Part shown: positions 1 through 44,320 of the stretch, piece after piece
How positions within the stretch are numbered: position 1 is the first letter of the stretch
Layout: the number at the start of each line of letters is the position of its first letter
Sequence record: MZ031013.1
Reading direction: 5' to 3' (one strand)
From: Escherichia phage vB_EcoA_fTuEco01
DNA: 44,320 nucleotides
Program-made: the position numbers and the translations under genes
Notes under the pieces: model-generated
What the model saw: only the letters and a program-made list of their open reading frames with translations
What the model was told of the DNA's origin: nothing
Databases searched by the model: none

Positions 1-110
1 TCTCGCCCTCGCCCTCGCCGGATTTCCCCCATATGGGGCCGCGCTGCGGTTGGCTTGGGAATTGGGCTAGGCTGGGCCGATTTCATCGGGTAGGCTGAGG
101 GTTGCCTTGT
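1..110. repeat. Left genome end, terminal-repeat-like region: (CGCCCT)x3 at 3..19 and perfect palindrome CCCCATATGGGG at 27..38
   Basis: Direct tandem CGCCCT x3 and the palindrome are read directly from the sequence. T7 has an analogous TTCCCCCATAGGGGG-type element in its terminal repeat. The extent of the repeat cannot be set because the right end is not in the window. Confidence 0.4.
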
Positions 111-680
111 ACTAGCTTAGTGGTACACAAGGGGAACGCCTAGGAAGCGCTGGGGCACGCCTTAGTATTGGACAAGGTGATTGCCTTAGTGCAACCGCTT
201 AGGGCTTACACAGGCCGTTTTAGGGCCATTCCTGAGCGTTTGACAGGGTGGGCGGGCGTGGGCTATCTGTTCGTTTCGCTCCACTGCGTTACGCTACACT
301 CACCGCGCTTGTGTACCTTAGGTTATTCCTTGATGGATAGCTTAGGTTAGCCTTAGTGGACTACCTTAGTTAAAGCCTTAGTGCTTAGCTTAGTATCAGC
401 TTAGTAGTGTACCTTAGTCAGACTTAGTGTCTTCTCTTAGTGATTGCACATGCAAGCATGTAAGATGCCATTAGGTCGCGGTCGGTAGACCGCTAAAGAA
501 AGAGAATAGTAATAAGATGCAGTAGGAGGAACACCAGAAACCTAGCCAACCTAGCCTATCCTAGCTCTGTATCTATTGCTTTCCTTAGTCTCACATGTTA
601 GACAACCTATGTTTATCTTAGTAGTTGTGACATGTATCACATAAATAATCTATCTTAGTGAAACTTAGTGTTGACATAGG
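110..680. repeat. Array of more than 15 short (C)CTTAGT(G) repeats at irregular spacing, analogous to the heptamer arrays flanking T7 terminal repeats
   Basis: CTTAGT recurs at about 114, 165, 186, 330-440 (about 10 copies, e.g. gccttagtggactaccttagttaaagccttagtgcttagcttagtatcagcttagtagtgtaccttagtcagacttagtgtcttctcttagtg), 586, 618, 653 and 664. The same motif reappears at the right edge of the window (44049, 44138, 44268). Confidence 0.6.
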
Positions 681-700
681 CAATCAACTGGTATACATTA
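638..700 (+). promoter_or_regulatory. Candidate host sigma70 early promoter: TTGACA (671..676), 17-nt spacer, TACATT (694..699)
   Basis: Perfect -35 hexamer with a 17-nt spacer and a 4/6 -10 hexamer, upstream of the early gene block. No transcript data. Confidence 0.4.
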
Positions 701-829
701 GCAATCACTGAGACGGACCTAGCAAGCTGTCTCAGGTTATAAGCAGGAGAATTGATGCGTAAGCCATAGCTAGTGGATGTAGTCGCATGAAGGCTTGAGT
801 AAGGGGCCGCTTAATACCTTCTTCCTCTG

Positions 830-905
830 GAGACAACGCTTATAACACTGCTCTTTAACAATCTGCTTAGTGTAACCTATGTATGCCGTGGTTAATTACT
901 TATTG
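830..905 (+). promoter_or_regulatory. Early intergenic structured element 1 with conserved core CTCTTTAACAATC (851..863); RNase III-site-like
   Basis: The core is shared with three other early intergenic elements. It also contains tgtaacctatgtatgccgtgg (873..893), which is the near-exact reverse complement of 1644..1663 in element 2. Confidence 0.35.
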
Positions 906-919
906 AATAGGAATTAACT

Positions 920-1015
920 ATGAATTATGAAGAAATGTATGAAGTCTATTTCGACTCATTAGATGAAGGAGAAGAAGCATTATCCTTCGCTGAGTTTGTG
1001 GAGGCCTTATCGTGA
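920..1015 (+). CDS. Hypothetical early protein, 31 aa, acidic
   Basis: ATG at 920; the TGA stop overlaps the GTG start of the next ORF (GTGA). Not in the ORF track because it is under 60 aa. Confidence 0.3.
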   Translation: MNYEEMYEVYFDSLDEGEEALSFAEFVEALS

Positions 1016-1239
1016 AAGTACAGGTAAGGGCTTACAACATGCCAGTTGATGAGATTCAGCACTTTCTAGATAAAGGCTATGATTTATGTAAGATGCGCAC
1101 ACCAGATAACTATGACTACTCACCTAAATATCTGCATTATATTGATCTTAAGATGGGTAAGAAGTTAGTTATTACAGGTACTGCATATAACCGCATTATC
1201 AAAGTTCTTAAAGAGGGTGCTAATCATGACATTAAATAA
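1012..1239 (+). CDS. Hypothetical early protein, 75 aa
   Basis: ORF track entry with a GTG start coupled to the upstream stop. No recognisable motif. Confidence 0.5.
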   Translation: MKVQVRAYNMPVDEIQHFLDKGYDLCKMRTPDNYDYSPKYLHYIDLKMGKKLVITGTAYNRIIKVLKEGANHDIK

Positions 1240-1405
1240 CCGTGAACTGCACGTTCTCTTCACCCTGTTATGTTACATGATTCGTAACAACGAATTACTT
1301 ACAGATGATGAGTTAGCCTTGTATCACCGCTTTCTTAACGAAGGTTGGACCGATATAGTTAATCAATACCGTAACATGATAGATGAGTTGAGGGAGGGTA
1401 AATAA
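1226..1405 (+). CDS. Hypothetical early protein, 59 aa
   Basis: ATG at 1226 preceded by an AAGAGGG RBS at 1211..1217; the track ORF starts at an upstream GTG at 1217. Confidence 0.5.
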   Translation: MTLNNRELHVLFTLLCYMIRNNELLTDDELALYHRFLNEGWTDIVNQYRNMIDELREGK

Positions 1406-1629
1406 TGTATCAACATGAGGTATTCTTTGAATCAGCTAGCGAAGCTATTCGCTTCCGTGATGATATGATGCAAGCTGGTGTAGGCGTTGATGTGTATCAC
1501 TATTTGATAGACTACGACACTGAATATCACCGAGTTACCTTAGTATCTGAGTATGACAACCAAGTCATTACTGAGTATCTAGGTAGTGAAGATTATGATT
1601 ACGATGAAGTAATCACGACAAATCTCTAA
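1405..1629 (+). CDS. Hypothetical early protein, 74 aa, acidic
   Basis: ATG overlaps the upstream stop (TAATG). Rich in Asp/Glu/Tyr. Confidence 0.5.
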   Translation: MYQHEVFFESASEAIRFRDDMMQAGVGVDVYHYLIDYDTEYHRVTLVSEYDNQVITEYLGSEDYDYDEVITTNL

Positions 1630-1637
1630 ATTAACTA

Positions 1638-1666
1638 TTGACAACCACGGCATACAAGGTTACATT
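1638..1666 (+). promoter_or_regulatory. Candidate host sigma70 promoter: TTGACA (1638..1643), 17-nt spacer, TACATT (1661..1666)
   Basis: Same -35/-10 hexamers and spacing as the candidate at 671. Confidence 0.4.
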
Positions 1667-1745
1667 AAGCATCAAGACGGCGACGTCTTTAAACATCCCG
1701 CTCTTTAACAATCGGGCTAGTGCCTTGGTAGGCTAACTACTTACT
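1640..1745 (+). promoter_or_regulatory. Early intergenic structured element 2 with core CTCTTTAACAATC (1701..1713); RNase III-site-like
   Basis: Conserved core plus flanking complementary segments, lying between two early ORFs. Confidence 0.35.
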
Positions 1746-1755
1746 AAGGTGAACT

Positions 1756-1968
1756 ATGAACTACTGCGACATCGCTCACGAATTACGCATGGAACGTGAG
1801 AAACAAGAGAAGCGGATTATCAAGAAGATGGCTGTACTGCTTGCACACTATAAGGCAGACAAACAGCCAACACATGATGAGTTCGTGGACTTCTGTAACA
1901 TGTATCTTAATGTGAGTAAGGCCACTGGTTACAGATGGCTTAAAGCACTGAATGATGGAGAATTGTAG
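1756..1968 (+). CDS. Hypothetical early protein, 70 aa, possible small DNA-binding protein
   Basis: ORF track entry; the C-terminal segment VSKATGYRWLKAL looks helix-turn-helix-like. Weak. Confidence 0.45.
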   Translation: MNYCDIAHELRMEREKQEKRIIKKMAVLLAHYKADKQPTHDEFVDFCNMYLNVSKATGYRWLKALNDGEL

Positions 1969-1971
1969 CAA

Positions 1972-2060
1972 TAAGCCAGCTTAATAGCTGGCCTATCAAG
2001 GCACTAACCTAGCCCTTTAACAATCTGGTTTGTGTCTTGATAGGCTTACTAACAGAAAGG
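1972..2060 (+). promoter_or_regulatory. Early intergenic structured element 3 with core CCCTTTAACAATC (2013..2025)
   Basis: Hairpin gccagc-ttaata-gctggc at 1975..1992; arms cctatcaaggcac (1992..2004) and gtgtcttgatagg (2032..2044) are complementary and enclose the core. Confidence 0.4.
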
Positions 2061-2069
2061 TAAATTATC

Positions 2070-2237
2070 ATGGAAACTTTAATCGTTACCACTACAATCA
2101 ACGGCGTAAGTATCAGCATAACTAAGTATTCTTCCGAAGAGTATGAAGTGAATCACGGAATAGCTGCTATGGTGTATGACAACTTGGCAGATGCCGTGGA
2201 GCATTGGATACAGTCATGTAAGGCTGCAATTAAGTAG
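2070..2237 (+). CDS. Hypothetical early protein, 55 aa
   Basis: ATG at 2070 with upstream AGAAAGG; stop TAG at 2235..2237. Under 60 aa, so not in the track. Confidence 0.4.
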   Translation: METLIVTTTINGVSISITKYSSEEYEVNHGIAAMVYDNLADAVEHWIQSCKAAIK

Positions 2238-2244
2238 GAAAGAT

Positions 2245-2360
2245 AAGGCTGGCACTAGCCAGCCTATCAAGGCACAAGCCACGCTCTTTAACAATATGGG
2301 TAGTCGCTTCTTAGTCTGGATAGGTTAAACCTAGGAGATTCTCTTGAGTCTCCTATAATG
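2245..2360 (+). promoter_or_regulatory. Early intergenic structured element 4 with core CTCTTTAACAATA (2284..2296), a further hairpin at 2334..2353 and a perfect TATAAT at 2354..2359
   Basis: Hairpin ggctgg-cact-agccagcc at 2250..2267; arms cctatcaagg and ctggatagg are near-complementary; ggagattc-tctt-gagtctcc forms a second hairpin. Confidence 0.35.
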
Positions 2361-2391
2361 TAACCTAACTAACTAAATGAGGATTAATAAC

Positions 2392-2748
2392 ATGGCTATG
2401 TCTAATAAGACTTACTCTCAGGTTTACAACACCGCTCATGCTGCATTAGTTGAACGTATCTGGGATGATGCTATTGATTGTATCGATAACGCACATGATG
2501 CAATCCATGAGGTGGCGGATAGTGCTGTACCAATCTATTATGCTGACATCTTCTCGGTGATGGCCAGTGAAGGCATCGACCACTTCTTCGAGGATTCTGG
2601 CTTAATGCCAGACACTAAGGATGTGACGGTCGTACTACAAGCCCGTATTTATGAACAACTCACCATTGATTTATGGGAACGTGTTCAAGATATGATTGAT
2701 GCGTACATCGATTCCGCTGAGGATTCAGAAGAAGAGGAGGAAGAATAA
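2392..2748 (+). CDS. ocr: Ocr-like DNA-mimic anti-restriction protein (T7 gene 0.3 homologue), 118 aa
   Basis: The translation MAMSNKTY...[15 protein letters not shown]...[13 protein letters not shown]...[15 protein letters not shown]...EDSEEEEEE matches T7 Ocr as I recall it, nearly residue for residue in the conserved blocks, including the acidic C-terminus. Start moved to the ATG at 2392 to match T7 MAMSN. Confidence 0.85.
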
Positions 2749-2750
2749 AG

Positions 2751-2867
2751 ATGGAAAGGCAATATAACTTCATCTTCTCAGACGGTGTAACCCTGAAATG
2801 TTCCTTACGATTTGCGCAGATTCGTGAGGAAGTACTAGGAACTACATACAAGCCATTTAGCTGACAC
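2751..2867 (+). CDS. Hypothetical early protein, 38 aa
   Basis: ATG at 2751 immediately after the ocr stop, with AGGAGGAAG inside the ocr 3' end acting as an RBS. Confidence 0.3.
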
Positions 2868-2875
2868 TATAAGAG
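2855..2875 (+). promoter_or_regulatory. Degenerate phage-type promoter (ATTTAGCTGACACTATAAGAG)
   Basis: Matches the SP6-type core GACACTATA with a deviant +1 region. It is the most upstream phage-promoter-like site. Confidence 0.35.
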
Positions 2876-2940
2876 AAGGCTTAACAAGGCGTTGCTACGG
2901 TAGCGCCTGATTAAACTTTCACTTACTAGGAGTTAAGATT

Positions 2941-3168
2941 ATGGATTTAGATAGCATCATTATGGCATTTGCTCTTATTGGCTTAAGCTGGTGCTCCTAT
3001 CACCTTTACCGTGAGTTCTTATTTGATAAAGCTAAACGCAAACTAAGAAAGGAAGGCGGTAATTACCTTTGTATAAGAGGTGGCTTAGTCGAATACATTG
3101 CACCTAACGGCATGGAGTGCGCCATTAACAAAGATGCATTTATAGAGACGTGGCATTACATCAAGTAG
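2941..3168 (+). CDS. Hypothetical small membrane protein, 75 aa
   Basis: N-terminal hydrophobic segment IIMAFALIGLSWCSY; GGAG RBS upstream. Confidence 0.5.
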   Translation: MDLDSIIMAFALIGLSWCSYHLYREFLFDKAKRKLRKEGGNYLCIRGGLVEYIAPNGMECAINKDAFIETWHYIK

Positions 3169-3232
3169 CTAGCCTATAGCCTACCTGTGTGGGCTATGTG
3201 ATATTTACTTACCACTATATAAGGTGACTATT

Positions 3233-4117
3233 ATGACTACTGAAAACACCCTCCTGTCTGTCCGCGAAGCTGCAACCGCTGAGATTAAGCAGCATTTGGA
3301 TAATATCGGCACTTCTTACATCAAAGTAGGTGCTTGTCTGAATGAGTTACGCGGAGACTTCGAAGGTCAAAAAGAGTTCTTAGCCTATGTTGAAGCAGAG
3401 TTCGGCATCAAGAAAGCACAATGCTACAAGCTGATGAGTGTAGCCCGTGTCTTTGAAGGTGACGAACGATTCAAAGGCGTGGCTATGCGTGTAATGCTGG
3501 CGCTTGTTCCTTTCGCTGATGAGAGTATCATCATGGAGAAGGCCGCAGAACTTGCCGCAGAGGGCAAGCTGGACACTAACGCCGTAAACGCCCTAATTGA
3601 GTCTAAGAAAGAGCCAAAGGCCGAGACGGTACAATCTAAGGCTGAGCCAGTAAAACCGCAGGAGAACGCGGCTGAGGCCGCAGAATCACAGGAAACGCAA
3701 GCGCCGCAGGTAGTGCCGCCAATGAGTGAGCCGGACACCGACGAATCCGCACCGTGGGAGGGCGAAAGCAAGCCGGAAGCACCTAAGGCTGCGCCTCTGG
3801 ACAACACTGCTAACACAGAGAACGCCGCCATGGCTGGCCTGTTGGCACAAATTAAGGCACTGACTGAGCAATTACAGGCGGCTAACGACCGCATCGCAGC
3901 TCTAACCAGTGCACGTGAAAGCAAGAAGGCAGCCGCGCCTATGCTCCCACAATTCAAATCCAAATGTTTCTATGCTCGCTTGGGTTTGAGTGCTGAGGAG
4001 GCAGAGAAGAAAACAGCAGTGAACAAGGCACGCCGCGAACTGGTTAAACTGGGATACGGTGAAGGCCATGAGGCATGGCCCTTAATCTCTGAGGCAGTAG
4101 AAGAATTAACTAAGTAA
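3233..4117 (+). CDS. Hypothetical early protein, 294 aa, with a low-complexity Ala/Glu/Pro/Lys-rich linker and a C-terminal coiled-coil
   Basis: ATG at 3233 preceded by AAGGTGA. It sits at the position of T7 gene 0.7 but has no kinase motifs that I can see. Confidence 0.55.
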   Translation: MTTENTLLSVREAATAEIKQHLDNIGTSYIKVGACLNELRGDFEGQKEFLAYVEAEFGIKKAQCYKLMSVARVFEGDERFKGVAMRVMLALVPFADESIIMEKAAELAAEGKLDTNAVNALIESKKEPKAETVQSKAEPVKPQENAAEAAESQETQAPQVVPPMSEPDTDESAPWEGESKPEAPKAAPLDNTANTENAAMAGLLAQIKALTEQLQAANDRIAALTSARESKKAAAPMLPQFKSKCFYARLGLSAEEAEKKTAVNKARRELVKLGYGEGHEAWPLISEAVEELTK

Positions 4118-4180
4118 CCTTATCGGTGGCATCTTCTTAGGTGTCACCTATTAAGGTTTCTTTCACTAGGAGTAAACAAG

Positions 4181-6808
4181 ATGCAAGACCTACACGCTAT
4201 TCAACTTCAACTTGAAGAAGAAATGTTTAACGGCGGTATCCGTCGCTTTGAAGCGGACCAACAACGCCAGATTGCATCCGGTAATGAATCAGACACGGCA
4301 TGGAATCGCCGTTTATTGTCCGAGTTAATCGCGCCAATGGCTGAAGGTATTCAGGCATACAAGGAAGAGTATGAAGGTAAAAGAGGCCGTGCACCGCGTG
4401 CATTAGCTTTCATTAACTGCGTAGAAAACGAAGTGGCAGCATATATCACGATGAAAATCGTTATGGATATGCTGAATACAGACGTTACCTTACAAGCAAT
4501 CGCTATGAATGTAGCGGACCGCATCGAAGACCAAGTACGTTTTAGCAAGCTGGAAGGTCACGCAGCTAAGTACTTTGAGAAAGTGAAGAAGTCGCTTAAG
4601 GCTAGCAAGACTAAATCTTATCGTCATGCGCACAACGTAGCGGTAGTAGCTGAGAAATCTGTTGCTGACCGTGACGCGGATTTCTCCCGTTGGGAGGCAT
4701 GGCCTAAAGATACCTTGCTACAAATCGGTATGACCTTGCTAGAAATACTGGAAAATAGTGTATTCTTCAATGGTCAGCCTGTCTTTCTTCGCACCTTGCG
4801 CACTAATGGTGGCAAGCATGGCGTTTACTACTTACAGACCAGTGAACACGTAGGGGAATGGATTACAGCATTTAAAGAACATGTAGCGCAACTTAGCCCG
4901 GCTTATGCACCTTGCGTTATACCTCCGCGTCCGTGGGTTTCTCCTTTTAATGGCGGTTTTCACACTGAGAAGGTAGCAAGTCGTGTGCGTCTTGTTAAAG
5001 GCAGCCGTGAACACGTCCGCAAGCTGACCAAAAAGCAAATGCCAGCGGTTTACAAGGCTGTTAACGCTTTGCAGGCGACTAAATGGCAGGTTAACAAGGA
5101 AGTTTTACAGGTTGTTGAGGACGTAATACGGCTTGATTTAGGCTATGGCGTACCTTCCTTCAAACCACTCATCGACCGCGAGAACAAGCCAGCTAATCCG
5201 GTGCCGTTAGAGTTCCAGCACCTGCGAGGCCGTGAACTGAAAGAAATGTTAACACCGGAACAATGGCAAGCCTTCATCAACTGGAAAGGTGAATGCACCA
5301 AGCTGTATACCGCTGAGACTAAGCGCGGCAGCAAATCGGCGGCGACCGTCCGCATGGTAGGGCAGGCCCGTAAATACAGCCAATTTGACGCAATATACTT
5401 CGTGTATGCTCTGGACAGCCGCAGCCGCGTCTACGCGCAATCTAGCACGCTCTCTCCGCAATCAAACGACTTAGGCAAGGCATTGCTCCGTTTTACCGAA
5501 GGGCAGCGTCTTGATAGCGCTGAGGCGCTTAAGTGGTTTTTGGTGAACGGGGCTAATAACTGGGGTTGGGATAAGAAAACTTTTGACGTGCGCACCGCTA
5601 ACGTGCTGGATAGTGAATTTCAAGACATGTGCCGCGACATTGCAGCGGATCCGCTGACCTTCACTCAATGGGTAAATGCCGACTCCCCTTACGGCTTCCT
5701 TGCATGGTGCTTTGAATATGCGCGTTATCTGGATGCACTGGATGAAGGCACGCAAGACCAATTCATGACGCACCTCCCAGTCCATCAAGATGGTAGTTGT
5801 TCTGGTATCCAGCACTACAGTGCTATGCTACGCGATGCAGTAGGTGCGAAAGCGGTAAACCTTAAGCCCTCTGACTCACCTCAAGATATTTATGGTGCCG
5901 TTGCGCAGGTAGTAATTCAGAAGAATTATGCATACATGAATGCAGAGGATGCGGAAACCTTCACTTCTGGCAGCGTGACTTTAACAGGTGCAGAACTTCG
6001 TAGCATGGCTAGTGCGTGGGATATGATAGGAATCACTCGCGGCCTGACCAAAAAGCCTGTAATGACACTACCTTATGGCAGCACACGTCTAACCTGCCGT
6101 GAATCAGTGATTGATTATATCGTTGATTTGGAAGAAAAAGAGGCCCAACGGGCTATTGCGGAAGGGCGTACCGCCAATCCTGTACATCCTTTTGATAATG
6201 ACCGCAAAGACAGCCTGACACCTAGCGCAGCTTATAACTATATGACAGCTTTAATCTGGCCTTCTATTTCGGAAGTGGTTAAAGCTCCTATAGTGGCAAT
6301 GAAAATGATTCGTCAGCTTGCACGTTTCGCAGCTAAAAGAAACGAAGGCTTAGAATATCCCTTACCAACTGGCTTCATCTTGCAACAAAAGATAATGGCT
6401 ACCGATATGCTCCGCGTATCCACTTGCTTGATGGGTGAAATCAAGATGAGTCTCCAGATTGAAACAGATGTAGTTGATGAAACGGCAATGATGGGTGCGG
6501 CTGCTCCTAACTTCGTCCATGGTCACGATGCTAGCCACCTGATTCTGACTGTATGTGACCTAGTGGATAAAGGTATTACATCCATTGCAGTCATCCATGA
6601 TTCTTTCGGTACTCATGCAGGACGTACCGCAGACCTGCGGGATAGCTTAAGGGAAGAAATGGTTAAGATGTATCAAAACCATAATGCCCTGCAAAACCTG
6701 CTAGATGTGCACGAAGAGCGTTGGTTAGTAGACACCGGAATCCAAGTACCAGAGCAAGGAGAGTTTGACCTTAACGAAATCTTAGTTTCAGACTATTGTT
6801 TCGCATAA
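4181..6808 (+). CDS. Single-subunit DNA-directed RNA polymerase (T7 gene 1-like), 875 aa
   Basis: [22 protein letters not shown] and the C-terminal ILVSDYCFA correspond to T7 RNAP motifs ([22 protein letters not shown], ...FAFA). Size is close to SP6 RNAP. Confidence 0.95.
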
Positions 6809-6816
6809 TATTAATA

Positions 6817-6845
6817 GGCCATTCCTTAGGGAGTGGCCTTTTTCT
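6817..6845 (+). terminator. Rho-independent terminator after the RNAP gene
   Basis: ggccattcc-ttag-ggagtggcc stem (one G-U pair) followed by TTTTTCTTT. Confidence 0.65.
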
Positions 6846-6882
6846 TTACCTACTACCTGTAACATTTCATTAACATAAAAGT

Positions 6883-6898
6883 GTCTCACATGTGAGAC
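6883..6898. repeat. Conserved perfect palindrome GTCTCACATGTGAGAC, copy 1
   Basis: 16-bp perfect inverted repeat read from the sequence; it ends 2 nt before the promoter at 6901. Confidence 0.8.
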
Positions 6899-6900
6899 TT

Positions 6901-6921
6901 ATTTACCGGACACTATAGGAT
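6901..6921 (+). promoter_or_regulatory. Phage RNAP promoter (ATTTACCGGACACTATAGGAT)
   Basis: Match to the window consensus ATTTACyGGACACTATAGAAG (SP6-type). Confidence 0.75.
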
Positions 6922-6924
6922 AGC

Positions 6925-7065
6925 CGTCGGAGACGGGAAAGAAAGGGAAGATAAAGGATATAAAGGAAGTAATAGGTATTAAAGGTTATATAGGTTATCT
7001 AGGAATACCTAGGAATACCTATTACCTTCTTCCTTCCTCTTATTACCACTTAGAGGAAGGGCAGA
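6925..7065. other. Purine-rich / pyrimidine-rich AT-rich block with internal inverted repeat and tandem TAGGAATACC x2; candidate primary replication origin
   Basis: gggaaagaaagggaagataaaggatataaaggaagtaataggtatt ... aggaatacctaggaatacctattaccttcttccttcctcttattacc; the two halves are near reverse complements. The block is flanked by two phage promoters, as in the T7 primary origin downstream of gene 1. Confidence 0.45.
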
Positions 7066-7073
7066 CCTAGGTT

Positions 7074-7089
7074 GTCTCACATGTGAGAC
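7074..7089. repeat. Conserved palindrome GTCTCACATGTGAGAC, copy 2
   Basis: Perfect 16-bp palindrome, 5 nt upstream of the promoter at 7095. Confidence 0.8.
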
Positions 7090-7094
7090 TTCGT

Positions 7095-7115
7095 ATTTAC
7101 CGGACAGTATAGATA
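7095..7115 (+). promoter_or_regulatory. Phage RNAP promoter variant (ATTTACCGGACAGTATAGATA)
   Basis: Consensus match with C to G at -7 and a deviant initiating region. Confidence 0.6.
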
Positions 7116-7142
7116 AGATTAACTCACTTTGGAGATTTAACC

Positions 7143-7271
7143 ATGCGTAACTTTGAGAAGATGGCCCGTAAAGCTAACCGTTTTGACATAGAAGAAGGGC
7201 AGAAGAAAGGCAAGAAGCTGAATAAGCCTGTCCGTGACCGTACATCTAAACGCGCAGCGTGGGAGTTCTAA
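7143..7271 (+). CDS. Hypothetical small basic protein, 42 aa
   Basis: ATG at 7143, basic composition (MRNFEKMARKANRF...). Under 60 aa, so not in the track. Confidence 0.4.
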   Translation: MRNFEKMARKANRFDIEEGQKKGKKLNKPVRDRTSKRAAWEF

Positions 7272-7274
7272 GTT

Positions 7275-9263
7275 ATGGCTATTATTCAGAATGTACCGTG
7301 TCCTGCTTGCCAAAAGAACGGACATGATATTACTGGCAATCATTTAATGATCTTTGACGACGGGGCAGGATACTGTAACCGTGGTCACTTCCATGATAAC
7401 GGTAAACCTTATTACCACAAGCCAGGGGGTGGCATCGAGATAACCGAATTGCCTATTACTGGCAATATCAAATATACACCTTCTCAATTCAAAGAAATGG
7501 AGAAGGAAGGGAAGGTAAGCGACCCTAAGTTGCGCGCCATCGCACTTGGTGGTATGCGTATGAAAGACCGTTGGGAGGTTATGAATGAGCAAGAAAGGGC
7601 AGACCAAGAAGCAGAGTGGAAACTTGATGTTGAATGGTTCCTCACGCTTAAGCGTAAGAATCTTGTTTCCCGACACATTCGCGGCGACATTTGCGCATTG
7701 TATGATGTACGTGTCGGACACGATGAAGATGGTAGAGTCTCACGGCATTACTATCCACGCTTCGAGAAAGGTGAGCTAGTAGGCGCTAAGTGTCGCACAT
7801 TACCTAAAGACTTTAAGTTTGGTCATTTAGGTAAACTCTTTGGTATGCAAGATCTTTTCGGTATGAATACTTTGTCTCACGTGTTAGACAAGGGAAGACG
7901 AAAGGATTGCTTGCTTATTGTAGGTGGTGAACTTGATGCACTAGCAGCACAGCAAATGCTCCTTGATTCTGCCAAGGGTACTAAGTGGGAAGGCCAGCCT
8001 TACCATGTATGGTCTGTCAATAAAGGTGAGTCTTGCCTTGAAGAGATAGTACAGAACCGTGAACACATCGCCCAATTTAAGAAGATTATATGGGGTTTTG
8101 ATGGCGACGAGGTGGGGCAGAAGCAGAATCAGCAAGCGGCTCGCCTGTTTCCTGGCAAATCCTATATCCTTGAATACCCTTCTGGTTGCAAAGATGCTAA
8201 CAAGGCATTGATGGCTGGCAAGGCTAAAGAGTTTGTTGATGCTTGGTTTAATGCCAAGTCATCTGATGAAGTCTTTGGTAGCCAGATTAAATCTATCGCA
8301 TCTCAAAGGGATAAGCTCAAGGCTGCACGTCCAGAGCAAGGACTATCATGGCCTTGGCCTAAGCTGAACAAGGTAACGCTAGGTATTCGTAAGAACCAGC
8401 TTATCATTGTAGGTGCAGGTTCTGGTGTAGGTAAGACTGAGTTCCTCCGCGAAGTGGTTAAACATCTCATTGAAGAGCACGGTGAATCTGTAGGCATCAT
8501 TTCTACAGAAGACCCGATGGTCAAGGTGTCCCGTGCTTTTATCGGTAAGTGGATTGATAAGCGCATTGAGTTACCGCCAACCAATGACCCGAAAGAAGAC
8601 GGATACCGTGAGGTGTTCGACTACACCGAGGAAGAAGCTAACGCTGCCATTGATTATGTGGCTGATACAGGAAAGCTATTTGTGGCTGACCTAGAAGGCG
8701 ACTATTCTATGGAGAAGGTAGAGCAAACTTGCCTAGAGTTTGAGGCTATGGGCATTTCTAATATCATCATTGATAACTTAACGGGGATTAAATTAGATGA
8801 GCGTGCTTTTGGTGGGAAGGTTGGTGCACTTGATGAATGCGTCAAACGAATTGGTACTATCAAAGACCGACATGCGGTTACGATTTTCCTTGTCTCTCAC
8901 CTTACACGTCCTCCGGCAAACCGTACCCAACACGAAGAAGGTGGCGAAGTTATCCTTTCTGACTTCCGAGGCTCAGGCGCTATCGGATTCTGGGCATCTT
9001 ACGCCTTGGGGATTGAGCGTAATACAAGAGCTGAAACGCTTGATGAAAGGACTACCACGTACATCTCGTGTGTCAAAGACCGCGATCAAGGTATCTACAC
9101 TGGAACCAAGGTCATGCTTAAGGGTGACATTCAAACCGGACGTTTAATGGAACCACAAGCTAGAACAAGGTCATTTGATACAGGTGAAACAAGGCAGCAA
9201 GAGGTGCCTGATTTACCGGACACTATAGAAGAGACAACCTTTGACGATGAACAGGAGTTTTAA
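7275..9263 (+). CDS. DNA primase/helicase (T7 gene 4-like), 662 aa
   Basis: N-terminal zinc ribbon CPACQ...CNRGH; Walker A GAGSGVGKTEF; acidic C-terminus DDEQEF ending in Phe, as in T7 gp4 (...TDF). Confidence 0.95.
   Translation: MAIIQNVPCPACQKNGHDITGNHLMIFDDGAGYCNRGHFHDNGKPYYHKPGGGIEITELPITGNIKYTPSQFKEMEKEGKVSDPKLRAIALGGMRMKDRWEVMNEQERADQEAEWKLDVEWFLTLKRKNLVSRHIRGDICALYDVRVGHDEDGRVSRHYYPRFEKGELVGAKCRTLPKDFKFGHLGKLFGMQDLFGMNTLSHVLDKGRRKDCLLIVGGELDALAAQQMLLDSAKGTKWEGQPYHVWSVNKGESCLEEIVQNREHIAQFKKIIWGFDGDEVGQKQNQQAARLFPGKSYILEYPSGCKDANKALMAGKAKEFVDAWFNAKSSDEVFGSQIKSIASQRDKLKAARPEQGLSWPWPKLNKVTLGIRKNQLIIVGAGSGVGKTEFLREVVKHLIEEHGESVGIISTEDPMVKVSRAFIGKWIDKRIELPPTNDPKEDGYREVFDYTEEEANAAIDYVADTGKLFVADLEGDYSMEKVEQTCLEFEAMGISNIIIDNLTGIKLDERAFGGKVGALDECVKRIGTIKDRHAVTIFLVSHLTRPPANRTQHEEGGEVILSDFRGSGAIGFWASYALGIERNTRAETLDERTTTYISCVKDRDQGIYTGTKVMLKGDIQTGRLMEPQARTRSFDTGETRQQEVPDLPDTIEETTFDDEQEF
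9211..9231 (+). promoter_or_regulatory. Phage RNAP promoter embedded in the 3' end of the primase/helicase gene
   Basis: ATTTACCGGACACTATAGAAG is a perfect consensus; in frame it encodes LPDTIEE. Confidence 0.7.
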
Positions 9264-9424
9264 TGGAAATTATTAAACCAGTATTGAATATCGGTATTGA
9301 AATCCTATTCATGCTTGTGATCGCAGATTATGCTGCACGATATGGATTCAAGAAAGCTGTGAAACTTATCGTTGCATCTGGTTTTATGATGTCAATGTTC
9401 TTTATTGTAACACGCCTTATCTAG
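9263..9424 (+). CDS. Hypothetical small membrane protein, 53 aa, two hydrophobic segments
   Basis: TAATG stop-start overlap with the helicase gene; ILFMLVIADYA and SGFMMSMFFIV hydrophobic stretches. Confidence 0.45.
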   Translation: MEIIKPVLNIGIEILFMLVIADYAARYGFKKAVKLIVASGFMMSMFFIVTRLI

Positions 9425-9437
9425 TGTATTTATCAGG

Positions 9438-9461
9438 GCTTGTCTCACATGTGAGACAGGC
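9438..9461. repeat. Conserved palindrome (gcttGTCTCACATGTGAGACaggc), copy 3, extended stem followed by a T-rich run
   Basis: Core 9442..9457 is perfect; the flanks extend the stem to about 10 bp; followed by TCTTATT. Terminator-like. Confidence 0.7.
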
Positions 9462-9496
9462 TCTTATTAAGTACATTAAATAACTGGAGATTGATT

Positions 9497-10180
9497 ATGT
9501 ATAAATTAGTATTGAATGCAGGTGATTATGTTCGTAACATCAATGCAACCTCACGTAGATATCGTTGCCGTGGTACTGTGACTAATGTAAGTGAAAACAG
9601 CTACTATGTAGAGTACAGTAATGGTATTAGACAGGCTTATCAAAAGGAATCAGCACATAACTACCTTGAGAAGATTGGAGAGGTAAGCAATCAATGTAAG
9701 TGCGTACACGATGAGATTTGCGATAAGTGTGCCCGCCAGATGCATAAAATGCTATTATACCCTCTTCGCTATGGTGCTGGCATTCAAACCTTAGCAGAGG
9801 CATATGGCAAAGGTAAGACTACACTTAATAAAGATCGCCGCAATGTAATCACTGGTAAGACTCAAAGTGAAATGATTAAGCAGTGTGGCACTGCACTAGG
9901 TGTTACGCAGTTTAACACTCGTGCTCTTGGTAAATCCACAGGACAAGCTATGGTAAAGATTGGCGAAGCCATGATGCATCCAAATGTACCTGTGCGAATC
10001 ATGGATGTTGACCATGCAATCACAGAACACGGTACACCACGACGTGTAGCTAATAAGCATTTTGCCGACACTATAGAAGGTGTTATCCGTAAGCAAGGGT
10101 TGAAAGGTCTTCACCTCTTGAATGGTGAAGAATTACTGTATCTCCCTATTGTTACTGAAGAAACCTACGTGAATATTTAA
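9497..10180 (+). CDS. Hypothetical protein, 227 aa, Cys-cluster (CKCVHDEICDKC), possible zinc-binding / DNA-binding
   Basis: ATG at 9497 with GGAGA upstream (the track starts at a TTG at 9491). An embedded promoter-like core lies at 10058..10079. Confidence 0.55.
   Translation: MYKLVLNAGDYVRNINATSRRYRCRGTVTNVSENSYYVEYSNGIRQAYQKESAHNYLEKIGEVSNQCKCVHDEICDKCARQMHKMLLYPLRYGAGIQTLAEAYGKGKTTLNKDRRNVITGKTQSEMIKQCGTALGVTQFNTRALGKSTGQAMVKIGEAMMHPNVPVRIMDVDHAITEHGTPRRVANKHFADTIEGVIRKQGLKGLHLLNGEELLYLPIVTEETYVNI
10058..10079 (+). promoter_or_regulatory. Weak phage-type promoter embedded in coding sequence (TTTTGCCGACACTATAGAAGG)
   Basis: Core CGACACTATAGAAG is conserved, the upstream AT-rich recognition region is degenerate; in frame it encodes ADTIEG. 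Confidence 0.35.
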
Positions 10181-10190
10181 GGAGTTAATC

Positions 10191-10406
10191 GTGACTAAAG
10201 TTCTAATTTATAAACAACGAGGTCTTAAGGCTTATGCTATTGTAGCACCAAATGGTGTTAAAAAAGTAAGTTGTAAGCCTCTTGCAATAAAAGGTGCAGG
10301 TATGTCTGCTAACTTCCAATTGCAACTTTTTGGCAATTTCACAGAAGCGCAATTCCGCAATAAACATGAAGTTATTGGTTCTTTTATGGTGAAACATGCA
10401 GAATAA
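10191..10406 (+). CDS. Hypothetical protein, 71 aa
   Basis: GTG start 7 nt after an AAGGAG RBS. Confidence 0.5.
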   Translation: MTKVLIYKQRGLKAYAIVAPNGVKKVSCKPLAIKGAGMSANFQLQLFGNFTEAQFRNKHEVIGSFMVKHAE

Positions 10407-10605
10407 ACACAGCCTTAAGATGTTTGATGGTCACGAAGACCTGCAAGCACACATCACTAACCAAGCCTTCCTGTTTGCACAGTTAACTATGGCTGAAGCA
10501 AAGAAGAATAGCCTGACACGCGAGCAGGTTATCAAGGAGGCTACTTGGGAGCCACACCAAGGTAAATATATGGGCCATAAATTAACTGTAACACGCAGTC
10601 GATAA
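10396..10605 (+). CDS. Hypothetical protein, 69 aa
   Basis: ORF track entry; overlaps the upstream gene by 11 nt. Confidence 0.45.
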   Translation: MQNKHSLKMFDGHEDLQAHITNQAFLFAQLTMAEAKKNSLTREQVIKEATWEPHQGKYMGHKLTVTRSR

Positions 10606-10611
10606 GTCAAG

Positions 10612-10635
10612 GGTTGTCTCACACGTGAGACAGCC
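10612..10635. repeat. Conserved palindrome variant (ggttGTCTCACACGTGAGACagcc), copy 4
   Basis: Stem arms gtctca and tgagac are conserved, with a CACG centre variant. Confidence 0.65.
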
Positions 10636-10662
10636 TTTCATCATGTTGATTGGAGGTGCATT

Positions 10663-10770
10663 ATGCCACGTGATTATGATTCTGATTGGGACTACTATGA
10701 CTCAATGAATCCAAAACCCGAACGTTCAGATGATTACTACGAAACAGAGGCAATGTATGAAGATTACTGA
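10663..10770 (+). CDS. Hypothetical small acidic protein, 35 aa (MPRDYDSDWDYYDSM...)
   Basis: ATG at 10663 with a GGAGGTG RBS. Under 60 aa. Confidence 0.35.
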   Translation: MPRDYDSDWDYYDSMNPKPERSDDYYETEAMYEDY

Positions 10771-13303
10771 TTGGAAGAAGGAGGCAAAAGGCCGTATCCT
10801 AGTAATGGATGCGGAGGCTAAAGGTCTGCTTGATGCCATCCGATATGGACACCGCGAAGATGTGCATATCATTTGCTGCATGGACTTGCTTACTACTGAG
10901 GAGTTCCTCTTCTTTGACCCATATGAGATGCGTGACCCTGAAGCAAGGGAGCGCCTGAAGGAATGGGAAGGGCATCAAGATGGTGACTTGGTTGATGGTG
11001 TTAACTTCCTGAAGCACTGTGAAGCTATCGTGTCACAGAACTTCCTAGGATATGACGGTCTTCTCTTTGAGAAAGCATTCCCTGCTATCTGGAAAGGTTT
11101 TAACTATACCGAGAGGCGAGGCAAGGGCAGACTCCGCGCTGACCTGTGTCCTGTGCGAGTCATGGACACGCTGGTGATGAGTCGCCTGTTAAACCCCGAT
11201 AGGCGCCTCCCTCCGCAAGCATACGCCAAAGGTATGGGTAACGTCGCCCCTCACTCAATTGAGGCGCACGGCATTCGTATAGGCCGTTATAAGCCGGAGA
11301 ACGAGGATTGGTCTAAACTAACTGACCACATGGTACATCGTGTACGCGAGGACGTGGCGATAGGCCGTGACCTATTCCTCTGGCTATTTAACGGAGAATG
11401 GACGGAGCACAAACGCCGTGGCGTGAATAAACGCACTGGCCTAGGTATTGAGACAGCCTTCCACATGGAGTCCATTGTGGCGCTGGAGATGAGCCGTCAG
11501 GCCGAGCGTGGATTCCGTCTGGATATAGATAAAGCATTAGCACGATGCGAGGAATTGGACGCTAAGATTGATGAGACAGTCGCAGCGTTCCGTCCGCACA
11601 TGCCTATGCGTATCAAGTCTAAACCTTTTAAACCGGAAGAAAAGAATGAAGTATGCCAACGCGCAAATGAGTATGGAGCTAGCAACAATATACCTACTGT
11701 TCTTGACCCCTCTCACTTTCTTCACGCAGAGAGACGAGGGGATCGCAAGACAGTATGGAGTGTCACTACTAAGTCTGGTGATTGGTCGGCTAGCGTCAAG
11801 AAAGACTTTCCTCACCTTAGAGGAAACCGTAATGACACGCCAAGCATCAAGTGGATTGGCGCTTACTCGCCTGTTACTTTCGAAGAAATTCCCTTGGGTA
11901 ACAGGGATACAGTTAAGCAAGTGCTCTATGATTATGGATGGAAAGGTGTTGAATTTAACGATACCGAGCAAGCGCATCTCGATGAGCATGGCGTATTACC
12001 CAAGCCTTGGAGTGGGAAGATAAATGAAAAGTCCCTTACTTTATGGCAAGAGAGAGCCGCACGTGAAGGTAAAACAGTCCCTGATTGGTGCTTGGGTATC
12101 GCTGCATGGTACATACTCGTATCCCGTCGTGGTCAGATCCTCAACCGTGGTGACGTTGAAGCCTTCGACCAGAAGGGGGTGTGGCCTTCGCAAGCTGGTA
12201 TACGAAAGTGTCGCGGCCTTGTACCTGTAGCATTTAACAAGGAGTTAGGAATCAATGCGCAGCAATACTACGAAAGGTACGGATGCTGGCCTACGTCAGA
12301 CAAGGATGACGGAGAATGGCGTGTGCCAGCTATTGCTATTAGTATTGGAACTTCTACGTTCCGTATGCGTCATCGTAACGTGGTTAATATTCCTGCCCGT
12401 GGTTTGTATCCTTTACGTGATTTATTCATAGCCGGTAAAGGTAAGCTAATCCTTGGTTGTGATGGTGCTGGTCTTGAACTACGTGTCCTGTCTCACTTCA
12501 TGAATGACCCTGAATATCAAGATATTGTACTGCATGGTGACATTCACACCCATAATCAAATGAAGGCTGGTCTTCCTAAGCGTGACATGGCGAAGACATT
12601 TATATATGCCTTCCTATATGGGTCTGGTATAGCTAACCTTGCAGCAGTATGTGGTGTTACTGAGGAAGAAATGGAGGAAGTTGTGGCAAGATTTGAGGTT
12701 GAACTACCATCTCTTGCACGTCTTCGTGAGAATGTTATCGCACAAGGTAACAAGTTTGGCTACCTACAAGCACCTGATGGTCATTGGGGTCGCATCCGTA
12801 TGTCTGGTGGTGAACTTAAAGAGCACACTATGCTTAACGTACTACTACAGATGACTGGTTCTCTGTGTATGAAATACGCATTGGTCAGAGCGTTTGCAGT
12901 GATGCGCAAGGAAGGTGTGGCCTTAGATAGCATGGGAAACCCTTGCGGTATAGCTAACGTGCACGATGAAATCCAGATGGAAGTCCCTGAAGATGAGGTC
13001 TTGTATCTCAACTACGACTTGCCTTTCACCTTAGAAGGGTTCGAAACAGAGAAGGCTGCTGTGAAAGCAGTGTTCGATGCAGAGGAGAAACGTGTTCATG
13101 TAGATTCTGAAGGACGTATGTGGTCTGCTGCAAATCTCGTTAGCGTTGATGCTGATGCTGGTGTACTTCATTGCCAGCGTCGCTATCACCGTGCAGGGCA
13201 TATCATTGCCGACGCAATGACTTGGGCGGGTCAGTATCTGAAGATGCGTTGTCCGATGGCAGGTGAGTATAAGATTGGTGCAAGTTGGAAGGAAACACAC
13301 TGA
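10757..13303 (+). CDS. DNA polymerase, family A (T7 gene 5-like), about 848 aa
   Basis: 3'-5' exonuclease motif (ILVMDAEAKG), pol motif A (DGAGLELRVLSHF), motif B (KTFIYAFLYGSG) and motif C (VHDEIQMEV). Start chosen at ATG 10757 (MKITDW); the track starts upstream at 10730. Confidence 0.93.
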   Translation: MKITDWKKEAKGRILVMDAEAKGLLDAIRYGHREDVHIICCMDLLTTEEFLFFDPYEMRDPEARERLKEWEGHQDGDLVDGVNFLKHCEAIVSQNFLGYDGLLFEKAFPAIWKGFNYTERRGKGRLRADLCPVRVMDTLVMSRLLNPDRRLPPQAYAKGMGNVAPHSIEAHGIRIGRYKPENEDWSKLTDHMVHRVREDVAIGRDLFLWLFNGEWTEHKRRGVNKRTGLGIETAFHMESIVALEMSRQAERGFRLDIDKALARCEELDAKIDETVAAFRPHMPMRIKSKPFKPEEKNEVCQRANEYGASNNIPTVLDPSHFLHAERRGDRKTVWSVTTKSGDWSASVKKDFPHLRGNRNDTPSIKWIGAYSPVTFEEIPLGNRDTVKQVLYDYGWKGVEFNDTEQAHLDEHGVLPKPWSGKINEKSLTLWQERAAREGKTVPDWCLGIAAWYILVSRRGQILNRGDVEAFDQKGVWPSQAGIRKCRGLVPVAFNKELGINAQQYYERYGCWPTSDKDDGEWRVPAIAISIGTSTFRMRHRNVVNIPARGLYPLRDLFIAGKGKLILGCDGAGLELRVLSHFMNDPEYQDIVLHGDIHTHNQMKAGLPKRDMAKTFIYAFLYGSGIANLAAVCGVTEEEMEEVVARFEVELPSLARLRENVIAQGNKFGYLQAPDGHWGRIRMSGGELKEHTMLNVLLQMTGSLCMKYALVRAFAVMRKEGVALDSMGNPCGIANVHDEIQMEVPEDEVLYLNYDLPFTLEGFETEKAAVKAVFDAEEKRVHVDSEGRMWSAANLVSVDADAGVLHCQRRYHRAGHIIADAMTWAGQYLKMRCPMAGEYKIGASWKETH

Positions 13304-13420
13304 TGGACAGGTTTGATATTGTTTGCCTATTCTCCACCTTCTTTCTTATATTCCTTATGCTTGCTTGCTATGGAAGTATGCGATTAGATATACCTGATGA
13401 AGAGGAGGGTTACGATTGAT
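13304..13420 (+). CDS. Hypothetical hydrophobic peptide, 38 aa
   Basis: TGATG overlap with the polymerase stop; FSTFFLIFLMLACY transmembrane-like segment. Confidence 0.3.
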
Positions 13421-13517
13421 GCAGGCATCTTTTATTATTCTTGGAGTCATATTATTTATGGTAGTATTCTGGGCTTTCTCTGGCATTGACCCAGATTGTG
13501 ATGGTAACTACGACTGA
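13419..13517 (+). CDS. Hypothetical hydrophobic peptide, 32 aa
   Basis: TGATG overlap with the previous ORF; IILGVILFMVVFWAF transmembrane-like segment. Confidence 0.3.
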   Translation: MQASFIILGVILFMVVFWAFSGIDPDCDGNYD

Positions 13518-13585
13518 GTTATACTCAAGGTCACTTACGAGTGGCCTTTATGAATAACTTATTCCTACTTATTTTGTCTAACATG

Positions 13586-13606
13586 ATTTACTGGACACTA
13601 TAGAAG
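13586..13606 (+). promoter_or_regulatory. Phage RNAP promoter (ATTTACTGGACACTATAGAAG)
   Basis: Perfect consensus. Confidence 0.8.
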
Positions 13607-13607
13607 G

Positions 13608-13672
13608 AAAGCCTAGGTAATCTAGGTTTATAAGGTAGTATAGGTAATTAAGTAAATATAGGAGATATAAAT
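13608..13672. repeat. AT-rich TAGGTWA-repeat block downstream of a promoter
   Basis: gcctaggtaatctaggtttataaggtagtataggtaattaagtaaatataggagat; similar blocks occur at 6961..7020 and 38650..38702. Confidence 0.5.
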
Positions 13673-14050
13673 ATGTCTATGGTAACTACTCTGGTATTCG
13701 TGGCTCAATACTTTCGTGGTCTTGCTAATAAGTTCAAGTCCAAGGCTATCAAAGCTATTGAGGCTCGCATCGAAGCAGTACAGGCAGAGCAAGTTAAAGT
13801 TGAAGAACATCGTAGTTCTCAAATGATTGACTGTCATAACCGCTACTATGCATCTCGTGATGAACTAAATGCACGTCAAGTCAAAGAGGTAGAAGATATG
13901 CTGGCACGTCACCAGCAAGAGCGTGACAGCCTGAAAGCTGAATTTGAAGAGAACAAGGCATCAATTGCCCTTGTAAATCAAGCTGCATCTGACAGCCTGA
14001 AGAAAGAGATTGTTATGCTGGAAATAGAACTGGACAACTTGACTAAATAA
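13673..14050 (+). CDS. Hypothetical coiled-coil protein, 125 aa
   Basis: Strong T7 gene-10-like RBS (ataggagatataaatATG); heptad-like charged sequence. Confidence 0.6.
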   Translation: MSMVTTLVFVAQYFRGLANKFKSKAIKAIEARIEAVQAEQVKVEEHRSSQMIDCHNRYYASRDELNARQVKEVEDMLARHQQERDSLKAEFEENKASIALVNQAASDSLKKEIVMLEIELDNLTK

Positions 14051-14056
14051 GGAGTT

Positions 14057-14356
14057 ATGATGGAAGAAGTGATTCAAGCTAAACATGTAGGTATCATCTT
14101 TCGTGATCTAGAGCAGCGTAAAGTTGCAGGTCACACTCGTCTGGCTAAAGAAGACGATACAGCAATCACTACTGTGGAACAAGCAGATGCCTATCGTGGT
14201 CCAGAGTTTACTCAAGGTGAAACTTGTCATCAATTGAGCCTTTCGCTTTGTGACACTATGGCTAGTGTAAATGTACAAGAGGTTGAAGATGGTGAATGTG
14301 TTAGTTATGTCTACCCTCTCGATACTATTGCACGTATTAAGGTAGTTCATAAGTAA
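14057..14356 (+). CDS. Hypothetical protein, about 98-99 aa
   Basis: AAGGAG RBS; ATG at 14057 or 14060. Confidence 0.55.
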   Translation: MMEEVIQAKHVGIIFRDLEQRKVAGHTRLAKEDDTAITTVEQADAYRGPEFTQGETCHQLSLSLCDTMASVNVQEVEDGECVSYVYPLDTIARIKVVHK

Positions 14357-14375
14357 TTACTGGACACTATAGAAC
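14355..14375 (+). promoter_or_regulatory. Phage RNAP promoter (AATTACTGGACACTATAGAAC)
   Basis: Consensus match; overlaps the stop codon of the upstream ORF. Confidence 0.7.
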
Positions 14376-14433
14376 AATAGGTCGGCTTAGTTCGGCCTAT
14401 GATTGTGTAGTGTAACAATAGGAGACTAAATAA

Positions 14434-15240
14434 ATGGCACGTGGTGATTTTGATTTTGGTGCTCAGGTTACTAAAGCTGAAGGTAAAGTATTTAAGAACC
14501 CTGAAGTTGGTGATCATGAAGCAGTAATCTCTGGCATCATTCATGTTGGTTCCTTCCAAGATATCTTTAAGAAAGGTAATACCACTGAAGTTAAGAAGCC
14601 AGCAAACTTTGTTCTTGTTAAAATTACCCTGATGGGCGACGATGACAAGAATGAAGATGATTCTCGCATGGAACAGTGGATGGCTGTGCCCTTGAAGTCT
14701 GGTGACAAGGCAACTCTTACTAAGTTCCTGAATGCAGTGGACCCTAAAGAATTGCTGGGTGGCTTCGATGATTTCATCGGTGAATGTCTGACTGCAACTA
14801 TGGTTGGCTCTGGTGATAAGAATGACGATGGCTCATTCAAGTATGTTAACTGGAAAGGATTTGGTGGTATGCCTGACAAGCTGAAGAAACTGGTCATTGC
14901 TCAGGTAGAAGAGGAAGGTCTGTCTATGACAGGTCATATCACCTTCGACAAGCTGACCAAAGAAATCCTTGATGACATCCCAGCTAACTTGGTACGTCAA
15001 TACTTCCTGAACGAGACACCTCGTGGTAAGAACCTGTCTGTTGCTGGCTCTCACGTAGAAGCTATTATCAAAGCTGCTCGTGAAGAAGACCCTGAATGGA
15101 AGAAGGCTAAGAAGAAAGACGAGGAAGATGCTACCCCAGCTAATCGTAAATCTCTGGATACTGGTGAGCCTGTTCCACAGGAAGTACCTGAAGCAGAAGA
15201 TACTCCTGCACCGGAGATGGATGAGGACGCGGAATATTAA
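14434..15240 (+). CDS. Putative ssDNA-binding protein (T7 gp2.5-like role), 268 aa, acidic C-terminal tail ending in Tyr
   Basis: Highly expressed codon usage and a C-terminal acidic tail ...EMDEDAEY resembling the T7 gp2.5 tail (...DEDGDF), in the replication module. Functional assignment is by analogy only. Confidence 0.4.
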   Translation: MARGDFDFGAQVTKAEGKVFKNPEVGDHEAVISGIIHVGSFQDIFKKGNTTEVKKPANFVLVKITLMGDDDKNEDDSRMEQWMAVPLKSGDKATLTKFLNAVDPKELLGGFDDFIGECLTATMVGSGDKNDDGSFKYVNWKGFGGMPDKLKKLVIAQVEEEGLSMTGHITFDKLTKEILDDIPANLVRQYFLNETPRGKNLSVAGSHVEAIIKAAREEDPEWKKAKKKDEEDATPANRKSLDTGEPVPQEVPEAEDTPAPEMDEDAEY

Positions 15241-15249
15241 GGAGAACGG

Positions 15250-15468
15250 ATGAAAGTACAAATCGTAACTCTGCATTGCAAGAAAGGAATCACCACACTT
15301 GGCGGCAATACTTTTCACTCCTTCTCTGAAGGGGAGACATACGCCGACCTTCACTATATCTGGCGTGACGGGCAGCACGTGGTGAACTACAGCGACCCTG
15401 CGACTGGTAAACGCCACGGCGTGTCGCTTCCGGCGCATGACATTGCTCAGGTGAACACAGTTTTATAA
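15250..15468 (+). CDS. Hypothetical protein, 72 aa
   Basis: ORF track entry with a GGAGAACGG RBS. Confidence 0.5.
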   Translation: MKVQIVTLHCKKGITTLGGNTFHSFSEGETYADLHYIWRDGQHVVNYSDPATGKRHGVSLPAHDIAQVNTVL

Positions 15469-15469
15469 A

Positions 15470-15485
15470 GTCTCACGTGTGAGAC
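15470..15485. repeat. Conserved palindrome variant GTCTCACGTGTGAGAC, copy 5
   Basis: Arms are conserved with a CGTG centre; 15 nt upstream of the promoter at 15501. Confidence 0.7.
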
Positions 15486-15500
15486 AAATCGGTGTCCGGT

Positions 15501-15523
15501 ATTTACTGGACACTATAGAAGAG
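15501..15523 (+). promoter_or_regulatory. Phage RNAP promoter (ATTTACTGGACACTATAGAAGAG)
   Basis: Perfect consensus. Confidence 0.8.
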
Positions 15524-15573
15524 AAGAATTTTAATCGGCGATAATGCCATAACCAACAAAAGGAGAATTTAAT

Positions 15574-15945
15574 ATGTTCAAGATTGAAACTATCGTAAAC
15601 CGTGTTGTTAAAGGTGCTACTCTGGTATCCGTTGAGTCTTTCATTATCGTCGATGAAGCTGATCAACTGGTAGCTGGTACTAAGGCTTACGATACCCGTG
15701 AAGAAGCTCAGGCTAAGATTGACAGCATGGGTAACTTCGCTGCTGGTCTGGAGTTTGCTCGTGCTTGCTTCCCTGAGCAGGCTGACAAAGCCCAGATCGG
15801 TAAGGCTAACATCGTAGCTGAATATCTGGATTGGATTGCTGCTGGTAAACCAGTGAAAGAAGTTAAAGCTGCTGAAGAAGCTGAAGCTCCGGCAGTAGAA
15901 GTGTCTGCACCGGAAGCTCCGGTTAGCGAAGAGGAAGAGTTTTGA
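15574..15945 (+). CDS. Hypothetical abundant protein, 123 aa, acidic C-terminal tail ending in Phe (...SEEEEF)
   Basis: AAGGAG RBS, codon usage typical of highly expressed genes, and a strong terminator downstream. Tail resembles the replisome-docking tails of T7 gp2.5 and gp4. Confidence 0.55.
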   Translation: MFKIETIVNRVVKGATLVSVESFIIVDEADQLVAGTKAYDTREEAQAKIDSMGNFAAGLEFARACFPEQADKAQIGKANIVAEYLDWIAAGKPVKEVKAAEEAEAPAVEVSAPEAPVSEEEEF

Positions 15946-16003
15946 TAATAGCAGGTGTAGCCTCTGTTAGTCCTAGTTGACTATCACGCTCACCTCATCT
16001 AAT

Positions 16004-16037
16004 GCCCTGTCTGCCTTAGTGTAGGCAGGGTCTTTTG
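16004..16037 (+). terminator. Rho-independent terminator
   Basis: gccctgtctgcc / ggcaggg stem of about 8 bp (one G-U pair) followed by TCTTTTG. Confidence 0.55.
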
Positions 16038-16062
16038 CGTAATAGTTATTGGAGAATGAATT

Positions 16063-16335
16063 ATGCCGACTATTGAATCTCGAATTGAACTGGACATTAG
16101 CTACAATGCAATCACCAGACAGTATATTGGGGTTGCCTATGATTACAAAACTGGTGAGAAGCTAGTGGAGGTGAGACAATGGGATGACTATTGGTTAAGA
16201 CAGAACCTCCATGATGCGGTGTCCTCCTTCTTGAAGGAGTGGCCTACATGCGACCAAACTTCGACTTCGGAGCTACAGTATCGGAAGACAATAACCTCAT
16301 CCTGTGGCCAACTGAAGGTAATCGAATCGCTTTAA
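16063..16335 (+). CDS. Hypothetical protein, 90 aa; its 3' end overlaps the exonuclease gene in another frame
   Basis: ATG at 16063 with a GGAGAATG RBS. The roughly 88-nt overlap with the next gene makes the true 3' end uncertain. Confidence 0.35.
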   Translation: MPTIESRIELDISYNAITRQYIGVAYDYKTGEKLVEVRQWDDYWLRQNLHDAVSSFLKEWPTCDQTSTSELQYRKTITSSCGQLKVIESL

Positions 16336-17273
16336 TAGATGCTGATATGTTACCCTACATCGTAGGTTATACAATCAGTGACATGACTTATTTACGAGCC
16401 ACAACTCGTGTTAAGTCAGGACAAGTCCCATCAATCAAAGATACACCTGAGTGTAAGCAAGCATGTGACCGTGTGAACTCCTTGCTTAACTCTTGGGTGT
16501 ATGCAGCAGAGTGTGATGCAGCTAAGCTATTCATGACGAAATCAGAAGCTAACTTCCGTGTCCGCCTAGCATTCACAAAGCCTTATAAGGGTCAACGTAA
16601 GACCGAGAAGCCTCCGTTCTTCTATGAATTGCGAGAGCATCTCTTAGAGGTTCACGGTGCAATCTTGGCAGATGGTGAGGAAGCTGATGACCTCATGAGC
16701 ATCGCACAATGGGATAGCCACCGCCGCTTCCAGCAAGATACAGGTAACGAGTTCGCTATCGGTAGTCCAGAGCATAAAGCATTCTCTGATACTTGCATCG
16801 TTTCCTTAGATAAGGATTTGATGATTGTTCCCGGTTGGCATCTACAGCCGGGTCAAGAGAAGAAGTGGGTAGAGCCTATGGGCTGGCTTGAGCTACGCCG
16901 TAAGGCTAATGGGCAAGTCAAAGATCTAAAAGGTGCTGGCCTCATGTTCCACTATGCACAGATGATTATCGGTGATGATATTGATAACTATGCTGGCATA
17001 CCAGGTCGTGGTGCTAAATATGCCTATGATCTTCTCAAAGATTGTAAGACAGAGAAAGAGTTGTACATGGCAGTGCTGGGTGCTTACAAGGCTAAGTTCG
17101 GGCATGGACAAGTTAAAATTAAGAATTACCGAGGTGGTTATCGTATCGGCAAAGCCTTTGACCTAATGCTTGAGTGTGGTCGCTTAGCTCACATGGCAAG
17201 ATTCAAGGGTGATATATGGCGAGCCGATAAGAACCCAATCTTGTGGGGAGATGAAGGATGGCTACAAAGTTAA
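16248..17273 (+). CDS. 5'-3' exonuclease, FEN/T7 gene 6-like, 341 aa
   Basis: N-terminal IALIDADMLPYIVGY parallels T7 gp6 GILVMDGDWLVFQAM; acidic-cluster pattern and position between polymerase and resolvase. ATG at 16248 lies 8 nt after AAGGAG. Confidence 0.75.
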   Translation: MRPNFDFGATVSEDNNLILWPTEGNRIALIDADMLPYIVGYTISDMTYLRATTRVKSGQVPSIKDTPECKQACDRVNSLLNSWVYAAECDAAKLFMTKSEANFRVRLAFTKPYKGQRKTEKPPFFYELREHLLEVHGAILADGEEADDLMSIAQWDSHRRFQQDTGNEFAIGSPEHKAFSDTCIVSLDKDLMIVPGWHLQPGQEKKWVEPMGWLELRRKANGQVKDLKGAGLMFHYAQMIIGDDIDNYAGIPGRGAKYAYDLLKDCKTEKELYMAVLGAYKAKFGHGQVKIKNYRGGYRIGKAFDLMLECGRLAHMARFKGDIWRADKNPILWGDEGWLQS

Positions 17274-17671
17274 AAGCATCTGAAGTTGCTGCTTATAAGA
17301 AAGAGTTGCTAGAGAAGCAGGGCTGGAAATGTCCTATTTGTGGAGCACCTCTTAAAGCAGTAGCCGAGATTAACCGAGTACTAGACCATTGCCATCGCAG
17401 AGGTTACTGTAGAGCAGTACTCTGTCGTGGGTGCAATGGCGGTATCGGGAAGATAGAAAACCTAGTAAAGACTTATTGTAAGGCTGGGGATAATGAGTAT
17501 TTCATTATCAAGACATTGCGAAACATTGCAGATTATCTAGACTTACATAGTAAGCCTCAGACTGATAAGATTTATCATAAACATCAAACGGAGGCAGAGA
17601 AGCGCGAGGCTAAGAACCGTAAGGCACGCCTTGCTTATGCAAGAAAGAAGAAGGAGGTTAAAGTTGGGTAA
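17258..17671 (+). CDS. Endonuclease VII-type Holliday-junction resolvase, 137 aa
   Basis: CPICG...LDHCH...GYCRAVLCRGCNGG matches the zinc-binding / His-containing core of T4 endonuclease VII (C.IC...LDHDH...G.VRGLLC..CN) as I recall it. Confidence 0.7.
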   Translation: MATKLKASEVAAYKKELLEKQGWKCPICGAPLKAVAEINRVLDHCHRRGYCRAVLCRGCNGGIGKIENLVKTYCKAGDNEYFIIKTLRNIADYLDLHSKPQTDKIYHKHQTEAEKREAKNRKARLAYARKKKEVKVG

Positions 17672-18671
17672 GCTCCGCAGCTTGTACAAAGACTCCGAGG
17701 TACTTGATGCAATCGAGCAAGCTACCGACGAGAAAGGTAATGTTAACTACAATGAGATGGCACGTGTATTATCGTGTCATCCTGTGGGTAAGAAGATTAC
17801 CCGCCAGTTGGCTCGATACTGGCATGGTCAATTCAAGAAGACCAAGAAGAATGGTGATTACTACCAGACTCTTCTGCAAGAGGATAAGCGTATCAAAGAA
17901 GAGCGTAAGCTCAGGACTCCTGACCGCTATGAGGATTTGGCTATTGTACCACTGCCTGACTCGCCTCATCGAAGTGTACTGGTAATTCCTGACACTCATG
18001 CACCTTACGAGCACCCAGATACATTAGAGTTTCTGGCAGCGGTGGCAGCACGTTACCGTCCAGACACTGTAGTTCATCTTGGTGATGAGGCAGATAAACA
18101 TGCCTTATCGTTCCACGATTCAGACCCCAATCTTGATAGTGCTGGCATGGAGTTAGAGAAGGCCCGTGTCTTTATGCATAAATTACACAAGATGTTTCCT
18201 GTGATGCGCCTGTGTCATTCTAATCACGGCTCTATGCACTTCCGTAAGGCAAGCACCAAAGGTATTCCTGTACAATATCTGCGTACCTATCGTGAAGTCT
18301 TCTTCCCGCATGGGGGTGGCGACCAGTGGGATTGGCAGCATACACACGTTCTTGAGTTGCCGAATGGTGAACAGGTTGCATTTAAGCATCAACCCGCAGG
18401 CTCAGTCTTAGCAGATGCAGCGCATGAGCGCATGAACTTAGTGTGCGGTCACTTGCATGGTAAGATGTCTGTGGAGTATGCACGTAATACACATGAACAG
18501 TATTGGGCTGTGCAGGGCGGCTGTTTGATTGATGAGTCATCTCGTGCATTTGCCTATGGTCGTGAGTCCAAATACAAGCCAGCATTAGGTTGTGTGGTTA
18601 TTCTGGAGGGTGTGCCGCACATTGTCCCGATGCAGACCAATAATGACAATCGCTGGATTGGTAAAATTTAG
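17664..18671 (+). CDS. Calcineurin-like metallophosphoesterase with an N-terminal extension of about 100 aa, about 335 aa
   Basis: Motifs in order: IPDTHAP (D-x-H), HLGDEADK (G-D-x-x-D), CHSNHG (G-N-H-like), CGHLHG (G-H-x-H). TTG start at 17664 lies 6 nt after AAGGAGG; the track starts at 17631. Confidence 0.7.
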   Translation: MGKLRSLYKDSEVLDAIEQATDEKGNVNYNEMARVLSCHPVGKKITRQLARYWHGQFKKTKKNGDYYQTLLQEDKRIKEERKLRTPDRYEDLAIVPLPDSPHRSVLVIPDTHAPYEHPDTLEFLAAVAARYRPDTVVHLGDEADKHALSFHDSDPNLDSAGMELEKARVFMHKLHKMFPVMRLCHSNHGSMHFRKASTKGIPVQYLRTYREVFFPHGGGDQWDWQHTHVLELPNGEQVAFKHQPAGSVLADAAHERMNLVCGHLHGKMSVEYARNTHEQYWAVQGGCLIDESSRAFAYGRESKYKPALGCVVILEGVPHIVPMQTNNDNRWIGKI

Positions 18672-18686
18672 TTGACACTATAGAAC
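18666..18686 (+). promoter_or_regulatory. Phage RNAP promoter variant (ATTTAGTTGACACTATAGAAC)
   Basis: Consensus match with variation in the -12 to -9 region; overlaps the stop of the upstream gene. Confidence 0.65.
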
Positions 18687-18739
18687 AAGGGGTAGGTATT
18701 AGCTTGCCCTTGATTGTATAGTGAATGGAGGAATTAATT

Positions 18740-19210
18740 ATGTCAAAGATTTATATTGGCGAATACGTCGTACGCCGTGCAGCTTACCGAGATGCCATCT
18801 GGAATAAACTGTGTGAAAGCCTAGACAAGAAACCAGATGGGGTATTCAAAGTATCCCGTGCAGAACCTAATTATAACTCTATCATGTTAGAAGGTGTTGA
18901 GAAGCGCGAATGGTATGCACCTTACTTCAAGGTTGTTGACTCATTGCAAGGTGAAGACCCTAGCACGTTGGACAACAATATGGTTACTAAGCCTAAGCAC
19001 TACGAGTTCTTCGATGGGGTAGAGGCAATCACTATCATTGCTCGTAGTATGACCGAGAAGCAATTTGCTGGATATTGCATGGGTAATGCTTTGAAGTATC
19101 GTCTGCGTGCAGGTAAGAAATTCAATACTGAAGAAGACCTGAAGAAAGCAGACTACTATAAAGAGTTATTCCAGAAACATCGTCACGAATGTATTGATGA
19201 GGATATTTGA
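18740..19210 (+). CDS. Hypothetical protein, about 156 aa, possibly DUF3310-like
   Basis: ATG at 18740 after a GGAGG RBS; HYEFFDGVEAITII...GNALKYRLRAGKK resembles a phage-associated motif I recall only loosely. Confidence 0.5.
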   Translation: MSKIYIGEYVVRRAAYRDAIWNKLCESLDKKPDGVFKVSRAEPNYNSIMLEGVEKREWYAPYFKVVDSLQGEDPSTLDNNMVTKPKHYEFFDGVEAITIIARSMTEKQFAGYCMGNALKYRLRAGKKFNTEEDLKKADYYKELFQKHRHECIDEDI

Positions 19211-19211
19211 T

Positions 19212-19328
19212 ATGACTTGTCCTAATTGTGGAAGTGAAGAAACAGAACATGTAGTTATGTCAGATACTTATCATTTCTATTTCTGTCATAACTGCGACAC
19301 TACCATTGAAGAGGAAGAAGCTGTATGA
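19212..19328 (+). CDS. Small zinc-ribbon protein, 38 aa (CPNCG ... CHNCD)
   Basis: Two CxxC pairs spaced for a zinc ribbon; ATGA overlap with the ligase start. Confidence 0.4.
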   Translation: MTCPNCGSEETEHVVMSDTYHFYFCHNCDTTIEEEEAV

Positions 19329-20272
19329 ATATCTTTGAGTTCCTAGGTCTTCCAGAAGATCACCGCAATCACCCATTCATGCTAGTGAAACATCGCGGTG
19401 AAGTCCCTGAGAAGAAACTTACTTTTCCCTGTTATGCACAGGTGAAACGAGATGGTATCTTTTCTGCTGTTGTTGTTCGCACTGATGGTGTCGTTGGCAT
19501 TTTTGGTCGCACTGGTAAGAAACTGGCAAACACTGAAGTCCTCGAACAAACATTTGCTACCTTTCCGGTTGGCATTTATCTTGGTGAGCTTCAGTCTATG
19601 GCCGTTGATATCTACCTTGAAGCTCTATCAGGGGTGGTAAATCCTAATCGTACAGAGCCGCTTGACTTTATAGGCCAGCAGATTAAAGACAAACTGTATA
19701 TCGACTTCTTCGATATGTTAACCATTAAGGCATTCCATGATGGATTCACTGATGTTTCTTATCTCAAACGTTACGATGCTTTACATCGTCGCATCGGCAC
19801 TCATCTTAGCGGGTACAACGCTATCCTTCCTATTACTCCTTGCCATAATGAGCGAGAAGTTGAAGCGTTTGCGCAAGAGCAAATAGATGCAGGCCGAGAG
19901 GGTGCTGTGTTTAAGCTGGACTGTGATTATGAAGCAGGCCACAAAGGTTATCGTCAGACTAAAGAAGTTCGTAAGGTAACTTATGACCTTACTTGTATTG
20001 GCTTTGAAGAAGGCAAGGGTAAATACAAAGGTAAGGTAGCTAACCTCATTTTCAAATGGAAAGGAGGCAAGACAATCAAAGCTATGTTAGGTAAAGGGTG
20101 GACTCATGCAGATGCAGAACAGATGTTCCACGATATTAAACATGGCGGGCGATTGAATGTCATTGGTAAAATCTTTGAAGTAAAAGGTCTTCAGGATTCA
20201 AGCAAGGGCAACATTCGTCTGCCCAAAGCGGGAGAATTAAGACATGACAAAGATGAACCAGATTTCTTTTGA
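19325..20272 (+). CDS. ATP-dependent DNA ligase (T7 gene 1.3-like), 315 aa
   Basis: Nucleotidyltransferase motif I (AQVKRDG, cf. T7 EIKYDG) and an EGAVFK motif IV-like block; size is typical of minimal phage ligases. Confidence 0.8.
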   Translation: MNIFEFLGLPEDHRNHPFMLVKHRGEVPEKKLTFPCYAQVKRDGIFSAVVVRTDGVVGIFGRTGKKLANTEVLEQTFATFPVGIYLGELQSMAVDIYLEALSGVVNPNRTEPLDFIGQQIKDKLYIDFFDMLTIKAFHDGFTDVSYLKRYDALHRRIGTHLSGYNAILPITPCHNEREVEAFAQEQIDAGREGAVFKLDCDYEAGHKGYRQTKEVRKVTYDLTCIGFEEGKGKYKGKVANLIFKWKGGKTIKAMLGKGWTHADAEQMFHDIKHGGRLNVIGKIFEVKGLQDSSKGNIRLPKAGELRHDKDEPDFF

Positions 20273-20459
20273 TTCCATGAAGGCAACTCGTGCCGTTGAG
20301 GTGGCAGAGGCTATCTTTGAAACTCTATCTTGTGGCATGGAAGTGCCATATACTTTACTGGCTGATGCAGAAGAACTTGGTCTTTCTGTAGAAGCTATCC
20401 AAGAGAAGGTTGAAGAACTCTATGGTACAGACGAAGAAGAAACCGACTATTTCATTTGA
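20244..20459 (+). CDS. Hypothetical acidic protein, 71 aa
   Basis: GGGAGA RBS before ATG 20244; overlaps the ligase 3' end. Confidence 0.45.
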   Translation: MTKMNQISFDSMKATRAVEVAEAIFETLSCGMEVPYTLLADAEELGLSVEAIQEKVEELYGTDEEETDYFI

Positions 20460-20592
20460 GGGTATGGAGATGCTTGAGATGATTCTCAAGCCTTCTTCTC
20501 CGAAGGTGACTAAGACTCACGAAGAATTAATCGTAGATGAAGTGAAGCGTTACATTATGGATTGTGTTAGAGCACAACTGGTGGTCCAATGA
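20410..20592 (+). CDS. Hypothetical protein, up to 60 aa, start uncertain
   Basis: ORF track entry; several in-frame ATGs, none with a strong RBS. Confidence 0.35.
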   Translation: MKNSMVQTKKKPTISFEGMEMLEMILKPSSPKVTKTHEELIVDEVKRYIMDCVRAQLVVQ

Positions 20593-21050
20593 TACGTCCA
20601 GCTTCATTCCTAGATATTCCTGAGATTATAAACCTTGGGAATAAATATGTGGAAGAGGAAGTCAAGGTTGTAGCCCACCACTCAGCCTCATGGAATGCAG
20701 AACAAAGCGCACATAACCTTTGTGCATCTCTTAGTAGAGAAGATTTATTCCTATGGGTTGCTGTAGATGAAGGGCAGATTGTAGGTTTTCTGTGGGCTGG
20801 CTATCACGAGTTGGCCCCTTGGACACCTGTAAGAGTTGCATCTGACATTCTCTTTTATATTGTACCAGAGAAGCGAGGGACACTGCTCGGTATGCGCCTC
20901 ATCAAAGCCTTGAAGCAATGGGCTAATGGTAGTGGGTGTTCCGAGGTACGCCTGTCTATCGCTTCTGGTATTAATGAAGAACGTGTCGGACGTATGTATA
21001 AGCGACTTGGCTTTGAACAGTTTGGCACTGTGTATAACCTGAAGTTCTAA
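20589..21050 (+). CDS. GNAT-family N-acetyltransferase, 153 aa
   Basis: Acetyl-CoA-binding motif A pattern VPEKRGTLLGMRLIKAL (R-G-x-x-x-G) and typical length; ATGA overlap with the upstream ORF. Confidence 0.65.
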   Translation: MIRPASFLDIPEIINLGNKYVEEEVKVVAHHSASWNAEQSAHNLCASLSREDLFLWVAVDEGQIVGFLWAGYHELAPWTPVRVASDILFYIVPEKRGTLLGMRLIKALKQWANGSGCSEVRLSIASGINEERVGRMYKRLGFEQFGTVYNLKF

Positions 21051-21059
21051 GGAGATCAC

Positions 21060-21269
21060 ATGGGTATTGTAAAGAAAGCATTTAAGGCTGTCGGTCTTGC
21101 TCAAGATGCACCGCGTATTGAAGCCAAGGTTCCTGCTCAGCAGCTTGAGCGTAAGCCTGAGACTGAAGCTGAAGATATACAGATTGGTGCAGGTGGTGAT
21201 GATGCGACTGCATCTGCAAAAGGTAAGCGCGGGCTTGTCCGTCCGGTAGCTTCTAGCTTGAAGGTGTAA
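21060..21269 (+). CDS. Hypothetical Gly/Ala-rich small protein, 69 aa, possibly a T7 gp6.7-like virion protein
   Basis: Position immediately upstream of the portal gene and composition similar to T7 gp6.7; by analogy only. Confidence 0.4.
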   Translation: MGIVKKAFKAVGLAQDAPRIEAKVPAQQLERKPETEAEDIQIGAGGDDATASAKGKRGLVRPVASSLKV

Positions 21270-21270
21270 T

Positions 21271-22821
21271 ATGAAACAGAGCACAGATTTGGAGTATGGA
21301 GGTAAGCGGTCTAAGATACCTAAGCTATGGGAGAAGTTCTCCACTAAACGTAGCTCTTTCCTTGATAGGGCGAAGCATTACTCCAAATTAACCTTGCCCT
21401 ATCTGATGAATGACAAAGGTGATAACGAGACTTCGCAGAACGGATGGCAAGGTGTAGGTGCTCAGGCAACTAACCACCTAGCCAACAAGCTAGCGCAAGT
21501 GCTATTCCCTGCACAGCGCTCCTTCTTCCGTGTAGACCTAACTGCACAAGGTGAGAAGATTCTTAATCAGCGTGGCCTGAAGAAGACAGAGCTAGCTACT
21601 ATCTTTGCTCAAGTGGAAACACGGGCAATGAAAGAGTTAGAGCAACGTCAATTCCGGCCTGCTGTAGTAGAAGCATTCAAGCATCTTATTGTTGCTGGTA
21701 GCTGTATGCTATACAAGCCAAGCAAAGGTGCAATCAGTGCAATCCCAATGCATCACTATGTAGTTAATCGTGACACTAATGGCGACCTGTTAGACATTAT
21801 CTTACTGCAAGAAAAATCCTTGCGTACATTTGACCCTGCTACACGTGCTGTAGTAGAGGTTGGCTTGAAAGGTAAGAAATGCAAGGAAGATGACAGCATT
21901 AAGCTGTACACTCATGCTAAGTACCTTGGTGATGGATTTTGGGAACTCAAGCAATCTGCCGATGATATCCCTGTGGGTAAGGTGAGTAAAATCAAATCAG
22001 AAAAGTTACCATTCATCCCACTGACTTGGAAGCGAAGCTATGGTGAGGATTGGGGTCGCCCTCTTGCAGAGGATTACTCTGGTGATTTATTCGTTATCCA
22101 ATTCTTATCTGAAGCAGTTGCCCGTGGTGCTGCACTGATGGCAGATATCAAGTACCTGATTCGTCCGGGTGCTCAGACTGATGTTGACCACTTTGTTAAC
22201 TCTGGCACTGGTGAAGTTGTCACTGGTGTAGAAGAAGATATCCATATTGTACAGTTAGGTAAGTACGCAGACCTCACACCTATTAGCGCGGTCCTAGAGG
22301 TGTACACTCGCCGTATCGGTGTCGTCTTCATGATGGAGACAATGACACGCCGTGATGCCGAACGTGTTACTGCTGTAGAAATCCAGCGAGATGCGTTAGA
22401 GATTGAGCAGAACATGGGCGGTGTATATTCCCTCTTTGCTACTACTATGCAATCGCCAGTAGCGATGTGGGGTCTGCTGGAGGCAGGTGATTCATTCACA
22501 AGTGACCTAGTTGACCCTGTGATTATCACAGGCATTGAAGCATTAGGGCGCATGGCTGAACTGGATAAGCTGGCAAACTTCGCTCAGTACATGTCACTGC
22601 CTTTGCAATGGCCTGAGCCTGTCCTAGCTGCTGTGAAGTGGCCTGATTACATGGATTGGGTACGTGGTCAAATCTCTGCTGAACTGCCATTCCTTAAATC
22701 GACTGAAGAGATGGAGCAAGAACAGGAAGCGCAGATGCAAGCACAGCAAGCACAGATGCTTGAAGAAGGTGTGGCTAAGGCCATTCCGGGTGTAATTCAA
22801 CAAGAACTTAAGGAGGCGTAA
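21271..22821 (+). CDS. Portal (head-tail connector) protein, 516 aa
   Basis: Size and position at the head of the structural module, followed by an acidic scaffold gene and the capsid gene (T7 gene 8/9/10 order). Assignment rests on synteny and size. Confidence 0.85.
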   Translation: MKQSTDLEYGGKRSKIPKLWEKFSTKRSSFLDRAKHYSKLTLPYLMNDKGDNETSQNGWQGVGAQATNHLANKLAQVLFPAQRSFFRVDLTAQGEKILNQRGLKKTELATIFAQVETRAMKELEQRQFRPAVVEAFKHLIVAGSCMLYKPSKGAISAIPMHHYVVNRDTNGDLLDIILLQEKSLRTFDPATRAVVEVGLKGKKCKEDDSIKLYTHAKYLGDGFWELKQSADDIPVGKVSKIKSEKLPFIPLTWKRSYGEDWGRPLAEDYSGDLFVIQFLSEAVARGAALMADIKYLIRPGAQTDVDHFVNSGTGEVVTGVEEDIHIVQLGKYADLTPISAVLEVYTRRIGVVFMMETMTRRDAERVTAVEIQRDALEIEQNMGGVYSLFATTMQSPVAMWGLLEAGDSFTSDLVDPVIITGIEALGRMAELDKLANFAQYMSLPLQWPEPVLAAVKWPDYMDWVRGQISAELPFLKSTEEMEQEQEAQMQAQQAQMLEEGVAKAIPGVIQQELKEA

Positions 22822-23741
22822 TGTCTTTCTCATTTACTGAACCGTCAACCACTCATCCTATTGCTGAAGACAATCCGGTAGAAACCAAGGAGGTATCAAC
22901 TGATGCTACTACTAATGATGTTCATGCTGATACTAGCACTGATGTACAAGATGACAATGCTAGTACACAACCTGCTGAAGACACCAGAGGAGAAACTTCT
23001 GGACAGCCTTCAGAAGCAAGAGACAATGACGGAGAGAATGGTGAATCTAAGCCAGATGATACCACGACCGACACTGAGGAAGTGCAATACTTCTTCGGAG
23101 AATATGAAGTAACAGTAGATATACCACAGGATGTTACTGATAGCCTTAGAGAGAAAGGTATTGATGCTAAGCAGGTTGCCAAGGAATTCTATGCCAAAGA
23201 TGGCAAGTTTGAATTGTCCGATGCAACCAAGCAGAAGCTGTATGATGCCTTTGGCAAGTTTGCAGTAGACGCCTACTTGTCTGGCCTGAAAGCGCAGAAT
23301 GAAGCCTTCTTCCTGAAGGAAGCCAATGCTGCAAAGGAACTTGAAGCAGCTAACACTCAGCGCTTCTCTGATGTTTCTAAGGAAGTTGGTGGCGAAGAAG
23401 GTTGGTCCCGTCTTGAGGCGTGGGCGCTGGAAGCGCTGTCAGATGACGAACTCACGGCATTCAATGCGGTGATGGAGTCTGGCAACCAGTACCTTCAGCA
23501 ATACGCTGTGCGCGAACTGGAGAGCCGCCGTAAGGCCGCACAAGGTGATGACAAGCCAAACCTGATTGAGCCAACTGCACCTGCTGCCGCATCGGAAGAC
23601 AACGGCCCACTTTCTCGTGAGCAATACATCCGTGAGATGATGACTCTCAGTACCCGCTTTGGTAATGATAAGAAGGCGGCAGCAGAATATCAGGCTAAGC
23701 TGGATGCACGTCGCCGTGCGGGTATGGCTCGCGGATTGTAA
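22821..23741 (+). CDS. Capsid assembly (scaffolding) protein, 306 aa
   Basis: Strongly acidic, low-complexity N-terminal half and helical C-terminal half; TAATG overlap with the portal gene; position matches T7 gene 9. Confidence 0.7.
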   Translation: MSFSFTEPSTTHPIAEDNPVETKEVSTDATTNDVHADTSTDVQDDNASTQPAEDTRGETSGQPSEARDNDGENGESKPDDTTTDTEEVQYFFGEYEVTVDIPQDVTDSLREKGIDAKQVAKEFYAKDGKFELSDATKQKLYDAFGKFAVDAYLSGLKAQNEAFFLKEANAAKELEAANTQRFSDVSKEVGGEEGWSRLEAWALEALSDDELTAFNAVMESGNQYLQQYAVRELESRRKAAQGDDKPNLIEPTAPAAASEDNGPLSREQYIREMMTLSTRFGNDKKAAAEYQAKLDARRRAGMARGL

Positions 23742-23747
23742 TTAAGT

Positions 23748-23768
23748 ATTTACTGGACACTATAGAAG
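23748..23768 (+). promoter_or_regulatory. Phage RNAP promoter upstream of the major capsid gene
   Basis: ATTTACTGGACACTATAGAAG, perfect consensus. Confidence 0.85.
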
Positions 23769-23812
23769 GGAGAAACACCTCCCTAAATTATCAATTTGAT
23801 TTATAAGGAGAT
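23768..23812 (+). promoter_or_regulatory. Capsid mRNA leader: 5' stem-loop GGGAG-aaacac-CTCCC (23768..23783) plus strong SD TAAGGAGAT
   Basis: Hairpin begins at the transcript 5' end, followed by an AT-rich spacer and AAGGAG 10 nt before the ATG. Same architecture as the T7 gene 10 leader. Confidence 0.6.
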
Positions 23813-23820
23813 CATAATAC

Positions 23821-25032
23821 ATGTCTACACCGAATACTCTGACTAACGTTGCTGTATCCGCATCCGGTGAGGTTGACAGCCTTCTTATTGAGAAGTTTAA
23901 CGGTAAGGTTAATGAGCAGTACCTGAAAGGCGAGAACATTCTTTCCTATTTTGATGTACAGACTGTAACGGGTACAAACACGGTTAGCAATAAATACTTA
24001 GGTGAGACTGAATTGCAGGTGTTAGCACCGGGTCAGTCTCCTAATGCTACACCAACTCAGGCAGATAAAAACCAGTTGGTAATTGATACCACTGTTATTG
24101 CCCGTAACACTGTGGCACACATCCATGATGTGCAGGGTGACATTGATAGCCTGAAACCTAAGCTGGCAATGAACCAAGCCAAACAACTGAAACGTCTGGA
24201 AGACCAGATGGCAATCCAGCAGATGCTGTTGGGTGGCATTGCTAACACCAAAGACAAGCGCAATAAGCCACGTGTAAAAGGCCACGGCTTCTCTATCAAC
24301 GTCAACATTACTGAAAGCGAAGCACTTTCTAACCCACAGTATGTTATGGCTGCTGTTGAGTATGCTCTGGAACAACAGCTTGAGCAGGAAGTAGACATCT
24401 CTGATGTAGCTATCCTGATGCCGTGGAAGTTCTTCAATGCGCTGCGTGATGCAGACCGTATCGTAGATAAGACTTACACCATTAGCCAGTCAGGTAGCAC
24501 GGTACAAGGGTTCGTATTGTCTTCTTACAATTGCCCTGTTATCCCGTCTAACCGTTTCCCTTCTTTTGCACAGGGTGCATCTCACCACCTGTTATCTAAC
24601 GCAGATAACGGATATCGCTATGACCCGACAGCAGAGATGAATGGTGCAGTTGCTGTACTGTTTACAGCGGATGCACTGCTGGTTGGTCGCACCATTGATG
24701 TAACTGGTGATATCTTCTATGAGAAGAAAGAGAAGACTTACTACATCGATACCTTTATGGCAGAAGGTGCAATCCCTGACCGTTGGGAAGCTGTGTCTGT
24801 GGTCACAACTAAACGCAACACCACAACTGGTGCTGTTGATGCAGGTGCAGGTGCAGGCACTGACCACGCTACTGTCCTATCTCGTGCACAGCGTAAGGCG
24901 GTGTATGTCAAGAGCGCTAACCCGGCAGGTGCTGCCGCTGCTGCTAGCTTGTCTGCTGAAGACTTGGTTGCTGCTGTACGTGCAGTGATGGCTAATGACA
25001 TTAAGCCGACTGCAATGAAACCTACTGAGTAA
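23821..25032 (+). CDS. Major capsid protein, 403 aa
   Basis: Strongest promoter/leader/RBS combination in the window, optimal codon usage, a terminator immediately downstream, and position after the scaffold gene. Confidence 0.85.
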   Translation: MSTPNTLTNVAVSASGEVDSLLIEKFNGKVNEQYLKGENILSYFDVQTVTGTNTVSNKYLGETELQVLAPGQSPNATPTQADKNQLVIDTTVIARNTVAHIHDVQGDIDSLKPKLAMNQAKQLKRLEDQMAIQQMLLGGIANTKDKRNKPRVKGHGFSINVNITESEALSNPQYVMAAVEYALEQQLEQEVDISDVAILMPWKFFNALRDADRIVDKTYTISQSGSTVQGFVLSSYNCPVIPSNRFPSFAQGASHHLLSNADNGYRYDPTAEMNGAVAVLFTADALLVGRTIDVTGDIFYEKKEKTYYIDTFMAEGAIPDRWEAVSVVTTKRNTTTGAVDAGAGAGTDHATVLSRAQRKAVYVKSANPAGAAAAASLSAEDLVAAVRAVMANDIKPTAMKPTE

Positions 25033-25040
25033 TACCTATG

Positions 25041-25075
25041 CCCTATCTACCTTGCGTAGGTAGGGTTCTTTTTGT
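25041..25075 (+). terminator. Rho-independent terminator after the capsid gene (T-phi analogue)
   Basis: ccctatctac-cttgc-gtaggtaggg forms a 10-bp stem followed by TTCTTTTT. Confidence 0.75.
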
Positions 25076-25086
25076 TAGGAGGATTC

Positions 25087-25824
25087 ATGCCTGTAATTAG
25101 ACAAACCAGTAAAGTAGGACATATGATGGAAGATGTGGCCTTCCAGATTATTGATAGTAAGCTGGAAGCGGTAAACTTGTGTATGCGAGCTATTGGTCGT
25201 GAGGGTGTGGATTCTCTCGACTCAGGTGACTTGGACGCAGAAGACGCAAGCAAGATGATTGACATCGTATCCCAGCGGTTTCAGTACAACAAAGGAGGTG
25301 GCTGGTGGTTCAATCGTGAACCAAACTGGCAGATTGCACCTGATACCAATGGTGAAGTCAATCTGCCTAACAACTGCCTAGCAGTATTGCAGTGTTATGC
25401 TTTAGGTGAGAAGAAAGTACCCATGACTATGCGAGCAGGTAAGCTCTACTCTACATGGAGTCATACCTTTGATATGCGTAAGCATGTGAATGCTAATGGT
25501 ATGATTCGTCTTACCTTACTCACCTTACTTCCATATGAGCATCTACCTACTAGTGTAATGCAGGCTATTGCCTATCAAGCTGCTGTAGAGTTTATTGTGT
25601 CTAAGGATGCAGATCAGACTAAGCTAGCCACTGCACAGCAGATTGCCACTCAACTTCTTATGGATGTGCAATCCGAACAAATGTCACAAAAGCGACTGAA
25701 TATGCTTGTGCATAACCCTACGCAGCGTCAGTTCGGCATTATGGCGGGTGGTTCTCAGAATGTACCTGCTTACTCTCATTCACCATATGATAGTTGGGCA
25801 CTTCGTCCGTGGGAGGATCGTTAA
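25087..25824 (+). CDS. Tail tubular protein A (T7 gene 11-like), 245 aa
   Basis: AGGAGG RBS 4 nt before ATG 25087; synteny capsid - tubular A - tubular B. Confidence 0.75.
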   Translation: MPVIRQTSKVGHMMEDVAFQIIDSKLEAVNLCMRAIGREGVDSLDSGDLDAEDASKMIDIVSQRFQYNKGGGWWFNREPNWQIAPDTNGEVNLPNNCLAVLQCYALGEKKVPMTMRAGKLYSTWSHTFDMRKHVNANGMIRLTLLTLLPYEHLPTSVMQAIAYQAAVEFIVSKDADQTKLATAQQIATQLLMDVQSEQMSQKRLNMLVHNPTQRQFGIMAGGSQNVPAYSHSPYDSWALRPWEDR

Positions 25825-28226
25825 TGGAAGTACAAGGTTCATTAGGGAGGCAAATCCAAGGGATTAGCCAGCAACCTCCAGCGGTACGTCTTGATGGTCA
25901 ATGTACGACTATGGTGAACATGGTCCCTGATGTAGTGAATGGGACTCAATCCCGCATGGGTACAACTCACATTGCTAAGCTCTTGGATGAAGGTACAGAT
26001 AATATGGCAACGCACCATTATCGCAGGGGTGAGGGGGATGAAGAGTATTTCTTCACCTTAAAGAAAGGGCAAGTGCCAGAGATATTTGATAAGCATGGAC
26101 GCAAGTGCAATGTCATCTCTCAAGATGCACCTATGACCTACCTTTCTGAAGTTGTTAACCCTAGGGAAGATGTGCAATTCATGACTATAGCTGATGTTAC
26201 TTTTATGCTTAACCGTAGGAAAGTGGTTAAAGTTAGTAATAGGAAGTCACCTAAAGTTGGAGATAAAGCCATTGTGTTTTGTGCATATGGTCAATACGGT
26301 ACATCTTATTCTATCATAATTAATGGAACTACAGCTGCTAGTTTTAAAACACCAGATGGGGGAAGTGCAGAACATGTTGAACAAATACGAACGGAACGTA
26401 TCACTTCTGAATTGTACTCCAAGTTGCAGCAATGGAGTGGTGTGAATGACTATGAAATACAAAGAGATGGTACGAGCATATTTATAGAGAGACGCGATGG
26501 TAAAAGTTTCACAGTAACAACTACCGATGGTGCAAAAGGTAAGGACTTAGTGGCTATCAAGAATAAAGTTAGCTCTACTGACCTACTCCCTTCTCGTGCG
26601 CCTGCTGGTTATAAAGTACAAGTGTGGCCTACTGGCAGCAAACCTGAGTCTCGTTACTGGCTGCAAGCTGAGCCTAAAGAGGGAAACCTTGTGTCTTGGA
26701 AAGAAACAATAGCTGCTGATGTATTACTTGGGTTTGATAAAGGCACAATGCCTTACATTATTGAACGTACAGGTATTATTGACGGTATAGCTCAATTCAA
26801 GTTAAGACAAGGTGATTGGGAAGATCGTAAAGTAGGGGACGACTTGACTAACCCTATGCCCTCTTTTATTGATGAGGAAGTGCCCCAGACAATAGGTGGG
26901 ATGTTCATGGTACAGAACCGTCTATGCTTTACAGCAGGCGAAGCGGTTATTGCTTCTCGTACATCATACTTCTTCGATTTCTTTCGTTATACGGTTATCT
27001 CTGCACTGGCAACTGACCCATTTGATATTTTCTCAGATGCGAGTGAAGTTTATCAATTGAAACACGCAGTAACCTTAGATGGCGCTACCGTGTTATTCTC
27101 TGATAAGTCACAATTCATTTTGCCAGGAGATAAACCGCTAGAGAAATCCAACGCCTTACTCAAGCCTGTCACAACATTTGAAGTTAACAATAAAGTGAAG
27201 CCAGTGGTAACTGGTGAATCGGTAATGTTTGCCACTAATGATGGTTCTTACTCTGGTGTACGAGAGTTCTATACAGACTCTTATAGTGACACTAAGAAGG
27301 CACAAGCAATCACAAGTCATGTGAATAAACTCATCGAAGGTAACATTATCAACATGGCAGCAAGTACCAATGTCAACCGATTGCTTGTCACTACTGATAA
27401 GTATCGTAACATAATTTATTGCTATGATTGGTTATGGCAAGGTACAGACCGTGTACAATCAGCATGGCATGTATGGGAGTGGCCTATGGGTACAAAGGTG
27501 CGAGGTATGTTTTATTCTGGTGAATTACTTTATCTACTCCTTGAGCGAGGCGATGGCGTCTATCTGGAGAAGATGGACATGGGTGATGCACTAACCTATG
27601 GTTTGAATGACCGCATCAGAATGGATAGGCAAGCAGAGTTGATCTTCAAGCATTTTAAAGCAGAAGATGAATGGATATCTGAACCACTTCCTTGGACTCC
27701 TACTAACCCAGAACTTTTGGATTGCATCTTAATAGAAGGGTGGGATTCATATATTGGAGGTTCTTTCCTGTTCAAATATAACCCTAGTGATAACACCTTG
27801 TCTACAACCTTTGACATGCATGATGATAACCACGTAAAAGCGAAGGTTATTGTTGGTCAGATTTACCCTCAAGAGTTTGAACCTACACCTGTAGTTATCA
27901 GAGATAGGCAAGATCGTGTATCCTATATTGATGTACCTGTTGTGGGGTTGGTTCACCTTAATCTTGATATGTATCCTGATTTCTCTGTGGAAGTTAAGAA
28001 TGTGAAGAGTGGTAAAGTACGCAGGGTGCTAGCGTCAAACCGTATAGGTGGTGCTCTCAACAACACAGTAGGTTATGTTGAACCAAGGGAGGGTGTCTTC
28101 AGATTCCCACTGAGGGCTAAGAGTACGGATGCTGTTTATCGTATTATTGTAGAATCACCTCATACATTCCAGCTTCGCGATATTGAGTGGGAAGGGAGCT
28201 ACAATCCAACCAAAAGGAGGGTCTAA
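25824..28226 (+). CDS. Tail tubular protein B (T7 gene 12-like), 800 aa
   Basis: TAATG overlap with the upstream gene and GGGAGG RBS; size matches T7 gp12 (794 aa). Confidence 0.75.
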   Translation: MEVQGSLGRQIQGISQQPPAVRLDGQCTTMVNMVPDVVNGTQSRMGTTHIAKLLDEGTDNMATHHYRRGEGDEEYFFTLKKGQVPEIFDKHGRKCNVISQDAPMTYLSEVVNPREDVQFMTIADVTFMLNRRKVVKVSNRKSPKVGDKAIVFCAYGQYGTSYSIIINGTTAASFKTPDGGSAEHVEQIRTERITSELYSKLQQWSGVNDYEIQRDGTSIFIERRDGKSFTVTTTDGAKGKDLVAIKNKVSSTDLLPSRAPAGYKVQVWPTGSKPESRYWLQAEPKEGNLVSWKETIAADVLLGFDKGTMPYIIERTGIIDGIAQFKLRQGDWEDRKVGDDLTNPMPSFIDEEVPQTIGGMFMVQNRLCFTAGEAVIASRTSYFFDFFRYTVISALATDPFDIFSDASEVYQLKHAVTLDGATVLFSDKSQFILPGDKPLEKSNALLKPVTTFEVNNKVKPVVTGESVMFATNDGSYSGVREFYTDSYSDTKKAQAITSHVNKLIEGNIINMAASTNVNRLLVTTDKYRNIIYCYDWLWQGTDRVQSAWHVWEWPMGTKVRGMFYSGELLYLLLERGDGVYLEKMDMGDALTYGLNDRIRMDRQAELIFKHFKAEDEWISEPLPWTPTNPELLDCILIEGWDSYIGGSFLFKYNPSDNTLSTTFDMHDDNHVKAKVIVGQIYPQEFEPTPVVIRDRQDRVSYIDVPVVGLVHLNLDMYPDFSVEVKNVKSGKVRRVLASNRIGGALNNTVGYVEPREGVFRFPLRAKSTDAVYRIIVESPHTFQLRDIEWEGSYNPTKRRV

Positions 28227-28948
28227 TGGCTATAGGTTCAGCCGTTATGGCTGGTATGTCTTCTATTGGTAGCATGTTTGCAGGCAGTGGTGCAGCAGCC
28301 GCTGCTGGAGGTGCTGCCGCAGGTGGCGGAGGTTTGCTAGGTTCACTAGGTGGATTCCTAAGTGGCTCTACTGCTGGTTTCTCTAATGCTGGCCTTCTTG
28401 GTGCTGGCCTTCAAGGGTTAGGCTTGATTGGTGATCTATTTGGTGGAAGTGATGAAGCCAAGGCGATGAAGAAAGCACAAGAAGAGCAATGGCGGCAGCA
28501 GCTTATTGCTACACAAGAGGCGTACAAGACAGTGGCAGACGCAGAACGTTCTGCTGCTAAACAATATCATGCAGATGCAATCAGTAATCAGGCTTCACTG
28601 CTACAGCAGCGAGCACAGGTTGCATTACTTGCTGGGGCTACTGGTACTGGTGGTAATTCTGTGTCCTCTATGCTTAATGACTTAGCAGCAGATGGCGGCA
28701 GGAACCAGAGTACCATCATTGATAACTATGAGAATCAGAAGATTAATTTCACCAACCAACTTAAGTCTATCCAACGTGGTGGTCAGATGCAGATGCGTGA
28801 GTTTAAGAAGCCTTCTGCTATGAGTACCTTGGTTCAAGGTATTCCAAGTCTGGCATCTGCCTATGTAACTGGTAGTAAGTCTGGCAAGGCATTGGGTAAA
28901 GCCTTAACTGATTCTCGTACATATTCATCTGGAACAAGAGGTATTTAA
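28226..28948 (+). CDS. Internal virion protein with Gly-rich hydrophobic N-terminus (T7 gp14-like), 240 aa
   Basis: TAATG overlap; N-terminal AGMSSIGSMFAGSGAAAAAGGAAAGGGGLLGSLGGFLSG is membrane-inserting-like; position in the internal-core gene block. Confidence 0.65.
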   Translation: MAIGSAVMAGMSSIGSMFAGSGAAAAAGGAAAGGGGLLGSLGGFLSGSTAGFSNAGLLGAGLQGLGLIGDLFGGSDEAKAMKKAQEEQWRQQLIATQEAYKTVADAERSAAKQYHADAISNQASLLQQRAQVALLAGATGTGGNSVSSMLNDLAADGGRNQSTIIDNYENQKINFTNQLKSIQRGGQMQMREFKKPSAMSTLVQGIPSLASAYVTGSKSGKALGKALTDSRTYSSGTRGI

Positions 28949-31896
28949 TGGCAATTGAGCGACAAGCAGTACAAGGTCTGCCACAAGTGCAGGCCACTTC
29001 TCCTAATGTCATGACCTTTGCACCTCAACAAGTGGGAGGTGTGGAGGCTGGCGTGGCTTCTACCTCCGGTAGTAGGTTTATCGAAGACCTTATTCGTGCA
29101 GCAAGCAGCGTGGCTGATGTTACCACTGGTATCCTTAATCAGAAGATTGAGGAAGATAAGGTTGTTCAAATGGAACGGGCATATAACGGATTAATGCCTT
29201 CTGAGGATGCAACTCGTGGTGGCGCTCGTGCTAACATGCTTGTCAAAGCTCAACTGCTAGCTAATGATGAAGCAGCACGAATGAAAGACATGGCTACTCG
29301 TTTCCAAGGAACGGATGACGAATGGACACAACTTATGGTTGACTCTCGTAATGAGATGCAGAATAAGCTGTTCCGGCAATACCCTGAGTTGCAAGGTGAC
29401 AAAGATACTATGCGTATGGTCACTAATGTCTTCCAAGAACAGCAGCCTCAGATTTGGGCTACACGAACCCAGCATAAACTTGACCGTGAACAAGCCGACC
29501 GTGAGGATACCTTTGACGGGCGAGTGGCTTCTACTTGGGACTCTAATATTGACCATGAAGCCTCTGGCTATGCTTTACAGGAACGAATCCGCGAAGGTCT
29601 GACTCAAGGATTACTACCTGAACAGATGCACAAGAAGTTAGTCCAGCGGGCAATTTCACTTGCACAAGGTGGTGATGTTAGCATGGCTGAAGCCCTGAAG
29701 TATGTGAAGGACGATAAGGGCGTTTCTGTTTATGCTAAGAATCCACAGCTTATCACAGCCATCACTAGTGGTAATGCAGTTTGGGCTAGGAATAATGTAG
29801 CTGATGTAACTCGTATGTCTTTCGAAGTTAAAGAATCATACCTTGCAGGTGATTTAACTGATGAAGAATTGTTGGAACGAGCACAGCACATTAATAATCT
29901 GACAGGTAACTCTGTCTTCTCTAATCCAGAACTAGAGGCACTGATGCGCCAACGGGCTAAGCAGAATGCAGAGCTAGGTGCAATGCAGGATATGCGACGT
30001 GAGCTTTACTCCGACCGCCTGACTGGCTTCCAAGGTAAGACTGATAAAGAGAAGAAGGCTTACATTGATGTTATCAAACAGGATAGCCAACTTTATGCAG
30101 ACCAGCAAATCAAACAACGTGGCTTGGACCCTTACAGTCAAGAGGCTGAAGCTATTCGTGGTGCAGTGGAAGTGCAGCGCCTGCAATTCATGAACTCCAA
30201 AGGTTTAGTGGATGATACCTTTGAATCTCGTATCAAGGCTATGGAATCCATGCTATCACCTGAGCACTTTGCTAAAGGTGAACCACAGGAGTTAATGACC
30301 ATTCGTCAGTTGTGGGAGCAGTTACCTGAAGAAAGTCGAGGTGTCTTCGGTGACACTGTGAACGGTTATATGGATAACTACAATACTGCATTACAAATGG
30401 GAGAGACACCTTTGCAGGCTGCAAGGTTTGCCCGTGAAGCACAGCAGAAATTCTCTCGTACTGAGAAGGAAACCAAGAAGTTCAACTCCGCTATTGGAGA
30501 TGCACTGGATGAGGTATCTGGTGCTGGCTGGTTTGATGGTAAAACCGAGGTGTCAGACTTAGGTAAAGCTATTGCGGAAGAAGAGTTACGAGCTAAGGCC
30601 AATATGTTGTGGTCTAGCGGTATGCGTAACATGGATTCTATCAAGAAGGCTTTAATCACTTGGGGCAATAAACGCTACACTCAATCAGAGGATGCAAAGA
30701 CTTCCGGTGGCTATTTCATTAAAGGTGATTACACTTCTGCATCTGATATGCTTATGTCAGTTGGGAAAGGTGTAAACCCTACCGATGTCCCTCTGGCGCT
30801 TGGTAGGTATGTAGAAACACAGATGCCAGAATTGAAGAAGGAGCTTCAAGAGTGGGAAACTAAGGATGATGTGTACATTGATTACAATGAACAGAAAGGA
30901 ACTTTTGTGATTCGTGCTGGTGCAGCAGGTCGCCCTCTTTCTGGAGTAATCCCTGTAACTTCTTTGGATACCACTTCACTACTGGATTCTGCCTATCAGA
31001 AGAAAGTAGAAGAACGAGATAAAGGCGAGTATGTTCCTCCCTATCGTACAGATATCGGTGCACAAGAACCAATGCCAGCTAAGCCAACTGCCAAAGATAT
31101 TGGTAAATTAGGATTAGCTAACTTCCTCATGTCTTCTGCTTTTGCTTCTGGTGAGAATCTACCTTCTAACTTCGAGATTAACTATCGAGGCAATATGAAA
31201 CAATTCTATGACAAGCTAGCTATGGATGAGAATAAAGATAAAGTTGGCTTTAATAAGGCAACTGGAACCTTTACTCCATATAAAGACGCTCACGGTGAGT
31301 CTATCGGTTACGGTCATTTCTTAACGGAAGAAGAGAAGCGAGACGGGTATATTAAGATTGGCGATGAACTAGTTCCCTATCGAGGGTCTATGTCTCAGCT
31401 TACAGAGAGTAAGGCTCGCGCTCTTATGGAGCAAGATGCTAGGAAGCATGTGCCTCCTACTCGTGACTGGAAGATTCCGTTTGACCAGATGCATCCTGCA
31501 CAGCAACGTGGCTTGATGGATTTAACCTACAATTTAGGTAAAGGTGGAATCCAGAACTCACCGCGTGCTCTTGCTGCATTCAAAGCTGGTAAACTTACGG
31601 AAGGCTTTATCGAAATGCTGGGTACTGCATCAAGTGAAGGTAAACGTATTCCGGGCCTACTGAAGCGACGCGCTGAGGCATACAATATGGCAGCTGCTGG
31701 TGGTGTACCTAAGATCACAGAAGTGGAGACTAGGGAAGATGGCTCTATGTGGGTTAAGTTTGGTGGACCTATGCCAGCAGGCTCTGTTTCTGCGTGGACG
31801 CATAAACGTATTGGAGCCGATGGCTGGTATCAGGTTTATGAGGCTGCACCTACCAAGTTAGCTAAAGACTCTAAGGTAGGTAAAGTTAAATTGTAG
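28948..31896 (+). CDS. Internal virion protein with a C-terminal lysozyme-like (T4 lysozyme / GH24-type) domain, 982 aa
   Basis: The C-terminal region YKDAHGESIGYGHFL...QRGLMDLTYNLGKGG...GKRIPGLLKRRAEAY parallels T4 lysozyme blocks (YKDTEGYYTIGIGH..., ALINMVFQMGETG..., RAKRVITTF) as I recall them. Confidence 0.7.
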   Translation: MAIERQAVQGLPQVQATSPNVMTFAPQQVGGVEAGVASTSGSRFIEDLIRAASSVADVTTGILNQKIEEDKVVQMERAYNGLMPSEDATRGGARANMLVKAQLLANDEAARMKDMATRFQGTDDEWTQLMVDSRNEMQNKLFRQYPELQGDKDTMRMVTNVFQEQQPQIWATRTQHKLDREQADREDTFDGRVASTWDSNIDHEASGYALQERIREGLTQGLLPEQMHKKLVQRAISLAQGGDVSMAEALKYVKDDKGVSVYAKNPQLITAITSGNAVWARNNVADVTRMSFEVKESYLAGDLTDEELLERAQHINNLTGNSVFSNPELEALMRQRAKQNAELGAMQDMRRELYSDRLTGFQGKTDKEKKAYIDVIKQDSQLYADQQIKQRGLDPYSQEAEAIRGAVEVQRLQFMNSKGLVDDTFESRIKAMESMLSPEHFAKGEPQELMTIRQLWEQLPEESRGVFGDTVNGYMDNYNTALQMGETPLQAARFAREAQQKFSRTEKETKKFNSAIGDALDEVSGAGWFDGKTEVSDLGKAIAEEELRAKANMLWSSGMRNMDSIKKALITWGNKRYTQSEDAKTSGGYFIKGDYTSASDMLMSVGKGVNPTDVPLALGRYVETQMPELKKELQEWETKDDVYIDYNEQKGTFVIRAGAAGRPLSGVIPVTSLDTTSLLDSAYQKKVEERDKGEYVPPYRTDIGAQEPMPAKPTAKDIGKLGLANFLMSSAFASGENLPSNFEINYRGNMKQFYDKLAMDENKDKVGFNKATGTFTPYKDAHGESIGYGHFLTEEEKRDGYIKIGDELVPYRGSMSQLTESKARALMEQDARKHVPPTRDWKIPFDQMHPAQQRGLMDLTYNLGKGGIQNSPRALAAFKAGKLTEGFIEMLGTASSEGKRIPGLLKRRAEAYNMAAAGGVPKITEVETREDGSMWVKFGGPMPAGSVSAWTHKRIGADGWYQVYEAAPTKLAKDSKVGKVKL

Positions 31897-31910
31897 TACC
31901 TAACTCAAGG

Positions 31911-31932
31911 CTTGTCTCACATGTGAGACAGG
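31911..31932. repeat. Conserved palindrome (cttGTCTCACATGTGAGACagg), copy 6, followed by TCTTTA
   Basis: Perfect 16-bp core at 31914..31929, lying between two internal virion protein genes. Confidence 0.7.
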
Positions 31933-31960
31933 TCTTTATGATAGGCACTATGGAGGAACT

Positions 31961-34900
31961 ATGGAACAAGATATTAAGACTAATTGGGCTGGATATGTCC
32001 AGTCTACTCCTGAGCCGTTTTCTATTGAGGCGGCTCCGGTATCGGCTCCTACGATACGCCAGCGTAATGAGTTACAAGAGCAAGTTCTTGAAGCCAAAGC
32101 TGATGCGGACATCTTAGGTGCTGTAGGTGCTGCCTTCCAGAATGAATGGTTGGCATTCGGAGGTAAGCGATGGTATGACCGTGCCACTGCTGATTTCACA
32201 CCCCAACCTGACTTTGAAATCCAACCAGAGCAACGTGAAGCTCTTCGCTTCAAATACGGAACGGATATGATGCAGACAATCACTGAGGGTGTTCGTTCTG
32301 AGGATGAATTAAACTTCCGTATTCAGAATGCTGATGAAGACCTTGAGCGCAATAAGCGCATTGCTCAGGCTGGATGGGCTGGCTCTGTGGCAACGATTGG
32401 CGCTGCTGTGCTTGACCCAGTGGGTTGGGTTGCCTCTATCCCAACTGGCGGTGCAGCCAAAGTCGGCCTCGTAGGTCGTGCCGTGCGTGGAGCTATCGCC
32501 GCTGGCGTGAGCAATGCCGCTATTGAATCCGTGTTAGTACAAGGCGACATGACTCGTGATTTAGATGACATTATGGTAGCACTAGGCTCCGGTATGGCTA
32601 TGGGTGGCGTTATTGGCGCTGTAGCGCGTGGTAGGGCCACTAAGCTCAGTGAGCAAGGAGATGACAGGGCTGCGAGTGTTGTGCGCAGTGCAGACGCAGG
32701 GGACCGCTATGTGCGTGCTGTTGCTGATGACAGTATCGGTGCGATGCGTGTTAAGGGTGAAGAGGTACTCACTGAGGGTGCATTTGATATCTCTAGCAAA
32801 GGTGAAGATTTGCTGAAAACCCTACAGCGGGAAGGTAATGCAATTGATATGACACCTCGCCGCTGGGCCGGAACTATGTCTGCCCTTGGGACTGTCGTGC
32901 ACTCCTCTCAGGATGCTAGTGTTCGTGGCCTCGGTGCTCGCCTGTTTGAGTCTCCGCAAGGTTTAGGTATGCAAAAGGCATCTGCCAGTCTTATGCAGAA
33001 TACCAACTTGAATCGACTGAAGTCTGCTGATATGAACCGTTTCAATGACGGGTTTGACTTATGGCTCAAAGAGAATAATATCAATCCAGTTGCAGGCCAT
33101 ACTAACTCTCACTATGTGCAACAATATAATGAGAAGGTATGGGAAGCTGTACGCATCGGTATGGATGAGTCTACGCCTAAGTCTATCCGTATGGCAGCAG
33201 AGGGACAGCAAGCTATGTATCGTGAAGCATTAGCATTACGTCAACGCTCTGGTGAAGCTGGGTTTGAAAAGGTTAAAGCAGATGATAAGTACATGCCTGA
33301 TATTTTTGACAGTATGAAGGCTCGTCGTCAATTTGGTATGCACGATAAGGAGGACATCATTGAGCTATTCTCTCGTGCATACCAGAATGGTTCTCGTAAG
33401 GTTCCAAAGGAAGTGGCTGATGAGATTGCACGTGCACAAGTAAACCGTGTTGTGGATGCTACTCTGACAGGACGTATGAGTTTCGAAAAGGCTATGTCTG
33501 GTCAGACTAAAGCAGAGTATGAAGCAATAATGCGCAAGGCAGGCTTCAGTGATGAAGAAATTGAAAAGATGGTAGAAGCTCTGGATAATAAAGAAACCAG
33601 AGATAATATCTCTAACCGAGCTAAGATGAGTTTAGGCTTAGATGTTACTCAAGAGTACAATGGCATTCGTATGCGTGACTTTATGAATACTAACGTGGAA
33701 GAGTTAACAGATAACTACATGAAGGAAGCGGCAGGTGGTGCTGCCTTGGCTCGTCAAGGTTTCTCTACCTATCAGGCTGCACTTAATGCAATTGACCTTG
33801 TAGAGCGAAATGCACGAAATGCAGCTAAAGATACAAAAGCACACGCACAATTCGAAGCAGAGTCTGCTAAGATTCGTCAATCAGAGCCTGATTACAAGAA
33901 GGCACAAGCGAAGATTGAAGAGTTAAAGAAGCGACTTAAATTGAAAGAGAAAGACGAAGCAGCGGGTCTGGCTATTGATGAGGAAATCCGTCAGATGCGA
34001 GAAGGGCTTCGCTTGATTATGGGTAAATCTATCGATGCAGACCCACAGGCTTTATCTACTAAAATGCTGCGTCGTGGTCGTGACATTACAGGTGTACTTC
34101 GCTTAGGTCAGATGGGCTTCGCACAGCTAGGTGAACTTGCTAACTTCATGGGTGAGTTTGGTATTGCTGCAACCACTATAGCTTTAGGTAAGCAATTCCG
34201 CTTTACATCTAAGGCTTTGCGGAGCGGTGATGGCTTCTTCCGAGATAAGAACTTGGCAGAAGTAGAGAGGATGGTAGGTTACATTGGTGAGGATAACTGG
34301 CTAACAACCAAGGGTGCACGTCCAGATGAGTTTGGTGATGTAACCACAGTAAGAGGGATGATGGCTCACTTTGACCAATCCATGAACTCAATACGTCGTG
34401 CTCAGACCAACCTATCACTCTTCCGCATGGCACAGGGTTCTCTGGAGCGAATGACCAATAGGCAAATAGCTTTGTCTTTCATTGACCACCTTGAAGGCAA
34501 GAAGATTATTCCTCAGAAGAAACTGGAGGAACTTGGTCTTACTCAGGAGTTCATGACTAATCTACAGAAGCACTATGATGCTAACTCTAAAGGTTCTGGC
34601 TTGCTTGGCTTTGATACAATGCCTTATGCCATGGGTGAAACTTTAGCTAATGCTATTCGTCGTAAGTCAGGTCTAATTATCCAACGTAACTTCATTGGTG
34701 ATGAAGGTATCTGGATGAACAAAGCACTAGGTAAGACATTTGCACAGCTTAAGTCATTCTCTCTTGTATCTGGTGAGAAGCAATTTGGTCGAGGGATTCG
34801 CCACGATAAAATTGGTCTTGCTAAGAAGACAGCTTACGGGTTTGCTTTGGGTTCAATAGTGTATGCGGCAAAAGCCTATGTGAACTCTATTGGGCGAGAA

Positions 34901-35269
34901 GACCAAGATGAATATTTGGAAGAGAAGTTATCGCCTAAAGGGTTGGCCTTTGGTGCAATGGGTATGATGAGTACAACTGCTGTATTTAGTCTAGGTGGAG
35001 ATTTCTTAGGTGGCCTAGGTGTTCTACCTTCTGAGTTAGTACAATCCCGTTATGAGGCTGGCTTTCAGACTAAGGGTTTGATAGACCAAATACCACTAGT
35101 AGGTGTTGGTCAAGATGCATATCGTTTAGCAGATTCTATAACTAAATATGCAGAGGGTGATACAGAAGGTGTAGATGTGGCACGTAGGGCTTTACGCTTA
35201 GTGCCTCTAACTAATGTAATAGGAATCCAGAACGCATTGCGTTATGGCTTAGATGAACTGGAGGATTGA
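31961..35269 (+). CDS. Internal virion protein, largest core/ejection protein (T7 gp16-like role), 1102 aa
   Basis: GGAGGA RBS; size and position; no lytic transglycosylase motif recognised in it. Confidence 0.7.
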   Translation: MEQDIKTNWAGYVQSTPEPFSIEAAPVSAPTIRQRNELQEQVLEAKADADILGAVGAAFQNEWLAFGGKRWYDRATADFTPQPDFEIQPEQREALRFKYGTDMMQTITEGVRSEDELNFRIQNADEDLERNKRIAQAGWAGSVATIGAAVLDPVGWVASIPTGGAAKVGLVGRAVRGAIAAGVSNAAIESVLVQGDMTRDLDDIMVALGSGMAMGGVIGAVARGRATKLSEQGDDRAASVVRSADAGDRYVRAVADDSIGAMRVKGEEVLTEGAFDISSKGEDLLKTLQREGNAIDMTPRRWAGTMSALGTVVHSSQDASVRGLGARLFESPQGLGMQKASASLMQNTNLNRLKSADMNRFNDGFDLWLKENNINPVAGHTNSHYVQQYNEKVWEAVRIGMDESTPKSIRMAAEGQQAMYREALALRQRSGEAGFEKVKADDKYMPDIFDSMKARRQFGMHDKEDIIELFSRAYQNGSRKVPKEVADEIARAQVNRVVDATLTGRMSFEKAMSGQTKAEYEAIMRKAGFSDEEIEKMVEALDNKETRDNISNRAKMSLGLDVTQEYNGIRMRDFMNTNVEELTDNYMKEAAGGAALARQGFSTYQAALNAIDLVERNARNAAKDTKAHAQFEAESAKIRQSEPDYKKAQAKIEELKKRLKLKEKDEAAGLAIDEEIRQMREGLRLIMGKSIDADPQALSTKMLRRGRDITGVLRLGQMGFAQLGELANFMGEFGIAATTIALGKQFRFTSKALRSGDGFFRDKNLAEVERMVGYIGEDNWLTTKGARPDEFGDVTTVRGMMAHFDQSMNSIRRAQTNLSLFRMAQGSLERMTNRQIALSFIDHLEGKKIIPQKKLEELGLTQEFMTNLQKHYDANSKGSGLLGFDTMPYAMGETLANAIRRKSGLIIQRNFIGDEGIWMNKALGKTFAQLKSFSLVSGEKQFGRGIRHDKIGLAKKTAYGFALGSIVYAAKAYVNSIGREDQDEYLEEKLSPKGLAFGAMGMMSTTAVFSLGGDFLGGLGVLPSELVQSRYEAGFQTKGLIDQIPLVGVGQDAYRLADSITKYAEGDTEGVDVARRALRLVPLTNVIGIQNALRYGLDELED

Positions 35270-36231
35270 TGAGTTATACTTTCACAGAACATATAGCCAA
35301 CGGTACGCAAGTAACCTATCCCTTTAGATTTGCTGGCAGGGATAAAGGCTATCTTCGTGCCTCAGATGTGATAGTGGAATCTCTTCAAGGTAACACTTGG
35401 ATTGAGGTTACATCTGGCTGGCAATTAACTGGTACGCATCAAATCACTTTTGATGTAGCACCTGTTGCAGGTTTGAAGTTCCGTATTCGAAGGGAAGTAC
35501 AAAAGGAATATCCATACGCTGAGTTTGACCGTGGTGTTACCTTGGATATGAAGTCTTTAAATGGCTCTTTCATTCATATACTGGAGATTACACAGGAGTT
35601 ACTTGATGGGTTTTATCCAGAAGGATACTTCATTAAGCAGAATGTAAGCTGGGGCGGCAATAAGATTACTGACCTAGCTGATGGTGAGAATCCAAAAGAT
35701 GCAGTAAATAAATCACAGCTAGATGCTATCGACAAGAAGCATACTGATTGGAACTCTGCACAAGATATAGAGATTGCTGGTATTAAGAGAGGAATGGTGT
35801 CTGGTGTATCTCATCGCACTATTCCTTGGTATATGGTCGCCTCCGGTGGAGAGCAAATCATTCGACCACCTTACTCATTTGATGATGCTATGGTGTTTAT
35901 AAACGGTGTATTCCAGCATGAACTAGCAGGTGCAGTATCAGTGGGGTATGATGTTATAACCCTGTCCGAGCCATTACAGGCTGGGGATGAAGTTTATGTG
36001 CTTATCGGTAGTCGCTTAACCCCACCTACAAGTGCGGATACTATCCTCTTTACACAAGCAGTGAGTGAAGGTACACAATCTATCGACATTGTAACGGCTT
36101 TCCAACGTCTTGATGTATACTTGGATGGCCTGTATCAACCTAATAATGCTTATGAAATCGTAGGGTCTACTATCACTTTCAGTGAGCCATTACCTGAGTG
36201 TGTCGTAAGTATGAAGCTACAACTAGTGTAA
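35269..36231 (+). CDS. Tail-fiber-like adaptor protein (homologous to the N-terminal tail-attachment domain of T7 gp17), 320 aa
   Basis: TGATG overlap; pattern ...GGNKITDLADGENPKDAVNKSQL resembles T7 gp17 ...RIVNLANAVDDRDAVPFGQL. Too short to be a full fibre, so probably anchors the tailspikes. Confidence 0.65.
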   Translation: MSYTFTEHIANGTQVTYPFRFAGRDKGYLRASDVIVESLQGNTWIEVTSGWQLTGTHQITFDVAPVAGLKFRIRREVQKEYPYAEFDRGVTLDMKSLNGSFIHILEITQELLDGFYPEGYFIKQNVSWGGNKITDLADGENPKDAVNKSQLDAIDKKHTDWNSAQDIEIAGIKRGMVSGVSHRTIPWYMVASGGEQIIRPPYSFDDAMVFINGVFQHELAGAVSVGYDVITLSEPLQAGDEVYVLIGSRLTPPTSADTILFTQAVSEGTQSIDIVTAFQRLDVYLDGLYQPNNAYEIVGSTITFSEPLPECVVSMKLQLV

Positions 36232-36240
36232 GGAGGTGAG

Positions 36241-36435
36241 ATGATTAACTCCGAACTGGTAGATAGTGGTGTGAAGCTGGCGCCACCTGCATTAGTATCA
36301 GGTGGGTACTTCCTCGGTATCAGTTGGGATAATTGGGTGTTAATAGCAACATTCATTTATACCGTGTTGCAAATTGGAGACTGGTTTTATACCAAGATTA
36401 AACTATGGAGGAGGAGCCGTGAGCGTACACAATAA
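36241..36435 (+). CDS. Holin-like small membrane protein, 64 aa
   Basis: AAGGAGGTG RBS; hydrophobic WVLIATFIYTVLQIGDWFY segment and highly basic C-terminus KIKLWRRSRERTQ; position equivalent to T7 gene 17.5. Confidence 0.5.
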   Translation: MINSELVDSGVKLAPPALVSGGYFLGISWDNWVLIATFIYTVLQIGDWFYTKIKLWRRSRERTQ

Positions 36436-36718
36436 ACATGCAGCTACGGAAGACGAGGTTGGCATTCTACATGGTGCTATTACCAAAATCTTTAATAAGA
36501 AAGCACAGGCAATACTGGACACTATAGAAGAAGACCCAGATGCAGCACTGCATTTAGTCTCTGGTAAAGACATTGGAGCTATGTGTAAGTGGGTTCTTGA
36601 TAATGGTATTACCGCTACACCCGCTGCACAGCAGGAGGAGTCCAAGCTATCTAAGCGCCTCAAGGCTATCCGAGAGGCATCAAGTGGCAAGATTATTCAA
36701 TTCACTAAGGAGGATTGA
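36419..36718 (+). CDS. Putative terminase small subunit, 99 aa
   Basis: GTG start 5 nt after GGAGGAGG; lies immediately upstream of, and is translationally coupled (TGATG) to, the large terminase gene. Confidence 0.45.
   Translation: MSVHNKHAATEDEVGILHGAITKIFNKKAQAILDTIEEDPDAALHLVSGKDIGAMCKWVLDNGITATPAAQQEESKLSKRLKAIREASSGKIIQFTKED
36510..36530 (+). promoter_or_regulatory. Phage RNAP promoter embedded in the putative small terminase gene
   Basis: CAATACTGGACACTATAGAAG; in frame it encodes ILDTIEE. Confidence 0.6.
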
Positions 36719-38616
36719 TGGCTAAGGCAAGAGAATCACAAGCGGAGGCTCTTGCCAGATGGGAGATGCTACAGGAGTTACAGCAGACCTTTCCTTACAC
36801 AGCGGAAGGTTTGCTTCTCTTTGCAGACACAGTTATTCATAACTTAATTGCAGGCAACCCTCATCTGATTCGTATGCAGGCTGATATCTTGAAGTTCCTA
36901 TTCTACGGACACAAGTATCGCCTCATCGAAGCGCCTCGTGGTATCGCTAAGACAACACTATCAGCAATCTATACAGTATTCCGTATCATTCATGAACCGC
37001 ATAAGCGTATCATGGTTGTATCCCAAAACGCCAAGCGAGCAGAGGAAATCGCAGGTTGGGTAGTTAAAATCTTCCGGGGCTTAGACTTTCTTGAGTTTAT
37101 GCTGCCGGATATCTACGCTGGGGACCGTGCATCCGTTAAGGCGTTTGAGATTCATTACACCCTACGTGGTAGTGATAAGTCTCCTTCTGTATCCTGTTAC
37201 TCAATCGAAGCAGGTATGCAGGGTGCTCGTGCTGATATTATTCTAGCGGATGACGTAGAGTCGATGCAGAATGCTCGTACGGCAGCGGGCCGTGCCTTGC
37301 TTGAGGAACTGACTAAGGAGTTTGAATCTATCAACCAGTTTGGGGACATCATTTACCTTGGTACACCTCAGAACGTAAACTCTATCTATAACAACCTACC
37401 TGCTCGTGGTTACTCTGTTCGTATCTGGACTGCGCGTTACCCTTCAGTAGAGCAAGAGCAATGTTATGGCGACTTCCTTGCACCTATGATTGTTCAAGAT
37501 ATGAAGGACAACCCAGCACTTCGCTCAGGGTACGGGTTGGATGGTAATAGTGGTGCACCTTGTGCCCCTGAAATGTATGATGATGAAGTCCTGATTGAGA
37601 AGGAAATCTCTCAGGGTGCTGCTAAGTTCCAGCTTCAGTTCATGCTTAACACTCGCATGATGGATGCTGACAGATACCCATTACGCCTGAACAATCTAAT
37701 CTTCACCTCGTTTGGTACAGAGGAAGTCCCTGTGATGCCTACGTGGAGTAATGATTCCATAAACATCATTGGTGATGCACCTAAGTATGGTAACAAGCCT
37801 ACGGATTTCATGTACAGACCTGTAGCTCGCCCATACGAATGGGGTGCTGTCTCCCGCAAGATTATGTATATTGACCCTGCGGGTGGTGGTAAGAACGGAG
37901 ATGAGACGGGTGTAGCCATCGTATTCCTGCACGGCACATTCATTTATGTGTATCAGTGCTTTGGTGTACCTGGCGGATACCGAGAGTCGTCCCTGAATCG
38001 CATTGTGCAGGCCGCAAAGCAGGCGGGTGTTAAAGAGGTATTCATTGAGAAGAACTTTGGTCATGGCGCGTTTGAGGCGGTAATTAAGCCGTACTTTGAA
38101 CGAGAGTGGCCTGTAACTCTGGAAGAGGATTACGCCACCGGACAGAAAGAGTTGCGTATCATTGAGACGCTGGAGCCGCTCATGGCAGCCCATAGGCTTA
38201 TCTTCAATGCAGAGATGGTGAAGTCAGACTTTGAGTCGGTACAGCACTATCCGCTTGAACTACGCATGTCCTACAGTCTTTTCAATCAAATGTCGAACAT
38301 AACGATTGAGAAGAACAGCCTCCGGCACGATGACCGCCTAGACGCCCTGTATGGCGCTATACGGCAATTAACTTCTCAGATAGACTATGACGAGGTTACA
38401 CGGATTAATCGCCTCAGAGCGCAGGAGATGCGCGATTACATCCATGCTATGAATACACCTCATCTACGCAGGGCAATGCTATATGGAGATTACGGTACTG
38501 AGCGAAGAGTGACCAACACTTCCGTAGCGATGCAGCAGCGAGTTTACGGGCAGAACTACCGAAATAAATCGGCAAGCAGAAATACACTTTCTGCAAGGAT
38601 TTCAAGGACTTATTAA
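36718..38616 (+). CDS. Terminase large subunit (T7 gene 19-like), 632 aa
   Basis: Walker A-like APRGIAKTT, a Walker B-like hydrophobic stretch followed by DD (ADIILADDVES), and a C-terminal nuclease region; AAGGAGG RBS. Confidence 0.9.
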   Translation: MAKARESQAEALARWEMLQELQQTFPYTAEGLLLFADTVIHNLIAGNPHLIRMQADILKFLFYGHKYRLIEAPRGIAKTTLSAIYTVFRIIHEPHKRIMVVSQNAKRAEEIAGWVVKIFRGLDFLEFMLPDIYAGDRASVKAFEIHYTLRGSDKSPSVSCYSIEAGMQGARADIILADDVESMQNARTAAGRALLEELTKEFESINQFGDIIYLGTPQNVNSIYNNLPARGYSVRIWTARYPSVEQEQCYGDFLAPMIVQDMKDNPALRSGYGLDGNSGAPCAPEMYDDEVLIEKEISQGAAKFQLQFMLNTRMMDADRYPLRLNNLIFTSFGTEEVPVMPTWSNDSINIIGDAPKYGNKPTDFMYRPVARPYEWGAVSRKIMYIDPAGGGKNGDETGVAIVFLHGTFIYVYQCFGVPGGYRESSLNRIVQAAKQAGVKEVFIEKNFGHGAFEAVIKPYFEREWPVTLEEDYATGQKELRIIETLEPLMAAHRLIFNAEMVKSDFESVQHYPLELRMSYSLFNQMSNITIEKNSLRHDDRLDALYGAIRQLTSQIDYDEVTRINRLRAQEMRDYIHAMNTPHLRRAMLYGDYGTERRVTNTSVAMQQRVYGQNYRNKSASRNTLSARISRTY

Positions 38617-38636
38617 TTACTGGACACTATAGAAGG
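38614..38636 (+). promoter_or_regulatory. Phage RNAP promoter (AATTACTGGACACTATAGAAGG)
   Basis: Consensus match overlapping the terminase stop. Confidence 0.75.
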
Positions 38637-38649
38637 AAGGCCCAGATAA

Positions 38650-38702
38650 TAAGAGAAAATAATAGGTAATATATAGGTTAACCTAGGTTATATAGGTATG
38701 CC
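38650..38702. repeat. AT-rich TAGGTWA-repeat block downstream of a promoter
   Basis: aataggtaatatataggttaacctaggttatataggtatgcc; the same motif family as at 6961..7020 and 13608..13672. Confidence 0.5.
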
Positions 38703-38709
38703 TTAGTAT

Positions 38710-38729
38710 GGGTGTACTCCTGTACACCC
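38710..38729 (+). promoter_or_regulatory. Perfect hairpin GGGTGTAC-tcct-GTACACCC in the leader of the paralogue cluster
   Basis: 8-bp perfect stem with a 4-nt loop, read directly from the sequence. Confidence 0.45.
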
Positions 38730-38773
38730 TATTCCTTACTACCTTACTATATTTACATAATAGGAGAGAGACA

Positions 38774-39049
38774 ATGGCTAATGATTATAGTAGTCAACCA
38801 TTAACAGGTAAGTCTAAGAGAAAGCAGGTACAACCTGTAAGTGAAGAACTAATGCTTCCGGTAATCCCAAAAGAGGCAGCTAGTAAGAAAAGCAATGTTA
38901 TTAATGATGCCACCAAATCAGGTAAACAGAAAGGGGCCATGGTATGCCTTGAAGTGGACGGTGCATGGCAGATTGCTATCGCTGTTGATGGCAAAGAAGA
39001 CTCAGAGTGGAAGTTAGTGACAAGGGAACCCACTGTTACCCCAGTTTAA
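38774..39049 (+). CDS. Hypothetical protein P1, 91 aa, first of three tandem paralogues
   Basis: TAGGAGAGAG RBS; shares the ...SGKQ.GAMV...IA.A..G.E...W... core with the next two ORFs. Confidence 0.6.
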   Translation: MANDYSSQPLTGKSKRKQVQPVSEELMLPVIPKEAASKKSNVINDATKSGKQKGAMVCLEVDGAWQIAIAVDGKEDSEWKLVTREPTVTPV

Positions 39050-39067
39050 GAGAAGGAGGAAGATTAC

Positions 39068-39355
39068 ATGGCTAAATATGGTACTACAGGTTCTGTTACG
39101 GGTCAGGCTTTTCGAGTGAAAGCAGTACAAACTATTGCAACGGCAATTCCTATGCCTGTTGTTGCTGAAGAAGACCTTAAGAAGAAAGATCATCCTATCA
39201 ACATCAAATATTTATCAGGTAAACAGAGAGGTGCAATGGTTGTTATTTCGAGAGCGGACACAACCGTGCATATTGCTGTTGCACGTGGTAGTGAGCCCAC
39301 CGACGTTTGGGATGTAACTGCTATGGACCCCATTGCTGTTACACCAGGGGAGTGA
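39068..39355 (+). CDS. Hypothetical protein P2, 95 aa, second tandem paralogue
   Basis: GAAGGAGGA RBS; KYLSGKQRGAMVVISRADTTVHIAVARGSEPTDVWDV aligns with P1 and P3. Confidence 0.6.
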   Translation: MAKYGTTGSVTGQAFRVKAVQTIATAIPMPVVAEEDLKKKDHPINIKYLSGKQRGAMVVISRADTTVHIAVARGSEPTDVWDVTAMDPIAVTPGE

Positions 39356-39362
39356 TATTATC

Positions 39363-40040
39363 GTGTTAGGTATTACAGGACAACGAAGTGTAAGTCATCA
39401 AGCTAAGGTTGCCACGGAAGTGGCTCCTATCGTTGATATCTCAGATGTGTCTGACGTTAACTCTTATCTAAACCAAAAGTACCTATCAGGCAAACAGGAA
39501 GGGTATACTGTTATGACTAAGAAAGGTTCACGTTATTCATTGTATGCTGCAACAGGTTCTAAGCCAGAAGATAAGTGGTTGCCTTTAGAGCAAGCAACCC
39601 TACCTGATTCGAGTGCATTAGAGCTAATTGACACCATCGATGTTGAAGTTGCAAGTGCAAGCGACACAGTAGAGGTTAATGTAACCAAAGAGAGGACTGT
39701 GTGCATCCAGACTCCTATGAAGGACTTAGCAGGTGATACAGTTTACCGGCAAGAATTGACTGCCAACATTAACCTTACCATTAATGAAAACGGAAGCCCA
39801 AGCGATACGGTTAAATTAAACATATCAATTCCTAATTTGCCAGGAACATCTAGTGGGTCTTACTATACAGTTGACAATGTGCTGTGTACTTCTTTTGGAG
39901 ACGACAGTCCTGTTATTGCCAATATAGATGTCGATAAGGCTACCACTAACTTGATTGCTGTTACACTTCGTAAAGAGACGGCAACAGATATTAGGCTGTC
40001 TCTTGTAATTAGGTGGTCAATGCCAGTGGAGGTTGTATAA
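39363..40040 (+). CDS. Hypothetical protein P3, about 225 aa, third paralogue with a C-terminal extension carrying internal DTVEVNVT / DTVKLNIS repeats
   Basis: N-terminal 90 aa align with P1/P2 (LGITGQ...KYLSGKQEGYTVM...AATGSKPEDKW). GTG start at 39363 is inferred; the track starts at an upstream TTG. Confidence 0.55.
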   Translation: MLGITGQRSVSHQAKVATEVAPIVDISDVSDVNSYLNQKYLSGKQEGYTVMTKKGSRYSLYAATGSKPEDKWLPLEQATLPDSSALELIDTIDVEVASASDTVEVNVTKERTVCIQTPMKDLAGDTVYRQELTANINLTINENGSPSDTVKLNISIPNLPGTSSGSYYTVDNVLCTSFGDDSPVIANIDVDKATTNLIAVTLRKETATDIRLSLVIRWSMPVEVV

Positions 40041-40384
40041 TGCTTAACAAATACTTCAAGCGTAAAGAGCTTGCTTGCCGTTGTGGGTGCGGTACATCCA
40101 CTGTTGATGCTGAATTACTACAGGTAGTCACAGATGTGCGTGAGCACTTTGGTTCCCCTGTAGTTATCACTTCTGGGCATCGCTGTGCTAAGCACAATGC
40201 TAATGTAGGAGGAGCTAAGAACTCCATGCATCTTACTGGTAAGGCTGCTGACATTAAGGTACGAGGCATCTTACCTTCTGATGTACATAAGTATCTTACT
40301 GATAAGTACCAAGGCAAGTATGGTATTGGTAAGTATACCTCCTTTACTCATATTGATGTACGTGACGGGTGTGCACGATGGTAG
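40040..40384 (+). CDS. Endolysin, peptidase M15-type zinc peptidoglycan peptidase, 114 aa
   Basis: SGHRCAKHNANVGGAKNSMHLTGKAADI matches the M15 motifs (S-x-H-R ... G-G-x-x-x-S-x-H ... A-x-D). TAATG overlap; GGAGGT RBS. Confidence 0.7.
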   Translation: MLNKYFKRKELACRCGCGTSTVDAELLQVVTDVREHFGSPVVITSGHRCAKHNANVGGAKNSMHLTGKAADIKVRGILPSDVHKYLTDKYQGKYGIGKYTSFTHIDVRDGCARW

Positions 40385-40492
40385 GTTGTGTTGCATGGTG
40401 TGAACGCATGGTTGCTAAGGCTTCAGAGGAAGGCAACTATGAAGATTGGCAGAACTACTCAACTTTATTAGCTCAATGGAAAGGGAGATGCA

Positions 40493-40642
40493 ATGAAAAA
40501 GCTGTTCAAATCTAAGAAGGTTGTAGGTGCACTAGTTGCATTGGCAATTGCTCTTGTTTCTGTAGGTCTTGGTGTAGACCTTGGCTCTGGCACGGAATCC
40601 TCTGTGACAGATGTGGTCTGCCAAGTGATCACCTGTGAATAA
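40493..40642 (+). CDS. Small membrane protein, 49 aa, in the lysis cassette (holin/antiholin or lysis regulator candidate)
   Basis: AAGGGAGA RBS; basic N-terminus MKKLFKSKK followed by the hydrophobic VVGALVALAIALVSVGLGV. Under 60 aa, so absent from the track. Confidence 0.4.
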   Translation: MKKLFKSKKVVGALVALAIALVSVGLGVDLGSGTESSVTDVVCQVITCE

Positions 40643-40856
40643 GTTTCTAGAAGTGCTGGCAGGTCTTATTGGCCTGCTTGTCTCTGCTAAGAAGAAACAA
40701 GAAGAGAAGGAGGCACAAAGTGAAGCGAATCATGCTAGCGACAACCCTGCTGATTGGTTCGCTGATCATTTCAGGGTGTCAGACGGCGTTACCAGAGAAT
40801 CCAAAGGTGAAGCCTCTGAAGCCGACGCTTACGGCAGTCTACGAGGTGGACGATAA
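40635..40856 (+). CDS. Putative i-spanin (Rz-like), 73 aa
   Basis: N-terminal transmembrane segment FLEVLAGLIGLLVSA followed by a charged periplasmic region; contains the start of the overlapping lipoprotein ORF. Confidence 0.5.
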   Translation: MNKFLEVLAGLIGLLVSAKKKQEEKEAQSEANHASDNPADWFADHFRVSDGVTRESKGEASEADAYGSLRGGR

Positions 40857-40929
40857 AGTCTGCTTCAGTAAGCCTGACGCTACAAAATTAGGTCTGTACA
40901 TTCTCTCGCTAGAACGCGGGTATAATTAA
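40732..40929 (+). CDS. Putative o-spanin (Rz1-like lipoprotein), 65 aa, overlapping the i-spanin in the +1 frame
   Basis: Signal peptide MLATTLLIGSLIISGC with lipobox LIISG|C, followed by a Pro-rich mature region (PENPKVKPLKPT). Confidence 0.6.
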   Translation: MLATTLLIGSLIISGCQTALPENPKVKPLKPTLTAVYEVDDKVCFSKPDATKLGLYILSLERGYN

Positions 40930-40968
40930 TACATAGTTTTATGTATCAGTGTCTTACGATTTACTGGA

Positions 40969-40989
40969 CACTATAGAAGAGATAAGATA
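40969..40989 (+). promoter_or_regulatory. Phage RNAP promoter upstream of the tailspike genes
   Basis: ATTTACTGGACACTATAGAAG, perfect consensus. Confidence 0.8.
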
Positions 40990-41060
40990 GTGCCGTTCTT
41001 TTGAGCGGCCTATTACTAGCCAATCTTCATAGGGAGGATTGGGAAGTAATAGGAGAGTAT

Positions 41061-41396
41061 ATGACTAAGTTAACTAAACCCAAGACAACTGGCTTACTAC
41101 ATAGAGATACTGTACTAGCTACATTATTGGATAATTTACTATCTAAAAGGCGTGTTACATTTGAAGGTGTAGTTCCAAGTGAAGATACTAAAATTGAGAT
41201 AGAAGTACCTGCAACAGGAGATTTAGATTCTTCGTGGGCATCACTTGTATCATTAAGTACACCTACACTTTGTACAGCTTGGATTACTAAAGTGTCAGAT
41301 ACTAGATTAGAAGTACATGTGTTCCATACAGCACAAGTTGAAATAGACATAGATGTAGATGTTTACATTCTAGGTAAACACATTGTCAGTGCGTAA
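41061..41396 (+). CDS. 111-aa protein, candidate remnant or N-terminal adaptor-binding module of a second tailspike
   Basis: TAGGAGAG RBS before ATG 41061 (the track starts upstream at 41001). A 111-aa ORF at this position upstream of the endosialidase gene is what I recall for phage K1E, where K1-5 carries a full lyase gene. Confidence 0.5.
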   Translation: MTKLTKPKTTGLLHRDTVLATLLDNLLSKRRVTFEGVVPSEDTKIEIEVPATGDLDSSWASLVSLSTPTLCTAWITKVSDTRLEVHVFHTAQVEIDIDVDVYILGKHIVSA

Positions 41397-41463
41397 GCAC
41401 TGCTTTTCGCGCAACTTTTCTTAAAGGTTATCATGATGGTAGCCTTTCAGAAAAGGAGGTTAC

Positions 41464-43899
41464 ATGATTCAAAGACTAGGTTCTTCATTAGTTAAATTCA
41501 AGAGTAAAATAGCAGGTGCAATCTGGCGTAACTTGGATGACAAGCTCACCGAGGTTGTATCGCTTAAAGATTTTGGAGCCAAAGGTGATGGTAAGACAAA
41601 CGACCAAGATGCAGTAAATGCAGCGATGGCTTCAGGTAAGAGAATTGACGGTGCTGGTGCTACTTACAAAGTATCATCTTTACCTGATATGGAGCGATTC
41701 TATAACACCCGCTTCGTATGGGAACGTTTAGCAGGTCAACCTCTTTACTATGTGAGTAAAGGTTTTATCAATGGTGAACTATATAAAATCACGGATAACC
41801 CTTATTACAATGCTTGGCCTCAAGACAAAGCGTTTGTATATGAGAACGTGATATATGCACCTTACATGGGTAGTGACCGTCATGGTGTTAGTCGTCTGCA
41901 TGTATCATGGGTTAAGTCTGGTGACGATGGTCAAACATGGTCTACTCCAGAGTGGTTAACTGATCTGCATCCAGATTACCCTACAGTGAACTATCATTGT
42001 ATGAGTATGGGTGTATGTCGCAACCGTCTGTTTGCCATGATTGAAACACGTACTTTAGCCAAGAACGCACTAACCAATTGTGCATTGTGGGATCGTCCTA
42101 TGTCTCGTAGTCTGCATCTTACTGGTGGTATCACTAAGGCTGCAAATCAGCGTTATGCAACAATCCATGTACCTGATCACGGATTATTCGTGGGCGATTT
42201 TGTTAACTTCTCTAATTCTGCGGTAACAGGTGTAACTGGTGATATGAAAGTTGCAACAGTTATAGATAAGGACAACTTCACGGTTCTTACAGCCAATCAG
42301 CAGACCTCTGATTTGAACAATGCTGGAAAGAATTGGCACATGGGTACTTCCTTCCATAAGTCTCCATGGCGTAAGACAGATCTTGGCCTGATACCTCGTG
42401 TTACTGAAGTTCATAGCTTTGCTACTATTGATAACAATGGCTTTGTTATGGGTTATCACCAAGGCGACGTAGCTCCACGCGAAGTTGGTCTTTTCTACTT
42501 CCCTGATGCTTTTAACAATCCATCTAATTATGTTCGTCGTCAGATACCCTCTGAGTACGAACCGGATGCGGCAGAGCCATGCATCAAGTACTATGACGGT
42601 GTGTTATACCTTATCACTCGTGGTACTCGTGGTGACAGTCTTGGAAGCTCTTTGCATCGCAGTAGAGATATAGGTCAAACTTGGGAGTCACTAAGATTTC
42701 CACATAATGTGCATCATACTACTTTACCGTTTGCTAAGGTAGGAGATGATCTTATTATGTTTGGTTCAGAACGTGCAGAAAATGAATGGGAAGCAGGTGC
42801 ACCTGATGATCGTTACAAGGCATCTTACCCCCGCACCTTCTATGCACGATTGAATGTAAACAAGTGGAGTGCAGATGACATTGAATGGGTTAACATCACA
42901 GACCAAATCTATCAGGGTGACATTGTTAACTCCAGTGTAGGTGTAGGTTCGGTGGTAGTTAAAGACAGTTACATTTACTATATCTTTGGTGGTGAAAACC
43001 ATTTCAACCCAATGACTTATGGTGACAACAAAGATAAAGACCCATTTATTGGACATGGACACCCTACTGATATATACTGCTATAAGATGCAGATTGCAAA
43101 TGACAGTCGTGTATCTCGTAAGTTTACATATGGTGCAACTCCAGGTCAGGCTATACCTACCTTCATGGGTACTGATGGTATTCGTACTATCCCTGCTCCA
43201 CTTCACTTATCAGGAGAGGTAGTTGCCGCAGATATGACTGTCGAACATCTTACCCTGAAGGCAAGTACAAGTGCTAATATTCGCTCAGAGATGCTGATGG
43301 AAGGTGAATATGGGTTCATTGGTAAGACTATACCAACGGATAACCCAACCGCACAACGTGTTATCATCTCGGGTGGAGAAGGTACAGCAGCAGATAAAGG
43401 TGCTCAGATTACCCTACATGGAGCAGGTTCTAGTACTTCTAGACGCGCAGTGTATAATGCCAATGAGCACTTGTTCCAAAGTGGGGCTATCATGCCATAC
43501 AACGATAACCTGTACCCTGCTGGCGGTCCTCATAATAGATTCACCACTATCCATCTTACAAGTGACCCTATTATTACATCGGATGCCACTCATAAGTATG
43601 GCTCACAAGGTATTGATGAGAGTGTACTAAAGGCATGGGGTAAGGTTGCCTTCAAGCAGTACAAGTTGATTGGCGAGATGTCTCGTGGTGTGCATCACAC
43701 TCACTTTGGTGTATTGGCACAAGACATTGTAGCTGCTTTTGCATCCGAAGGGTTAGATGCAATCGACTTCGGCATTGTCTCCTTCGAAGAAGGTCAGTTT
43801 GGTGTTAGATATAGTGAAATCTTAATCTTGGAGGCTGCTTATACTCGCTATCGTTTAGACAAGTTAGAGGAGATGTATGCCACTAATAAAAGCAGTTAA
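41464..43899 (+). CDS. Tailspike endo-N-acetylneuraminidase (endosialidase) with C-terminal intramolecular chaperone domain, 811 aa
   Basis: Two sialidase Asp-box motifs (SGDDGQTW and SRDIGQTW), a C-terminal region typical of self-cleaving tailspike chaperone domains, AAAGGAGG RBS, and a length of 811 aa that matches K1E/K1-5 endosialidases as I recall them. Confidence 0.8.
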   Translation: MIQRLGSSLVKFKSKIAGAIWRNLDDKLTEVVSLKDFGAKGDGKTNDQDAVNAAMASGKRIDGAGATYKVSSLPDMERFYNTRFVWERLAGQPLYYVSKGFINGELYKITDNPYYNAWPQDKAFVYENVIYAPYMGSDRHGVSRLHVSWVKSGDDGQTWSTPEWLTDLHPDYPTVNYHCMSMGVCRNRLFAMIETRTLAKNALTNCALWDRPMSRSLHLTGGITKAANQRYATIHVPDHGLFVGDFVNFSNSAVTGVTGDMKVATVIDKDNFTVLTANQQTSDLNNAGKNWHMGTSFHKSPWRKTDLGLIPRVTEVHSFATIDNNGFVMGYHQGDVAPREVGLFYFPDAFNNPSNYVRRQIPSEYEPDAAEPCIKYYDGVLYLITRGTRGDSLGSSLHRSRDIGQTWESLRFPHNVHHTTLPFAKVGDDLIMFGSERAENEWEAGAPDDRYKASYPRTFYARLNVNKWSADDIEWVNITDQIYQGDIVNSSVGVGSVVVKDSYIYYIFGGENHFNPMTYGDNKDKDPFIGHGHPTDIYCYKMQIANDSRVSRKFTYGATPGQAIPTFMGTDGIRTIPAPLHLSGEVVAADMTVEHLTLKASTSANIRSEMLMEGEYGFIGKTIPTDNPTAQRVIISGGEGTAADKGAQITLHGAGSSTSRRAVYNANEHLFQSGAIMPYNDNLYPAGGPHNRFTTIHLTSDPIITSDATHKYGSQGIDESVLKAWGKVAFKQYKLIGEMSRGVHHTHFGVLAQDIVAAFASEGLDAIDFGIVSFEEGQFGVRYSEILILEAAYTRYRLDKLEEMYATNKSS

Positions 43900-44026
43900 G
43901 CAAGCGGCTGTACGCCAGAACACAGAAGAACTTATTCAATCAGGACGTGACCATAAGCAGGCTTATGCCATTGCTAAGGATGTACAACGTCGTGCCATGA
44001 AGAAACCTTCTGCATCTTCTGCGTAA
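43877..44026 (+). CDS. Hypothetical small basic protein, 49 aa (T7 gene 19.5-like position)
   Basis: AGGAG RBS inside the 3' end of the tailspike gene; ATG at 43877 in the +1 frame; the last gene before the right-end repeats. Confidence 0.3.
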   Translation: MPLIKAVKQAAVRQNTEELIQSGRDHKQAYAIAKDVQRRAMKKPSASSA

Positions 44027-44164
44027 GCAGGTTAATATCTTAGTGTACACAAGGGCAGACCTATGATAGCTCACAGCACACCTATGAGTGCCGCTCTGGA
44101 GTCTATGACTTGTCCCCTGACTATCTAGGTTTGCTCTTAGTGTGTGTTTCAAAAGGAGGTATGT

Positions 44165-44254
44165 ATGCTGTATATAATGGCTGGTAGCTTATGGGTAATC
44201 ATGGCTTTCTTCTTTATAGCATGGTTATTAGGTTGGAGGCCAAGATGTTCATAG
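44165..44254 (+). CDS. Hypothetical hydrophobic peptide, 29 aa
   Basis: AAAAGGAGGT RBS 5 nt upstream; a single hydrophobic segment. Confidence 0.25.
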   Translation: MLYIMAGSLWVIMAFFFIAWLLGWRPRCS

Positions 44255-44320
44255 GGCGCACCTTAGTGTTGTACAAGGATTAACCAAAGTCAAAATTTTG
44301 ATATAGGCGTGTGTGAGGTG

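Follow-up and report, generated by a model that had tools for sequence, protein, structure and literature searches.

Three of the 14 phage promoters in the genome of Escherichia phage vB_EcoA_fTuEco01 (MZ031013.1) are followed by blocks of AGGT-containing repeats and eleven are not, which raises the question of what such repeats do and whether they act as DNA or as RNA. The window analysed here is the whole 44,320-nucleotide stretch, a complete K1E/K1-5-like Vectrevirus genome of the SP6 group.

Arrays of AGGT units downstream of phage promoters

Matches to the promoter consensus ATTTACTGGACACTATAGAAG begin at 6901, 13586 and 38615. The original prediction had placed three repeat blocks downstream of promoters at 6901, 13586 and 38614, and all three are found there, the only change to the promoters being that the third consensus match begins at 38615. 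Block 1, given as 6961 to 7020, is in the right location but begins slightly left of 6961, because there are AAGGA units at 6954 and 6963. Chains of at least four (T/A)AGG(T/A) units with 9-10 nt spacing (at least four WAGGW, gaps of at most 14 nt, + strand) occur at just these three places in the whole window (Table 1). The arrays are confined to the + strand and always lie inside a transcript, with a phage promoter 12-45 nt upstream on the transcribed strand in every array-bearing genome examined; at the three promoters here the arrays start between +12 and +37. On the non-template strand (T/A/C)AGG(T/A) units recur at 9-10 nt intervals in a setting rich in purines and poor in cytosine. Over their initial 80-90 nt the array leaders contain 61-75% purine and 5-11% C, and most other leaders differ; for promoter A the values over 90 nt of transcript are 73% and 6%, and a purine-only tract at 6937-6953 directly precedes array 1. 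GG is continued by T in 63-78% of units and by A in 20-28%, and GGT is followed by G in at most 6%.

Table 1. Features of the three array-bearing leaders.
Block	Feature	Position	Strand	Remarks
1	Phage promoter A (ATTTACCGGACACTATAGGAT)	6901..6921	+	Consensus match with 3 mismatches; kept in all relatives; transcript start G 6918
1	5' hairpin CCGTC-GGA-GACGG	6924..6936	+	Predicted fold; about +7 to +19 relative to the promoter A start
1	Array 1, seven (T/A)AGG(T/A) units	6954..7014	+	Spacing 9, 10, 9, 9, 9, 10 nt; AAGGA 6954, 6963; TAGGT 6973; AAGGT 6982; TAGGT 6991; TAGGA 7000, 7010
1	Long imperfect hairpin	6963..7031	+	Units 6963-6980 with pyrimidine arm 7014-7031 (AATACCTATTACCTTCTT); predicted fold, z -2.5
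1	Second hairpin CCTTCCTCT...AGAGGAAGG	7032..7060	+	Predicted fold
1	16-nt palindrome GTCTCACATGTGAGAC and T-rich tail	7074..7089	+	Weak terminator-like hairpin; end of non-coding unit
1	Phage promoter B	7095..7115	+	Tandem with A
1	T7 gene 1.1 homologue, 42 aa	7143..7271	+	Pfam Phage_1_1, E 2.8e-14, 53.7 bits (cut-off 21)
2	Phage promoter	13586..13606	+	Perfect consensus; transcript start 13603
2	Array 2, period exactly 9	13604..13664	+	AAGGA 13604; TAGGT 13614, 13623; AAGGT 13632; TAGGT 13641; degenerate AAGTA 13650; TAGGAG 13659, which doubles as Shine-Dalgarno
3	Phage promoter	38615..38635	+	After large terminase gene; transcript start 38632
3	Array 3, four TAGGT units	38663..38697	+	Spacing 11, 10, 9 nt; starts 38663, 38674, 38684, 38693; palindromes TAGGTTAACCTA and AACCTAGGTT inside
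3	GC-rich hairpin GGGTGTAC-TCCT-GTACACCC and T/C-rich tail	38710..38729	+	Terminator-like
3	Pyrimidine-rich tract (TATTCCTTACTACCTTACTAT...), then Shine-Dalgarno TAGGAG 38761-38766	38730..38773	+	Precedes ATG 38774

The motif exceeds what AT-richness alone yields, contrary to one way in which the original prediction could have failed. TAGGT occurs 76 times on the + strand against 48.0 +/- 6.6 in dinucleotide shuffles, and clusters of at least three TAGGT within 35 nt number three against 0.023 expected, with a maximum of one in 300 shuffles; two of these clusters are blocks 2 and 3, and the third, at 34992-35016, comes from a TAGGTGG repeat in coding sequence. When each block is shuffled separately, TAGGT gives P<0.0002 for block 3, P=0.03 for block 2 and P=0.09 for block 1, where WAGGW gives P=0.003. 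TAGG, TAGGT and ATAGGT rank at the top of an unbiased k-mer enrichment, and about 200 nt hold 9 of the 76 genomic TAGGT copies and 6 of the 12 ATAGGT copies.

The units are direct repeats of single orientation and variable number, with a mean period of 9.2-9.8 bp. Such an array could be a double-stranded operator or architectural element on which a phage repressor or a host protein, nucleoid-associated or of response-regulator type, is bound head-to-tail and blocks or modulates the phage polymerase, much as a lac operator does after a T7 promoter. The position at +12 to +90 fits a roadblock, and OmpR/PhoB-family sites (such as CpxR, GTAAA-N5-GTAAA, and ArcA) typically show direct repeats at intervals of about 10-11 bp. 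We nevertheless regard an operator as quite unlikely, in that repeats at the observed period (exactly 9 in block 2) do not keep to a single face of B-DNA, the motif matches no consensus that we know (it is unlike those for IHF, Fis and H-NS), and no DNA-binding protein was identified among the scanned window proteins. A host protein blocking three phage promoters would moreover be selected against unless the phage makes use of it.

Organization of the leaders

The order at block 1 runs from the RNA polymerase gene through promoter A, the array and promoter B to the gene 1.1 homologue, and over 200 nt, promoter B among them, separate array 1 from the next start codon. The palindrome that ends this non-coding unit is present in 8 genomic copies against 0.01 expected. 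The terminator-like hairpin of block 3 is the second-best site of its kind on the + strand between 20 and 40 kb, and the ATG beyond it opens a 91-aa gene of the K1-5 gene 41 family. No hairpin or terminator follows the array in the predicted folds of block 2.

The long hairpin of block 1 pairs the array with a pyrimidine arm (duplex z -3.4 relative to shuffles), and an equivalent built from different units is predicted in every relative. It recalls T7 R1.1 in being long and irregular and in lying after gene 1 between tandem promoters, and the arrays might then be T7-type RNase III processing sites. We give this very little credence. There is no sequence similarity to R1.1; blocks 2 and 3 have no long stem, and pairing of array 3 with its pyrimidine tract is no better than in shuffles. 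The conserved T7 RNase III site sequence (CTCAAGGTC...GTGGCCTTTATGA) is absent from the arrays and present at 13519-13556, in a distinct and true R1.1-like hairpin unlike the arrays in sequence. T7-type RNase III sites were rejected on these grounds.

Array 2 runs in phase into TAGGAG at 13659, the Shine-Dalgarno sequence of a 125-aa gene starting at 13673, and AGGU, AGGA and AAGG are each complementary over 4-5 nt to the 16S 3' tail ACCUCCUUA. The repeats, in C-poor and purine-rich leaders, could accordingly be weak Shine-Dalgarno-like or A/U-rich elements that recruit 30S or S1, either as standby sites or as a 5' stabiliser that would protect fast-made, ribosome-free phage transcripts, and so boost translation; this corresponds to the expression-tuning UTR elements that the original prediction offered as one option. 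It seems improbable. In pairing with the anti-Shine-Dalgarno sequence, all four TAGGT units of block 3 fall short of -4 kcal/mol and other units reach about -4 to -6.4, whereas the true Shine-Dalgarno of block 2 gives -7.3; strong Shine-Dalgarno mimicry was rejected on this weaker pairing. A G after GGT would lengthen the pairing, although it is scarce there, and complementarity to the remaining 16S rRNA is no greater than in shuffles (P 0.17-0.95). Block 1 is distant from any start codon, and the promoter (23748) of the capsid gene, the most highly expressed of all, has no array.

Promoter, array and terminator-like hairpin together predict RNAs of about 95 nt (block 3) and 175 nt (block 1) from strong promoters. 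An abundant short non-coding RNA of this kind might titrate a host RNA-binding factor or a defence nuclease as a decoy or sponge, CsrB-like or pseudo-ToxI-like, and like CsrB or RsmZ it would hold many AGG-containing repeats, up to 22 units in six 27-nt higher-order repeats in Erwinia phage Era103. We think this most unlikely, as CsrA requires GGA and the units here are mostly GGU, the units are not presented in hairpin loops in the predicted folds, and block 2 has no terminator. A scan of the arrays against Rfam (including CsrB, CsrC, RsmX/Y/Z and ToxI) gave no match at the gathering threshold or even at E<=1. Membership of any Rfam family was rejected on this result, and a CsrA sponge on this result together with the GGU cores.

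Conservation of the arrays

Arrays are found at syntenic sites in SP6, K1-5, UAB_Phi78, Klebsiella phage K1-ULIP33, Proteus phage PM116, Era103 and IMG/VR relatives. The original prediction would have been weakened by their absence from the syntenic promoters of related phages, and they are present in the relatives examined save for block 2 of PM116, which also lacks gp15. T7 and a Gajwadongvirus have no AGGT arrays. Identity to SP6 and K1-ULIP33 is 0.61-0.66 in leaders 1 and 3, against baselines of 0.40 for fourfold-degenerate sites of the flanking genes and 0.42-0.45 for shuffled leaders; the unit cores are kept across relatives, and spacers and unit number vary. Both Era103 arrays are of ordinary composition (GC 0.44-0.51, stability z 0.8-2) and are followed by a nearly identical hairpin, CCCTCTTCAGAGGG, with an AT-rich stretch only after it. 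As these arrays are not AT-rich, it is the motif itself that is conserved.

The leader hairpins covary, which argues that RNA or single-strand structure is under selection. The third stem pair of the block 1 5' hairpin varies as G:C, A:U, C:G and U:A across relatives, with the variant CCATC-GAA-GATGG in distant ones, and the block 3 hairpin is retained in relatives with differing sequences. The order of promoter, array, stable hairpin, T/C-rich tail and Shine-Dalgarno is shared by blocks 1 and 3 and both Era103 arrays.

This organization, together with the strict + strand orientation within transcripts, the narrow 9-10 nt spacing, the turnover and expansion of units and the retention of the motif without AT-richness in Era103, is consistent with a leader RNA that acts as a multivalent platform or attenuator. 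Several copies or subunits of an RNA-binding protein, from host or phage, would bind to its (Y/W)AGGU units and so control read-through of the terminator-like hairpin (blocks 1 and 3), availability of the ribosome-binding site (blocks 2 and 3), or both. In Bacillus leaders TRAP binds (G/U)AG repeats and HutP binds UAG repeats. The leaders here likewise have regular, short, purine-rich, UAG-containing repeats and, in blocks 1 and 3, a terminator-like hairpin after them, but the spacing is 9-10 nt as opposed to 5-7 nt, transcription is by a single-subunit phage polymerase, and we know of no such attenuation for T7-like polymerases. No TRAP- or HutP-like protein was found; 15 small or unclassified window proteins compared with Pfam and PHROGs gave no RNA-binding family, none of the small proteins encoded nearby is matched in Pfam or PDB, and the model of gp41 is poor. 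The units are not consistently single-stranded or loop-presented in the predicted folds, block 2 has no hairpin, and array 1 is remote from a start codon and separated from it by a promoter. We consider such a platform possible but rather unlikely.

Relationship to T7 replication origins

T7 has its primary origins at phi1.1A/phi1.1B and a secondary origin at phiOR (PMC8373140). The block 1 arrangement, with tandem promoters between the RNA polymerase gene and gene 1.1, matches phi1.1A/phi1.1B, and block 3 follows the large terminase gene as phiOR does; blocks 1 and 3 are candidate origins because of these positions. Block 2 has no counterpart position in T7. Three promoters drawn at random from the 14 would include both T7-homologous positions with a probability of about 0.03 (12/364). 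The T7 origins (phi1.1A/phi1.1B, phiOR, phi6.5 and phiOL) are also several per genome, and the least stable duplexes of T7 lie within about 100 bp after their promoters. We computed nearest-neighbour duplex energies in 60-bp windows, ranked genome-wide, with T7 as the positive control, whose four least stable windows lie just downstream of phiOL, phi1.1B, phi6.5 and phiOR (z 3.5-4.5; other T7 promoters at most 3.2). The array promoters of the window give z 3.3-3.8 and the other eleven at most 2.6. Block 2 contains the least stable duplex of the genome, and the array blocks rank 1, 3 and 4 for instability in the window, 1-3 in K1-ULIP33 and 1, 3 and 4 in SP6; in Escherichia coli, Salmonella and Klebsiella phages the array context is the most easily melted genomic DNA.

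A plausible scenario, which we favour tentatively and at somewhat less than even confidence, is that the three blocks correspond in the SP6 group to the 'replication promoter' leaders of T7 and are transcription-activated (RNA-primed) origin modules. Each would consist of a phage-polymerase promoter and a non-coding leader bearing the array, to which blocks 1 and 3 add a hairpin and a pyrimidine/T-rich tail. Phage RNA polymerase would transcribe the array, and the negatively supercoiled, weakly paired DNA would open behind it; the purine-rich transcript would remain hybridised, or would leave at the hairpin while its 3' end stayed annealed, and synthesis would pass to phage DNA polymerase and primase-helicase in the manner of the T7 primary origin. 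On this view block 1 would serve as primary origin, with blocks 2 and 3 as secondary ones. The sequences show the anatomy of the blocks, their conservation, the synteny with T7 and the stability ranking; a start of DNA synthesis at the blocks, and whatever the AGGT units add to it, are inferred, and the units could serve as hybrid anchors, as a displaced-strand hairpin or as iteron-like sites for a protein. Among the three options of the original prediction (secondary origins, sites for a host nucleoid protein and UTR elements), secondary origins appear best supported by computation through synteny and the stability ranking, although easy melting fails in the Era103 arrays.

Several differences from T7 qualify the origin reading. 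The AT-rich stretch of block 1 lies between the tandem promoters and that of the T7 primary origin after the second. Easy melting cannot be the whole explanation, because the Era103 arrays are not AT-rich. T7 origins have no comparable periodic motif, just a weak CTTAA enrichment, and to our knowledge T7-type origins need no sequence-specific initiator, so that the T7 model leaves the feature conserved best, an AGGT every 9-10 nt, unexplained. An energy metric of hybrid versus duplex picked block 1 alone in the window and did not single out the T7 origins. The AT-rich region of a T7 origin holds one gene 4 primase site. SP6 primase recognises 5'-GCA-3' (PMC2034472), and direct reading of arrays 1 and 2 finds neither GCA nor TGC, on which account the arrays were rejected as primase sites; a single TGC directly after array 3, at 38698-38700, is not kept in SP6. 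The origin reading is an analogy with T7. Cumulative skews of the genome give no clear origin signal, and we found no SP6-group replication data in the accessible literature. In favour of the origin reading, Dobbins et al. (2004) proposed, according to a secondary source (PMC4837284), a bidirectional SP6 origin at the DNA polymerase gene, which in SP6 stops about 440 bp short of block 2. A role at the RNA level is suited at least equally by the hairpins that covary, by the terminator-like one and by the Shine-Dalgarno in phase with array 2, and the RNA-leader functions together (protein platform or attenuator, stabiliser) are about as likely as the origin reading.

Implications for the SP6 group

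A further reading, which spans DNA and RNA and which we hold to be rather unlikely, is that the AGGT arrays are multivalent sites for an oligomeric protein, either an iteron-binding initiator or a TRAP/HutP-like RNA regulator or sponge target. Like the iterons of plasmids and phage lambda, the units are direct repeats of one orientation and variable number beside an easily melted stretch, but they measure 9-10 bp against about 17-22 bp and always lie inside a transcript. We know of no initiator gene in the SP6 phage group; a search of the window proteins by sequence gave no iteron-type candidate, and the gp41 model is too poor for a fold search. With an initiator, SP6-group origins would be initiator-dependent, unlike those of T7; with an RNA regulator, it would act on transcripts of a single-subunit phage polymerase. 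Repeat number would be free to expand, as to the 22 units of Era103, and either version would be a mode of control not described in the T7 supergroup.

Periodic AGGT arrays downstream of three promoters

The 44,320-base window is the whole genome of a Vectrevirus resembling K1E and K1-5, within the SP6 group (Autographiviridae, Molineuxvirinae), and its + strand holds all of the genes together with 14 promoter matches to ATTTACTGGACACTATAGAAG. Arrays of (T/A)AGG(T/A) units lie behind the promoters at 6901 (promoter A; block 1), 13586 (block 2) and 38615 (block 3), and a reading of the sequence agrees with the positions originally assigned to these blocks. The block 1 stretch shares 99.8-95% identity with many K1E/K1-5-like phages, and the last block 2 unit, TAGGAG, serves the gene that starts at 13673 as its ribosome-binding site.

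Repeat arrays and dispersed repeats in the window and in Erwinia phage Era103
Feature	Position	Strand	Description
Block 1 array	6954-7014	+	seven (T/A)AGG(T/A) units, spacing 9, 10, 9, 9, 9, 10 nt
Block 2 array	13604, 13614, 13623, 13632, 13641, 13650 (degenerate), 13659	+	period exactly 9
Block 3 array	38663-38693	+	four TAGGT units, spacing 11, 10, 9 nt
Palindrome GTCTCACATGTGAGAC copies	588, 6883, 7074, 7874, 9442, 10616, 15470, 31914		16 nt each
Era103 22-unit array	40240-40432		six x 27-nt repeat TAGGTAGGCC-CAGGTTATC-CAGGTCTA, between large terminase gene and next gene
Era103 short AGG chains	127-153 and 45295-45321		terminal repeats

The motif exceeds what base composition predicts. There are 76 copies of TAGGT in the window against 48 +/- 6.6 expected, an unbiased k-mer test places TAGG, TAGGT and ATAGGT at the top, and half of the ATAGGT copies in the genome fall inside the ~200 nt that the blocks make up. 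The prediction of a shared motif survives comparison with shuffled sequence, in that shuffling each block yields fewer copies and AT-richness alone is insufficient. Clusters of at least three TAGGT in 35 nt or less are seen three times against 0.02 expected per genome, one of them being a coding TAGGTGG repeat, and + strand chains of at least four units occur in the window only at the three blocks. The coding repeat (34992-35016), which specifies Leu-Gly-Gly in the gene for a 1102-aa internal virion protein, is the sole other TAGGT cluster; it is not AT-rich and has no relation to the arrays. When IMG/VR was scanned for four TAGGT units 9-10 nt apart, the matches listed were collagen-like and similar coding sequences of unrelated viruses that repeat perfectly in tandem every 9 nt, and they are uninformative about the arrays.

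Conservation and turnover in the SP6 group

We compared the whole genomes of SP6, K1-5, UAB_Phi78, Klebsiella phage K1-ULIP33, Proteus phage PM116 and Erwinia phage Era103, as well as ~60 IMG/VR loci around the three sites. In the first five, + strand chains of at least four units are present only at the same syntenic sites: behind the first of two tandem promoters 3' of the RNA polymerase gene, in the leader (the transcribed non-coding stretch between promoter and gene) of the 125-aa gp15 homologue, and behind the promoter 3' of the large terminase gene. The predicted blocks thus recur at syntenic promoters throughout the SP6-family genomes compared, with the exception of PM116, in whose whole genome neither gp15 nor block 2 was found. 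In Era103, chains follow the RNA polymerase promoter and the terminase promoter, and each terminal repeat has one as well; the sites are kept also in lineages with changed promoter sequence. No such chains are present in the T7 genome, nor behind the polymerase gene of a Gajwadongvirus. The array feature is real, conserved and, among the phages examined, specific to the SP6 group. The more distant Klebsiella phage vB_Kp_Z1 has other repeats after its RNA polymerase gene (2440-2800; GTAAGCTATA three times, and CTAGTACACTAGACTAGAC), so repeat arrays near promoters may be a wider trait of Autographiviridae that is specific to each lineage.

Units taken from distinct sequences (155, 51 and 108 of them) share the consensus (a/c)TAGGTA(a/g)T, and the great majority of spacings are 9 or 10 nt. 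Spacers vary between phages and the cores are kept; single units are gained or lost at differing positions in different phages, and whole units separate close isolates from one another, with one more TAGGAATACC unit in the window than in K1-5. By these comparisons the arrays are unstable, minisatellite-like spots at which unit number shifts between close isolates. Era103 has about six units after the polymerase promoter and 22 after the terminase promoter, the latter arranged as a higher-order repeat. One reading frame is open throughout the 22-unit array, and no gene is annotated there.

Leaders 1 and 3 show 0.61-0.66 identity to those of SP6 and K1-ULIP33, compared with 0.40 at fourfold-degenerate sites of the flanking genes and 0.42-0.45 for aligned shuffled leaders. 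A different relationship is seen at block 2, which is 0.84 identical to SP6, with gp15 silent sites alike (0.85). Silent-site identity to SP6 across the gp15 module (13673-14050 with its promoter and leader) is far above the 0.40 of the rest of the genome, and the upstream neighbour differs among close relatives, which suggests recent horizontal exchange. The block 2 module has probably been exchanged in this way, and its identity therefore says little about constraint. We note that gp15 resembles a coiled-coil protein anchored at its N terminus and that its database name, 'polysaccharide chain length determinant', is a mis-annotation.

Sequence 5' of the block 2 promoter is mosaic among relatives. 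A hairpin (ACTCAAGGTCACTTACGAGTGGCCTTTATGA) at 13519-13556, just 5' of that promoter, has flanks nearly identical to the region of the T7 RNase III site R1.1 (ACTCAAGGTCATTCGCAAGAGTGGCCTTTATGA) and is found only in relatives sharing this upstream segment. That the arrays themselves are T7-type RNase III sites is very improbable, as the proper R1.1-like hairpin lies here, outside the arrays.

Organization of the leaders

Block 1 occupies a non-coding unit of ~175 nt between promoter A and its tandem partner, promoter B at 7095. The unit starts with a small 5' hairpin, CCGTC-GGA-GACGG, whose third stem pair is G:C, A:U, C:G or U:A depending on the phage, a clear covariation, followed by a purine-only tract and then the array. 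A long imperfect hairpin (duplex z -3.4) forms between the left part of the array and a pyrimidine arm at 7014-7031. A comparable long hairpin forms in all 11 of the representatives folded, and because different lineages build it from different units its covariation cannot be scored; the RNAalifold consensus for blocks 1 and 3 contains the 5' hairpin and small local stems only. The unit ends with a second hairpin and the palindrome GTCTCACATGTGAGAC. Downstream of promoter B is a 42-aa gene homologous to gene 1.1 of T7 (Pfam E 2.8e-14).

The palindrome occurs eight times in the window at up to 2 mismatches against 0.01 expected, directly 5' of promoters 6901 and 7095 and 16 nt 5' of promoter 15501, and the copy at 31914 has R1.1-like flanks (CTCAAGG...CTTTATGA). 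In K1-ULIP33, SP6 and Era103 the corresponding places are taken by variants (GTCCAACATGTTGGAC, GTCTCACACGTGAGAC). A possible role for the palindrome is that of a promoter-coupled hairpin for termination, pausing or processing.

On the 3' side of block 3 comes a GC-rich hairpin that is always present and differs in sequence among lineages, then a T/C-rich tract, a ribosome-binding site and a 91-aa gene of the K1-5 gene 41 family. Among terminator-like sites on the + strand between 20 and 40 kb this hairpin ranks second. The two arrays of Era103 are each followed by a hairpin, nearly the same one in both cases. Pairing of array 3 with the downstream pyrimidine tract is not above composition-matched shuffles in six phages, and no hairpin was found in block 2.

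Directly after block 3 (38774-39355) are two paralogous ~92-aa proteins with the database name 'acetyl-CoA acetyltransferase' (PHROG 2725), which looks like an annotation artefact since neither has a match in Pfam or PDB; homologues are on ~44 kb phage contigs only. GCCTTAGT, right after array 3 (38700-38707), is one copy of the CTTAGT-type repeats of the genome ends and is kept in most relatives. The ends (150-700 and 44030-44290) contain many CCTTAGT, GCTTAGT and ACTTAGT repeats (CCTTAGT, 19 copies against 6.4 expected) and resemble the T7 CCTAAAG arrays beside the terminal repeats.

Possible selection on the transcript

Three features suggest that the transcript is under selection: hairpins that covary, hairpins of terminator-like form, and the ribosome-binding site in phase with the block 2 array. 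An RNA platform for a protein, or an attenuator, is a possible if doubtful explanation; units are not consistently exposed in predicted folds, and Pfam and PHROGs searches of 15 window proteins gave no trans-factor candidate. A PDB sequence search with gp41 and gp15 gave no match, and the AlphaFold model of gp41 (pLDDT 65) is too poor for a fold search. Recognition of the arrays as a double-stranded DNA operator is unlikely. An RNA stabiliser or standby site is similarly improbable: the units are poor Shine-Dalgarno mimics, none of the block 3 TAGGT units reaching -4 kcal/mol with the anti-SD, and beyond the anti-SD they are not significantly complementary to 16S rRNA. That the array RNA acts as a sponge is more improbable still.

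Other candidates were rejected. Epsilon-like pairing with 16S rRNA outside the anti-SD gives longest complements of 9, 8 and 7 nt, no better than shuffles, and CsrA sites are discounted because most units end in GGU. Relaxing the Rfam cut-off to E<=1 still yields no family; what appears below threshold, on both strands, is limited to models of plant microRNA precursors, which reflect the block 1 hairpin. SP6 primase recognises GCA (PMC2034472), which the repeat core lacks, and the units are therefore not primase sites.

Candidate replication origins

The single most likely mechanism, which our analysis favors only tentatively, is that the blocks are T7-type transcription-primed origin modules, with features of their transcripts taking part in primer formation; the RNA-leader explanations, taken as a group, have about the same likelihood. 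The primary start sites of T7 replication are phi1.1A/phi1.1B, with secondary starts possible, for example at phiOR and phi6.5 (PMC8373140). Block 1 shares the exact position and tandem-promoter layout of this primary origin, and block 3 holds the same position as phiOR. Nearest-neighbour duplex stability in 60-bp windows recovers known T7 origin promoters, since the four least stable T7 windows are directly 3' of phiOL, phi1.1B, phi6.5 and phiOR. The three blocks rank 1st, 3rd and 4th for instability in the window, 1st to 3rd in K1-ULIP33, and 1st, 3rd and 4th in SP6, and the three array promoters of the window are well apart from the other eleven. The array leaders are also unusually purine-rich and C-poor. 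According to a secondary source (PMC4837284), an SP6 origin was proposed by Dobbins et al. to lie at the gene for DNA polymerase, which is near block 2.

Counting against origin modules, T7 origins have no periodic motif and the T7 mechanism needs none. The interpretation is weakened by Era103, whose arrays have ordinary GC content and where only the stretch past the hairpin is AT-rich, and by the same hairpins and in-phase ribosome-binding site that suggest selection on the transcript. R-loop propensity (RNA-DNA hybrid minus DNA duplex energy) was discarded, as it fails the T7 control and picks block 1 only. GC, AT, purine and keto skew walks give no consistent origin signal; the detrended GC-skew minimum is ~0.5 kb past block 1 in three SP6-group genomes, and in T7 the same measure is off by 3.6 kb from the origin.

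The arrays are apparently new to the literature, being nowhere described in a full-text search whose scope excluded the primary genome papers (Dobbins 2004, Scholl 2004), and as far as could be found the replication origins of SP6, K1E, K1-5 and many therapeutic-phage relatives are unmapped. The three conserved modules provide precise candidate origins for the SP6/K1E/K1-5 group, two of them at T7 origin positions, and are relevant to engineering such phages and to replication or expression systems built on SP6 polymerase. Phages of Escherichia, Salmonella, Klebsiella, Citrobacter, Proteus and Erwinia with diverged promoters have the periodic AGGT motif in common, and T7 lacks it; this distribution suggests a recognition step particular to the group, acting on DNA or RNA, that would lie outside the T7 paradigm.

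Follow-up and report, generated by a model that had tools for sequence, protein, structure and literature searches.

Three genes of Escherichia phage vB_EcoA_fTuEco01 quite probably carry, inside their coding sequences, copies of the promoter read by the phage's own single-subunit RNA polymerase. In all three the promoter core is read GAC-ACT-ATA-GAA, in frame with the host ORF, and appears in the protein as Asp-Thr-Ile-Glu (DTIE). The window (the whole 44,320-nt stretch that was analysed) is a near-complete K1E/K1-5-like coliphage genome (Vectrevirus); a comparison of its positions 7000–11000 with K1E gives 97% identity. Three in-frame promoters reading DTIE had been proposed in a first-pass annotation, and as sequence features they are confirmed here: the spans 9211..9231 (site 1, primase/helicase gene), 10059..10079 (site 2, 227-aa protein gene) and 36510..36530 (site 3, small terminase gene), all on the + strand, correspond to promoter positions −17 to +4, and at each site this entire span lies inside an open gene with annotated homologues in K1-5 and SP6. 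The gene labels given there also stand, based on alignment of the helicase to T7 gp4, matches of the small terminase to PF11123 and phrog_891, and assignment of the 227-aa protein to phrog_6703 (function unknown). Promoters would be placed within genes because the genome is so tightly packed that non-coding space is lacking at these points.

The core from −9 to +3, GACACTATAGAA, occurs in 10 exact copies in the window, where 0.25 would be expected, and in one further copy with 1 mismatch. All are on the + strand, co-oriented with the genes, and three are entirely within genes: those in the primase/helicase tail, the 227-aa protein and the small terminase. Non-coding reference promoters identified by core match and PWM are located at 6901..6921 (ATTTACCGGACACTATAGGAT), at 13586..13606, 15501..15521 and 40959..40979 (each with the consensus sequence), and upstream of the capsid gene at 23748..23768; AATT variants are found at 14355..14375 and 38615..38635, and the variant ATTTAGTTGAC at 18666..18686 (all +). 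A PWM trained only on the eight non-coding copies, with the embedded sites left out and scored afterwards, gives 35.0 bits for site 1, 22.6 for site 2 and 26.0 for site 3. Non-coding promoters score 30.4–37.6 bits, the minus-strand maximum is 12.5 and shuffled sequences have a mean maximum of 9.2. Site 1 is a full consensus match. Sites 2 and 3 score below every non-coding promoter; both match fully across the core (−9 to +4) and partially upstream, where site 2 departs from consensus at −13 to −10 and site 3 at −17 to −15.

The cognate polymerase for these promoters is the product of the ORF at 4181..6808 (+), a single-subunit enzyme of 875 aa whose K1-5 homologue is annotated as RNA polymerase and whose alignment with T7 RNAP covers the specificity loop. 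The consensus family ATTTA[C/G]..GACACTATAGAAG is common to the window and to SP6, K1-5 and K1E (SP6-like Autographiviridae, Molineuxvirinae); the window is another member of this promoter group and differs from it in nothing essential. Promoter lists for SP6 and K1-5 were reportedly published with their genomes; the GenBank records carry no promoter features. In K1-5 the corresponding embedded sites are at 9018 and 35496. In SP6 the helicase site is at 8419 and a second embedded site, in gene 11, is at 9120; there is no terminase site, and gene 36 contains an additional one in frame.

Codon usage argues that the DNA motif, not the peptide motif, is what has been selected, and this explains the occurrence of DTIE. 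The tetrapeptide is found three times in the window's proteome (0.19 expected) and nowhere beyond the three promoter sites. Its copies share the same 12 nucleotides, with a probability of 0.012 each for these codons given DTIE, and every copy uses ATA, a rare codon that accounts for 13% of isoleucines. Three other DTI tripeptides in the window are written with different codons.

The shared reading frame, by comparison, is statistically weak evidence. All three sites do use the same frame, as had been claimed, but this is largely explained by the promoter itself: read in frame +1 (G ACA CTA TAG), the core contains a stop, which leaves two frames usable inside a gene. The probability of finding three of three sites in one named frame is then 1/8, and of finding them all in the same frame 1/4. 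Among relatives, five independent embedding events can be counted, and all five are in the frame starting at −9 (p ~0.03). A complete promoter within a gene would thus be possible in two frames, and the one used spells D-T-I-E after L or I-L.

The three sites differ in age and history. Third-codon-position diversity (π3) of the promoter codons ranks in the lowest 3.0% of same-size segments for the helicase and in the lowest 4.1% for the 227-aa gene; at site 3, synonymous conservation within the genus is not significant (lowest 19%).

Site 1 (ATTTACCGGACACTATAGAAG; GAC at 9219, predicted +1 G at 9228) is read D-L-P-D-T-I-E-E (..VPDLPDTIEE..) near the end of the primase/helicase gene (7275..9263, +; 662 aa, identified by T7 gp4 alignment and K1-5 annotation). 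Residues 162–607 of the helicase align to T7 gp4 residues 112–529, and DTIE (residues 649–652) is located in an acidic tail beyond this aligned part. The predicted transcript leader (9228..9265, +) would have the last 12 helicase codons doubling as 5′ UTR; it contains a Shine-Dalgarno sequence, AGGAG, at 9253–9257, and the helicase stop overlaps the start of the next ORF (9263..9424, +; family match to phrog_15806) as TAATG. In K1-5 the helicase site carries a synonymous C-to-T change at −7.

In at least nine related lineages this spot of the helicase gene is occupied, in the same frame, by a promoter with the lineage's own, different consensus. The resulting tail peptides follow the lineage's promoter (RTIE, TTIE, ATIE, AGIE, PSIE and CTIE); examples are ACTTAGGGCGGACTATAGAAC, read DLGRTIEQ, CAATAGTGGCGGGTATAGAAG, read PIVAGIEE, and ATATGTGTTGCACTATAGAAG, read DMCCTIED. 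Each tail promoter matches non-coding copies ~2.1–2.7 kb upstream, the best match is to the lineage's own promoters in eight of nine cases, and in an alignment that includes T7 RNAP the specificity loop of the RNAP varies along with the promoter consensus from lineage to lineage. In the promoter-less lineages L019 and L104 the helicase tail is unrelated in sequence and has no motif. Homologues under another promoter consensus therefore lose DTIE, as would be expected if the promoter dictates the peptide, and show the peptide of their own promoter, or none where the promoter is absent. The leader segment can also persist apart from the helicase. Vectrevirus NIC06P3 has an inserted HNH-like gene and a helicase that ends in a different tail, with the old 53-nt promoter-plus-leader segment still intact downstream, uncoupled from the helicase reading frame.

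Site 2 (ATTTTGCCGACACTATAGAAG; GAC at 10067, predicted +1 G at 10076) is read H-F-A-D-T-I-E-G in the gene at 9497..10180 (+; ORF 9491/9497, 227 aa counted from the ATG), a homologue of K1-5 gp10 and SP6 gp11. Its core is intact in all 25 Vectrevirus sequences, whose host proteins are 75–92% identical, and a homologue 70% identical to the 227-aa protein has AAIVNH in place of the site. Five lineages with 66–77% identity, one of them with a different promoter type, share a 17-nt block, TTACGTGACACTATAGG, without a single change; in the gene that carries it, conservation is higher downstream of the block.

Site 3 (CAATACTGGACACTATAGAAG; GAC at 36518, predicted +1 G at 36527) is read A-I-L-D-T-I-E-E in the small terminase gene (36419..36718, +; ORF 36374/36419, 99 aa). 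DTIE forms residues 34–37, where the first predicted helix ends in a structure model of low to moderate confidence (pLDDT 59). The site is specific to Vectrevirus, where the core is intact in 21 of 24 sequences and changed in the other three (GAT, GGC and G at +3). Relatives carry ATCCTCGATGCTATCGAG, read ILDAIE, which the nearest of them write as ATC CTC GAT GCT ATC GAG. Site 3 is set apart from these by changes that all lead towards the promoter, five synonymous and one a replacement, and the probability of ATA CTG GAC ACT ATA GAA given ILDTIE is 3 × 10⁻⁴. The pattern A-I-L-x-x-I-E is conserved far beyond the promoter-bearing genus, and D is common there; the SP6 small terminase has AAVE. 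As judged from these alignments, L, I and E (often also D) are older residues of the terminase family, the promoter was built on a pre-adapted helix, and it imposes only T and the choice of codons. The proposal that the promoter forces DTIE on its hosts thus holds only in part for the small terminase.

The predicted start points are the G residues at 9228, 10076 and 36527. Downstream of the helicase, the small genes and the gene for DNA polymerase would receive extra transcripts from sites 1 and 2; the PWM scan identified no promoters between 7103 and 13594 besides these two. Site 3 could act as a booster for the large terminase gene, 11.6 kb past a terminator-like hairpin (25040..25075, +) that lies directly 3′ of the capsid gene and resembles T7 Tφ, with an 11-bp stem followed by a T-run. 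Between this hairpin and the large terminase gene the scan found no promoter-like site besides site 3. A search of the literature for transcript-start (5′-end) data found none for Vectrevirus or Zindervirus.

The dual coding and regulatory constraint originally proposed is real, but needs correction in that it runs both ways. The core overrides the protein at tolerant positions, namely the disordered acidic tail of the helicase and two exposed positions of the terminase helix. Conversely, at sites 2 and 3 conserved residues (H-F of the 227-aa protein and A-I of the terminase) keep the upstream, AT-rich half of the promoter from reaching consensus, and the two sites can therefore be viewed as compromise promoters. 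Sites 2 and 3 are probably the weaker promoters, as we infer from their scores. The core changes at site 3 in three of 24 genomes, together with the K1-5 C-to-T change, indicate that no site is indispensable.

An alternative that we regard as unlikely is that only the helicase site works, with sites 2 and 3 inactive or nearly so, as fossils or as neutral by-products that the proteins tolerate. The low scores of these two sites (22.6 and 26.0 bits, where no non-coding promoter falls below 30.4) are in keeping with this, as are the location of the deviations in the upstream recognition region and, for site 3, the sporadic core mutations and non-significant synonymous conservation. There is also precedent for fossils of the wrong specificity. 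An SP6-type site, the counterpart of site 2, persists in the gp11 homologue of the L030/L090 lineage, and another in the gp36 homologue of phage PM93, though both have different promoters of their own; at the L030/L090 site there is thus no co-variation with polymerase specificity. Because these sites mismatch the resident polymerase, conservation alone is no proof of present function. On the other hand, the site 2 core is invariant in a gene whose protein is only 75–92% identical, with synonymous diversity in the lowest 4%, and the five promoter-ward synonymous changes at site 3, including the rare ATA, are hard to obtain without selection on DNA. Both sites are also positioned where no other promoter serves the downstream genes.

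It is much less probable that the embedded sequences are kept for a DNA role other than mRNA synthesis, either replication priming through polymerase binding or as recombination junctions between mosaic genomes. T7 uses promoters at its replication origin, the TTACGTGACACTATAGG block is identical even in a lineage with a different promoter type, and a recombination and insertion boundary adjoins site 1 in NIC06P3. Against this, site 1 tracks polymerase specificity and is directly followed by a conserved leader and Shine-Dalgarno sequence, both of which fit an mRNA promoter, and no AT-rich, origin-like region was seen after the sites. Hardly tenable is the idea that DTIE is a functional protein motif with only secondary likeness to a promoter: the terminase I-E and preceding L are conserved even in promoter-less family members and LRDTIG is retained in L030 gp11 despite its different promoter type, but the comparative data contradict a conserved motif, since the peptide varies with promoter type (or disappears with the promoter, as in the helicase), is replaced by AAIVNH and AAVE in homologues of the other two hosts, and has invariant codons not shared by other DTI tripeptides, and the three host proteins are mutually unrelated.

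With promoter copies embedded in genes as the preferred reading, a broader proposal can be made, somewhat tentatively: the C-terminal tail of the helicase may be a protein-level record of promoter specificity across the SP6-like subfamily, and weaker embedded sites elsewhere may have been frozen as older SP6-type fossils after a switch in specificity, as in L030/L090 gp11 and PM93 gp36. The residues before the conserved I-E of the tail would then be the translation of positions −15 to −4 of the resident promoter. If this is correct, and taken with the apparent rule of the −9 frame, the order of polymerase–promoter specificity switches could be reconstructed from coding sequences, and the places where new promoters can arise could be predicted. 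Dual-use codons in general have one stretch of DNA specifying both amino acids and a protein-binding site, with suppressed synonymous variation and biased codon choice. The case here differs in that the phage polymerase, which acts as the regulatory reader, has a different specificity from one lineage to the next, and the imposed peptide therefore changes predictably.

Embedded promoters are a known kind of arrangement in T7/SP6-like phages, and those described here are comparable to T7 φ4c, likewise a phage-polymerase promoter inside the primase/helicase gene. In T7, genes end 15 nt before the +1 of φ1.3, 1.5, 1.6, 2.5, 4.3, 9 and 17, with the promoter TAA at −17 to −15 serving as the stop codon. 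The window similarly shares promoter bases with stop codons: at 14355 the AA at −17/−16 is the last two bases of the upstream gene's TAA (14354–14356), at 18666 the TAG at −14 to −12 is the stop of the upstream gene (18669–18671), and at 38615 two bases are common with the TAA of the large terminase gene (38614–38616). T7 φ4c is mid-gene and in a frame that would contain stops, and there it is the promoter that gives way: it reads CAA TCC GAC TCA CTA AAG AGA, where CAA has replaced TAA at −17 and AAG has replaced TAG at −2. In the window, by contrast, it is the protein that yields: the core remains perfect and occupies the other open frame. A further difference from φ4c is that the helicase site is located in the C-terminal tail, at a position conserved across the whole subfamily.

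Over positions 7000-11000 the window shares 97% identity with Escherichia phage K1E and 90-97% with dozens of Vectrevirus genomes, and its large ORFs are all on the + strand in the same order as in K1-5 and SP6. It therefore represents the nearly complete genome of an SP6-related podophage of the K1E/K1-5 type, with a single-subunit RNA polymerase encoded at 4181..6808. There are ten exact copies of GACACTATAGAA and one copy with a single mismatch, all of them on the + strand, compared with 0.25 expected; the consensus of the full promoter set is ATTTACTGGACACTATAGAAG. Copies with their GAC at 9219, 10067 and 36518 lie in frame within genes and are read as Asp-Thr-Ile-Glu (DTIE), as the first-pass annotation had proposed, and the spans it gave correctly delimit promoter positions -17 to +4 (numbered from the predicted start G at +1). 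Site 1 (9211-9231, +) is in the primase/helicase gene (7275..9263; VPDLPDTIEE), site 2 (10059-10079, +) in the gene for a 227-aa protein (9497..10180; HFADTIEG) and site 3 (36510-36530, +) in the small terminase gene (36419..36718; AILDTIEE). These gene labels are also correct: the helicase aligns with T7 gp4, the 99-aa small terminase matches PF11123 and phrog_891, and the 227-aa protein belongs to phrog_6703, a family of unknown function.

The remaining eight strong promoter copies comprise five in non-coding spacers and three that overlap the preceding gene's stop codon. TAA stops (14354..14356 and 38614..38616) occupy positions -18 to -16 of the promoters at 14355 and 38615, which explains their shared 'AATT' variant, and a TAG stop (18669..18671) at -14 to -12 of the promoter at 18666 explains its C-to-G variant at -12. 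Overlaps of these kinds are also found in SP6, PM93 and PYH-2, and are analogous to the many T7 promoters in which a TAA at -17 to -15 doubles as the upstream stop codon. That T7-type promoters can overlap coding sequence was recognized when the T7 genome was annotated.

The promoter sequence occurs within these genes more often than chance would allow. DTIE is found three times in the window proteome, versus 0.19 expected, and is encoded by the identical 12 nucleotides every time. Given DTIE, the probability of these codons is 0.012 per site; ATA accounts for only 13% of Ile codons, and the three other DTI tripeptides are encoded by GATACTATT, GATACTATC and GACACCATC. The weight that the first-pass annotation placed on the shared reading frame was too great. 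Translated in three frames, the consensus reads (N/D/H/Y)-L-L-D-T-I-E, I-Y-W-T-L-stop and F-T-G-H-Y-R; only two of these stay open through a gene, and finding three of three sites in one frame therefore has p = 1/8, which by itself is weak evidence.

A frame scan with per-genome promoter models, covering the window, K1-5, SP6, phiEa100, PM93, PYH-2 and all fetched comparison loci, placed all five independent events of a promoter fully inside a real gene in the first frame; the F-T-G-H-Y-R frame had no such site (p ~0.03). The events are the helicase tail, gp10/gp11 (the 227-aa protein), the small terminase, SP6 gene 36 (locus L002, 29393..29413; TLGDTIGA; 24.9 bits) and the PYH-2 internal virion protein (locus L118, 9184..9204; ELVARIEE; 25.2 bits), the last two being absent from homologues elsewhere. 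A true preference for the first frame is plausible but not established; L-L-D-T-I-E would fit amphipathic helices and acidic tails, and G-H-Y-R would not. Four sites flagged by an ORF heuristic were rejected as embedded promoters, there being no real gene at their positions: phiEa100 820 (frame c, in an unannotated ORF), PYH-2 37049 and 27592, and position 1282 of locus L025.

An alternative to a promoter constraint would be that the proteins themselves require DTIE. For the helicase, relatives of the C-terminus were fetched from viral and metagenome collections, and ~30 nt 5' of the helicase stop each lineage has a promoter matching its own consensus, with the frame unchanged: ATTTACCGGACACTATAGAAG (DLPDTIEE) in Vectrevirus, AATTAGGTGACACTATAGAAG (ELGDTIEE) in SP6, AATTAGAGACCACTATAGAAG (ELETTIEE) in PM93-like phages, CAATAGTGGCGGGTATAGAAG (PIVAGIEE) in PYH-2-like phages, AATTACCACCCAGCATAGAAG (ELPPSIEE) in Era103-like phages, and ACTTAGGGCGGACTATAGAAC (DLGRTIEQ), AAATAGGGGCTACTATAGAAC (EIGATIEQ) and ATATGTGTTGCACTATAGAAG (DMCCTIED) in loci L020, L022 and L030, respectively. 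A check proposed earlier was whether homologues with a different promoter consensus lack DTIE; they do, their tails reading RTIE, TTIE, ATIE, AGIE, PSIE or CTIE according to their own promoters. The helicase-site motif of every lineage listed is also present in non-coding DNA 3' of its polymerase gene, and at the variable positions -13 to -5 the helicase site is best matched by promoters of its own lineage in 8 of 9 cases. The specificity loop of the RNA polymerase varies in step with the promoter across lineages. Where no promoter is present, the helicase tails are unrelated (L019, EEGEVTGADETQEF; L104). Thus, as polymerase specificity switched among related phages, the imposed peptide changed predictably, and this co-change separates DNA-level from protein-level constraint with no need for an experiment.

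Conservation within the genus is consistent with a constraint on the DNA at site 1, which is intact in 22 of 25 Vectrevirus sequences; the other three are K1-5, with C-to-T at -7, and two sequences that differ synonymously at -10. An initial test of synonymous sites with 11–14 sequences was underpowered (Fisher p = 0.26-0.31, third positions). With 11 more Vectrevirus genomes and metagenome loci, and diversity computed in sliding windows, the seven promoter codons have a third-position diversity of 0.031 (mean for the gene, 0.179), which ranks among the lowest 3% of windows. DTIE constitutes residues 649-652 of 662, in an acidic tail that terminates in ..EF and that we take to be similar to the polymerase-binding tail of T7 gp4. 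Assignment of this region as a probable flexible tail rests on its sequence variability and on the T7 gp4 alignment, which stops at residue 607; a single-sequence AlphaFold model of the C-terminal domain has a pLDDT of 35, too low to inform. The final helicase codons also contain a Shine-Dalgarno sequence, AGGAG (9253-9257), and overlap the start of the following gene at TAATG. Judged from these comparisons of sequence, site 1 almost certainly works as a promoter. The K1-5 copy (locus L001, 8320..8340) reads GATACTATAGAA; its -7 change is synonymous, leaves DTIE unchanged and probably weakens or inactivates the promoter.

The two functions have been uncoupled naturally in Vectrevirus NIC06P3 (OZ035778.1). 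Its helicase has a replaced tail, VPDENTGELNEETSEF, with no promoter, and is followed by an insertion (locus L111, 17894..18420) with a 163-aa ORF that has weak HNH_3 and I-HmuI-like matches, below Pfam cut-offs. The former helicase 3' segment, ATTTACCGGACACTATAGAAGAGACAACCTTTGATGATGAACAGGAGTTTTAATGG, persists intact downstream, and 23 codons of the old helicase tail remain after the inserted ORF. The retained promoter and the 3' end of the inserted gene overlap, with the promoter read in the 'stop' frame (ATT TAC CGG ACA CTA TAG, I-Y-R-T-L-stop), so the gene is terminated by the promoter's own TAG at -2 to +1. Since the segment is intact outside the helicase, the promoter and leader are kept for their own sake, and since the helicase has another tail, it does not need DTIE.

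At site 2, the core GACACTATAGAAG is present in all 25 Vectrevirus sequences, among which the 227-aa protein is only 75-92% identical, and for third-position diversity the site ranks in the lowest 4% of windows. A 70%-identical homologue from a phage with SP6-type promoters reads NFAAIVNH and lacks the site, and distant homologues have neither DTIE nor the promoter. The ATTT at -17 to -14 comes from CAT TTT, the conserved H-F codons, and the Ala codon GCC that follows moves -12 to -10 off consensus (22.6 bits on a matrix built from the eight non-coding copies of the window). In SP6-type phages a better-formed site, GTATTACGTGACACTATAGG, read as VLRDTIG, is offset by a few codons. Taken together, the sequences suggest that site 2 is probably a working, weaker promoter. 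One finding is discordant: loci L030 and L090 now have ATTTGTGTTGCACTATAGAAG as their own promoters and nonetheless retain an SP6-type 17-mer in the gp11 homologue, perfectly conserved in an alignment that is 66-77% identical elsewhere. PM93 (L117) similarly retains SP6-type sequence in its gp36 homologue. The retained sequence, GACACTATAG, lies at L030 4441..4461, at L090 ~2941..2961 and in the PM93 gene, and the promoter cores of these phages differ from it (TTGCACTATAG and GACCACTATAG). Such sites may be fossil promoters or recombination junctions; because embedded sites can thus outlive the cognate polymerase, conservation is not proof of present activity. The longest perfectly conserved run of nucleotides in the gp11 alignment is TTTAACCCTATCGTTACGGAGGAAAC, the last ~26 nt of the gene (window ~10150..10177), where the ribosome-binding site for the following gene also lies, a further case of dual use.

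That the promoter imposes DTIE is right in essence, in that the promoter and not the protein explains the motif, but is overstated for the small terminase, where an A-I-L-x-x-I-E pattern is found family-wide and far outside the promoter-bearing genus (AILDAIE, AILDSIE, AILDVIE, AILNEIE, AILKNIE, ALLALIE and, in SP6, AILAAVE). The codons ATA CTG GAC ACT ATA GAA are confined to Vectrevirus (probability 3e-4 given ILDTIE), and the nearest outgroups have ATC CTC GAT GCT ATC GAG; the promoter was thus built on a pre-adapted helix, which took five synonymous changes and a single replacement of Ala by Thr. In a model of moderate confidence (pLDDT 59), DTIE forms residues 34-37 of a helix spanning 11-38, and D and T would be the two variable positions of the helix pattern; a sequence search of the PDB returned no relatives. 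The conserved A-I keeps -17 to -15 as CAA rather than ATT (26.0 bits). Within the genus site 3 is less well protected: the core is changed in 3 of 24 sequences, and synonymous diversity is not significantly low. A strong terminator-like hairpin (25040-25075; 11-bp stem followed by TCTTTTTGTT) is located directly 3' of the major capsid gene, where T7 has Tphi, and site 3 is the sole promoter-like element between it and the large terminase gene, 11.6 kb on. Site 3 is probably functional as a weaker promoter, and its position would fit a booster for the large terminase.

In T7, the reference case, a different compromise is seen at phi4c, which lies within gene 4 in the stop-containing frame and has changes in both codons that would have been stops (CAA..., ...AAG). 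In that case the protein prevails over the promoter, whereas in the window the core is perfect and the protein yields; it is the upstream half of the promoter that yields to conserved residues. K1-5 and SP6 have the same embedded sites; both the promoter family to which the elements belong and the phage group have therefore been described before. The GenBank records of K1-5 and SP6 contain no promoter features. Literature searches on embedded T7-type promoters, polymerase–promoter co-evolution and transcript-start mapping in this group returned nothing specific. Promoter tables for SP6, K1-5 and K1E were also sought, and papers on SP6-like genomes gave sigma-70 predictions or promoter counts only. 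Outside the original SP6 and K1-5 genome papers, we found no description of the peptide–promoter co-variation, the fossil sites or the frame bias.

Embedded promoters are ordinary features, for which comparison between lineages gives a neat account. They leave the understanding of phage transcription unchanged and provide a clean natural case of two readers of one stretch of DNA. There are three practical consequences: (i) synonymous recoding or 'refactoring' of therapeutic phages of the K1E/K1-5/SP6 type would silently destroy the promoters at sites 1–3; (ii) the conserved ..TIE.. in the helicase tail should not be taken for a functional protein motif during annotation and (iii) for uncultured SP6-like phages, embedded sites can help to deduce promoter specificity from the sequence of one gene.

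Further promoter-like sequences flank the polymerase gene. A degenerate second copy, ATTTACCGGACAGTATAGATA, lies at 7095..7115 (GAC at 7103), ~190 nt 3' of the promoter at 6901..6921. Tandem post-polymerase promoters with one core mismatch each are present in every related lineage, and resemble phi1.1A and phi1.1B at the primary replication origin of T7. In the early region, 5' of the polymerase gene, ATTTAGCTGACACTATAAGAG (2855..2875; 22.4 bits) and ATTTACTTACCACTATATAAG (3203..3223; 19.9 bits) are changed at or near +1; T7 phiOL also has an A at +1. Both window sites are conserved in K1-5, and SP6 has a similar site at 2113.

Follow-up and report, generated by a model that had tools for sequence, protein, structure and literature searches.

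The window analyzed here, i.e., the whole stretch of 44,320 nucleotides, is the genome of a K1E-like Vectrevirus, a phage of the K1E/SP6 type. Its plus strand carries genes for a primase-helicase (7275..9263; K1E gp9), a family A DNA polymerase (10730..13303; K1E gp13), a 268-aa protein (14434..15240; K1E gp16, SP6 gene 16, phrog_862), which is annotated as “hypothetical” in all 215 of 215 phage records, and a 123-aa protein (15574..15945; K1E gp18, SP6_20, phrog_4429), for which no match was found in Pfam, NCBIfam, PDB or the annotated PHROGs. The primase-helicase matches Pfam DnaB_C and Toprim_2 as well as PHROG 239 (primase/helicase) and aligns with T7 gp4A at 25% identity over 459 aa (BLASTP, E=2e-29); the polymerase matches Pfam DNA_pol_A and aligns with T7 gp5 at 34% identity over 242 aa (BLASTP, E=1e-31). 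Judged from these alignments, T7 gp4 and gp5 have true homologues here in the helicase and the polymerase.

The helicase (662 aa) ends ...TFDDEQEF, after a low-complexity acidic linker spanning its last ~37 residues (about nt 9150-9260), the 268-aa protein ends ...EMDEDAEY, and the 123-aa protein ends ...VSEEEEF. These acidic, aromatic-ended tails are present in the sequence as an earlier note on this DNA had described them; the start it gave, 9240, falls in the final codons of the primase-helicase gene only. A tail rule (last residue F, Y or W; at least four D/E within the last eight residues; no K, R or H) was run on all 269 ORFs with 40 aa or more on the two strands, and only these three ORFs passed it. 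When eight residues were drawn at random per protein from the 54 likely proteins, 0.034 tail-bearing proteins were expected by chance per genome, and none of the 20,000 draws reached three.

The endings are also conserved among relatives. The helicase has a terminal F/Y in 8/8 annotated relatives and in nearly all relatives from IMG/VR, and the aromatic residue is retained at 42–82% identity across three subfamilies (Molineuxvirinae, Colwellvirinae, and Gajwadongvirus); like T7 gp4 (...SNDTDF), its homologue here (...DDEQEF) combines an acidic linker with a Phe end. In the 268-aa family, 131 of the 141 full-length members end in F/Y, the other 10 having F at position -2 or -3, and E precedes the final aromatic in 125 of those 131. 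The last seven residues follow the pattern [LM]-D-[DE]-[DE]-[EQ]-E-[FY], while the ~30 residues upstream of this motif are free to vary; the whole acidic tail (residues 229–268; 15118..15237, plus strand) has a net charge of -13 and a pLDDT of <50. The 123-aa protein comprises a conserved domain (residues 1–95), an Ala/Glu/Pro-rich linker and an invariant terminus S-x-EEEF. Among the relatives listed, 120/120 share the EEEF end, and when the family is clustered at 50% identity, a terminal or near-terminal F is found in about 19 of 24 clusters. Many phage proteins have acidic low-complexity ends, and others occur in this window, but the probability that composition or chance made the endings alike is close to nil: the simulations never gave three, and the terminal aromatic is kept in well over 100 relatives of each protein amid variable neighboring residues. 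We regard this origin as effectively refuted by the conservation data. On the sequence evidence, our analysis supports the view that the three termini represent a single conserved short C-terminal motif, namely, an acidic run closed by Phe/Tyr at the carboxyl end or at most two residues from it, and that the tails behave as selected.

The 268-aa protein is kept in every relative examined, its gene holding a conserved place beside the polymerase and exonuclease genes, and in the relatives examined the 123-aa gene is always flanked by the 268-aa homologue and the exonuclease gene. At the same gene position in phiKMV, between the polymerase and the 5'-3' exonuclease, ORF21 encodes a probable distant homologue of the 268-aa protein (hhalign E=3e-4), which has no Pfam match; its tail is Pro/Ala/Val-rich and non-acidic, and thus an acidic tail is not a constant feature of the wider 268-aa family.

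Promoter matches were scored against the promoter consensus of the window itself, which contains six perfect-consensus promoters, three of them at 13588, 14357 and 15503. One of these (TTACTGGACACTATAGAAC; 14357..14375, plus strand, 0 mismatches) lies directly 5' of the 268-aa gene, and that of the 123-aa gene (15503..15521, plus strand) is identical to the promoter of the major capsid gene. The 123-aa gene has, furthermore, the ribosome-binding site AAGGAG and is followed by a terminator-like hairpin (16004..16037, plus strand) with an 11-bp GC-rich stem and then CUUUUG, whose fold energy is -35 kcal/mol vs. -23.7 kcal/mol for shuffles (z=-3.6). Among the 54 genes ranked by the use of optimal codons, the 123-aa gene is first, the capsid gene second and the 268-aa gene third, the optimal-codon fraction of the 123-aa gene (0.76) being the genome maximum compared with 0.65 for the capsid gene. 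The description of the 123-aa protein as “abundant” in the earlier note is therefore supported by the consensus promoter, AAGGAG, the GC hairpin with its U run and the first codon rank. The expression signals of both genes fit bulk proteins rather than enzymes, and the 123-aa protein is probably abundant, answering a bulk rather than a catalytic need.

The earlier note had considered that sequence could not decide which of the two proteins is the SSB and had suggested prediction of an OB fold as a check. With a structure model in hand, the first of these statements can be corrected. The 268-aa model consists of an N-terminal arm (residues 1–18), an OB fold (about 19–145), a helical subdomain (146–228) and the disordered tail (229–268). 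The core shows OB topology with a pLDDT of about 90, and the arm, which is predicted to be disordered, carries a conserved FDFGA. Among solved structures, the nearest in fold are those of ssDNA-binding proteins (PrgE, LEF-3, and RPA); Foldseek against the PDB returned an RPA subunit (probability 0.94) and bacterial SSB/PriB, and the viral structural neighbors include DUF669 proteins, phiKMV-like/Xp10 proteins and one protein with an SSB annotation. For the 123-aa protein, the AlphaFold2 model has a poor pLDDT (59.6) and comprises three strands and three helices, with residues 92–123 disordered; no OB fold is predicted in it, a result that is provisional because the confidence of the model is low. 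We therefore propose the 268-aa protein, on the basis of its modeled OB core and its ssDNA-binding neighbors, as the replicative SSB of the phage, and provisionally consider that the 123-aa protein is not the SSB. That the latter is the SSB, or a second one, with the 268-aa protein serving as something else, seems very improbable: it does combine the strongest expression signals of the replication region with an SSB-like tail, but it lacks a five-stranded barrel in the low-confidence model, has an acidic core and no structural or sequence link to DNA-binding families, and lies next to a protein with a confident OB fold.

Among the closest parallels to the 268-aa protein is T7 gp2.5. The two are of similar size (232 aa in gp2.5), share a predicted OB core, a disordered acidic tail and an aromatic end (...EADEDGDF in gp2.5), and are encoded within a T7-type replication module, and the expression signals of the 268-aa gene suggest a very abundant protein, as in T7. 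They differ in gene position, which is before the helicase in T7 and after the polymerase here, in the extra helical subdomain and conserved N-terminal arm of the 268-aa protein, and in that its family accepts a terminal Tyr as readily as Phe. Since neither sequence nor profile similarity to T7 gp2.5 or N4 SSB was detected in the 268-aa family (hhalign; probability for gp2.5 <0.1%), the resemblance to T7 would be functional and not familial. T4 gp32 has an N-terminal segment for contacts with neighbors, followed by an ssDNA-binding core. Together with its acidic C-terminal domain for partner proteins (PMC5892887), this gives the same three-part layout as in the 268-aa model, whereas the details of the core fold are unlike.

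Diverged OB-fold SSBs with acidic tails were earlier predicted among DUF669 and N4-type proteins (Kazlauskas et al., 2016, PMC4889955), and DUF669 proteins occur in the replication module of phiKMV-like phages with the polymerase and the 5'-3' exonuclease (PMC9145550). The 268-aa protein resembles these groups as a phage protein of ~250 aa, with an acidic tail as in DUF669 members, from a genome without a known SSB; however, N4 SSB ends ...KSLFGKK, which is non-acidic, and the Pfam DUF669 HMM matched none of 29 members of the 268-aa family. PrgE (PDB 8s4s), a protein of plasmid pCF10 related to lactococcal phage SSBs, coats DNA as monomers, its N-terminal tail touching the adjacent subunit; it binds both ssDNA and dsDNA, and conjugation can proceed without it (PMC11137577). 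The conserved, predicted-disordered arm of the 268-aa protein is similar to that tail, but PrgE has only 144 aa and also binds dsDNA. Given this binding and dispensability, an OB fold is no proof of a replicative SSB.

It is unlikely but worth considering that the 268-aa protein is an OB protein acting as an annealing or recombination mediator, or as a PrgE-like general DNA coat that also binds dsDNA, with the host SSB at the fork. Its best solved match binds ssDNA and dsDNA equally and is dispensable, its gene adjoins the exonuclease and endonuclease VII genes in what looks like a recombination neighborhood, a distant relationship to annealing proteins has been described for DUF669 proteins too (PMC9145550), and T7 gp2.5, according to its annotation, both binds and anneals ssDNA. 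On the other side, the window encodes no other SSB candidate, the tail matches that of the helicase, as in T7, and the presence of the 268-aa protein in all relatives examined, its own promoter and its capsid-level codon bias fit a coat protein. SSB and annealing or recombination roles are, moreover, not mutually exclusive.

For the tails, we infer that the receptor is the family A polymerase. Residues 685–699 (HWGRIRMSGGELKEH; 12782..12826, plus strand) form a candidate basic docking patch by charge and alignment: they align with the front basic patch of T7 gp5 (K587/K589/R590/R591) and represent the most positive conserved 15-residue segment of the polymerase family, with a mean net charge of +4.6 in a 14-member alignment. 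Relatives have DGRWGRIRRKxGK at this place, whereas only R688, R690 and K697 are retained in fTuEco01; this patch, which would be the site bound by the tails, is weaker than in the relatives or in T7 gp5, and this counts against the docking model. The fTuEco01 polymerase is also ~150 residues longer than T7 gp5, and the part of gp5 that holds its thioredoxin-binding loop does not align with it.

Joint changes of the tails across phages offer further evidence. In one clade of Pseudomonas phages, the 268-aa and 123-aa proteins alike have their aromatic residue displaced inward by one or two positions, and two phages of this clade show an inward shift in the helicase as well; in Aeromonas phage MJG, the helicase, 268-aa and 123-aa proteins all have a Y terminus. 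The table of terminal vs. internal aromatics (19/2/0/5) gives a Fisher p of 3e-4 with shared ancestry ignored, and the shift comprises only one or two evolutionary events, which counts against its weight. The terminus of the 123-aa protein changes with those of the 268-aa protein and helicase across Escherichia, Vibrio, Pseudomonas, Marinomonas and Aeromonas hosts, and such joint change across differing hosts points to a phage-encoded receptor. The tails might instead be self-directed, folding onto a basic surface of their own or of a partner subunit and regulating DNA binding or solubility, with no shared receptor. The weak polymerase patch would agree with this, as would the flexible tail of T7 gp2.5, which is reported to stabilize the dimer in solution, regulate ssDNA binding and release, and contact other replisome proteins (PMC10359462). 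We find this quite unlikely: self-inhibition gives no reason for three unrelated folds to share an invariant E-[FY] carboxyl end, it leaves the joint aromatic shift (in the helicase, in two phages) unexplained, and the acidic core of the 123-aa protein (net -3) offers its own tail no obvious basic surface. In T7, self-regulation and docking coexist.

The earlier reading of the tails as a signature of T7-type docking can thus be kept in part: the selected C-terminal motif, the gp4 and gp5 homologues, the aligned basic patch and the joint aromatic shift speak for it, with docking on the polymerase as a proposal. We consider it fairly probable that the helicase, the 268-aa protein and the 123-aa protein dock through their acidic tails on a shared site, with the 268-aa protein as SSB and the 123-aa protein in an accessory or regulatory role. 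SP6/K1E-type phages would most likely use the motif in their replication module as T7 uses the gp4 and gp2.5 tails, several proteins docking at one basic site. The DNA polymerase is the most likely place for this site, which might possibly also include the groove by which the SSB binds DNA. In this scheme, the 268-aa protein would coat ssDNA and work like gp2.5, its N-terminal arm possibly contacting neighboring subunits on the DNA. The core of this protein is acidic, as is that of the 123-aa protein, and this speaks against the model. The tip of E. coli SSB (...DDDIPF), in which a disordered linker carries an acidic run that closes with Phe, recruits many partners (see also PMC3936761). The phage tails have a tip of this kind, but in E. 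coli one tip serves many receptors, whereas here the tip is borne by several proteins with presumably one receptor.

The 123-aa protein, its tail on a flexible linker, would most likely be an accessory or regulatory factor that occupies this docking site or competes for it. Conceivable, though rather unlikely, is a host-directed role, either inhibiting an abundant host protein in bulk, for which T7 gp5.5 acting on H-NS is a precedent, or acting as a decoy of the host SSB tip that would sequester the host proteins binding the SSB tail. Such a role would suit the extreme expression signals (first codon rank, own consensus promoter, and terminator), the acidic overall charge, the lack of a homologue of known function and the location between polymerase and exonuclease, where T7 places gp5.5 and gp5.9. 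Against it, no profile similarity was found to the small early and middle T7 proteins, including gp5.5, gp5.7 and gp5.9, the gene always accompanies the 268-aa gene, and its terminus varies in step with the phage's own replication proteins across diverse hosts.

The ATP-dependent DNA ligase (19325..20272, plus strand; PHROG 114), which ends ...RHDKDEPDFF, is a possible fourth, weaker bearer of a D-[FY] terminus. Its relatives have a D-F or D-Y end in 7 of 8 annotated phages and at numerous IMG/VR loci, with D-V in others, and T7 ligase has no end of this type. With just six residues after the conserved RxDK of ligase motif VI, the end may belong to the fold and not to a flexible tail. Further acidic low-complexity ends in the window were noted at 2377–2748, 13285–13419 and 20244–20459.

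According to our analysis, three proteins of this phage carry an acidic C-terminal stretch closed by an aromatic residue: the primase-helicase (7275–9263, ending in TFDDEQEF), a 268-aa protein (14434–15240, EMDEDAEY) and a 123-aa protein (15574–15945, VSEEEEF). A rule was applied that demands an aromatic last residue, at least four D/E among the last eight residues and no basic residue there, and it was passed by only these three of the 269 ORFs, counted over both strands, that reach 40 aa or more. Random draws of eight residues per protein from the 54 likely proteins gave an expectation of 0.034 passes per genome, and three passes occurred in 0 of 20,000 draws. The pattern recurs in T7 with fewer proteins: of 12 early and middle T7 proteins whose ends were read, only gp2.5 (EDGDF) and gp4 (DTDF) have such tails.

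The tails are also conserved. In the 268-aa family, F or Y is the last residue in 131 of 141 full-length members, down to about 28% identity, and in the remaining 10 an F stands two or three residues away from the terminus; the final seven residues follow [LM]-D-[DE]-[DE]-[EQ]-E-[FY], while the preceding 30 residues vary freely. The EEEF terminus of the 123-aa family was found in 120/120 among the relatives listed. Among 1.84 billion representative proteins this family accounts for only 24 clusters, and F is terminal or nearly so in about 19 of them. The comparison was extended to eight annotated phages, which represent the three taxa Molineuxvirinae, Colwellvirinae and Gajwadongvirus, and to 26 IMG/VR loci; across this set the tail is nearly always present on the helicase and on the 268-aa and 123-aa homologues, and in the eight annotated phages the gene order polymerase, 268-aa gene, 123-aa gene, exonuclease is maintained. 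The earlier note had given the three reading frames and their termini exactly as we read them in the sequence, and the shared tails to which it drew attention prove, on the counts of ORFs, draws and family members, to be real, far from chance and conserved.

Acidic ends alone do occur elsewhere in the window, since the Ocr-like anti-restriction protein (2377–2748, phrog_2568) ends in a pure acidic run of 12 residues with no aromatic. Two small proteins, at 13285–13419 (DIPDEEEGYD) and 20244–20459 (DEEETDYFI), have acidic ends with an aromatic residue near the terminus and not at it; the former, whose N-terminal part is hydrophobic, is a possible membrane peptide. A 42-aa basic ORF directly upstream of the helicase gene (7143–7271, gp8 in the K1E numbering) has an E-F end (KRAAWEF) and no acidic run.

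The 2.5 kb around the finding share 98% identity with Vectrevirus Escherichia phages (K1E, AAPEc6, vB_EcoP_B and others), which belong to the SP6 group of the Molineuxvirinae, family Autographiviridae. The corresponding K1E proteins are gp9 (primase-helicase), gp13 (DNA polymerase), gp16 (268-aa protein) and gp18 (123-aa protein). Phage therapy against Klebsiella, Salmonella and E. coli K1 makes wide use of SP6, K1E, K1-5 and their many relatives. The counterparts of both the 268-aa and 123-aa proteins are labelled hypothetical in the RefSeq record of AAPEc6; the 268-aa gene is a "hypothetical protein" or unannotated in 215/215 matched phage records, and none of these names an SSB. A literature search that did not cover the original SP6 genome paper, which may hold an earlier remark, returned no SSB identification or replisome study for SP6-type phages.

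The OB-fold structure prediction that the earlier note had suggested was run for both small proteins. The AlphaFold2 model of the 268-aa protein, built on a 29-sequence alignment (pLDDT 78.5, pTM 0.72), consists of a disordered arm (residues 1–18), a core (about 19–145), a helical subdomain (146–228) and a disordered tail (229–268). The core, with pLDDT of about 90, is predicted to form a five-stranded OB barrel of the topology strand-strand-strand-helix-strand-strand, with the helix between strands 3 and 4; its modelled elements are strands at 26–47, 50–53, 57–66 and 80–86, helices at 94–102 and 111–114, and strands at 118–129 and 135–144. The closest folds are ssDNA binders. In a Foldseek search against the PDB, an RPA subunit from an ssDNA complex came first (probability 0.94, with weak E-values), and bacterial SSB and PriB stood lower in the same list. 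Among the BFVD neighbours, with E-values between 1e-10 and 3e-4, are DUF669 proteins, Xp10 37L and proteins of Pseudomonas (P3_CHA), Ralstonia and Acinetobacter phages; these viral neighbours are uncharacterised podovirus proteins, DUF669 proteins and one annotated SSB. The 268-aa gene sits in the replication module, and Pfam and PHROG scans revealed no other SSB among the early and middle proteins of the window. With moderate confidence we propose that the 268-aa protein is the SSB of the phage.

Sequence comparison links this candidate to none of the known SSB families examined. The hhalign probability of its profiles (A1 and A3) against T7 gp2.5 was 0.07–0.09%, too low to indicate homology, and against N4 SSB the family reached 0.3% or less. 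Searches of PDB sequences with phmmer and hmmsearch gave no gp2.5 or Enc34 match, PDB searches with single sequences and profiles of both the 268-aa and the 123-aa proteins returned only noise (antibody light chains, TraR), and 0 of 29 members of the 268-aa family matched Pfam DUF669 at E ≤ 1. Since no sequence homology to T7 gp2.5, N4 SSB or DUF669 was detected, filing the protein as gp2.5-like or as a DUF669 member was dropped. N4 SSB has been linked to DUF669, and the viral members of DUF669 have been argued to be highly diverged OB-fold SSBs because of their acidic tails and the lack of another SSB in their genomes (Kazlauskas, Krupovic and Venclovas; PMC4889955). The 268-aa family fits this description, although it is not a detectable member of DUF669. 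If the SSB assignment holds, it is a separate OB-fold family with a gp2.5-like tail. The earlier note considered that the SSB could not be decided from sequence; once a structure model is added, the predicted OB fold, its ssDNA-binding neighbours and the lack of another SSB allow the 268-aa protein to be proposed.

Further relatives and similar proteins were considered. ORF21 of phiKMV (locus L040, 8043–9092 in that locus) occupies the same gene position, between the polymerase gene and those that come next, and aligned with profile A3 in hhalign at E = 3e-4 over 177 columns. It probably represents a distant homologue of the 268-aa family, but where the 268-aa protein has its acidic tail, ORF21 has a non-acidic C-terminal region of about 100 residues enriched in Pro, Ala and Val. 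In PrgE, the N-terminal tail contacts the neighbouring subunit on DNA (PMC11137577), and one may speculate about a similar role for the 268-aa protein's conserved FDFGA arm. A rival for the SSB role was sought in the "putative ssDNA binding protein" of Pectobacterium phage PP99 (locus L009, 4173–4643), which adjoins the helicase; it is a YpsA/SLOG (DprA-like) protein (E = 5e-14) and not an OB-fold SSB, and it was set aside, with no counterpart in the window. Proteins of about 150 aa (154, 154 and 146 aa), with no Pfam match, follow the helicase gene in Colwellvirinae.

In the 123-aa protein, some 95 residues make up a conserved domain, which is joined to an invariant tip by an Ala/Glu/Pro linker whose length varies. 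Its model shows three short strands followed by three helices and no barrel; it is poor (pLDDT 59.6), because the alignment of 33 sequences is too shallow. No Pfam, NCBIfam or PDB match was found for the protein, and its PHROG matches are families of unknown function only. Against 24 early and middle T7 proteins, including gp5.5, gp5.7 and gp5.9, the family did not exceed 1.3% probability and so had no match among them. In loci without a BLAST-detectable homologue, the corresponding place, between the 268-aa and exonuclease genes, is taken by a protein of 85–100 aa that ends in ADEDF, APEEF, EAEDF or EAETF. This shorter protein aligns with the 123-aa family; comparison of the long and short forms by hhalign gave E = 6.5e-4 and a probability of 28%.

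Several features of the 123-aa gene point to abundant expression. It has a perfect-consensus promoter (15503–15521) identical to that of the capsid gene and an AAGGAG ribosome-binding site, and it is followed by a strong terminator-like hairpin with a U-run (16004–16037). Its fraction of optimal (E. coli-preferred) codons is 0.76, the first of 54 genes, compared with 0.65 for both the capsid gene and the 268-aa gene (the latter at rank 3) and a median of 0.50. Three of the six perfect-consensus promoters (at 13588, 14357 and 15503) fall within 2 kb, and transcription in the middle region appears to be heaviest over the stretch 13588–16037. Judging from these signals, expression of the 123-aa gene appears to exceed that of every other gene of the phage, the capsid gene included; this profile would suit a product required in large amounts, rather than an enzyme or a polymerase cofactor acting one-to-one. 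The protein remains a tail bearer that looks highly expressed, and it deserves attention in its own right.

In T7, gp4 and gp2.5 touch the DNA polymerase through their acidic tails (see the references in PMC10359462, among them Hamdan et al. 2005). The helicase of the present phage is a homologue of gp4, with a Toprim primase and a DnaB-type helicase in one chain, and its acidic, Phe-ended tail is kept in relatives; the family A DNA polymerase (10730–13303) is a homologue of T7 gp5. Residues 685–699 form the most basic conserved segment of the polymerase in an alignment of 14 family members (mean net charge +4.6) and align with the front basic patch of T7 (K587/K589/R590/R591). The segment reads DGRWGRIRRKxGK in relatives, and this phage keeps only R688, R690 and K697. 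The alignment agrees with the T7 docking model and does not demonstrate docking. We consider the T7 analogy the best reading of how the shared tails work, with putative binding to the polymerase.

Linked changes of the termini have the direction that a common receptor predicts. A single clade of Pseudomonas phages has the aromatic residue set back by one or two positions in its 268-aa and 123-aa proteins alike, and in two phages of that clade the helicase aromatic is likewise internal; all three proteins of Aeromonas phage MJG end in Y. Terminal versus internal aromatics in the 268-aa and 123-aa proteins were distributed as 19/2/0/5 (Fisher p = 3e-4, a value that ignores shared ancestry and reflects one or two events).

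DNA ligase (19325–20272, ending in RHDKDEPDFF) may provide a fourth docking terminus, or its end may be just part of the OB-domain fold. Most lineages of its relatives end in D-F or D-Y and others in D-V, and the T7 ligase has no acidic aromatic end. Only six residues follow the conserved RxDK, which we take to be ligase motif VI, so the end may belong to the fold and not to a flexible tail, and the ligase is a weak lead. In the IMG/VR loci L024, L025 and L027–L033, which have the short form of the 123-aa protein, the ligase ends in D-V and the 5'-3' exonuclease in [ST]-[FY]-P-x (GSFPL, SSYPL), a different set of conserved termini.

A more far-reaching proposal, which we regard as tentative and rather unlikely to hold in full, is that the 123-aa protein is a new kind of replisome component that competes through its tail, and that phages of the SP6/K1E group rely on a T7-style network of tail competition, which includes an OB-fold SSB not of the gp2.5 type. 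Such a network would possess at least three bearers, possibly four with the ligase. The 123-aa protein would act as a free-standing, very abundant small protein whose main element is the acidic Phe-ended tip, as on the helicase and the SSB. It could compete by mass action for a shared docking site on the polymerase or for the DNA-binding groove of the SSB, and might thereby adjust how polymerases exchange, how the SSB is unloaded or how the phage switches between replication and recombination. Quite apart from this proposal, a tail shared by three or four proteins, a set unlike that of T7, offers a natural system for testing the T7 idea that tails vie for a single basic site of the polymerase. 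As a probable SSB, the 268-aa protein would fill a gap in the replication module of the whole subfamily and add a separate OB-fold lineage that reached the same tail as T7 gp2.5.

Some observations concern the neighbouring genes. K1E gp15 (125 aa, 13673–14050) has a consensus promoter and ranks fourth in codon use. Its label in many records, "polysaccharide chain length determinant protein," corresponds to only a weak, coiled-coil-like TIGR03007 match (20.7 bits against a cut-off of 279), and the name is probably an annotation artefact. The 268-aa gene is flanked by genes for a 99-aa (14057–14356) and a 72-aa protein (15250–15468), which have a C-terminal pattern in common and look like paralogues; the 72-aa protein also matches phrog_8057. 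In relatives, the interval from the 268-aa gene to the 123-aa gene often holds just one copy of about 90 aa. The AAPEc6 record names its homologue of the 99-aa protein "DNA-dependent RNA polymerase," surely a mis-annotation. In Erwinia phage phiEa100 (locus L005, 4703–7699), the polymerase gene is annotated in two parts (4703–6568 and 7046–7699) with a small ORF between them, and an HNH nuclease gene follows at 7717–8196.

Follow-up and report, generated by a model that had tools for sequence, protein, structure and literature searches.

What does a lytic SP6/K1E-like podophage do with the metallophosphoesterase (MPE) that it encodes directly behind its endonuclease VII? The window, i.e., the whole stretch of DNA analysed (44,320 nucleotides of Escherichia phage vB_EcoA_fTuEco01, MZ031013.1), is a complete genome of this kind (Autographiviridae, Molineuxvirinae, Vectrevirus), and many Vectrevirus genomes match its positions 17000-19500 at 89-97% DNA identity. 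In SP6-, KP34- and PhiM1-type podophages, few of the enzymes conserved in the middle region lack an assigned role, and the gp22-type MPE is one of them; many of the phages are candidates for therapy against E. coli K1, Klebsiella, Proteus and Pectobacterium. The model for this phage group is T7, yet a six-frame search found no MPE homologue in it (best score 3.7 bits). The function of the MPE is thus not universal for this replication strategy, a point against the nuclease reading proposed below. An earlier note on this DNA had offered three roles, namely a lambda-PPase-like protein phosphatase, an Mre11/SbcD-like nuclease and a phosphodiesterase of second messengers, and had cautioned that sequence does not reveal the substrate. 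We agree with this caution; DNA as the substrate, DNA binding by the N-terminal domain and the role in vivo are what we infer. Our preferred answer, to which we give about an even chance, is that the protein is a DNA-tethered MPE nuclease of the phage DNA-metabolism programme, together with the exonuclease and endonuclease VII.

Neither the gene nor the name 'metallo-phosphoesterase' is new; both are established in RefSeq and PHROGs, for SP6 and K1E as well as for hundreds of relatives, a point that the earlier note did not recognise. We add a link to the gp47/gp48 clade of mycobacteriophage proteins, show that helix-turn-helix (HTH) domains are recurrently paired with the MPE core, describe the inteins, and exclude the PPP, Mre11 and PdeM families. 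These additions amount to a clear experimental hypothesis and not to a new kind of system; the clade link replaces a plain 'phosphoesterase' label by a hypothesis open to testing, namely a DNA-tethered nuclease required for efficient replication of phage DNA or for breakdown of the host genome.

The reading frame is a real gene. It opens with TTG behind a strong Shine-Dalgarno sequence [Table 1], and its boundaries are identical to those of K1E gp22, the RefSeq 'metallo-phosphoesterase'. Two upstream starts, TTG 17631 and ATG 17637, were rejected; neither has a comparably placed Shine-Dalgarno sequence, and both conflict with the RefSeq annotation of the orthologue. The exonuclease, endonuclease VII and MPE genes form a run of three overlapping genes in this order, with endonuclease VII overlapping both neighbours and the TTG start of the MPE gene overlapping the end of endonuclease VII, stop codon included, by 8 nt. 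A DUF3310 nucleotide kinase and a ligase, which is a DNA ligase and not an RNA ligase, are also among the neighbours. The placement in a replication module by the earlier note holds. We found eight matches to the SP6-type promoter in the window, against none expected by chance; the best of them overlaps the MPE stop codon and the nearest one upstream lies at 15501. Judging from these positions, the MPE gene appears to be the last in its transcription unit, closing the one that would start from the 15501 promoter.

Table 1. Position of the MPE gene, its neighbouring elements and the parts of its product in the window.
Feature	Position	Strand	Remarks
5'-3' exonuclease gene (K1E gp20)	16239..17273	+	annotated start corresponds to 16248
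Endonuclease VII gene (K1E gp21)	17258..17671	+	Pfam Endonuclease_7, E 6.7e-13
Shine-Dalgarno AAGGAGGT	17651..17658	+	5 nt upstream of TTG; read directly from sequence
gp22-type MPE gene	17664..18671	+	335 aa plus stop, TTG start
N-terminal basic helical domain, residues 1-58	17664..17837	+	helices 10-20, 29-37, 47-56
Charged linker, residues 59-103	17838..17972	+	KKTKKNG...RKLRTP..., one short helix; pI 9.1
MPE catalytic core, residues 104-335	17973..18668	+	Bxb1 gp47 / L5 gp54 clade
Motif I, D110-T-H112	17991..17999	+	in PDTHAPYEH
Motif II, G140-D141-E-A-D144	18081..18095	+
Motif III, S186-N187-H188-G189	18219..18230	+
Motif IV, H242	18387..18389	+
Motif V, G262-H263-L-H265	18447..18458	+
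SP6-type phage promoter ATTTAGTTGACACTATAGAA	18666..18685	+	overlaps MPE TAG stop; one mismatch to SP6 consensus

Phage ACG-C91 encodes a protein with 99.4% identity to the window protein, the product of SP6 gene 22 shares 94% identity with it, and PHROG_221 matches it from end to end (E 2.7e-105). SP6 gene 22/K1E gp22 (PHROG_221) is the orthologue, with 94-99% protein identity, equal length and a gene flanked likewise by endonuclease VII and the nucleotide kinase; nothing of substance differs, and the family has been annotated from sequence only. Our literature search for functional work on the SP6, K1E, KP34 or phiKMV-type protein yielded only genome papers and annotations. Two preprints mentioning metallophosphatases were set aside, as they concern the host defence system Metis and Mre11-Rad50 fusions, which are other families.

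By its motifs and its modelled fold the protein is a metallophosphoesterase, and metal-dependent hydrolysis of phosphoesters is predicted. All five calcineurin-like motifs stand in order, the four listed earlier among them, and the alignment, on which a loss of metal ligands was to be sought, shows none lost: D110/H112, D141/D144, N187/H188, H242 and H263/H265 are invariant in 31 homologues (48-87% identity). In a 37-sequence alignment of the core, no variation occurs at D141, N187, H188, H242, H263 or H265, and the conservation of H112 is 90% or higher. Residues P114, Y115 and H117 after motif I are invariant and specific to the clade, and a strongly conserved loop (H146, S149, H151, P155) follows motif II in a part of the structure model that has low confidence. 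The calcineurin-like profile PF00149 passes marginally (22.6 bits, cut-off 21.5). The model has the beta-sandwich fold of MPEs, and its fold neighbours are generic MPEs at 8-18% identity, with YfcE and MJ0936 as the top two and Rv0805 and Lmo2642 also among them. The top two are small-molecule phosphodiesterases with no known natural substrate, an observation that speaks against a nuclease. When the PDB was searched by sequence, neither the protein by itself nor either of two family profiles matched an MPE chain; that even the profiles failed to match one is indicative of a strongly diverged MPE subfamily.

Within the superfamily, the core belongs, on sequence comparison, to the clade of Bxb1 gp47, L5 gp54 and A10ZJ24 gp48. 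The family profile aligned by hhalign to the single Bxb1 gp47 sequence at 87.5% (E 3.6e-6, 190 columns) and to a 20-sequence gp47/L5 gp54 profile at 96.5% (E 8.3e-10), and the broader 37-sequence core profile reached 98.7% (E 2.6e-16) over 202 columns, nearly the whole domain. As controls, the two profiles gave 13.6% and 21.8% against lambda phosphatase, with motifs I-III only, and 4.9% and 14.0% against E. coli SbcD, with only 42-43 columns, and the difference is indicative that the relationship to the gp47 clade is specific. The clade and the window protein have a similar context of motif I (PDTHAPY in the window, SDTQxPY in the mycobacteriophages) and share a long conserved insert after motif II, and their genes have DNA polymerase, primase, endonuclease VII and exonuclease genes around them; the Bxb1 locus holds endonuclease VII, exonuclease, primase and helicase genes as well. 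The mycobacteriophage proteins differ in being only ∼22% identical to the window protein, about 255 aa long and devoid of its N-terminal HTH-like domain, and in most of them Gln replaces the motif I His that the window protein retains as H112.

For A10ZJ24 gp48, published work describes phosphodiesterase activity: linear, plasmid and genomic DNA are degraded in vitro, and in vivo the integrity of the host genome is lost. Replication of the phage DNA in M. tuberculosis requires gp48, and its motif mutants are inactive (PMC12287305). Bxb1 gp47 is, according to a source citing Savinov 2012, essential for phage DNA replication and a weak 3'-5' exonuclease (PMC11795197); it is also the recombination directionality factor of the serine integrase (PMC1470463, PMC11795197), a role irrelevant in a lytic phage without an integrase. 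Homologues of gp47 occur in tyrosine-integrase phages too, and the gene lies between polymerase and primase genes, from which a replication role was proposed (PMC1470463). The clade is nevertheless functionally mixed, which speaks against a nuclease: Bxb1 gp47, with Gln at the motif I His position, is described as having no phosphoesterase activity.

The proposal of an Mre11/SbcD-like nuclease was the closest of the three made earlier as far as nuclease action goes, whereas orthology to Mre11/SbcD fell away with the hhalign values above, which show no relationship at the sequence level. A profile search of the PDB found no Mre11 chain, and neither the annotation of the orthologous K1E region nor the Pfam-scanned ORFs contained an ATPase partner of the Rad50/SbcC type. 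Neither a capping domain nor an OB domain was identified in the window protein, whose DNA-binding-type domain is N-terminal and unrelated. A DP1-like proofreading subunit was likewise rejected, as there is no PolD partner and the polymerase is of the T7-type family A, which carries its own editing domain. The Pseudomonas putida MPE/PdeM, a ligase-associated ssDNA endonuclease, offers a likeness; it is a stand-alone MPE nuclease that depends on Mn, and its gene lies close to that of an ATP-dependent ligase (PMC7826289). Membership in PdeM was rejected since TIGR04123 matched only 33 residues around motif II, at 18.8 bits against a cut-off of 150.

We then compared gene order in a sample of 22 diverse loci. 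The MPE gene lies directly after endonuclease VII or within 500 nt of it in 15 of the 22, and it is surrounded by DNA-metabolism genes in all of them except one (L031), where no endonuclease VII gene was detected. SP6-like loci run from DNA polymerase through exonuclease, endonuclease VII and MPE to kinase, ligase and portal in varying combinations; phiKMV/Fri1/PhiM1-like loci have exonuclease, endonuclease VII and MPE, with the RNA polymerase gene ∼1 kb further. In the six KP34-like loci, the MPE lies 2-3 kb upstream of exonuclease, endonuclease VII and kinase, and in SU552A, the single annotated example, it lies just after the DNA polymerase gene. Across subfamilies and distant genera the MPE retains 42-50% identity, and this conservation together with the placement is the pattern of a core middle gene and not of a variable early accessory gene. 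Some homologues carry inteins in their catalytic motifs. A full-length SP6-type homologue (P0246) has an insert of ∼300 aa within motif II (GDE|C...N|CDNHA), P0285 has one within motif I (PDLH|C...GN|CPYHH) with a LAGLIDADG domain (E 6e-7), and P0386 shows a weak LAGLIDADG match. Inteins favour the catalytic motifs of replication, recombination and repair enzymes, and their presence is thus circumstantial support for such a role of the MPE.

The extra domain of about 100 aa noticed earlier corresponds to residues 1-103, which form an extension conserved throughout the Autographiviridae family, with a peak in the third helix (L49, Y52, W53 and Q56 invariant) and a pI of 9.35 against 6.53 for the core. 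Pfam gave no match to the domain alone and no consistent match in 30 members, and everything that a search with its alignment profile returned was a fragment or a split annotation from this family, so at that sensitivity no other architecture showed the domain. Its top fold match is a small-terminase DNA-binding domain, with weak fold similarity. Among 149 cluster representatives, 59 consist of the core only, and in 56 motif I is preceded by more than 60 aa. When 55 extensions were scanned with Pfam domains, HTH_23 was found in 12 (best E 7e-9), others matched HTH_24, HTH_28, HTH_29, HTH_38 or HTH_SB, and Myb_DNA-bind_6 and the homing-endonuclease-associated HNH_repeat were found in two and three, respectively. 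An hhalign comparison of the N-terminal profile with the HTH-bearing extensions of two relatives was negative (at most 8%), so the HTH argument is one of analogy and weak fold similarity and not of homology. By fold and by positional analogy, the N-terminal domain is probably HTH-like and DNA-binding.

In our preferred reading, the HTH-like domain and the charged linker would tether a binuclear MPE core to DNA, where the core would most likely hydrolyse phosphodiester bonds as an exonuclease and/or endonuclease. It would probably act beside its translationally coupled partners, the 5'-3' exonuclease and endonuclease VII, in the breakdown of the host chromosome and/or the processing of replication and recombination intermediates, and phage DNA replication would thereby run efficiently.

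The nuclease proposal has to be weighed against a phosphoesterase of small molecules or nucleic-acid ends that serves the nucleotide economy, which we consider unlikely though the best placed of the rivals. Such an enzyme would trim oligonucleotides, 3'-phosphates or 2',3'-cyclic phosphates arising from the breakdown of host DNA or RNA, and its products might be recycled or joined by the DUF3310 kinase and the ligase (salvage or end healing). However, small-molecule substrates need no DNA-binding-type N-terminal domain, the linkage to kinase and ligase is weaker than that to endonuclease VII, the characterised homologue degrades long DNA, and the window ligase acts on DNA and not on RNA.

A bolder version, which we hold to be a rather long shot, is that the protein is a targeted nuclease guided by HTH-like recognition or an enzyme that degrades an immune nucleotide signal and would be the first of MPE fold to do so. 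The targets of such a nuclease might be the host chromosome, replication origins, concatemer junctions or terminal repeats. It could start the destruction of the host genome, host transcription shutoff and the disarming of inducible defences, cf. A10ZJ24 gp48, or alternatively it could start a replication or packaging step that T7 does otherwise.

The second-messenger phosphodiesterase of the earlier note found no support; the gene is a conserved middle DNA-metabolism gene fused to a DNA-binding-type domain, and we regard an anti-defence enzyme against the cyclic nucleotide or oligonucleotide messengers of CBASS, Pycsar, Thoeris or type III CRISPR as very unlikely. MPEs can cleave cyclic nucleotides (D29 gp66 uses cAMP, as cited in PMC12287305), and messenger-degrading enzymes do occur in phages (PMC9117128). 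Rv0805 and Lmo2642 among the fold neighbours are also in favour of such an enzyme. Yet, to our knowledge, the phage messenger nucleases known so far have other folds (2H, MBL, DHH, HD-GYP; for Acb1 and Apyc1 presumably 2H or metallo-beta-lactamase), whereas the window model has the MPE fold. Moreover, the gene lies in a middle DNA-metabolism operon with translational coupling to endonuclease VII, its 42-50% identity across distant genera is unlike that of patchy early accessory genes, HTH fusions and inteins indicate DNA work, and our literature search found no link.

We see similarly little likelihood in a mainly non-catalytic role, in which the protein would be a DNA-binding regulator or cofactor in the manner of Bxb1 gp47, an integrase cofactor that moonlights as directionality factor (PMC1470463, PMC11795197). 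The HTH-like domain would suit such a role, but the conservation of catalytic residues in the 31 homologues and the 37-sequence alignment argues for selection on catalysis, the catalytic motifs are the targets of inteins, and an integrase is absent from these lytic phages. The lambda-type protein phosphatase of the earlier note, taken here as a Ser/Thr/Tyr enzyme with host or phage proteins as substrates, is poorly supported and hardly credible: lambda phosphatase (NinI) shares the superfamily and alignable motifs I-III, and several database records say 'protein phosphatase 2a-like', but in place of the PPP signatures GDxHG, GDxVDRG and GNHE the window protein has PDTHA, GDEADKH and SNHG, and the hhalign values are low. 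The remaining probability belongs to explanations outside those listed.

Relatives of the MPE were found by tblastn in 643 of 50,697 phage records, nearly all of them Autographiviridae genomes of 40-47 kb, with hosts in Klebsiella (269), Escherichia, Pectobacterium, Pseudomonas, Aeromonas, Vibrio, Proteus and Salmonella. One pelagiphage and one crAss-like Cellulophaga phage carry relatives that consist of the core only; these do not lie in obvious replication modules, an observation that runs against a nuclease. A profile search of 1.84 billion cluster representatives returned 3111 clusters (at 50% identity) with E ≤1e-3, 778 of them with E ≤1e-30, and this number of clusters suggests a wide distribution for the role in replication that was proposed for the mycobacteriophage proteins.

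Inteins interrupt the catalytic motifs of the metallophosphoesterase (MPE) in homologues of the gene, at motif II in the protein P0246 and at motif I in the protein P0285, the latter with a LAGLIDADG domain, and a weak LAGLIDADG match was found in a further homologue (P0386). In Pseudomonas phage PA28 (OM234793, 30920-32797), the MPE match falls into two pieces across 1.9 kb, which probably has the same cause as in the intein-bearing homologues. Separately, some deposited genomes, namely the K1E record KY435490 and Klebsiella phage IME184 (P0046 and P0124), have the MPE gene annotated as two ORFs. Such annotations comprise an N-terminal domain of 104-106 aa and an MPE of 229-237 aa; the gene could be genuinely split in these genomes, or the two ORFs could stem from a frameshift or from an error in sequencing.

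Relatives consisting of the MPE core only were found outside Autographiviridae, in the Cellulophaga crAss-like phage phi14:2 (locus L083, 4722-5645) and Pelagibacter phage HTVC026P (locus L082, 4995-5696), with 33-44% identity. These genes are neighbored by structural or lysis genes, or by small genes of unknown function, with no obvious replication module around the gene at either locus.

Within the window, the best SP6-type promoter match (Table) overlaps the TAG that ends the MPE reading frame; seven other matches lie at 2855, 9211, 10059, 13586, 15501, 23748, and 40959. The terminator-like hairpin is located directly 3' of a gp18-like ORF and 5' of the gp19/exonuclease genes.

Features around the MPE gene in the window
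Feature	Position	Strand	Description
Terminator-like hairpin	16004-16031	+	11-bp stem, then T-run
SP6-type promoter match	18666-18685	+	ATTTAGTTGACACTATAGAA; 1 mismatch; best match in the window
"Nucleotide kinase" gene	18725-19210	+	DUF3310 match confined to C-terminal 60 residues
44-aa ORF	19194-19328	+	two CxxC pairs (CPNC...CHNC)

Downstream of MPE, the N-terminal 86 residues of the "nucleotide kinase" are without a Pfam match, and the annotation of its relatives varies between nucleotide kinase and polynucleotide kinase. The 44-aa ORF, whose paired cysteines resemble a zinc ribbon, overlaps the 3' end of the kinase gene and lies between it and the DNA ligase gene. In the related Pectobacterium phage PhiM1, the small gene gp23 (locus L085, 4594-4851), mutations in which permit escape from ToxIN abortive infection, is flanked by the exonuclease and endonuclease VII genes, with MPE two to three genes downstream.

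Follow-up and report, generated by a model that had tools for sequence, protein, structure and literature searches.

T7 gp13 (IVP-A, PF11090) and P22 gp14 (PF11039) are non-virion factors for ejection-protein or head morphogenesis. The former is needed in morphogenesis, does not remain part of the virion and has an HHpred match to acetyltransferases; acetyltransferases of the SIO1 type that occupy the gp13 slot are non-structural, and in phiRIO-1-like phages the gene in the acetyltransferase slot is required for infectious particles, its product being absent from virions (PMC4819975). T7 gp7, a non-essential protein named for "host range", is encoded directly upstream of gp7.3, a basic, lysine-bearing tail-channel protein (PMC11784390) with the role of a tail-channel or "wedge" ejection protein (PMC11784390; preprint 10.64898/2026.05.18.726046). 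In phiKMV-like phages, a GNAT of about 155 aa termed Rac (LUZ19 gp28) fills a pre-portal slot before a small virion or wedge gene and keeps the acetyl-CoA loop; the cleavage that it induces in the alpha subunit of host RNA polymerase is specific to Phikmvvirus. The products of SP6 gene 28, K1E gene 27 and their K1-5 counterpart are 153 aa each, with genes arranged as ligase, two small ORFs, GNAT, 69-aa ORF and portal. Literature searches on this last group of acetyltransferases found no substrate or phenotype.

We analyzed the sequence of Escherichia phage vB_EcoA_fTuEco01 (MZ031013.1; 44,320 nucleotides, hereafter the window), a near-complete Vectrevirus genome that is 96–98.5% identical to other Vectrevirus genomes and falls within the Autographiviridae, subfamily Molineuxvirinae, in the K1E/K1-5/SP6 group. 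The phage belongs to the SP6/K1E group and is a K1-capsule phage of E. coli; the "T7-like genome" of the first-pass annotation is only loosely right, the identity lying with SP6-type phages and not with T7 proper. The gene of interest and its surroundings comprise the following features.

18666..18683, + strand: site resembling an SP6-type phage RNA polymerase promoter, closest upstream of the GNAT gene (ATTTAGTTGACACTATAG)
20410..20592, + strand: small ORF of about 56–60 aa, PHROG 6507, function not assigned, joined to the GNAT gene by an ATGA overlap
20589..21050, + strand: GNAT N-acetyltransferase coding sequence, 153 aa (ORF, Pfam, PHROG 1249 and AlphaFold2 model)
20874..20912, + strand: motif A, the beta4-alpha3 pyrophosphate-binding loop and start of alpha3 (RGTLLGMRLIKAL, residues 96–108; PA4866 alignment and conservation)
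21060..21269, + strand: T7 gp7.3-like tail-channel or "wedge" ejection protein, 69 aa (PHROG 1320)
21271..22821, + strand: portal (head-tail connector), the first large structural gene of the putative transcription unit of the GNAT gene (annotation of 96–98% identical relatives)
25040..25066, + strand: first strong intrinsic-terminator-like hairpin downstream, past the major capsid gene (11-bp stem, then a T-run)

The GNAT reading frame opens with ATG, closes with TAA and is preceded, 5–9 nt upstream of its start, by GGTGG. Its assignment in the first-pass annotation as a GNAT acetyltransferase is borne out by Pfam models, PHROG 1249, predicted fold and Foldseek, all of which agree. The protein scored 40.1 bits with Acetyltransf_1 (PF00583; gathering score 20.7) and also passed the gathering scores of Acetyltransf_7 (PF13508, 38.4 bits against 27) and Acetyltransf_10 (PF13673, 24.8 against 23.6), while PHROG 1249 ("acetyltransferase") matched it over its full length (residues 1–151, 1e-53). 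When an HMM of its family was run on the window ORFs, this ORF was the sole match. It is 75% identical to SP6 gp28, 94–99% identical to Vectrevirus proteins and 99.3% identical to mutPK1A2 gp33, and such near-identical proteins are already named acetyltransferase. The segment 20589..21050 is a real, previously annotated GNAT-fold gene, orthologous to SP6 gene 28 and K1E gene 27, from which, with K1-5, it shows no difference of substance; naming it an acetyltransferase adds nothing to the name that GenBank records already carry. The gene is under purifying selection (dN/dS = 0.13 against its SP6 counterpart). A 197-aa antisense ORF (20751..21344) overlaps it and is absent from record annotations; we read it as a chance ORF, because the + strand carries both the family match and the purifying selection.

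The AlphaFold2 model of the protein (pLDDT 90.4) predicts the canonical GNAT order of elements, b1-a1-a2-b2-b3-b4-a3-b5-a4-b6(-b7), and a Foldseek comparison of this model with the PDB returned 865 chains at E<=0.001, of which the best 50 were all GNATs (TM 0.6–0.8). The acetyl-CoA-binding motif proposed from the sequence at the outset is supported, in a variant form: HMMER pairs RGTLLGMRLIKAL with RGKGLGVQLLQAL of P. aeruginosa PA4866, that is, with the pyrophosphate-binding beta4-alpha3 loop, a helix follows at residues 100–114 in the model, and the motif is conserved across 183 family sequences. The canonical GNAT signature reads Q/R-x-x-G-x-G/A; in the window protein (R96-G97-T98-L99-L100-G101) the outer signature positions are kept and the central G is replaced by L99. 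This variant, R-G-x-x-x-G/A, is conserved across the 183 family representatives, in which R96 is found in 98%, G97 in 90% and G/A at 101 in 91%, position 99 being variable and G97 a conserved family-specific residue. D/E86 (93%) and Y/F137 (88%) are likewise conserved in these divergent representatives, and the core residues persist although family sequences share just about 25–30% identity. The family further displays the motif [YF]-V-x-P-E-x-R-G and conserved acidic residues at D9, E23 and D/E86. The protein looks enzymatically intact and has probably kept acetyl-CoA-dependent transferase activity.

The start codon is embedded in an ATGA at 20589-20592, where it shares a 4-bp overlap with the TGA of the small upstream ORF (20410..20592), an arrangement by which the two genes appear translationally coupled. 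Downstream, the 69-aa ORF matches PHROG 1320 ("host range and adsorption protein", 3.9e-11), into which T7 gp7.3 also falls (9.7e-30). Eleven SP6-type promoter-like sites were found in the window where 0.03 were expected; the site at 18666..18683 (ATTTAGTTGACACTATAG) has one mismatch to the SP6 consensus, the next one downstream of it lies at 23748, and none lies between the GNAT gene and portal. From this layout, the GNAT gene is predicted to be co-transcribed by the phage RNA polymerase with the gp7.3-like gene, portal and scaffold. Prior annotation, the SP6-like character of the genome and this linkage to head-tail and ejection-protein genes had all been left out of the first-pass annotation.

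Comparison across phages identified the GNAT as a core gene that keeps its synteny throughout 135 collinear phage records. In Molineuxvirinae, Colwellvirinae and unclassified Autographiviridae, the ligase is followed in turn by small ORFs, the GNAT, a small gp7.3-like ORF and the portal, and the gene keeps its fixed position in phages infecting Escherichia, Salmonella, Klebsiella, Proteus, Erwinia, Vibrio, Pseudomonas and roseobacters, with one copy of the family GNAT in one place per genome. Strong family members in other slots score 102–171 bits with the family HMM. In SIO1, P12053L and YeP4, family members lie between tail tube B and IVP-B, which is the slot of T7 gp13 (IVP-A), and on a contig of an SU10-type podophage one further member sits inside the structural module; four of the five metagenomic contigs carrying distant representatives were too short to inform on context. 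In the window itself the GNAT is pre-portal and not between tail tube B and IVP-B, where the genes for tail tube B (25794..28226) and for the first internal virion protein (28187..28948) overlap, and a gp13 HMM found no gp13-like ORF among the window ORFs. A gp13-slot gene was likewise absent from the genomes that have a pre-portal GNAT, namely SP6-like, phiKMV-like and Colwellvirinae phages. The T7 gp7 slot of T7-like Pseudomonas phages is filled by Rac-family GNATs, and Rhizobium phage RHEph27, of phiKMV-like layout, nonetheless carries a member of the window GNAT's family.

We next set the family against the T7 and P22 proteins. T7 gp13 resembles it in that relatives of the window GNAT hold the gp13 slot in the phages just named, and differs in its slot after tail tube B and in having lost the R-G cofactor loop. 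T7 gp7 is comparable in its position directly upstream of gp7.3 and in its predicted structure (pLDDT 90.6), for which the best 50 PDB matches were all GNATs, but at 133 aa it lacks the alpha4/beta6-beta7 segment and the R-G loop. P22 gp14 contains YLPEIRG, resembling the [YF]-V-x-P-E-x-R-G motif of the family. Profile-profile comparison gave no significant sequence link to any of the three: alignment of the GNAT family with a 16-sequence gp13 alignment by hhalign covered 105 columns in GNAT register at a non-significant E of 0.0029 (probability 10.6%), and the values for T7 gp7 (E 0.012) and P22 gp14 (E 0.27) were not significant either. The links to T7 gp7 and gp13 that we propose would run through predicted fold for the former and published HHpred for the latter, together with gene position.

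Taken as a whole, the pattern leads us to favor, tentatively and at a probability of roughly 0.35, a non-virion protein acetyltransferase in virion assembly, tied to ejection-protein or tail assembly. This small single-domain GNAT would act during virion assembly while itself staying out of the virion, and would modify amino groups of small basic proteins destined for the tail channel or internal core; its targets would be the adjacent gp7.3-like protein and/or a gp14-like protein, which are later ejected. It would correspond to the GNAT-like assembly factors that fill these two slots in other podophages (T7 gp13/IVP-A and T7 gp7), but with its catalytic apparatus intact. What the analysis shows is a GNAT fold whose cofactor loop is conserved, a gene under purifying selection that keeps its synteny, a single copy in each genome and the use of alternative slots; that the protein is an active enzyme, that it acts on a protein and that it serves assembly are inferred. 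The location of the gene points to a function close to virion assembly in preference to one in antibiotic resistance or a toxin system. Linkage is no proof of a shared pathway, because T7-type gene neighborhood also mirrors expression timing. Moreover, if T7 gp13 and gp7, which lack the R-G loop, are non-catalytic, then the conserved catalytic apparatus of the window GNAT needs another explanation. No report of acetylated virion proteins was found in the literature searched. Rac, the one characterized GNAT in the pre-portal slot, targets the host and not the virion (PMC7552054), which counts against an assembly role.

The main rival explanation, possible if doubtful, is that the window gene serves a Rac-like host takeover, in which late acetylation of one or more host proteins would shut down or redirect host functions; among the targets proposed in the first-pass annotation, a host protein is the only one still plausible, LUZ19 Rac being the analogy (PMC7552054). 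The slots match (small ORF, GNAT, small virion protein, portal), the Rac phenotype depends on its acetyl-CoA pocket (PMC7552054), and RHEph27 has a member of the window GNAT's family in place within a phiKMV-like layout. Also in its favor, none of the 10 early ORFs scanned against PHROGs matched a family whose name denotes an inhibitor of host transcription like T7 gp2 or gp0.7. A Rac-family HMM run over 408 window ORFs matched the GNAT ORF alone (E 3.5e-6, 21.7 bits), and the GNAT family profile matched the Rac family at an hhalign probability of 96% (E 3.9e-9), a value that any GNAT pair would give; the Rac profile was a 7-sequence alignment from annotated phage records, wider sampling having yielded one match in a homologue search and close relatives only in a related-locus search. 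At the level of single sequences, however, BLASTP detected no similarity between the window GNAT and Rac (E 4.6), the two belong to different PHROGs (1249 and 3986, with no match of the window protein to the latter), and Rac diverges from the consensus of GNATs over its C-terminal half, its Pfam match being to positions 8–88 of 116. Direct orthology to Rac was rejected on the BLASTP and PHROG results, similarity being at superfamily level alone. Alpha-subunit cleavage is also genus-specific, in that it is not brought about by the LKA1 homologue, which occupies this slot too, and the late structural-operon position, with relatives in the gp13 slot and in a structural module, fits a host shut-off factor poorly. 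We regard as quite improbable a non-catalytic GNAT-fold assembly chaperone, in which the cofactor loop would be kept for structure alone, in parallel with T7 gp13 and P22 gp14, which are presumed to work by binding. T7 gp13, T7 gp7 and gh-1-type gp7 homologues keep fold or slot with the R-G loop gone, so the slot can be filled without the cofactor motif; yet retention of R96, G97, G/A101, D/E86 and Y/F137 at about 25–30% identity is typical of selection for cofactor binding and catalysis.

Action on a small molecule, most plausibly a polyamine or diamine, so as to tune spermidine or putrescine during DNA packaging, is an unlikely alternative. In its favor, a profile search of the PDB was headed by the polyamine acetyltransferase DpA (7e-5) and SSAT2 (4e-4); SSAT1/2 and DpA recur among the PDB sequence and Foldseek matches (SSAT1 at about 5e-3), a cationic acceptor would go well with the acidic D9, E23 and D/E86, and functional spermidine acetyltransferases are encoded by phages (PMC9992855). 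These polyamine-enzyme matches are nevertheless weak (22–26 bits) and mixed in among acetyltransferases of the phosphinothricin, aminoglycoside and N-terminal types, SpeG gave no match in the PDB sequence search, no NCBIfam equivalog reached its cut-off, and a systematic BLASTP/PSI-BLAST survey of viral spermidine acetyltransferases lists nine candidates, none from SP6-like phages. More generally, small cellular GNATs (PA4866/phosphinothricin-type, DpA/SSAT, Naa60 and AAC(6')) share fold and length with the window protein at TM-scores of 0.7–0.8, and their motif A and motif B regions align with it, but identities are 15–25% with no group foremost; substrate specificity cannot be transferred from them, because no equivalog model was reached. 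The aminoglycoside-like substrate suggested at first pass, and with it a resistance role, was discarded, as AAC(6') NCBIfam models scored 14–29 bits against cut-offs of 140–325 (AAC_6p_group_E best, at 28.8 against 140, the rest at 14–21 against 225–325). The suggestion of a toxin-antitoxin or defense component fared no better. GNATs do serve elsewhere as anti-defense enzymes that acetylate a host immune protein (AcrVA5: PMC9114340) and as toxins that acetylate aminoacyl-tRNA (TacT/AtaT-like), and the 4-bp overlap of the small upstream ORF with the GNAT start is as in GNAT-RHH modules. We consider either role very improbable here, given that PADLOC had no match on the window, that TacT, AtaT, KacT and ItaT accounted for 0 of 31 PDB sequence matches at E<=1, that no toxin GNAT was among the best 50 of the 865 Foldseek matches, and that Pfam gave neither an RHH nor an antitoxin match at E<=10 for the upstream ORFs of the window and five relatives. 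The overlapping upstream gene of the T7-like phage KNP sits in the gp6.7 position, and a fixed-position core gene (135 records) over many host genera is unlike the patchy spread of anti-defense genes.

Two further ideas were set aside. NeuO, the known O-acetyltransferase for K1, belongs to the hexapeptide-repeat enzymes and not to the GNATs, and a role in O-acetylation of the K1 capsule (polysialic acid) was rejected, the family being present also in phages of hosts without a K1 capsule. Domain fusions offered no clue to function, as the six long family representatives are tandem GNATs or a GNAT with unannotated sequence.

Naming the gene by itself changes nothing, and its significance is modest, that of a core gene without a known substrate in the literature searched, within an SP6-like group (K1E/K1-5/SP6-like phages with Klebsiella and Proteus relatives) that forms a large set of therapeutic-candidate phages. 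What the slot pattern does supply, through its four elements (a single copy, a pre-gp7.3-like or gp13 slot, an intact cofactor site and GNAT-like folds in the matching T7 slots), is a testable question as to whether acetylation takes part in building the podophage ejection apparatus. The pattern could also account for the old "host range" and infectivity phenotypes of T7 genes 7 and 13. A bolder and rather unlikely version would see in the pre-portal GNAT of SP6-like phages the ancestor, catalytic to this day, of a class of GNAT-fold morphogenesis factors spread over all podophages, with T7 gp13/IVP-A, T7 gp7 and P22 gp14 as degenerate descendants, and would have acetylation of the channel-plugging, first-ejected small basic proteins (the gp7.3-like wedge and a gp14-like protein) give infectious particles. 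On that version, acetylation would belong inherently to the assembly of the podophage tail or ejectosome. Such an ancestral form would extend to the Colwellvirinae GNATs and perhaps to the phiKMV-like ones.

The first-pass annotation's observation of a GNAT acetyltransferase with an acetyl-CoA-binding motif was confirmed by the reading frame itself, by domain and family models, and by alignment to the cofactor loop of PA4866. The features needed for this analysis are as follows.

Features of the window
20589..21050, + strand: GNAT N-acetyltransferase ORF, ATG start, 153 aa
21060..21269, + strand: 69-aa ORF of the T7 gp7.3 family (PHROG 1320 match), directly 3' of the GNAT gene
41464..43899, + strand: endosialidase tailspike, residues 38-705 homologous to phage endosialidase structures 1v0e/3gvl (E=0, 1305 bits)
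2855, 6901, 9211, 10059, 13586, 15501, 18666, 23748, 40959 and, weaker, 32559, + strand: SP6-type promoter-like sites, ATTTA-N-N-N-GACACTATAG

The GNAT start codon and the stop codon of a small upstream ORF overlap as ATGA, with GGTGG just 5' of the start. The protein exceeds the gathering scores of three Pfam GNAT models and gives a full-length match to PHROG 1249 ("acetyltransferase"; 1e-53). Residues 96-108 (RGTLLGMRLIKAL; nt 20874..20912) were aligned by HMMER with RGKGLGVQLLQAL of PA4866, the pyrophosphate-binding beta4-alpha3 loop. Measured against the textbook GNAT signature, Q/R-x-x-G-x-G/A, the proposed motif departs at one position, with L99 in place of the central glycine. A 197-aa antisense ORF (20751..21344, - strand) overlaps most of the gene and the next ORF; since it is annotated in no record and nothing was found in its support, this frame most likely arose by chance.

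A profile search across 1.84 billion representative proteins returned 1221 clusters with E<1e-10; of the best 150 matches listed, almost every one was ~150 aa long and matched full-length. Within an alignment of 183 sequences from this search, the conserved positions are R3, D9, E23 and G66; A84, D/E86 (93%), Y/F90 and P93; R96 (98%), G97 (90%) and G/A101 (91%); and L104, W111, G127, Y137 (75%, F 13%), G141 and G146, with the family motif [YF]-V-x-P-E-x-R-G-[STG]-x-x-[GA]. A tyrosine, in an "LYxxLGF" motif, occupies the position of the usual GNAT general acid. At the sequence level, this tyrosine, an acidic beta4 residue and a cofactor loop retained despite such divergence argue for a functional acetyl-CoA-dependent enzyme, and a dN/dS of 0.13 against the SP6 counterpart points in the same direction. 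With 43 homologues as input, AlphaFold2 gave a model (mean pLDDT 90.4) that follows the canonical GNAT order, b1-a1-a2-b2-b3-b4-a3-b5-a4-b6-b7, and the PDB matches listed by Foldseek are exclusively GNATs (E 1e-9 to 1e-7, TM mostly 0.6-0.8, identity 14-25%), among them Naa60, phosphinothricin/bialaphos/arsinothricin acetyltransferases, DpA, AAC(6')/AAC(3) and "RimI"-annotated proteins. We therefore regard the gene as a real, conserved and probably catalytic GNAT. Some family members, the metagenomic representatives P0065, P0068, P0075 and P0088, consist of two GNATs in tandem (318-385 aa), and no domain other than GNAT was found in them.

The "T7-like" assignment of the genome gave way to a different one. 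Many Vectrevirus genomes (vB_EcoP_C, mutPK1A2, K1E, K1-5) share 95-98.5% identity with the region, about 10-11 SP6-type promoter-like sites occur in the window where 0.03 would be expected by chance (that at 18666 being nearest the SP6 consensus), and the endosialidase tailspike establishes that the host is K1-encapsulated E. coli. Taken together, these identify a K1-specific, SP6-like podophage (Autographiviridae, Molineuxvirinae) rather than a T7-type one. The ligase-to-portal block is collinear across 135 phage records; SP6 gene 28 is the orthologue (75% identity, neighbours alike), and the Vectrevirus records already annotate the gene as "acetyltransferase". As first submitted, the finding was thus ordinary, gene and annotation being public already (SP6 gene 28, K1E gene 27, many Vectrevirus genomes); our literature search found no functional study of the family. 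Elsewhere in the window, an early gene (2377..2748, + strand) matches PHROG 2568, an anti-restriction family of Ocr-like proteins (5.7e-49). The other nine early ORFs scanned all belong to families of unknown function, and none of the scanned early ORFs matched a family whose name marks it as a host RNA polymerase inhibitor of the gp2 or gp0.7 type. A genome paper names K1E gp42 a "putative acetyl-CoA acetyltransferase" (PMC4837284). Its counterpart here (39068..39355, + strand; 95 aa) is far below thiolase length and matched no PDB sequence, which makes that name a probable misannotation.

The nearest promoter-like site upstream of the GNAT gene is at 18666, the following one at 23748, and the first strong terminator-like hairpin downstream at 25040; from these, the gene is predicted to be transcribed together with the nucleotide kinase and ligase genes, two small ORFs, the 69-aa ORF, and the portal and scaffold genes. 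The 69-aa ORF is preceded by GGAG; in its product, the N-terminus is basic, as is a C-terminal segment, KGKRGLVRPV. Six copies of T7 gp7.3 sit at the adaptor-nozzle junction, where lysines contact the DNA end; the protein is ejected at infection, and particles need it to adsorb (PMC11784390). A 2026 preprint proposes that the small pre-portal ORF across Autographiviridae is a functional orthologue of gp7.3, an "ejection wedge" (10.64898/2026.05.18.726046).

The order GNAT, one to three small ORFs, portal recurs in four further genomes, whose GNATs are strong family members (102-171 bits against the family HMM).

Pre-portal GNATs in other podophages
Vibrio phage phi-A318 and Pseudomonas phage Njord (Colwellvirinae)
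Ralstonia phage Reminis
Rhizobium phage RHEph27: phiKMV-like layout, RNA polymerase just upstream

In SIO1 and P12053L (both Zobellviridae) and Yersinia phage YeP4, equally strong members are flanked by the tail tube B and first internal virion protein genes, the position of gene 13 in T7, and one metagenomic member lies within the structural module of an SU10-type podophage. The pre-portal and gp13-slot phages carry a single member per genome, and the distribution is complementary: the gp13 slot holds no gene in the window (region 25794..28948), LUZ19 or phi-A318, and holds the sole member in SIO1, P12053L and YeP4. Across all frames of the window, neither a gp13-like ORF nor a second GNAT was found. 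Whichever of the two slots it occupies, the family GNAT always adjoins genes encoding small virion proteins that are ejected. T7 gp13 ("IVP-A") is required for morphogenesis yet is not retained in virions, and matches acetyltransferases by HHpred; the SIO1/VpV262-type acetyltransferase of this slot is likewise non-structural (Hardies et al., PMC4819975), as is the family in the relatives examined.

We hypothesize that the GNAT would act on protein amino groups while the tail channel or ejection apparatus assembles, as an IVP-A-type factor that has kept catalysis, a tentative reading to which we assign a probability of about 0.35. The same role exercised as a non-catalytic chaperone appears doubtful. 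A somewhat improbable alternative, action on host proteins, draws on the sole experimental precedent in the pre-portal slot: LUZ19 Rac (gp28), a GNAT in identical placement (gp27 small ORF, gp28, gp29 virion protein, gp30 portal). When Rac is expressed alone, the alpha subunit of the host RNA polymerase is cleaved and lysine acetylation rises, both requiring the acetyl-CoA pocket of Rac, but the effect is genus-specific, with no cleavage by the LKA1 homologue from the same slot (PMC7552054), and host action fits poorly with members in the gp13 slot and structural module. By sequence comparison, Rac is related to the window GNAT no closer than at superfamily level: BLASTP gave E 4.6 and Rac belongs to a different PHROG (3986); hhalign of the two families gave 96% probability (E 3.9e-9, 98 columns), and the window GNAT was the sole match of the Rac-family HMM among 408 window ORFs. 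In T7-like Pseudomonas phages, e.g. KNP and gh-1, it is again a Rac-family protein that takes the gene 7 slot (gp6.7 - X - gp7.3 - portal).

Acetylation of a polyamine or other small molecule seems unlikely. No characterised GNAT subfamily stood out in comparisons with PDB, NCBIfam and PADLOC; the best PDB sequence matches were 4j3g and PA4866 (E ~1e-5), with SSAT at E 2e-4 to 5e-3, and the family profile placed the polyamine acetyltransferase DpA on top (7e-5). A polyamine substrate is thus a weak candidate, and this family was not recovered in a published systematic search for spermidine acetyltransferases of viruses (PMC9992855). The earlier suggestions of an aminoglycoside-like substrate or a toxin-antitoxin or defence component found no support, since all NCBIfam equivalog models scored far under cut-off (AAC(6') 28.8 against 140), PADLOC returned zero matches, toxin GNATs were absent from the PDB sequence matches and listed Foldseek matches, and small upstream ORFs of the window and five relatives gave no RHH or antitoxin match; an anti-defence enzyme or toxin is accordingly very improbable. 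The comparative pattern of slots and copy number is new in a modest way and yields a concrete hypothesis that can be tested.

T7 gp7 ("host range"; L007:631-1029, L007 being T7), non-essential according to a 2026 preprint, shares its pre-gp7.3 slot with the window GNAT and Rac, and matches PHROG 3986 weakly (E 0.025). Its profile-profile scores are not significant (E 0.012 against the window GNAT family, 0.066 against the Rac family), and both alignments fall in the same register. An AlphaFold2 model of the gp7 family (pLDDT 90.6; b-a-a-b-b-b-a-b-b) lacks the R-G cofactor loop, and its best 50 Foldseek PDB matches are all GNATs (E 8e-6 to 1e-4, TM 0.5-0.7). We treat as a lead the high-confidence prediction that T7 gp7 adopts a truncated GNAT-like fold; we found no paper stating this. 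P22 gp14 (L062:8911-9366, L062 being P22; "head morphogenesis", PF11039 DUF2824), for which single-sequence hhalign was not significant (E 0.27), carries YLPEIRG, resembling the family's [YF]-V-x-P-E-x-R-G at the same relative position.

Follow-up and report, generated by a model that had tools for sequence, protein, structure and literature searches.

A GH24 lysozyme domain near the C-terminus of a gp15-like ejection protein in a Vectrevirus genome

In phage T7, the internal core protein gp16 carries at its N-terminus an SLT transglycosylase domain (PF01464), whose inferred role is to cleave murein locally once the protein has been ejected. The 44.3-kb window examined here, that is, the whole stretch of DNA analysed, raises the question of which enzyme takes on this task, and on which protein. 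A first-pass annotation had pointed to a lysozyme-like domain at the C-terminus of a 982-aa internal virion protein, described as the middle core protein, and had suggested a domain replacement or relocation within the ejectosome.

Gene 35 and its neighbourhood

The window covers all or nearly all of the genome of a Vectrevirus (Autographiviridae, Molineuxvirinae), and its large ORFs are all on the + strand. It belongs with the K1E/K1-5 group, phages of E. coli K1, and across its first 25 kb the nearest Vectrevirus records show 94-96% identity. Gene 35 (28948..31896, + strand) has the extent given in the first-pass annotation, with an ATG at 28948, a stop codon ending at 31896 and 982 codons, and encodes a protein with a calculated mass of 109.4 kDa, in which a gp15-like (periplasmic tunnel) body is followed by a C-terminal lysozyme module. 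The nucleotide sequence is 99.3% identical to K1E gene 35, whose product differs at 5 of 982 residues, and 96.9% identical to the K1-5 counterpart; YP_654136.1 (K1-5 gp35) was checked and is the ortholog of this ORF. The PHROGs family phrog_4290, "lysozyme domain-containing protein", matches gp35 end to end, and RefSeq uses the same name for the genes of K1E, K1-5 and SP6. Together, K1E gp35, K1-5 gp35 and SP6 gp36 are Molineuxvirinae orthologs that agree with the window's gp35 in length (978-982 aa), in genomic position and in the layout of their domains, and nothing of substance separates it from them; SP6 gp36 is 61% identical across the C-terminal 242 aa.

The order of genes in this region is nozzle, gp14-like, 982-aa protein, gp16-like. 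The nozzle gene (25794-28226, +) was recognised by PF25675 (E 4.5e-177), and gene 34 (28187..28948, +) encodes a T7 gp14-like internal virion protein, an outer-membrane pore component, as indicated by Pfam PF24072 T7_gp14 (E 5e-33), phrog_805 (E 7.6e-53) and the K1E annotation. Downstream, gene 36 (31961..35269, +) encodes a 1102-aa member of the T7 gp16 family (phrog_342, E 5.9e-247). We note that, going by the K1E annotation, gene 34 would start at 28226 and encode 240 aa. In a search for a repeated phage-promoter motif, the sequence immediately preceding gene 36 occurred only once, and the hairpin at 31907-31936 was not picked up in a basic scan for terminators.

The first 728 residues of gp35 (28948..31131, +) form a predicted alpha-helical body that appears to be the structural counterpart of T7 gp15. 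In the full-length AlphaFold2 model (mean pLDDT 75), residues 1-92 are predicted to be disordered and residues 45-730 are assigned almost entirely to helix by DSSP. A Foldseek search with this model returned 9jyy_G, 6yt5_A and 7eyb_A as the top PDB matches (E 8.4e-7 to 7.6e-4), all three of which were confirmed to be T7 gp15 chains, and a PhiM1 ejectosome chain, 8vb2_E, was also among the matches; TM-scores against the T7 gp15 chains were low (0.17-0.29). BLASTP of gp35 against T7 gp15 gave nothing significant (best E 1.2). No Pfam family exists for T7 gp15, which makes sequence homology a weak criterion here, and rapid divergence is a known trait of IVP-C proteins (PMC4819975). The probable homology of the gp35 body to T7 gp15 thus rests on predicted fold and synteny. 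The term middle core protein is apt, because T7 gp15 chains lead the PDB matches of the model and because gene 35 has the gp14-like gene on one side and the gp16-like gene on the other.

The lysozyme domain and its putative active site

Domain prediction, which the first-pass annotation had proposed as a check, placed a GH24 (T4/P22-type) lysozyme domain at aa 745-915 (31180..31692, +), inside the final ~300 residues of this gp15-like protein. Pfam PF00959 (Phage_lysozyme, GH24) matched aa 776-910 (nt 31273-31677) with 40.6 bits (E 3.8e-10; the curated gathering threshold is 22.3 bits), covering positions 9-124 of the 125 in the profile. In line with this, phmmer against PDB sequences found T4 lysozyme (T4L), aligning gp35 aa 777-890 to T4L 17-133, a profile built from 30 family members yielded the same match, and hhalign gave an E of 9e-6. 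An AlphaFold2 model of aa 735-982, built from an 18-sequence alignment, was confident (pLDDT 90.8, pTM 0.85) and has the alpha+beta fold of the T4 and P22 lysozymes; in Foldseek its best PDB matches, each with a probability of 1.0, were without exception GH24 enzymes or fusion constructs of T4L. With sequence and predicted structure in agreement, the lysozyme domain in gp35 is real, as had been claimed.

The enzymes that head both the structural and the sequence matches are those of P22, T4 and DLP12 and a fungal GH24 muramidase, and the domain is nearer to the P22/lambdoid-endolysin branch than to T4L itself. The GH24 endolysins (P22 gp19, DLP12 RrrD, phage 21 R, T4 e) are free-standing proteins of about 150-165 aa and the T4 gp5 tail lysozyme is part of a baseplate spike, whereas the gp35 domain is fused to an ejection protein and differs from all of these in having a 10-residue insertion between the proposed Glu and the Asp and a 67-aa extension. 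In T4L, Asp20 is the water-activating base. Its equivalent in gp35, D780, is conserved, which together with the matches to GH24 hydrolases makes it unlikely that the domain uses lytic transglycosylase chemistry and releases a 1,6-anhydro-MurNAc product as T7 gp16 does.

We examined residue conservation in gp35 and 29 full-length homologs of 37-97% identity (n=30). The homologs were retrieved with the full-length query; a word-indexed search with the C-terminal 271 aa returned only 3 fragments. The first-pass annotation had made its claim depend on the presence of catalytic residues on alignment, and part of the active site could be aligned. In the HMMER alignment to T4L, D780 corresponds to Asp20 and S785 to Thr26, both within the motif YKDAHGESIGYGH (codons 31285..31302, +). 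D780 is kept in 28 of the 30 sequences, the two exceptions having a local insertion with Asp residues nearby, and position 785 is Ser or Thr in 27 of 30 (S24/T3/N3). The same motif is present in phiKMV gp36, as YKDADGYSVGLGH.

The catalytic Glu, by contrast, was reached by no sequence alignment, those from Pfam, phmmer and hhalign all beginning at around aa 770-777. Our candidate is E761 (31228..31230, +), which is invariant in 30/30 homologs across 37-97% identity, and is followed by an invariant N762; no other acidic residue at a suitable position is invariant. In the AlphaFold2 model E761 closes a predicted helix at 746-762, a position like that of Glu11 in helix 1 of T4L. On the strength of its conservation and of this predicted structure, E761 is the probable catalytic Glu and equivalent of Glu11, and the spacing would then be E-x18-D-x4-S, as against the canonical E-x8-D-x5-T. 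An alignment with MAFFT L-INS-i put T4L Glu11 and the phiKMV Glu at 754/755, columns that are hydrophobic or variable; E761 was chosen over these positions because they are not conserved.

The failure of the Pfam, phmmer and hhalign alignments to include a catalytic Glu, and the occurrence of A, T or S (T772 in gp35) at the canonical E-x8-D position, might suggest that gp35 carries an inactive lysozyme fold serving as a peptidoglycan-binding or structural tunnel module. Set against this are the invariance of E761 and the conservation of D780 and S785 among the 30 homologs. In addition, a review (Latka et al. 2017, PMC5380687), citing Moak and Molineux 2004, lists the K1-5 protein YP_654136.1 (109 kDa) and SP6 gp36 (107 kDa) in its Table 2 as virion-associated lysozymes, and credits the zymogram on these sister phages to the 2004 study. 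Loss of activity is thus extremely unlikely, and the domain is very probably an active lysozyme.

Beyond the lysozyme fold, gp35 continues into a beta-rich C-terminal extension (aa 916-982; 31693..31893, +), which is predicted with a pLDDT above 90 and lies outside the GH24 structural alignments obtained with Foldseek. It includes eight positions that are invariant in the 30-member alignment (D931, G932, S933, M934, F938, G959, W960 and V963), and no Pfam family matched the 78-aa C-terminal tail at E<=1. Conceivably, though we regard this as doubtful, the extension and the 10-residue Glu-Asp insertion could mark out the ejectosome lysozymes of Molineuxvirinae as a subtype of their own, in which the tail may be an undescribed module for murein anchoring or tunnel assembly, with a part in placing the enzyme or controlling it, for instance by holding it inactive in the capsid. 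Both the x18 Glu-Asp spacing and the 67-residue extension appear undiscussed in the accessible literature, and neither adds much interest.

Replacement of the T7 enzyme and the proposed role at DNA entry

We then compared the gp16-like protein with its T7 counterpart. BLASTP aligned the window's gp36 aa 89-574 to T7 gp16 275-794, and the phrog_342 match covers profile positions 162-1227 of 1235 only; because it begins only at position 162, gp36 is without the N-terminal transglycosylase module. A Pfam search of gp36 likewise found no SLT domain (PF01464) at E<=0.1, while in T7 gp16, the positive control, SLT was detected at aa 15-127 (E 1.7e-31). These results bear out the earlier statements that T7 gp16 has its transglycosylase at the N-terminus and that the gp35 lysozyme is the only muralytic motif in the core genes of the window.

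Of the two readings offered for this arrangement, replacement is supported, with a GH24 enzyme at a new site, and relocation is not, since the domain is not an SLT. In T7 the SLT is N-terminal on gp16; in the window the GH24 domain is C-terminal on the gp15-like protein. Because the enzyme is GH24 rather than SLT and occupies another subunit and the other end of the polypeptide, the difference from T7 is a non-orthologous replacement and not a relocation of the same domain, with no direction of evolutionary change implied.

Taken together, these data make it very probable that gp35 is a gp15-type ejection protein with a GH24 lysozyme near its C-terminus that cuts murein during DNA entry. The evidence from the window itself consists of domain identity, the fold, conservation of the acid and nucleophile-positioning residues, gene order, a gp36 that has no SLT domain, and an endolysin encoded separately. 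By analogy with T7 and phiKMV-like phages, the most likely role of the lysozyme domain would be to cut the cell wall at DNA injection. On this model, gp34, gp35 and gp36 would be stacked on the portal in the internal core of the capsid, with gp35 between the other two and, as the literature describes for gp15-type proteins, in several copies, and at infection would leave through the portal and nozzle ahead of the DNA. The gp34 protein would then form an outer-membrane channel and gp35 a tube spanning the periplasm, with its lysozyme domains pointing outward where the tube passes the murein layer, an orientation proposed by analogy with T7 and phiKMV-like structures. There the GH24 domain would cleave MurNAc-GlcNAc glycosidic bonds locally, allowing the tube and gp36 to reach and cross the inner membrane. 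It would in this way do the job of the T7 gp16 N-terminal SLT by means of a non-orthologous enzyme on a different subunit; according to the Ar-KM preprint (bioRxiv 10.64898/2026.05.18.726046), the T7 SLT occupies a similar height within the assembled ejectosome. Stoichiometry, timing and a need for the enzyme mainly when murein is highly cross-linked may likewise be expected by analogy with T7 and phiKMV-like structures. In T7, mutants of the gp16 transglycosylase are impaired at 20 C and on stationary-phase cells.

A dual function, in which the gp35 lysozyme both penetrates the wall at entry and degrades it at lysis, was once proposed for the SP6 group: Heineman et al. 2009 name SP6 as a phage in which one muralytic gene performs both tasks (PMC2680503). 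A Peptidase_M15_3 protein distinct from gp35 is encoded at 40013-40384 of the window (E 5.6e-33), just upstream of small ORFs, one of which corresponds by position to the annotated holin of K1E and others of which are Rz-like. The counterpart of this region in K1E is genes 43-45, whose annotations are endolysin (gp43), holin and spanin. A second function at lysis is therefore very unlikely, the separate endolysin being the one ground for this argument, and wall cutting at entry remains the preferred role of gp35.

Related ejectosomes and earlier accounts

A similar configuration is found in the Krylovirinae, where phiKMV gp36 and Ar-KM gp42 are, like the window's gp35, gp15-like tunnel proteins with a C-terminal lysozyme. 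The phiKMV protein shares the layout of an alpha-helical body of ~740 aa followed by a T4L-like domain, and the two proteins have in common the motif YKDAxGxSxGxGH, which is located at aa 778 in gp35 and at aa 760 in phiKMV gp36. Overall sequence similarity is marginal, BLASTP matching the catalytic motif alone, and hhalign of the two bodies gave a weak colinear match (probability 57%, E 1e-4, aa 293-579 to 305-604). Unlike gp35, phiKMV gp36 has the canonical E-x8-D and a shorter domain without the conserved beta-rich tail; PF00959 misses it even at E<=1. It is the biochemically characterised analogue, the activity of gp36C having been shown experimentally (PMC5380687), and is the precedent for what practical value gp35 may have, which is limited to the use of virion-associated lysins as antibacterial enzymes.

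The lysozyme observation is thus confirmed and its interpretation supported, and both were already known. The domain swap with respect to T7 has been published (PMC8954989, PMC4819975, bioRxiv 10.64898/2026.05.18.726046) and is treated in reviews as well as in the 2026 structural preprint: Swanson et al. credit mosaic domain swapping (PMC8954989), and Hardies et al. 2016 made the same general point for IVP-C homologs (PMC4819975). Nothing changes for this genome, in which the gene is already annotated and for which the muralytic activity of orthologs is credited by review to the 2004 study. More broadly, the case illustrates how podovirus ejectosomes evolve in a modular manner, with an indispensable wall-cutting function that can be provided by unrelated enzymes on different ejection proteins.

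With respect to spread, a lysozyme at the C-terminus of the tunnel protein has been reported for 31 of the 127 Autographivirales genomes in which a domain could be identified (bioRxiv 10.64898/2026.05.18.726046). Finally, tblastn detected the C-terminal module of gp35 at >=80% coverage in 153 phage records, which come from phages of Escherichia, Salmonella, Klebsiella, Proteus, Erwinia, Pectobacterium, Lelliottia and Vibrio.

Putative catalytic residues and C-terminal extension of gp35

The putative catalytic triad of the internal virion protein gp35, an E/D/S set at aa 761-785 (window 31228-31302), is spaced E-x18-D-x4-S, as compared with the canonical GH24 arrangement E-x8-D-x5-T. The 10 additional residues are predicted to form a small hairpin, and it is because of this excess, and the non-canonical spacing that results, that HMMs miss the putative catalytic Glu. 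For the tunnel protein gp36 of phiKMV (3867-6560 in the comparison sequence, L002), lysozyme activity has been reported from experiment, and yet Pfam PF00959 leaves it undetected even at E<=1. Surveys that use Pfam only are therefore bound to undercount ejectosome lysozymes.

The lysozyme fold of gp35 is followed by a conserved, beta-rich extension (aa 916-982; window 31693-31893), which is modelled with high confidence (pLDDT > 90); 11 of its positions are invariant, among them DGSM (931-934) and GW (959-960). None of the GH24 structural alignments reaches into this extension, and a Pfam search with it returned no match at E<=1.

A hairpin between genes 35 and 36

The 64-nt gap separating gene 35 from gene 36 contains a perfect 13-bp hairpin on the + strand (31907-31936), with the arms GGCUUGUCUCACA/UGUGAGACAGGUC and UUUAU after it. 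Its RNA has an MFE of -21.1 kcal/mol (z = -2.9 versus shuffles), and it was not called by a simple terminator scan. The hairpin could act as a terminator, an attenuator or an RNA processing site within the ejection-protein operon.

Lysis region and neighbouring genes

The lysis region (40013-40929) comprises a Peptidase_M15_3 endolysin (40013-40384), a 49-aa ORF (40493-40642) that is the positional counterpart of the annotated K1E holin, and two Rz/Rz1-like ORFs that overlap each other (40635-40856 and 40669-40929). As this endolysin is a peptidase and not a glycosidase, the phage has two chemically distinct wall-degrading activities.

Upstream of the endolysin lie three consecutive ORFs of 113, 95 and 235 aa (38708-40040), which share a repeated N-terminal module and a recurring 'SGKQ.G' motif. 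All match phrog_2725, whose label, 'acetyl-CoA acetyltransferase', is probably a mis-annotation. The terminase large subunit is encoded by one intact 633-aa ORF (36715-38616), whereas the reference genome of K1E has a homing-endonuclease gene (40.5) that divides it into 40A and 40B.
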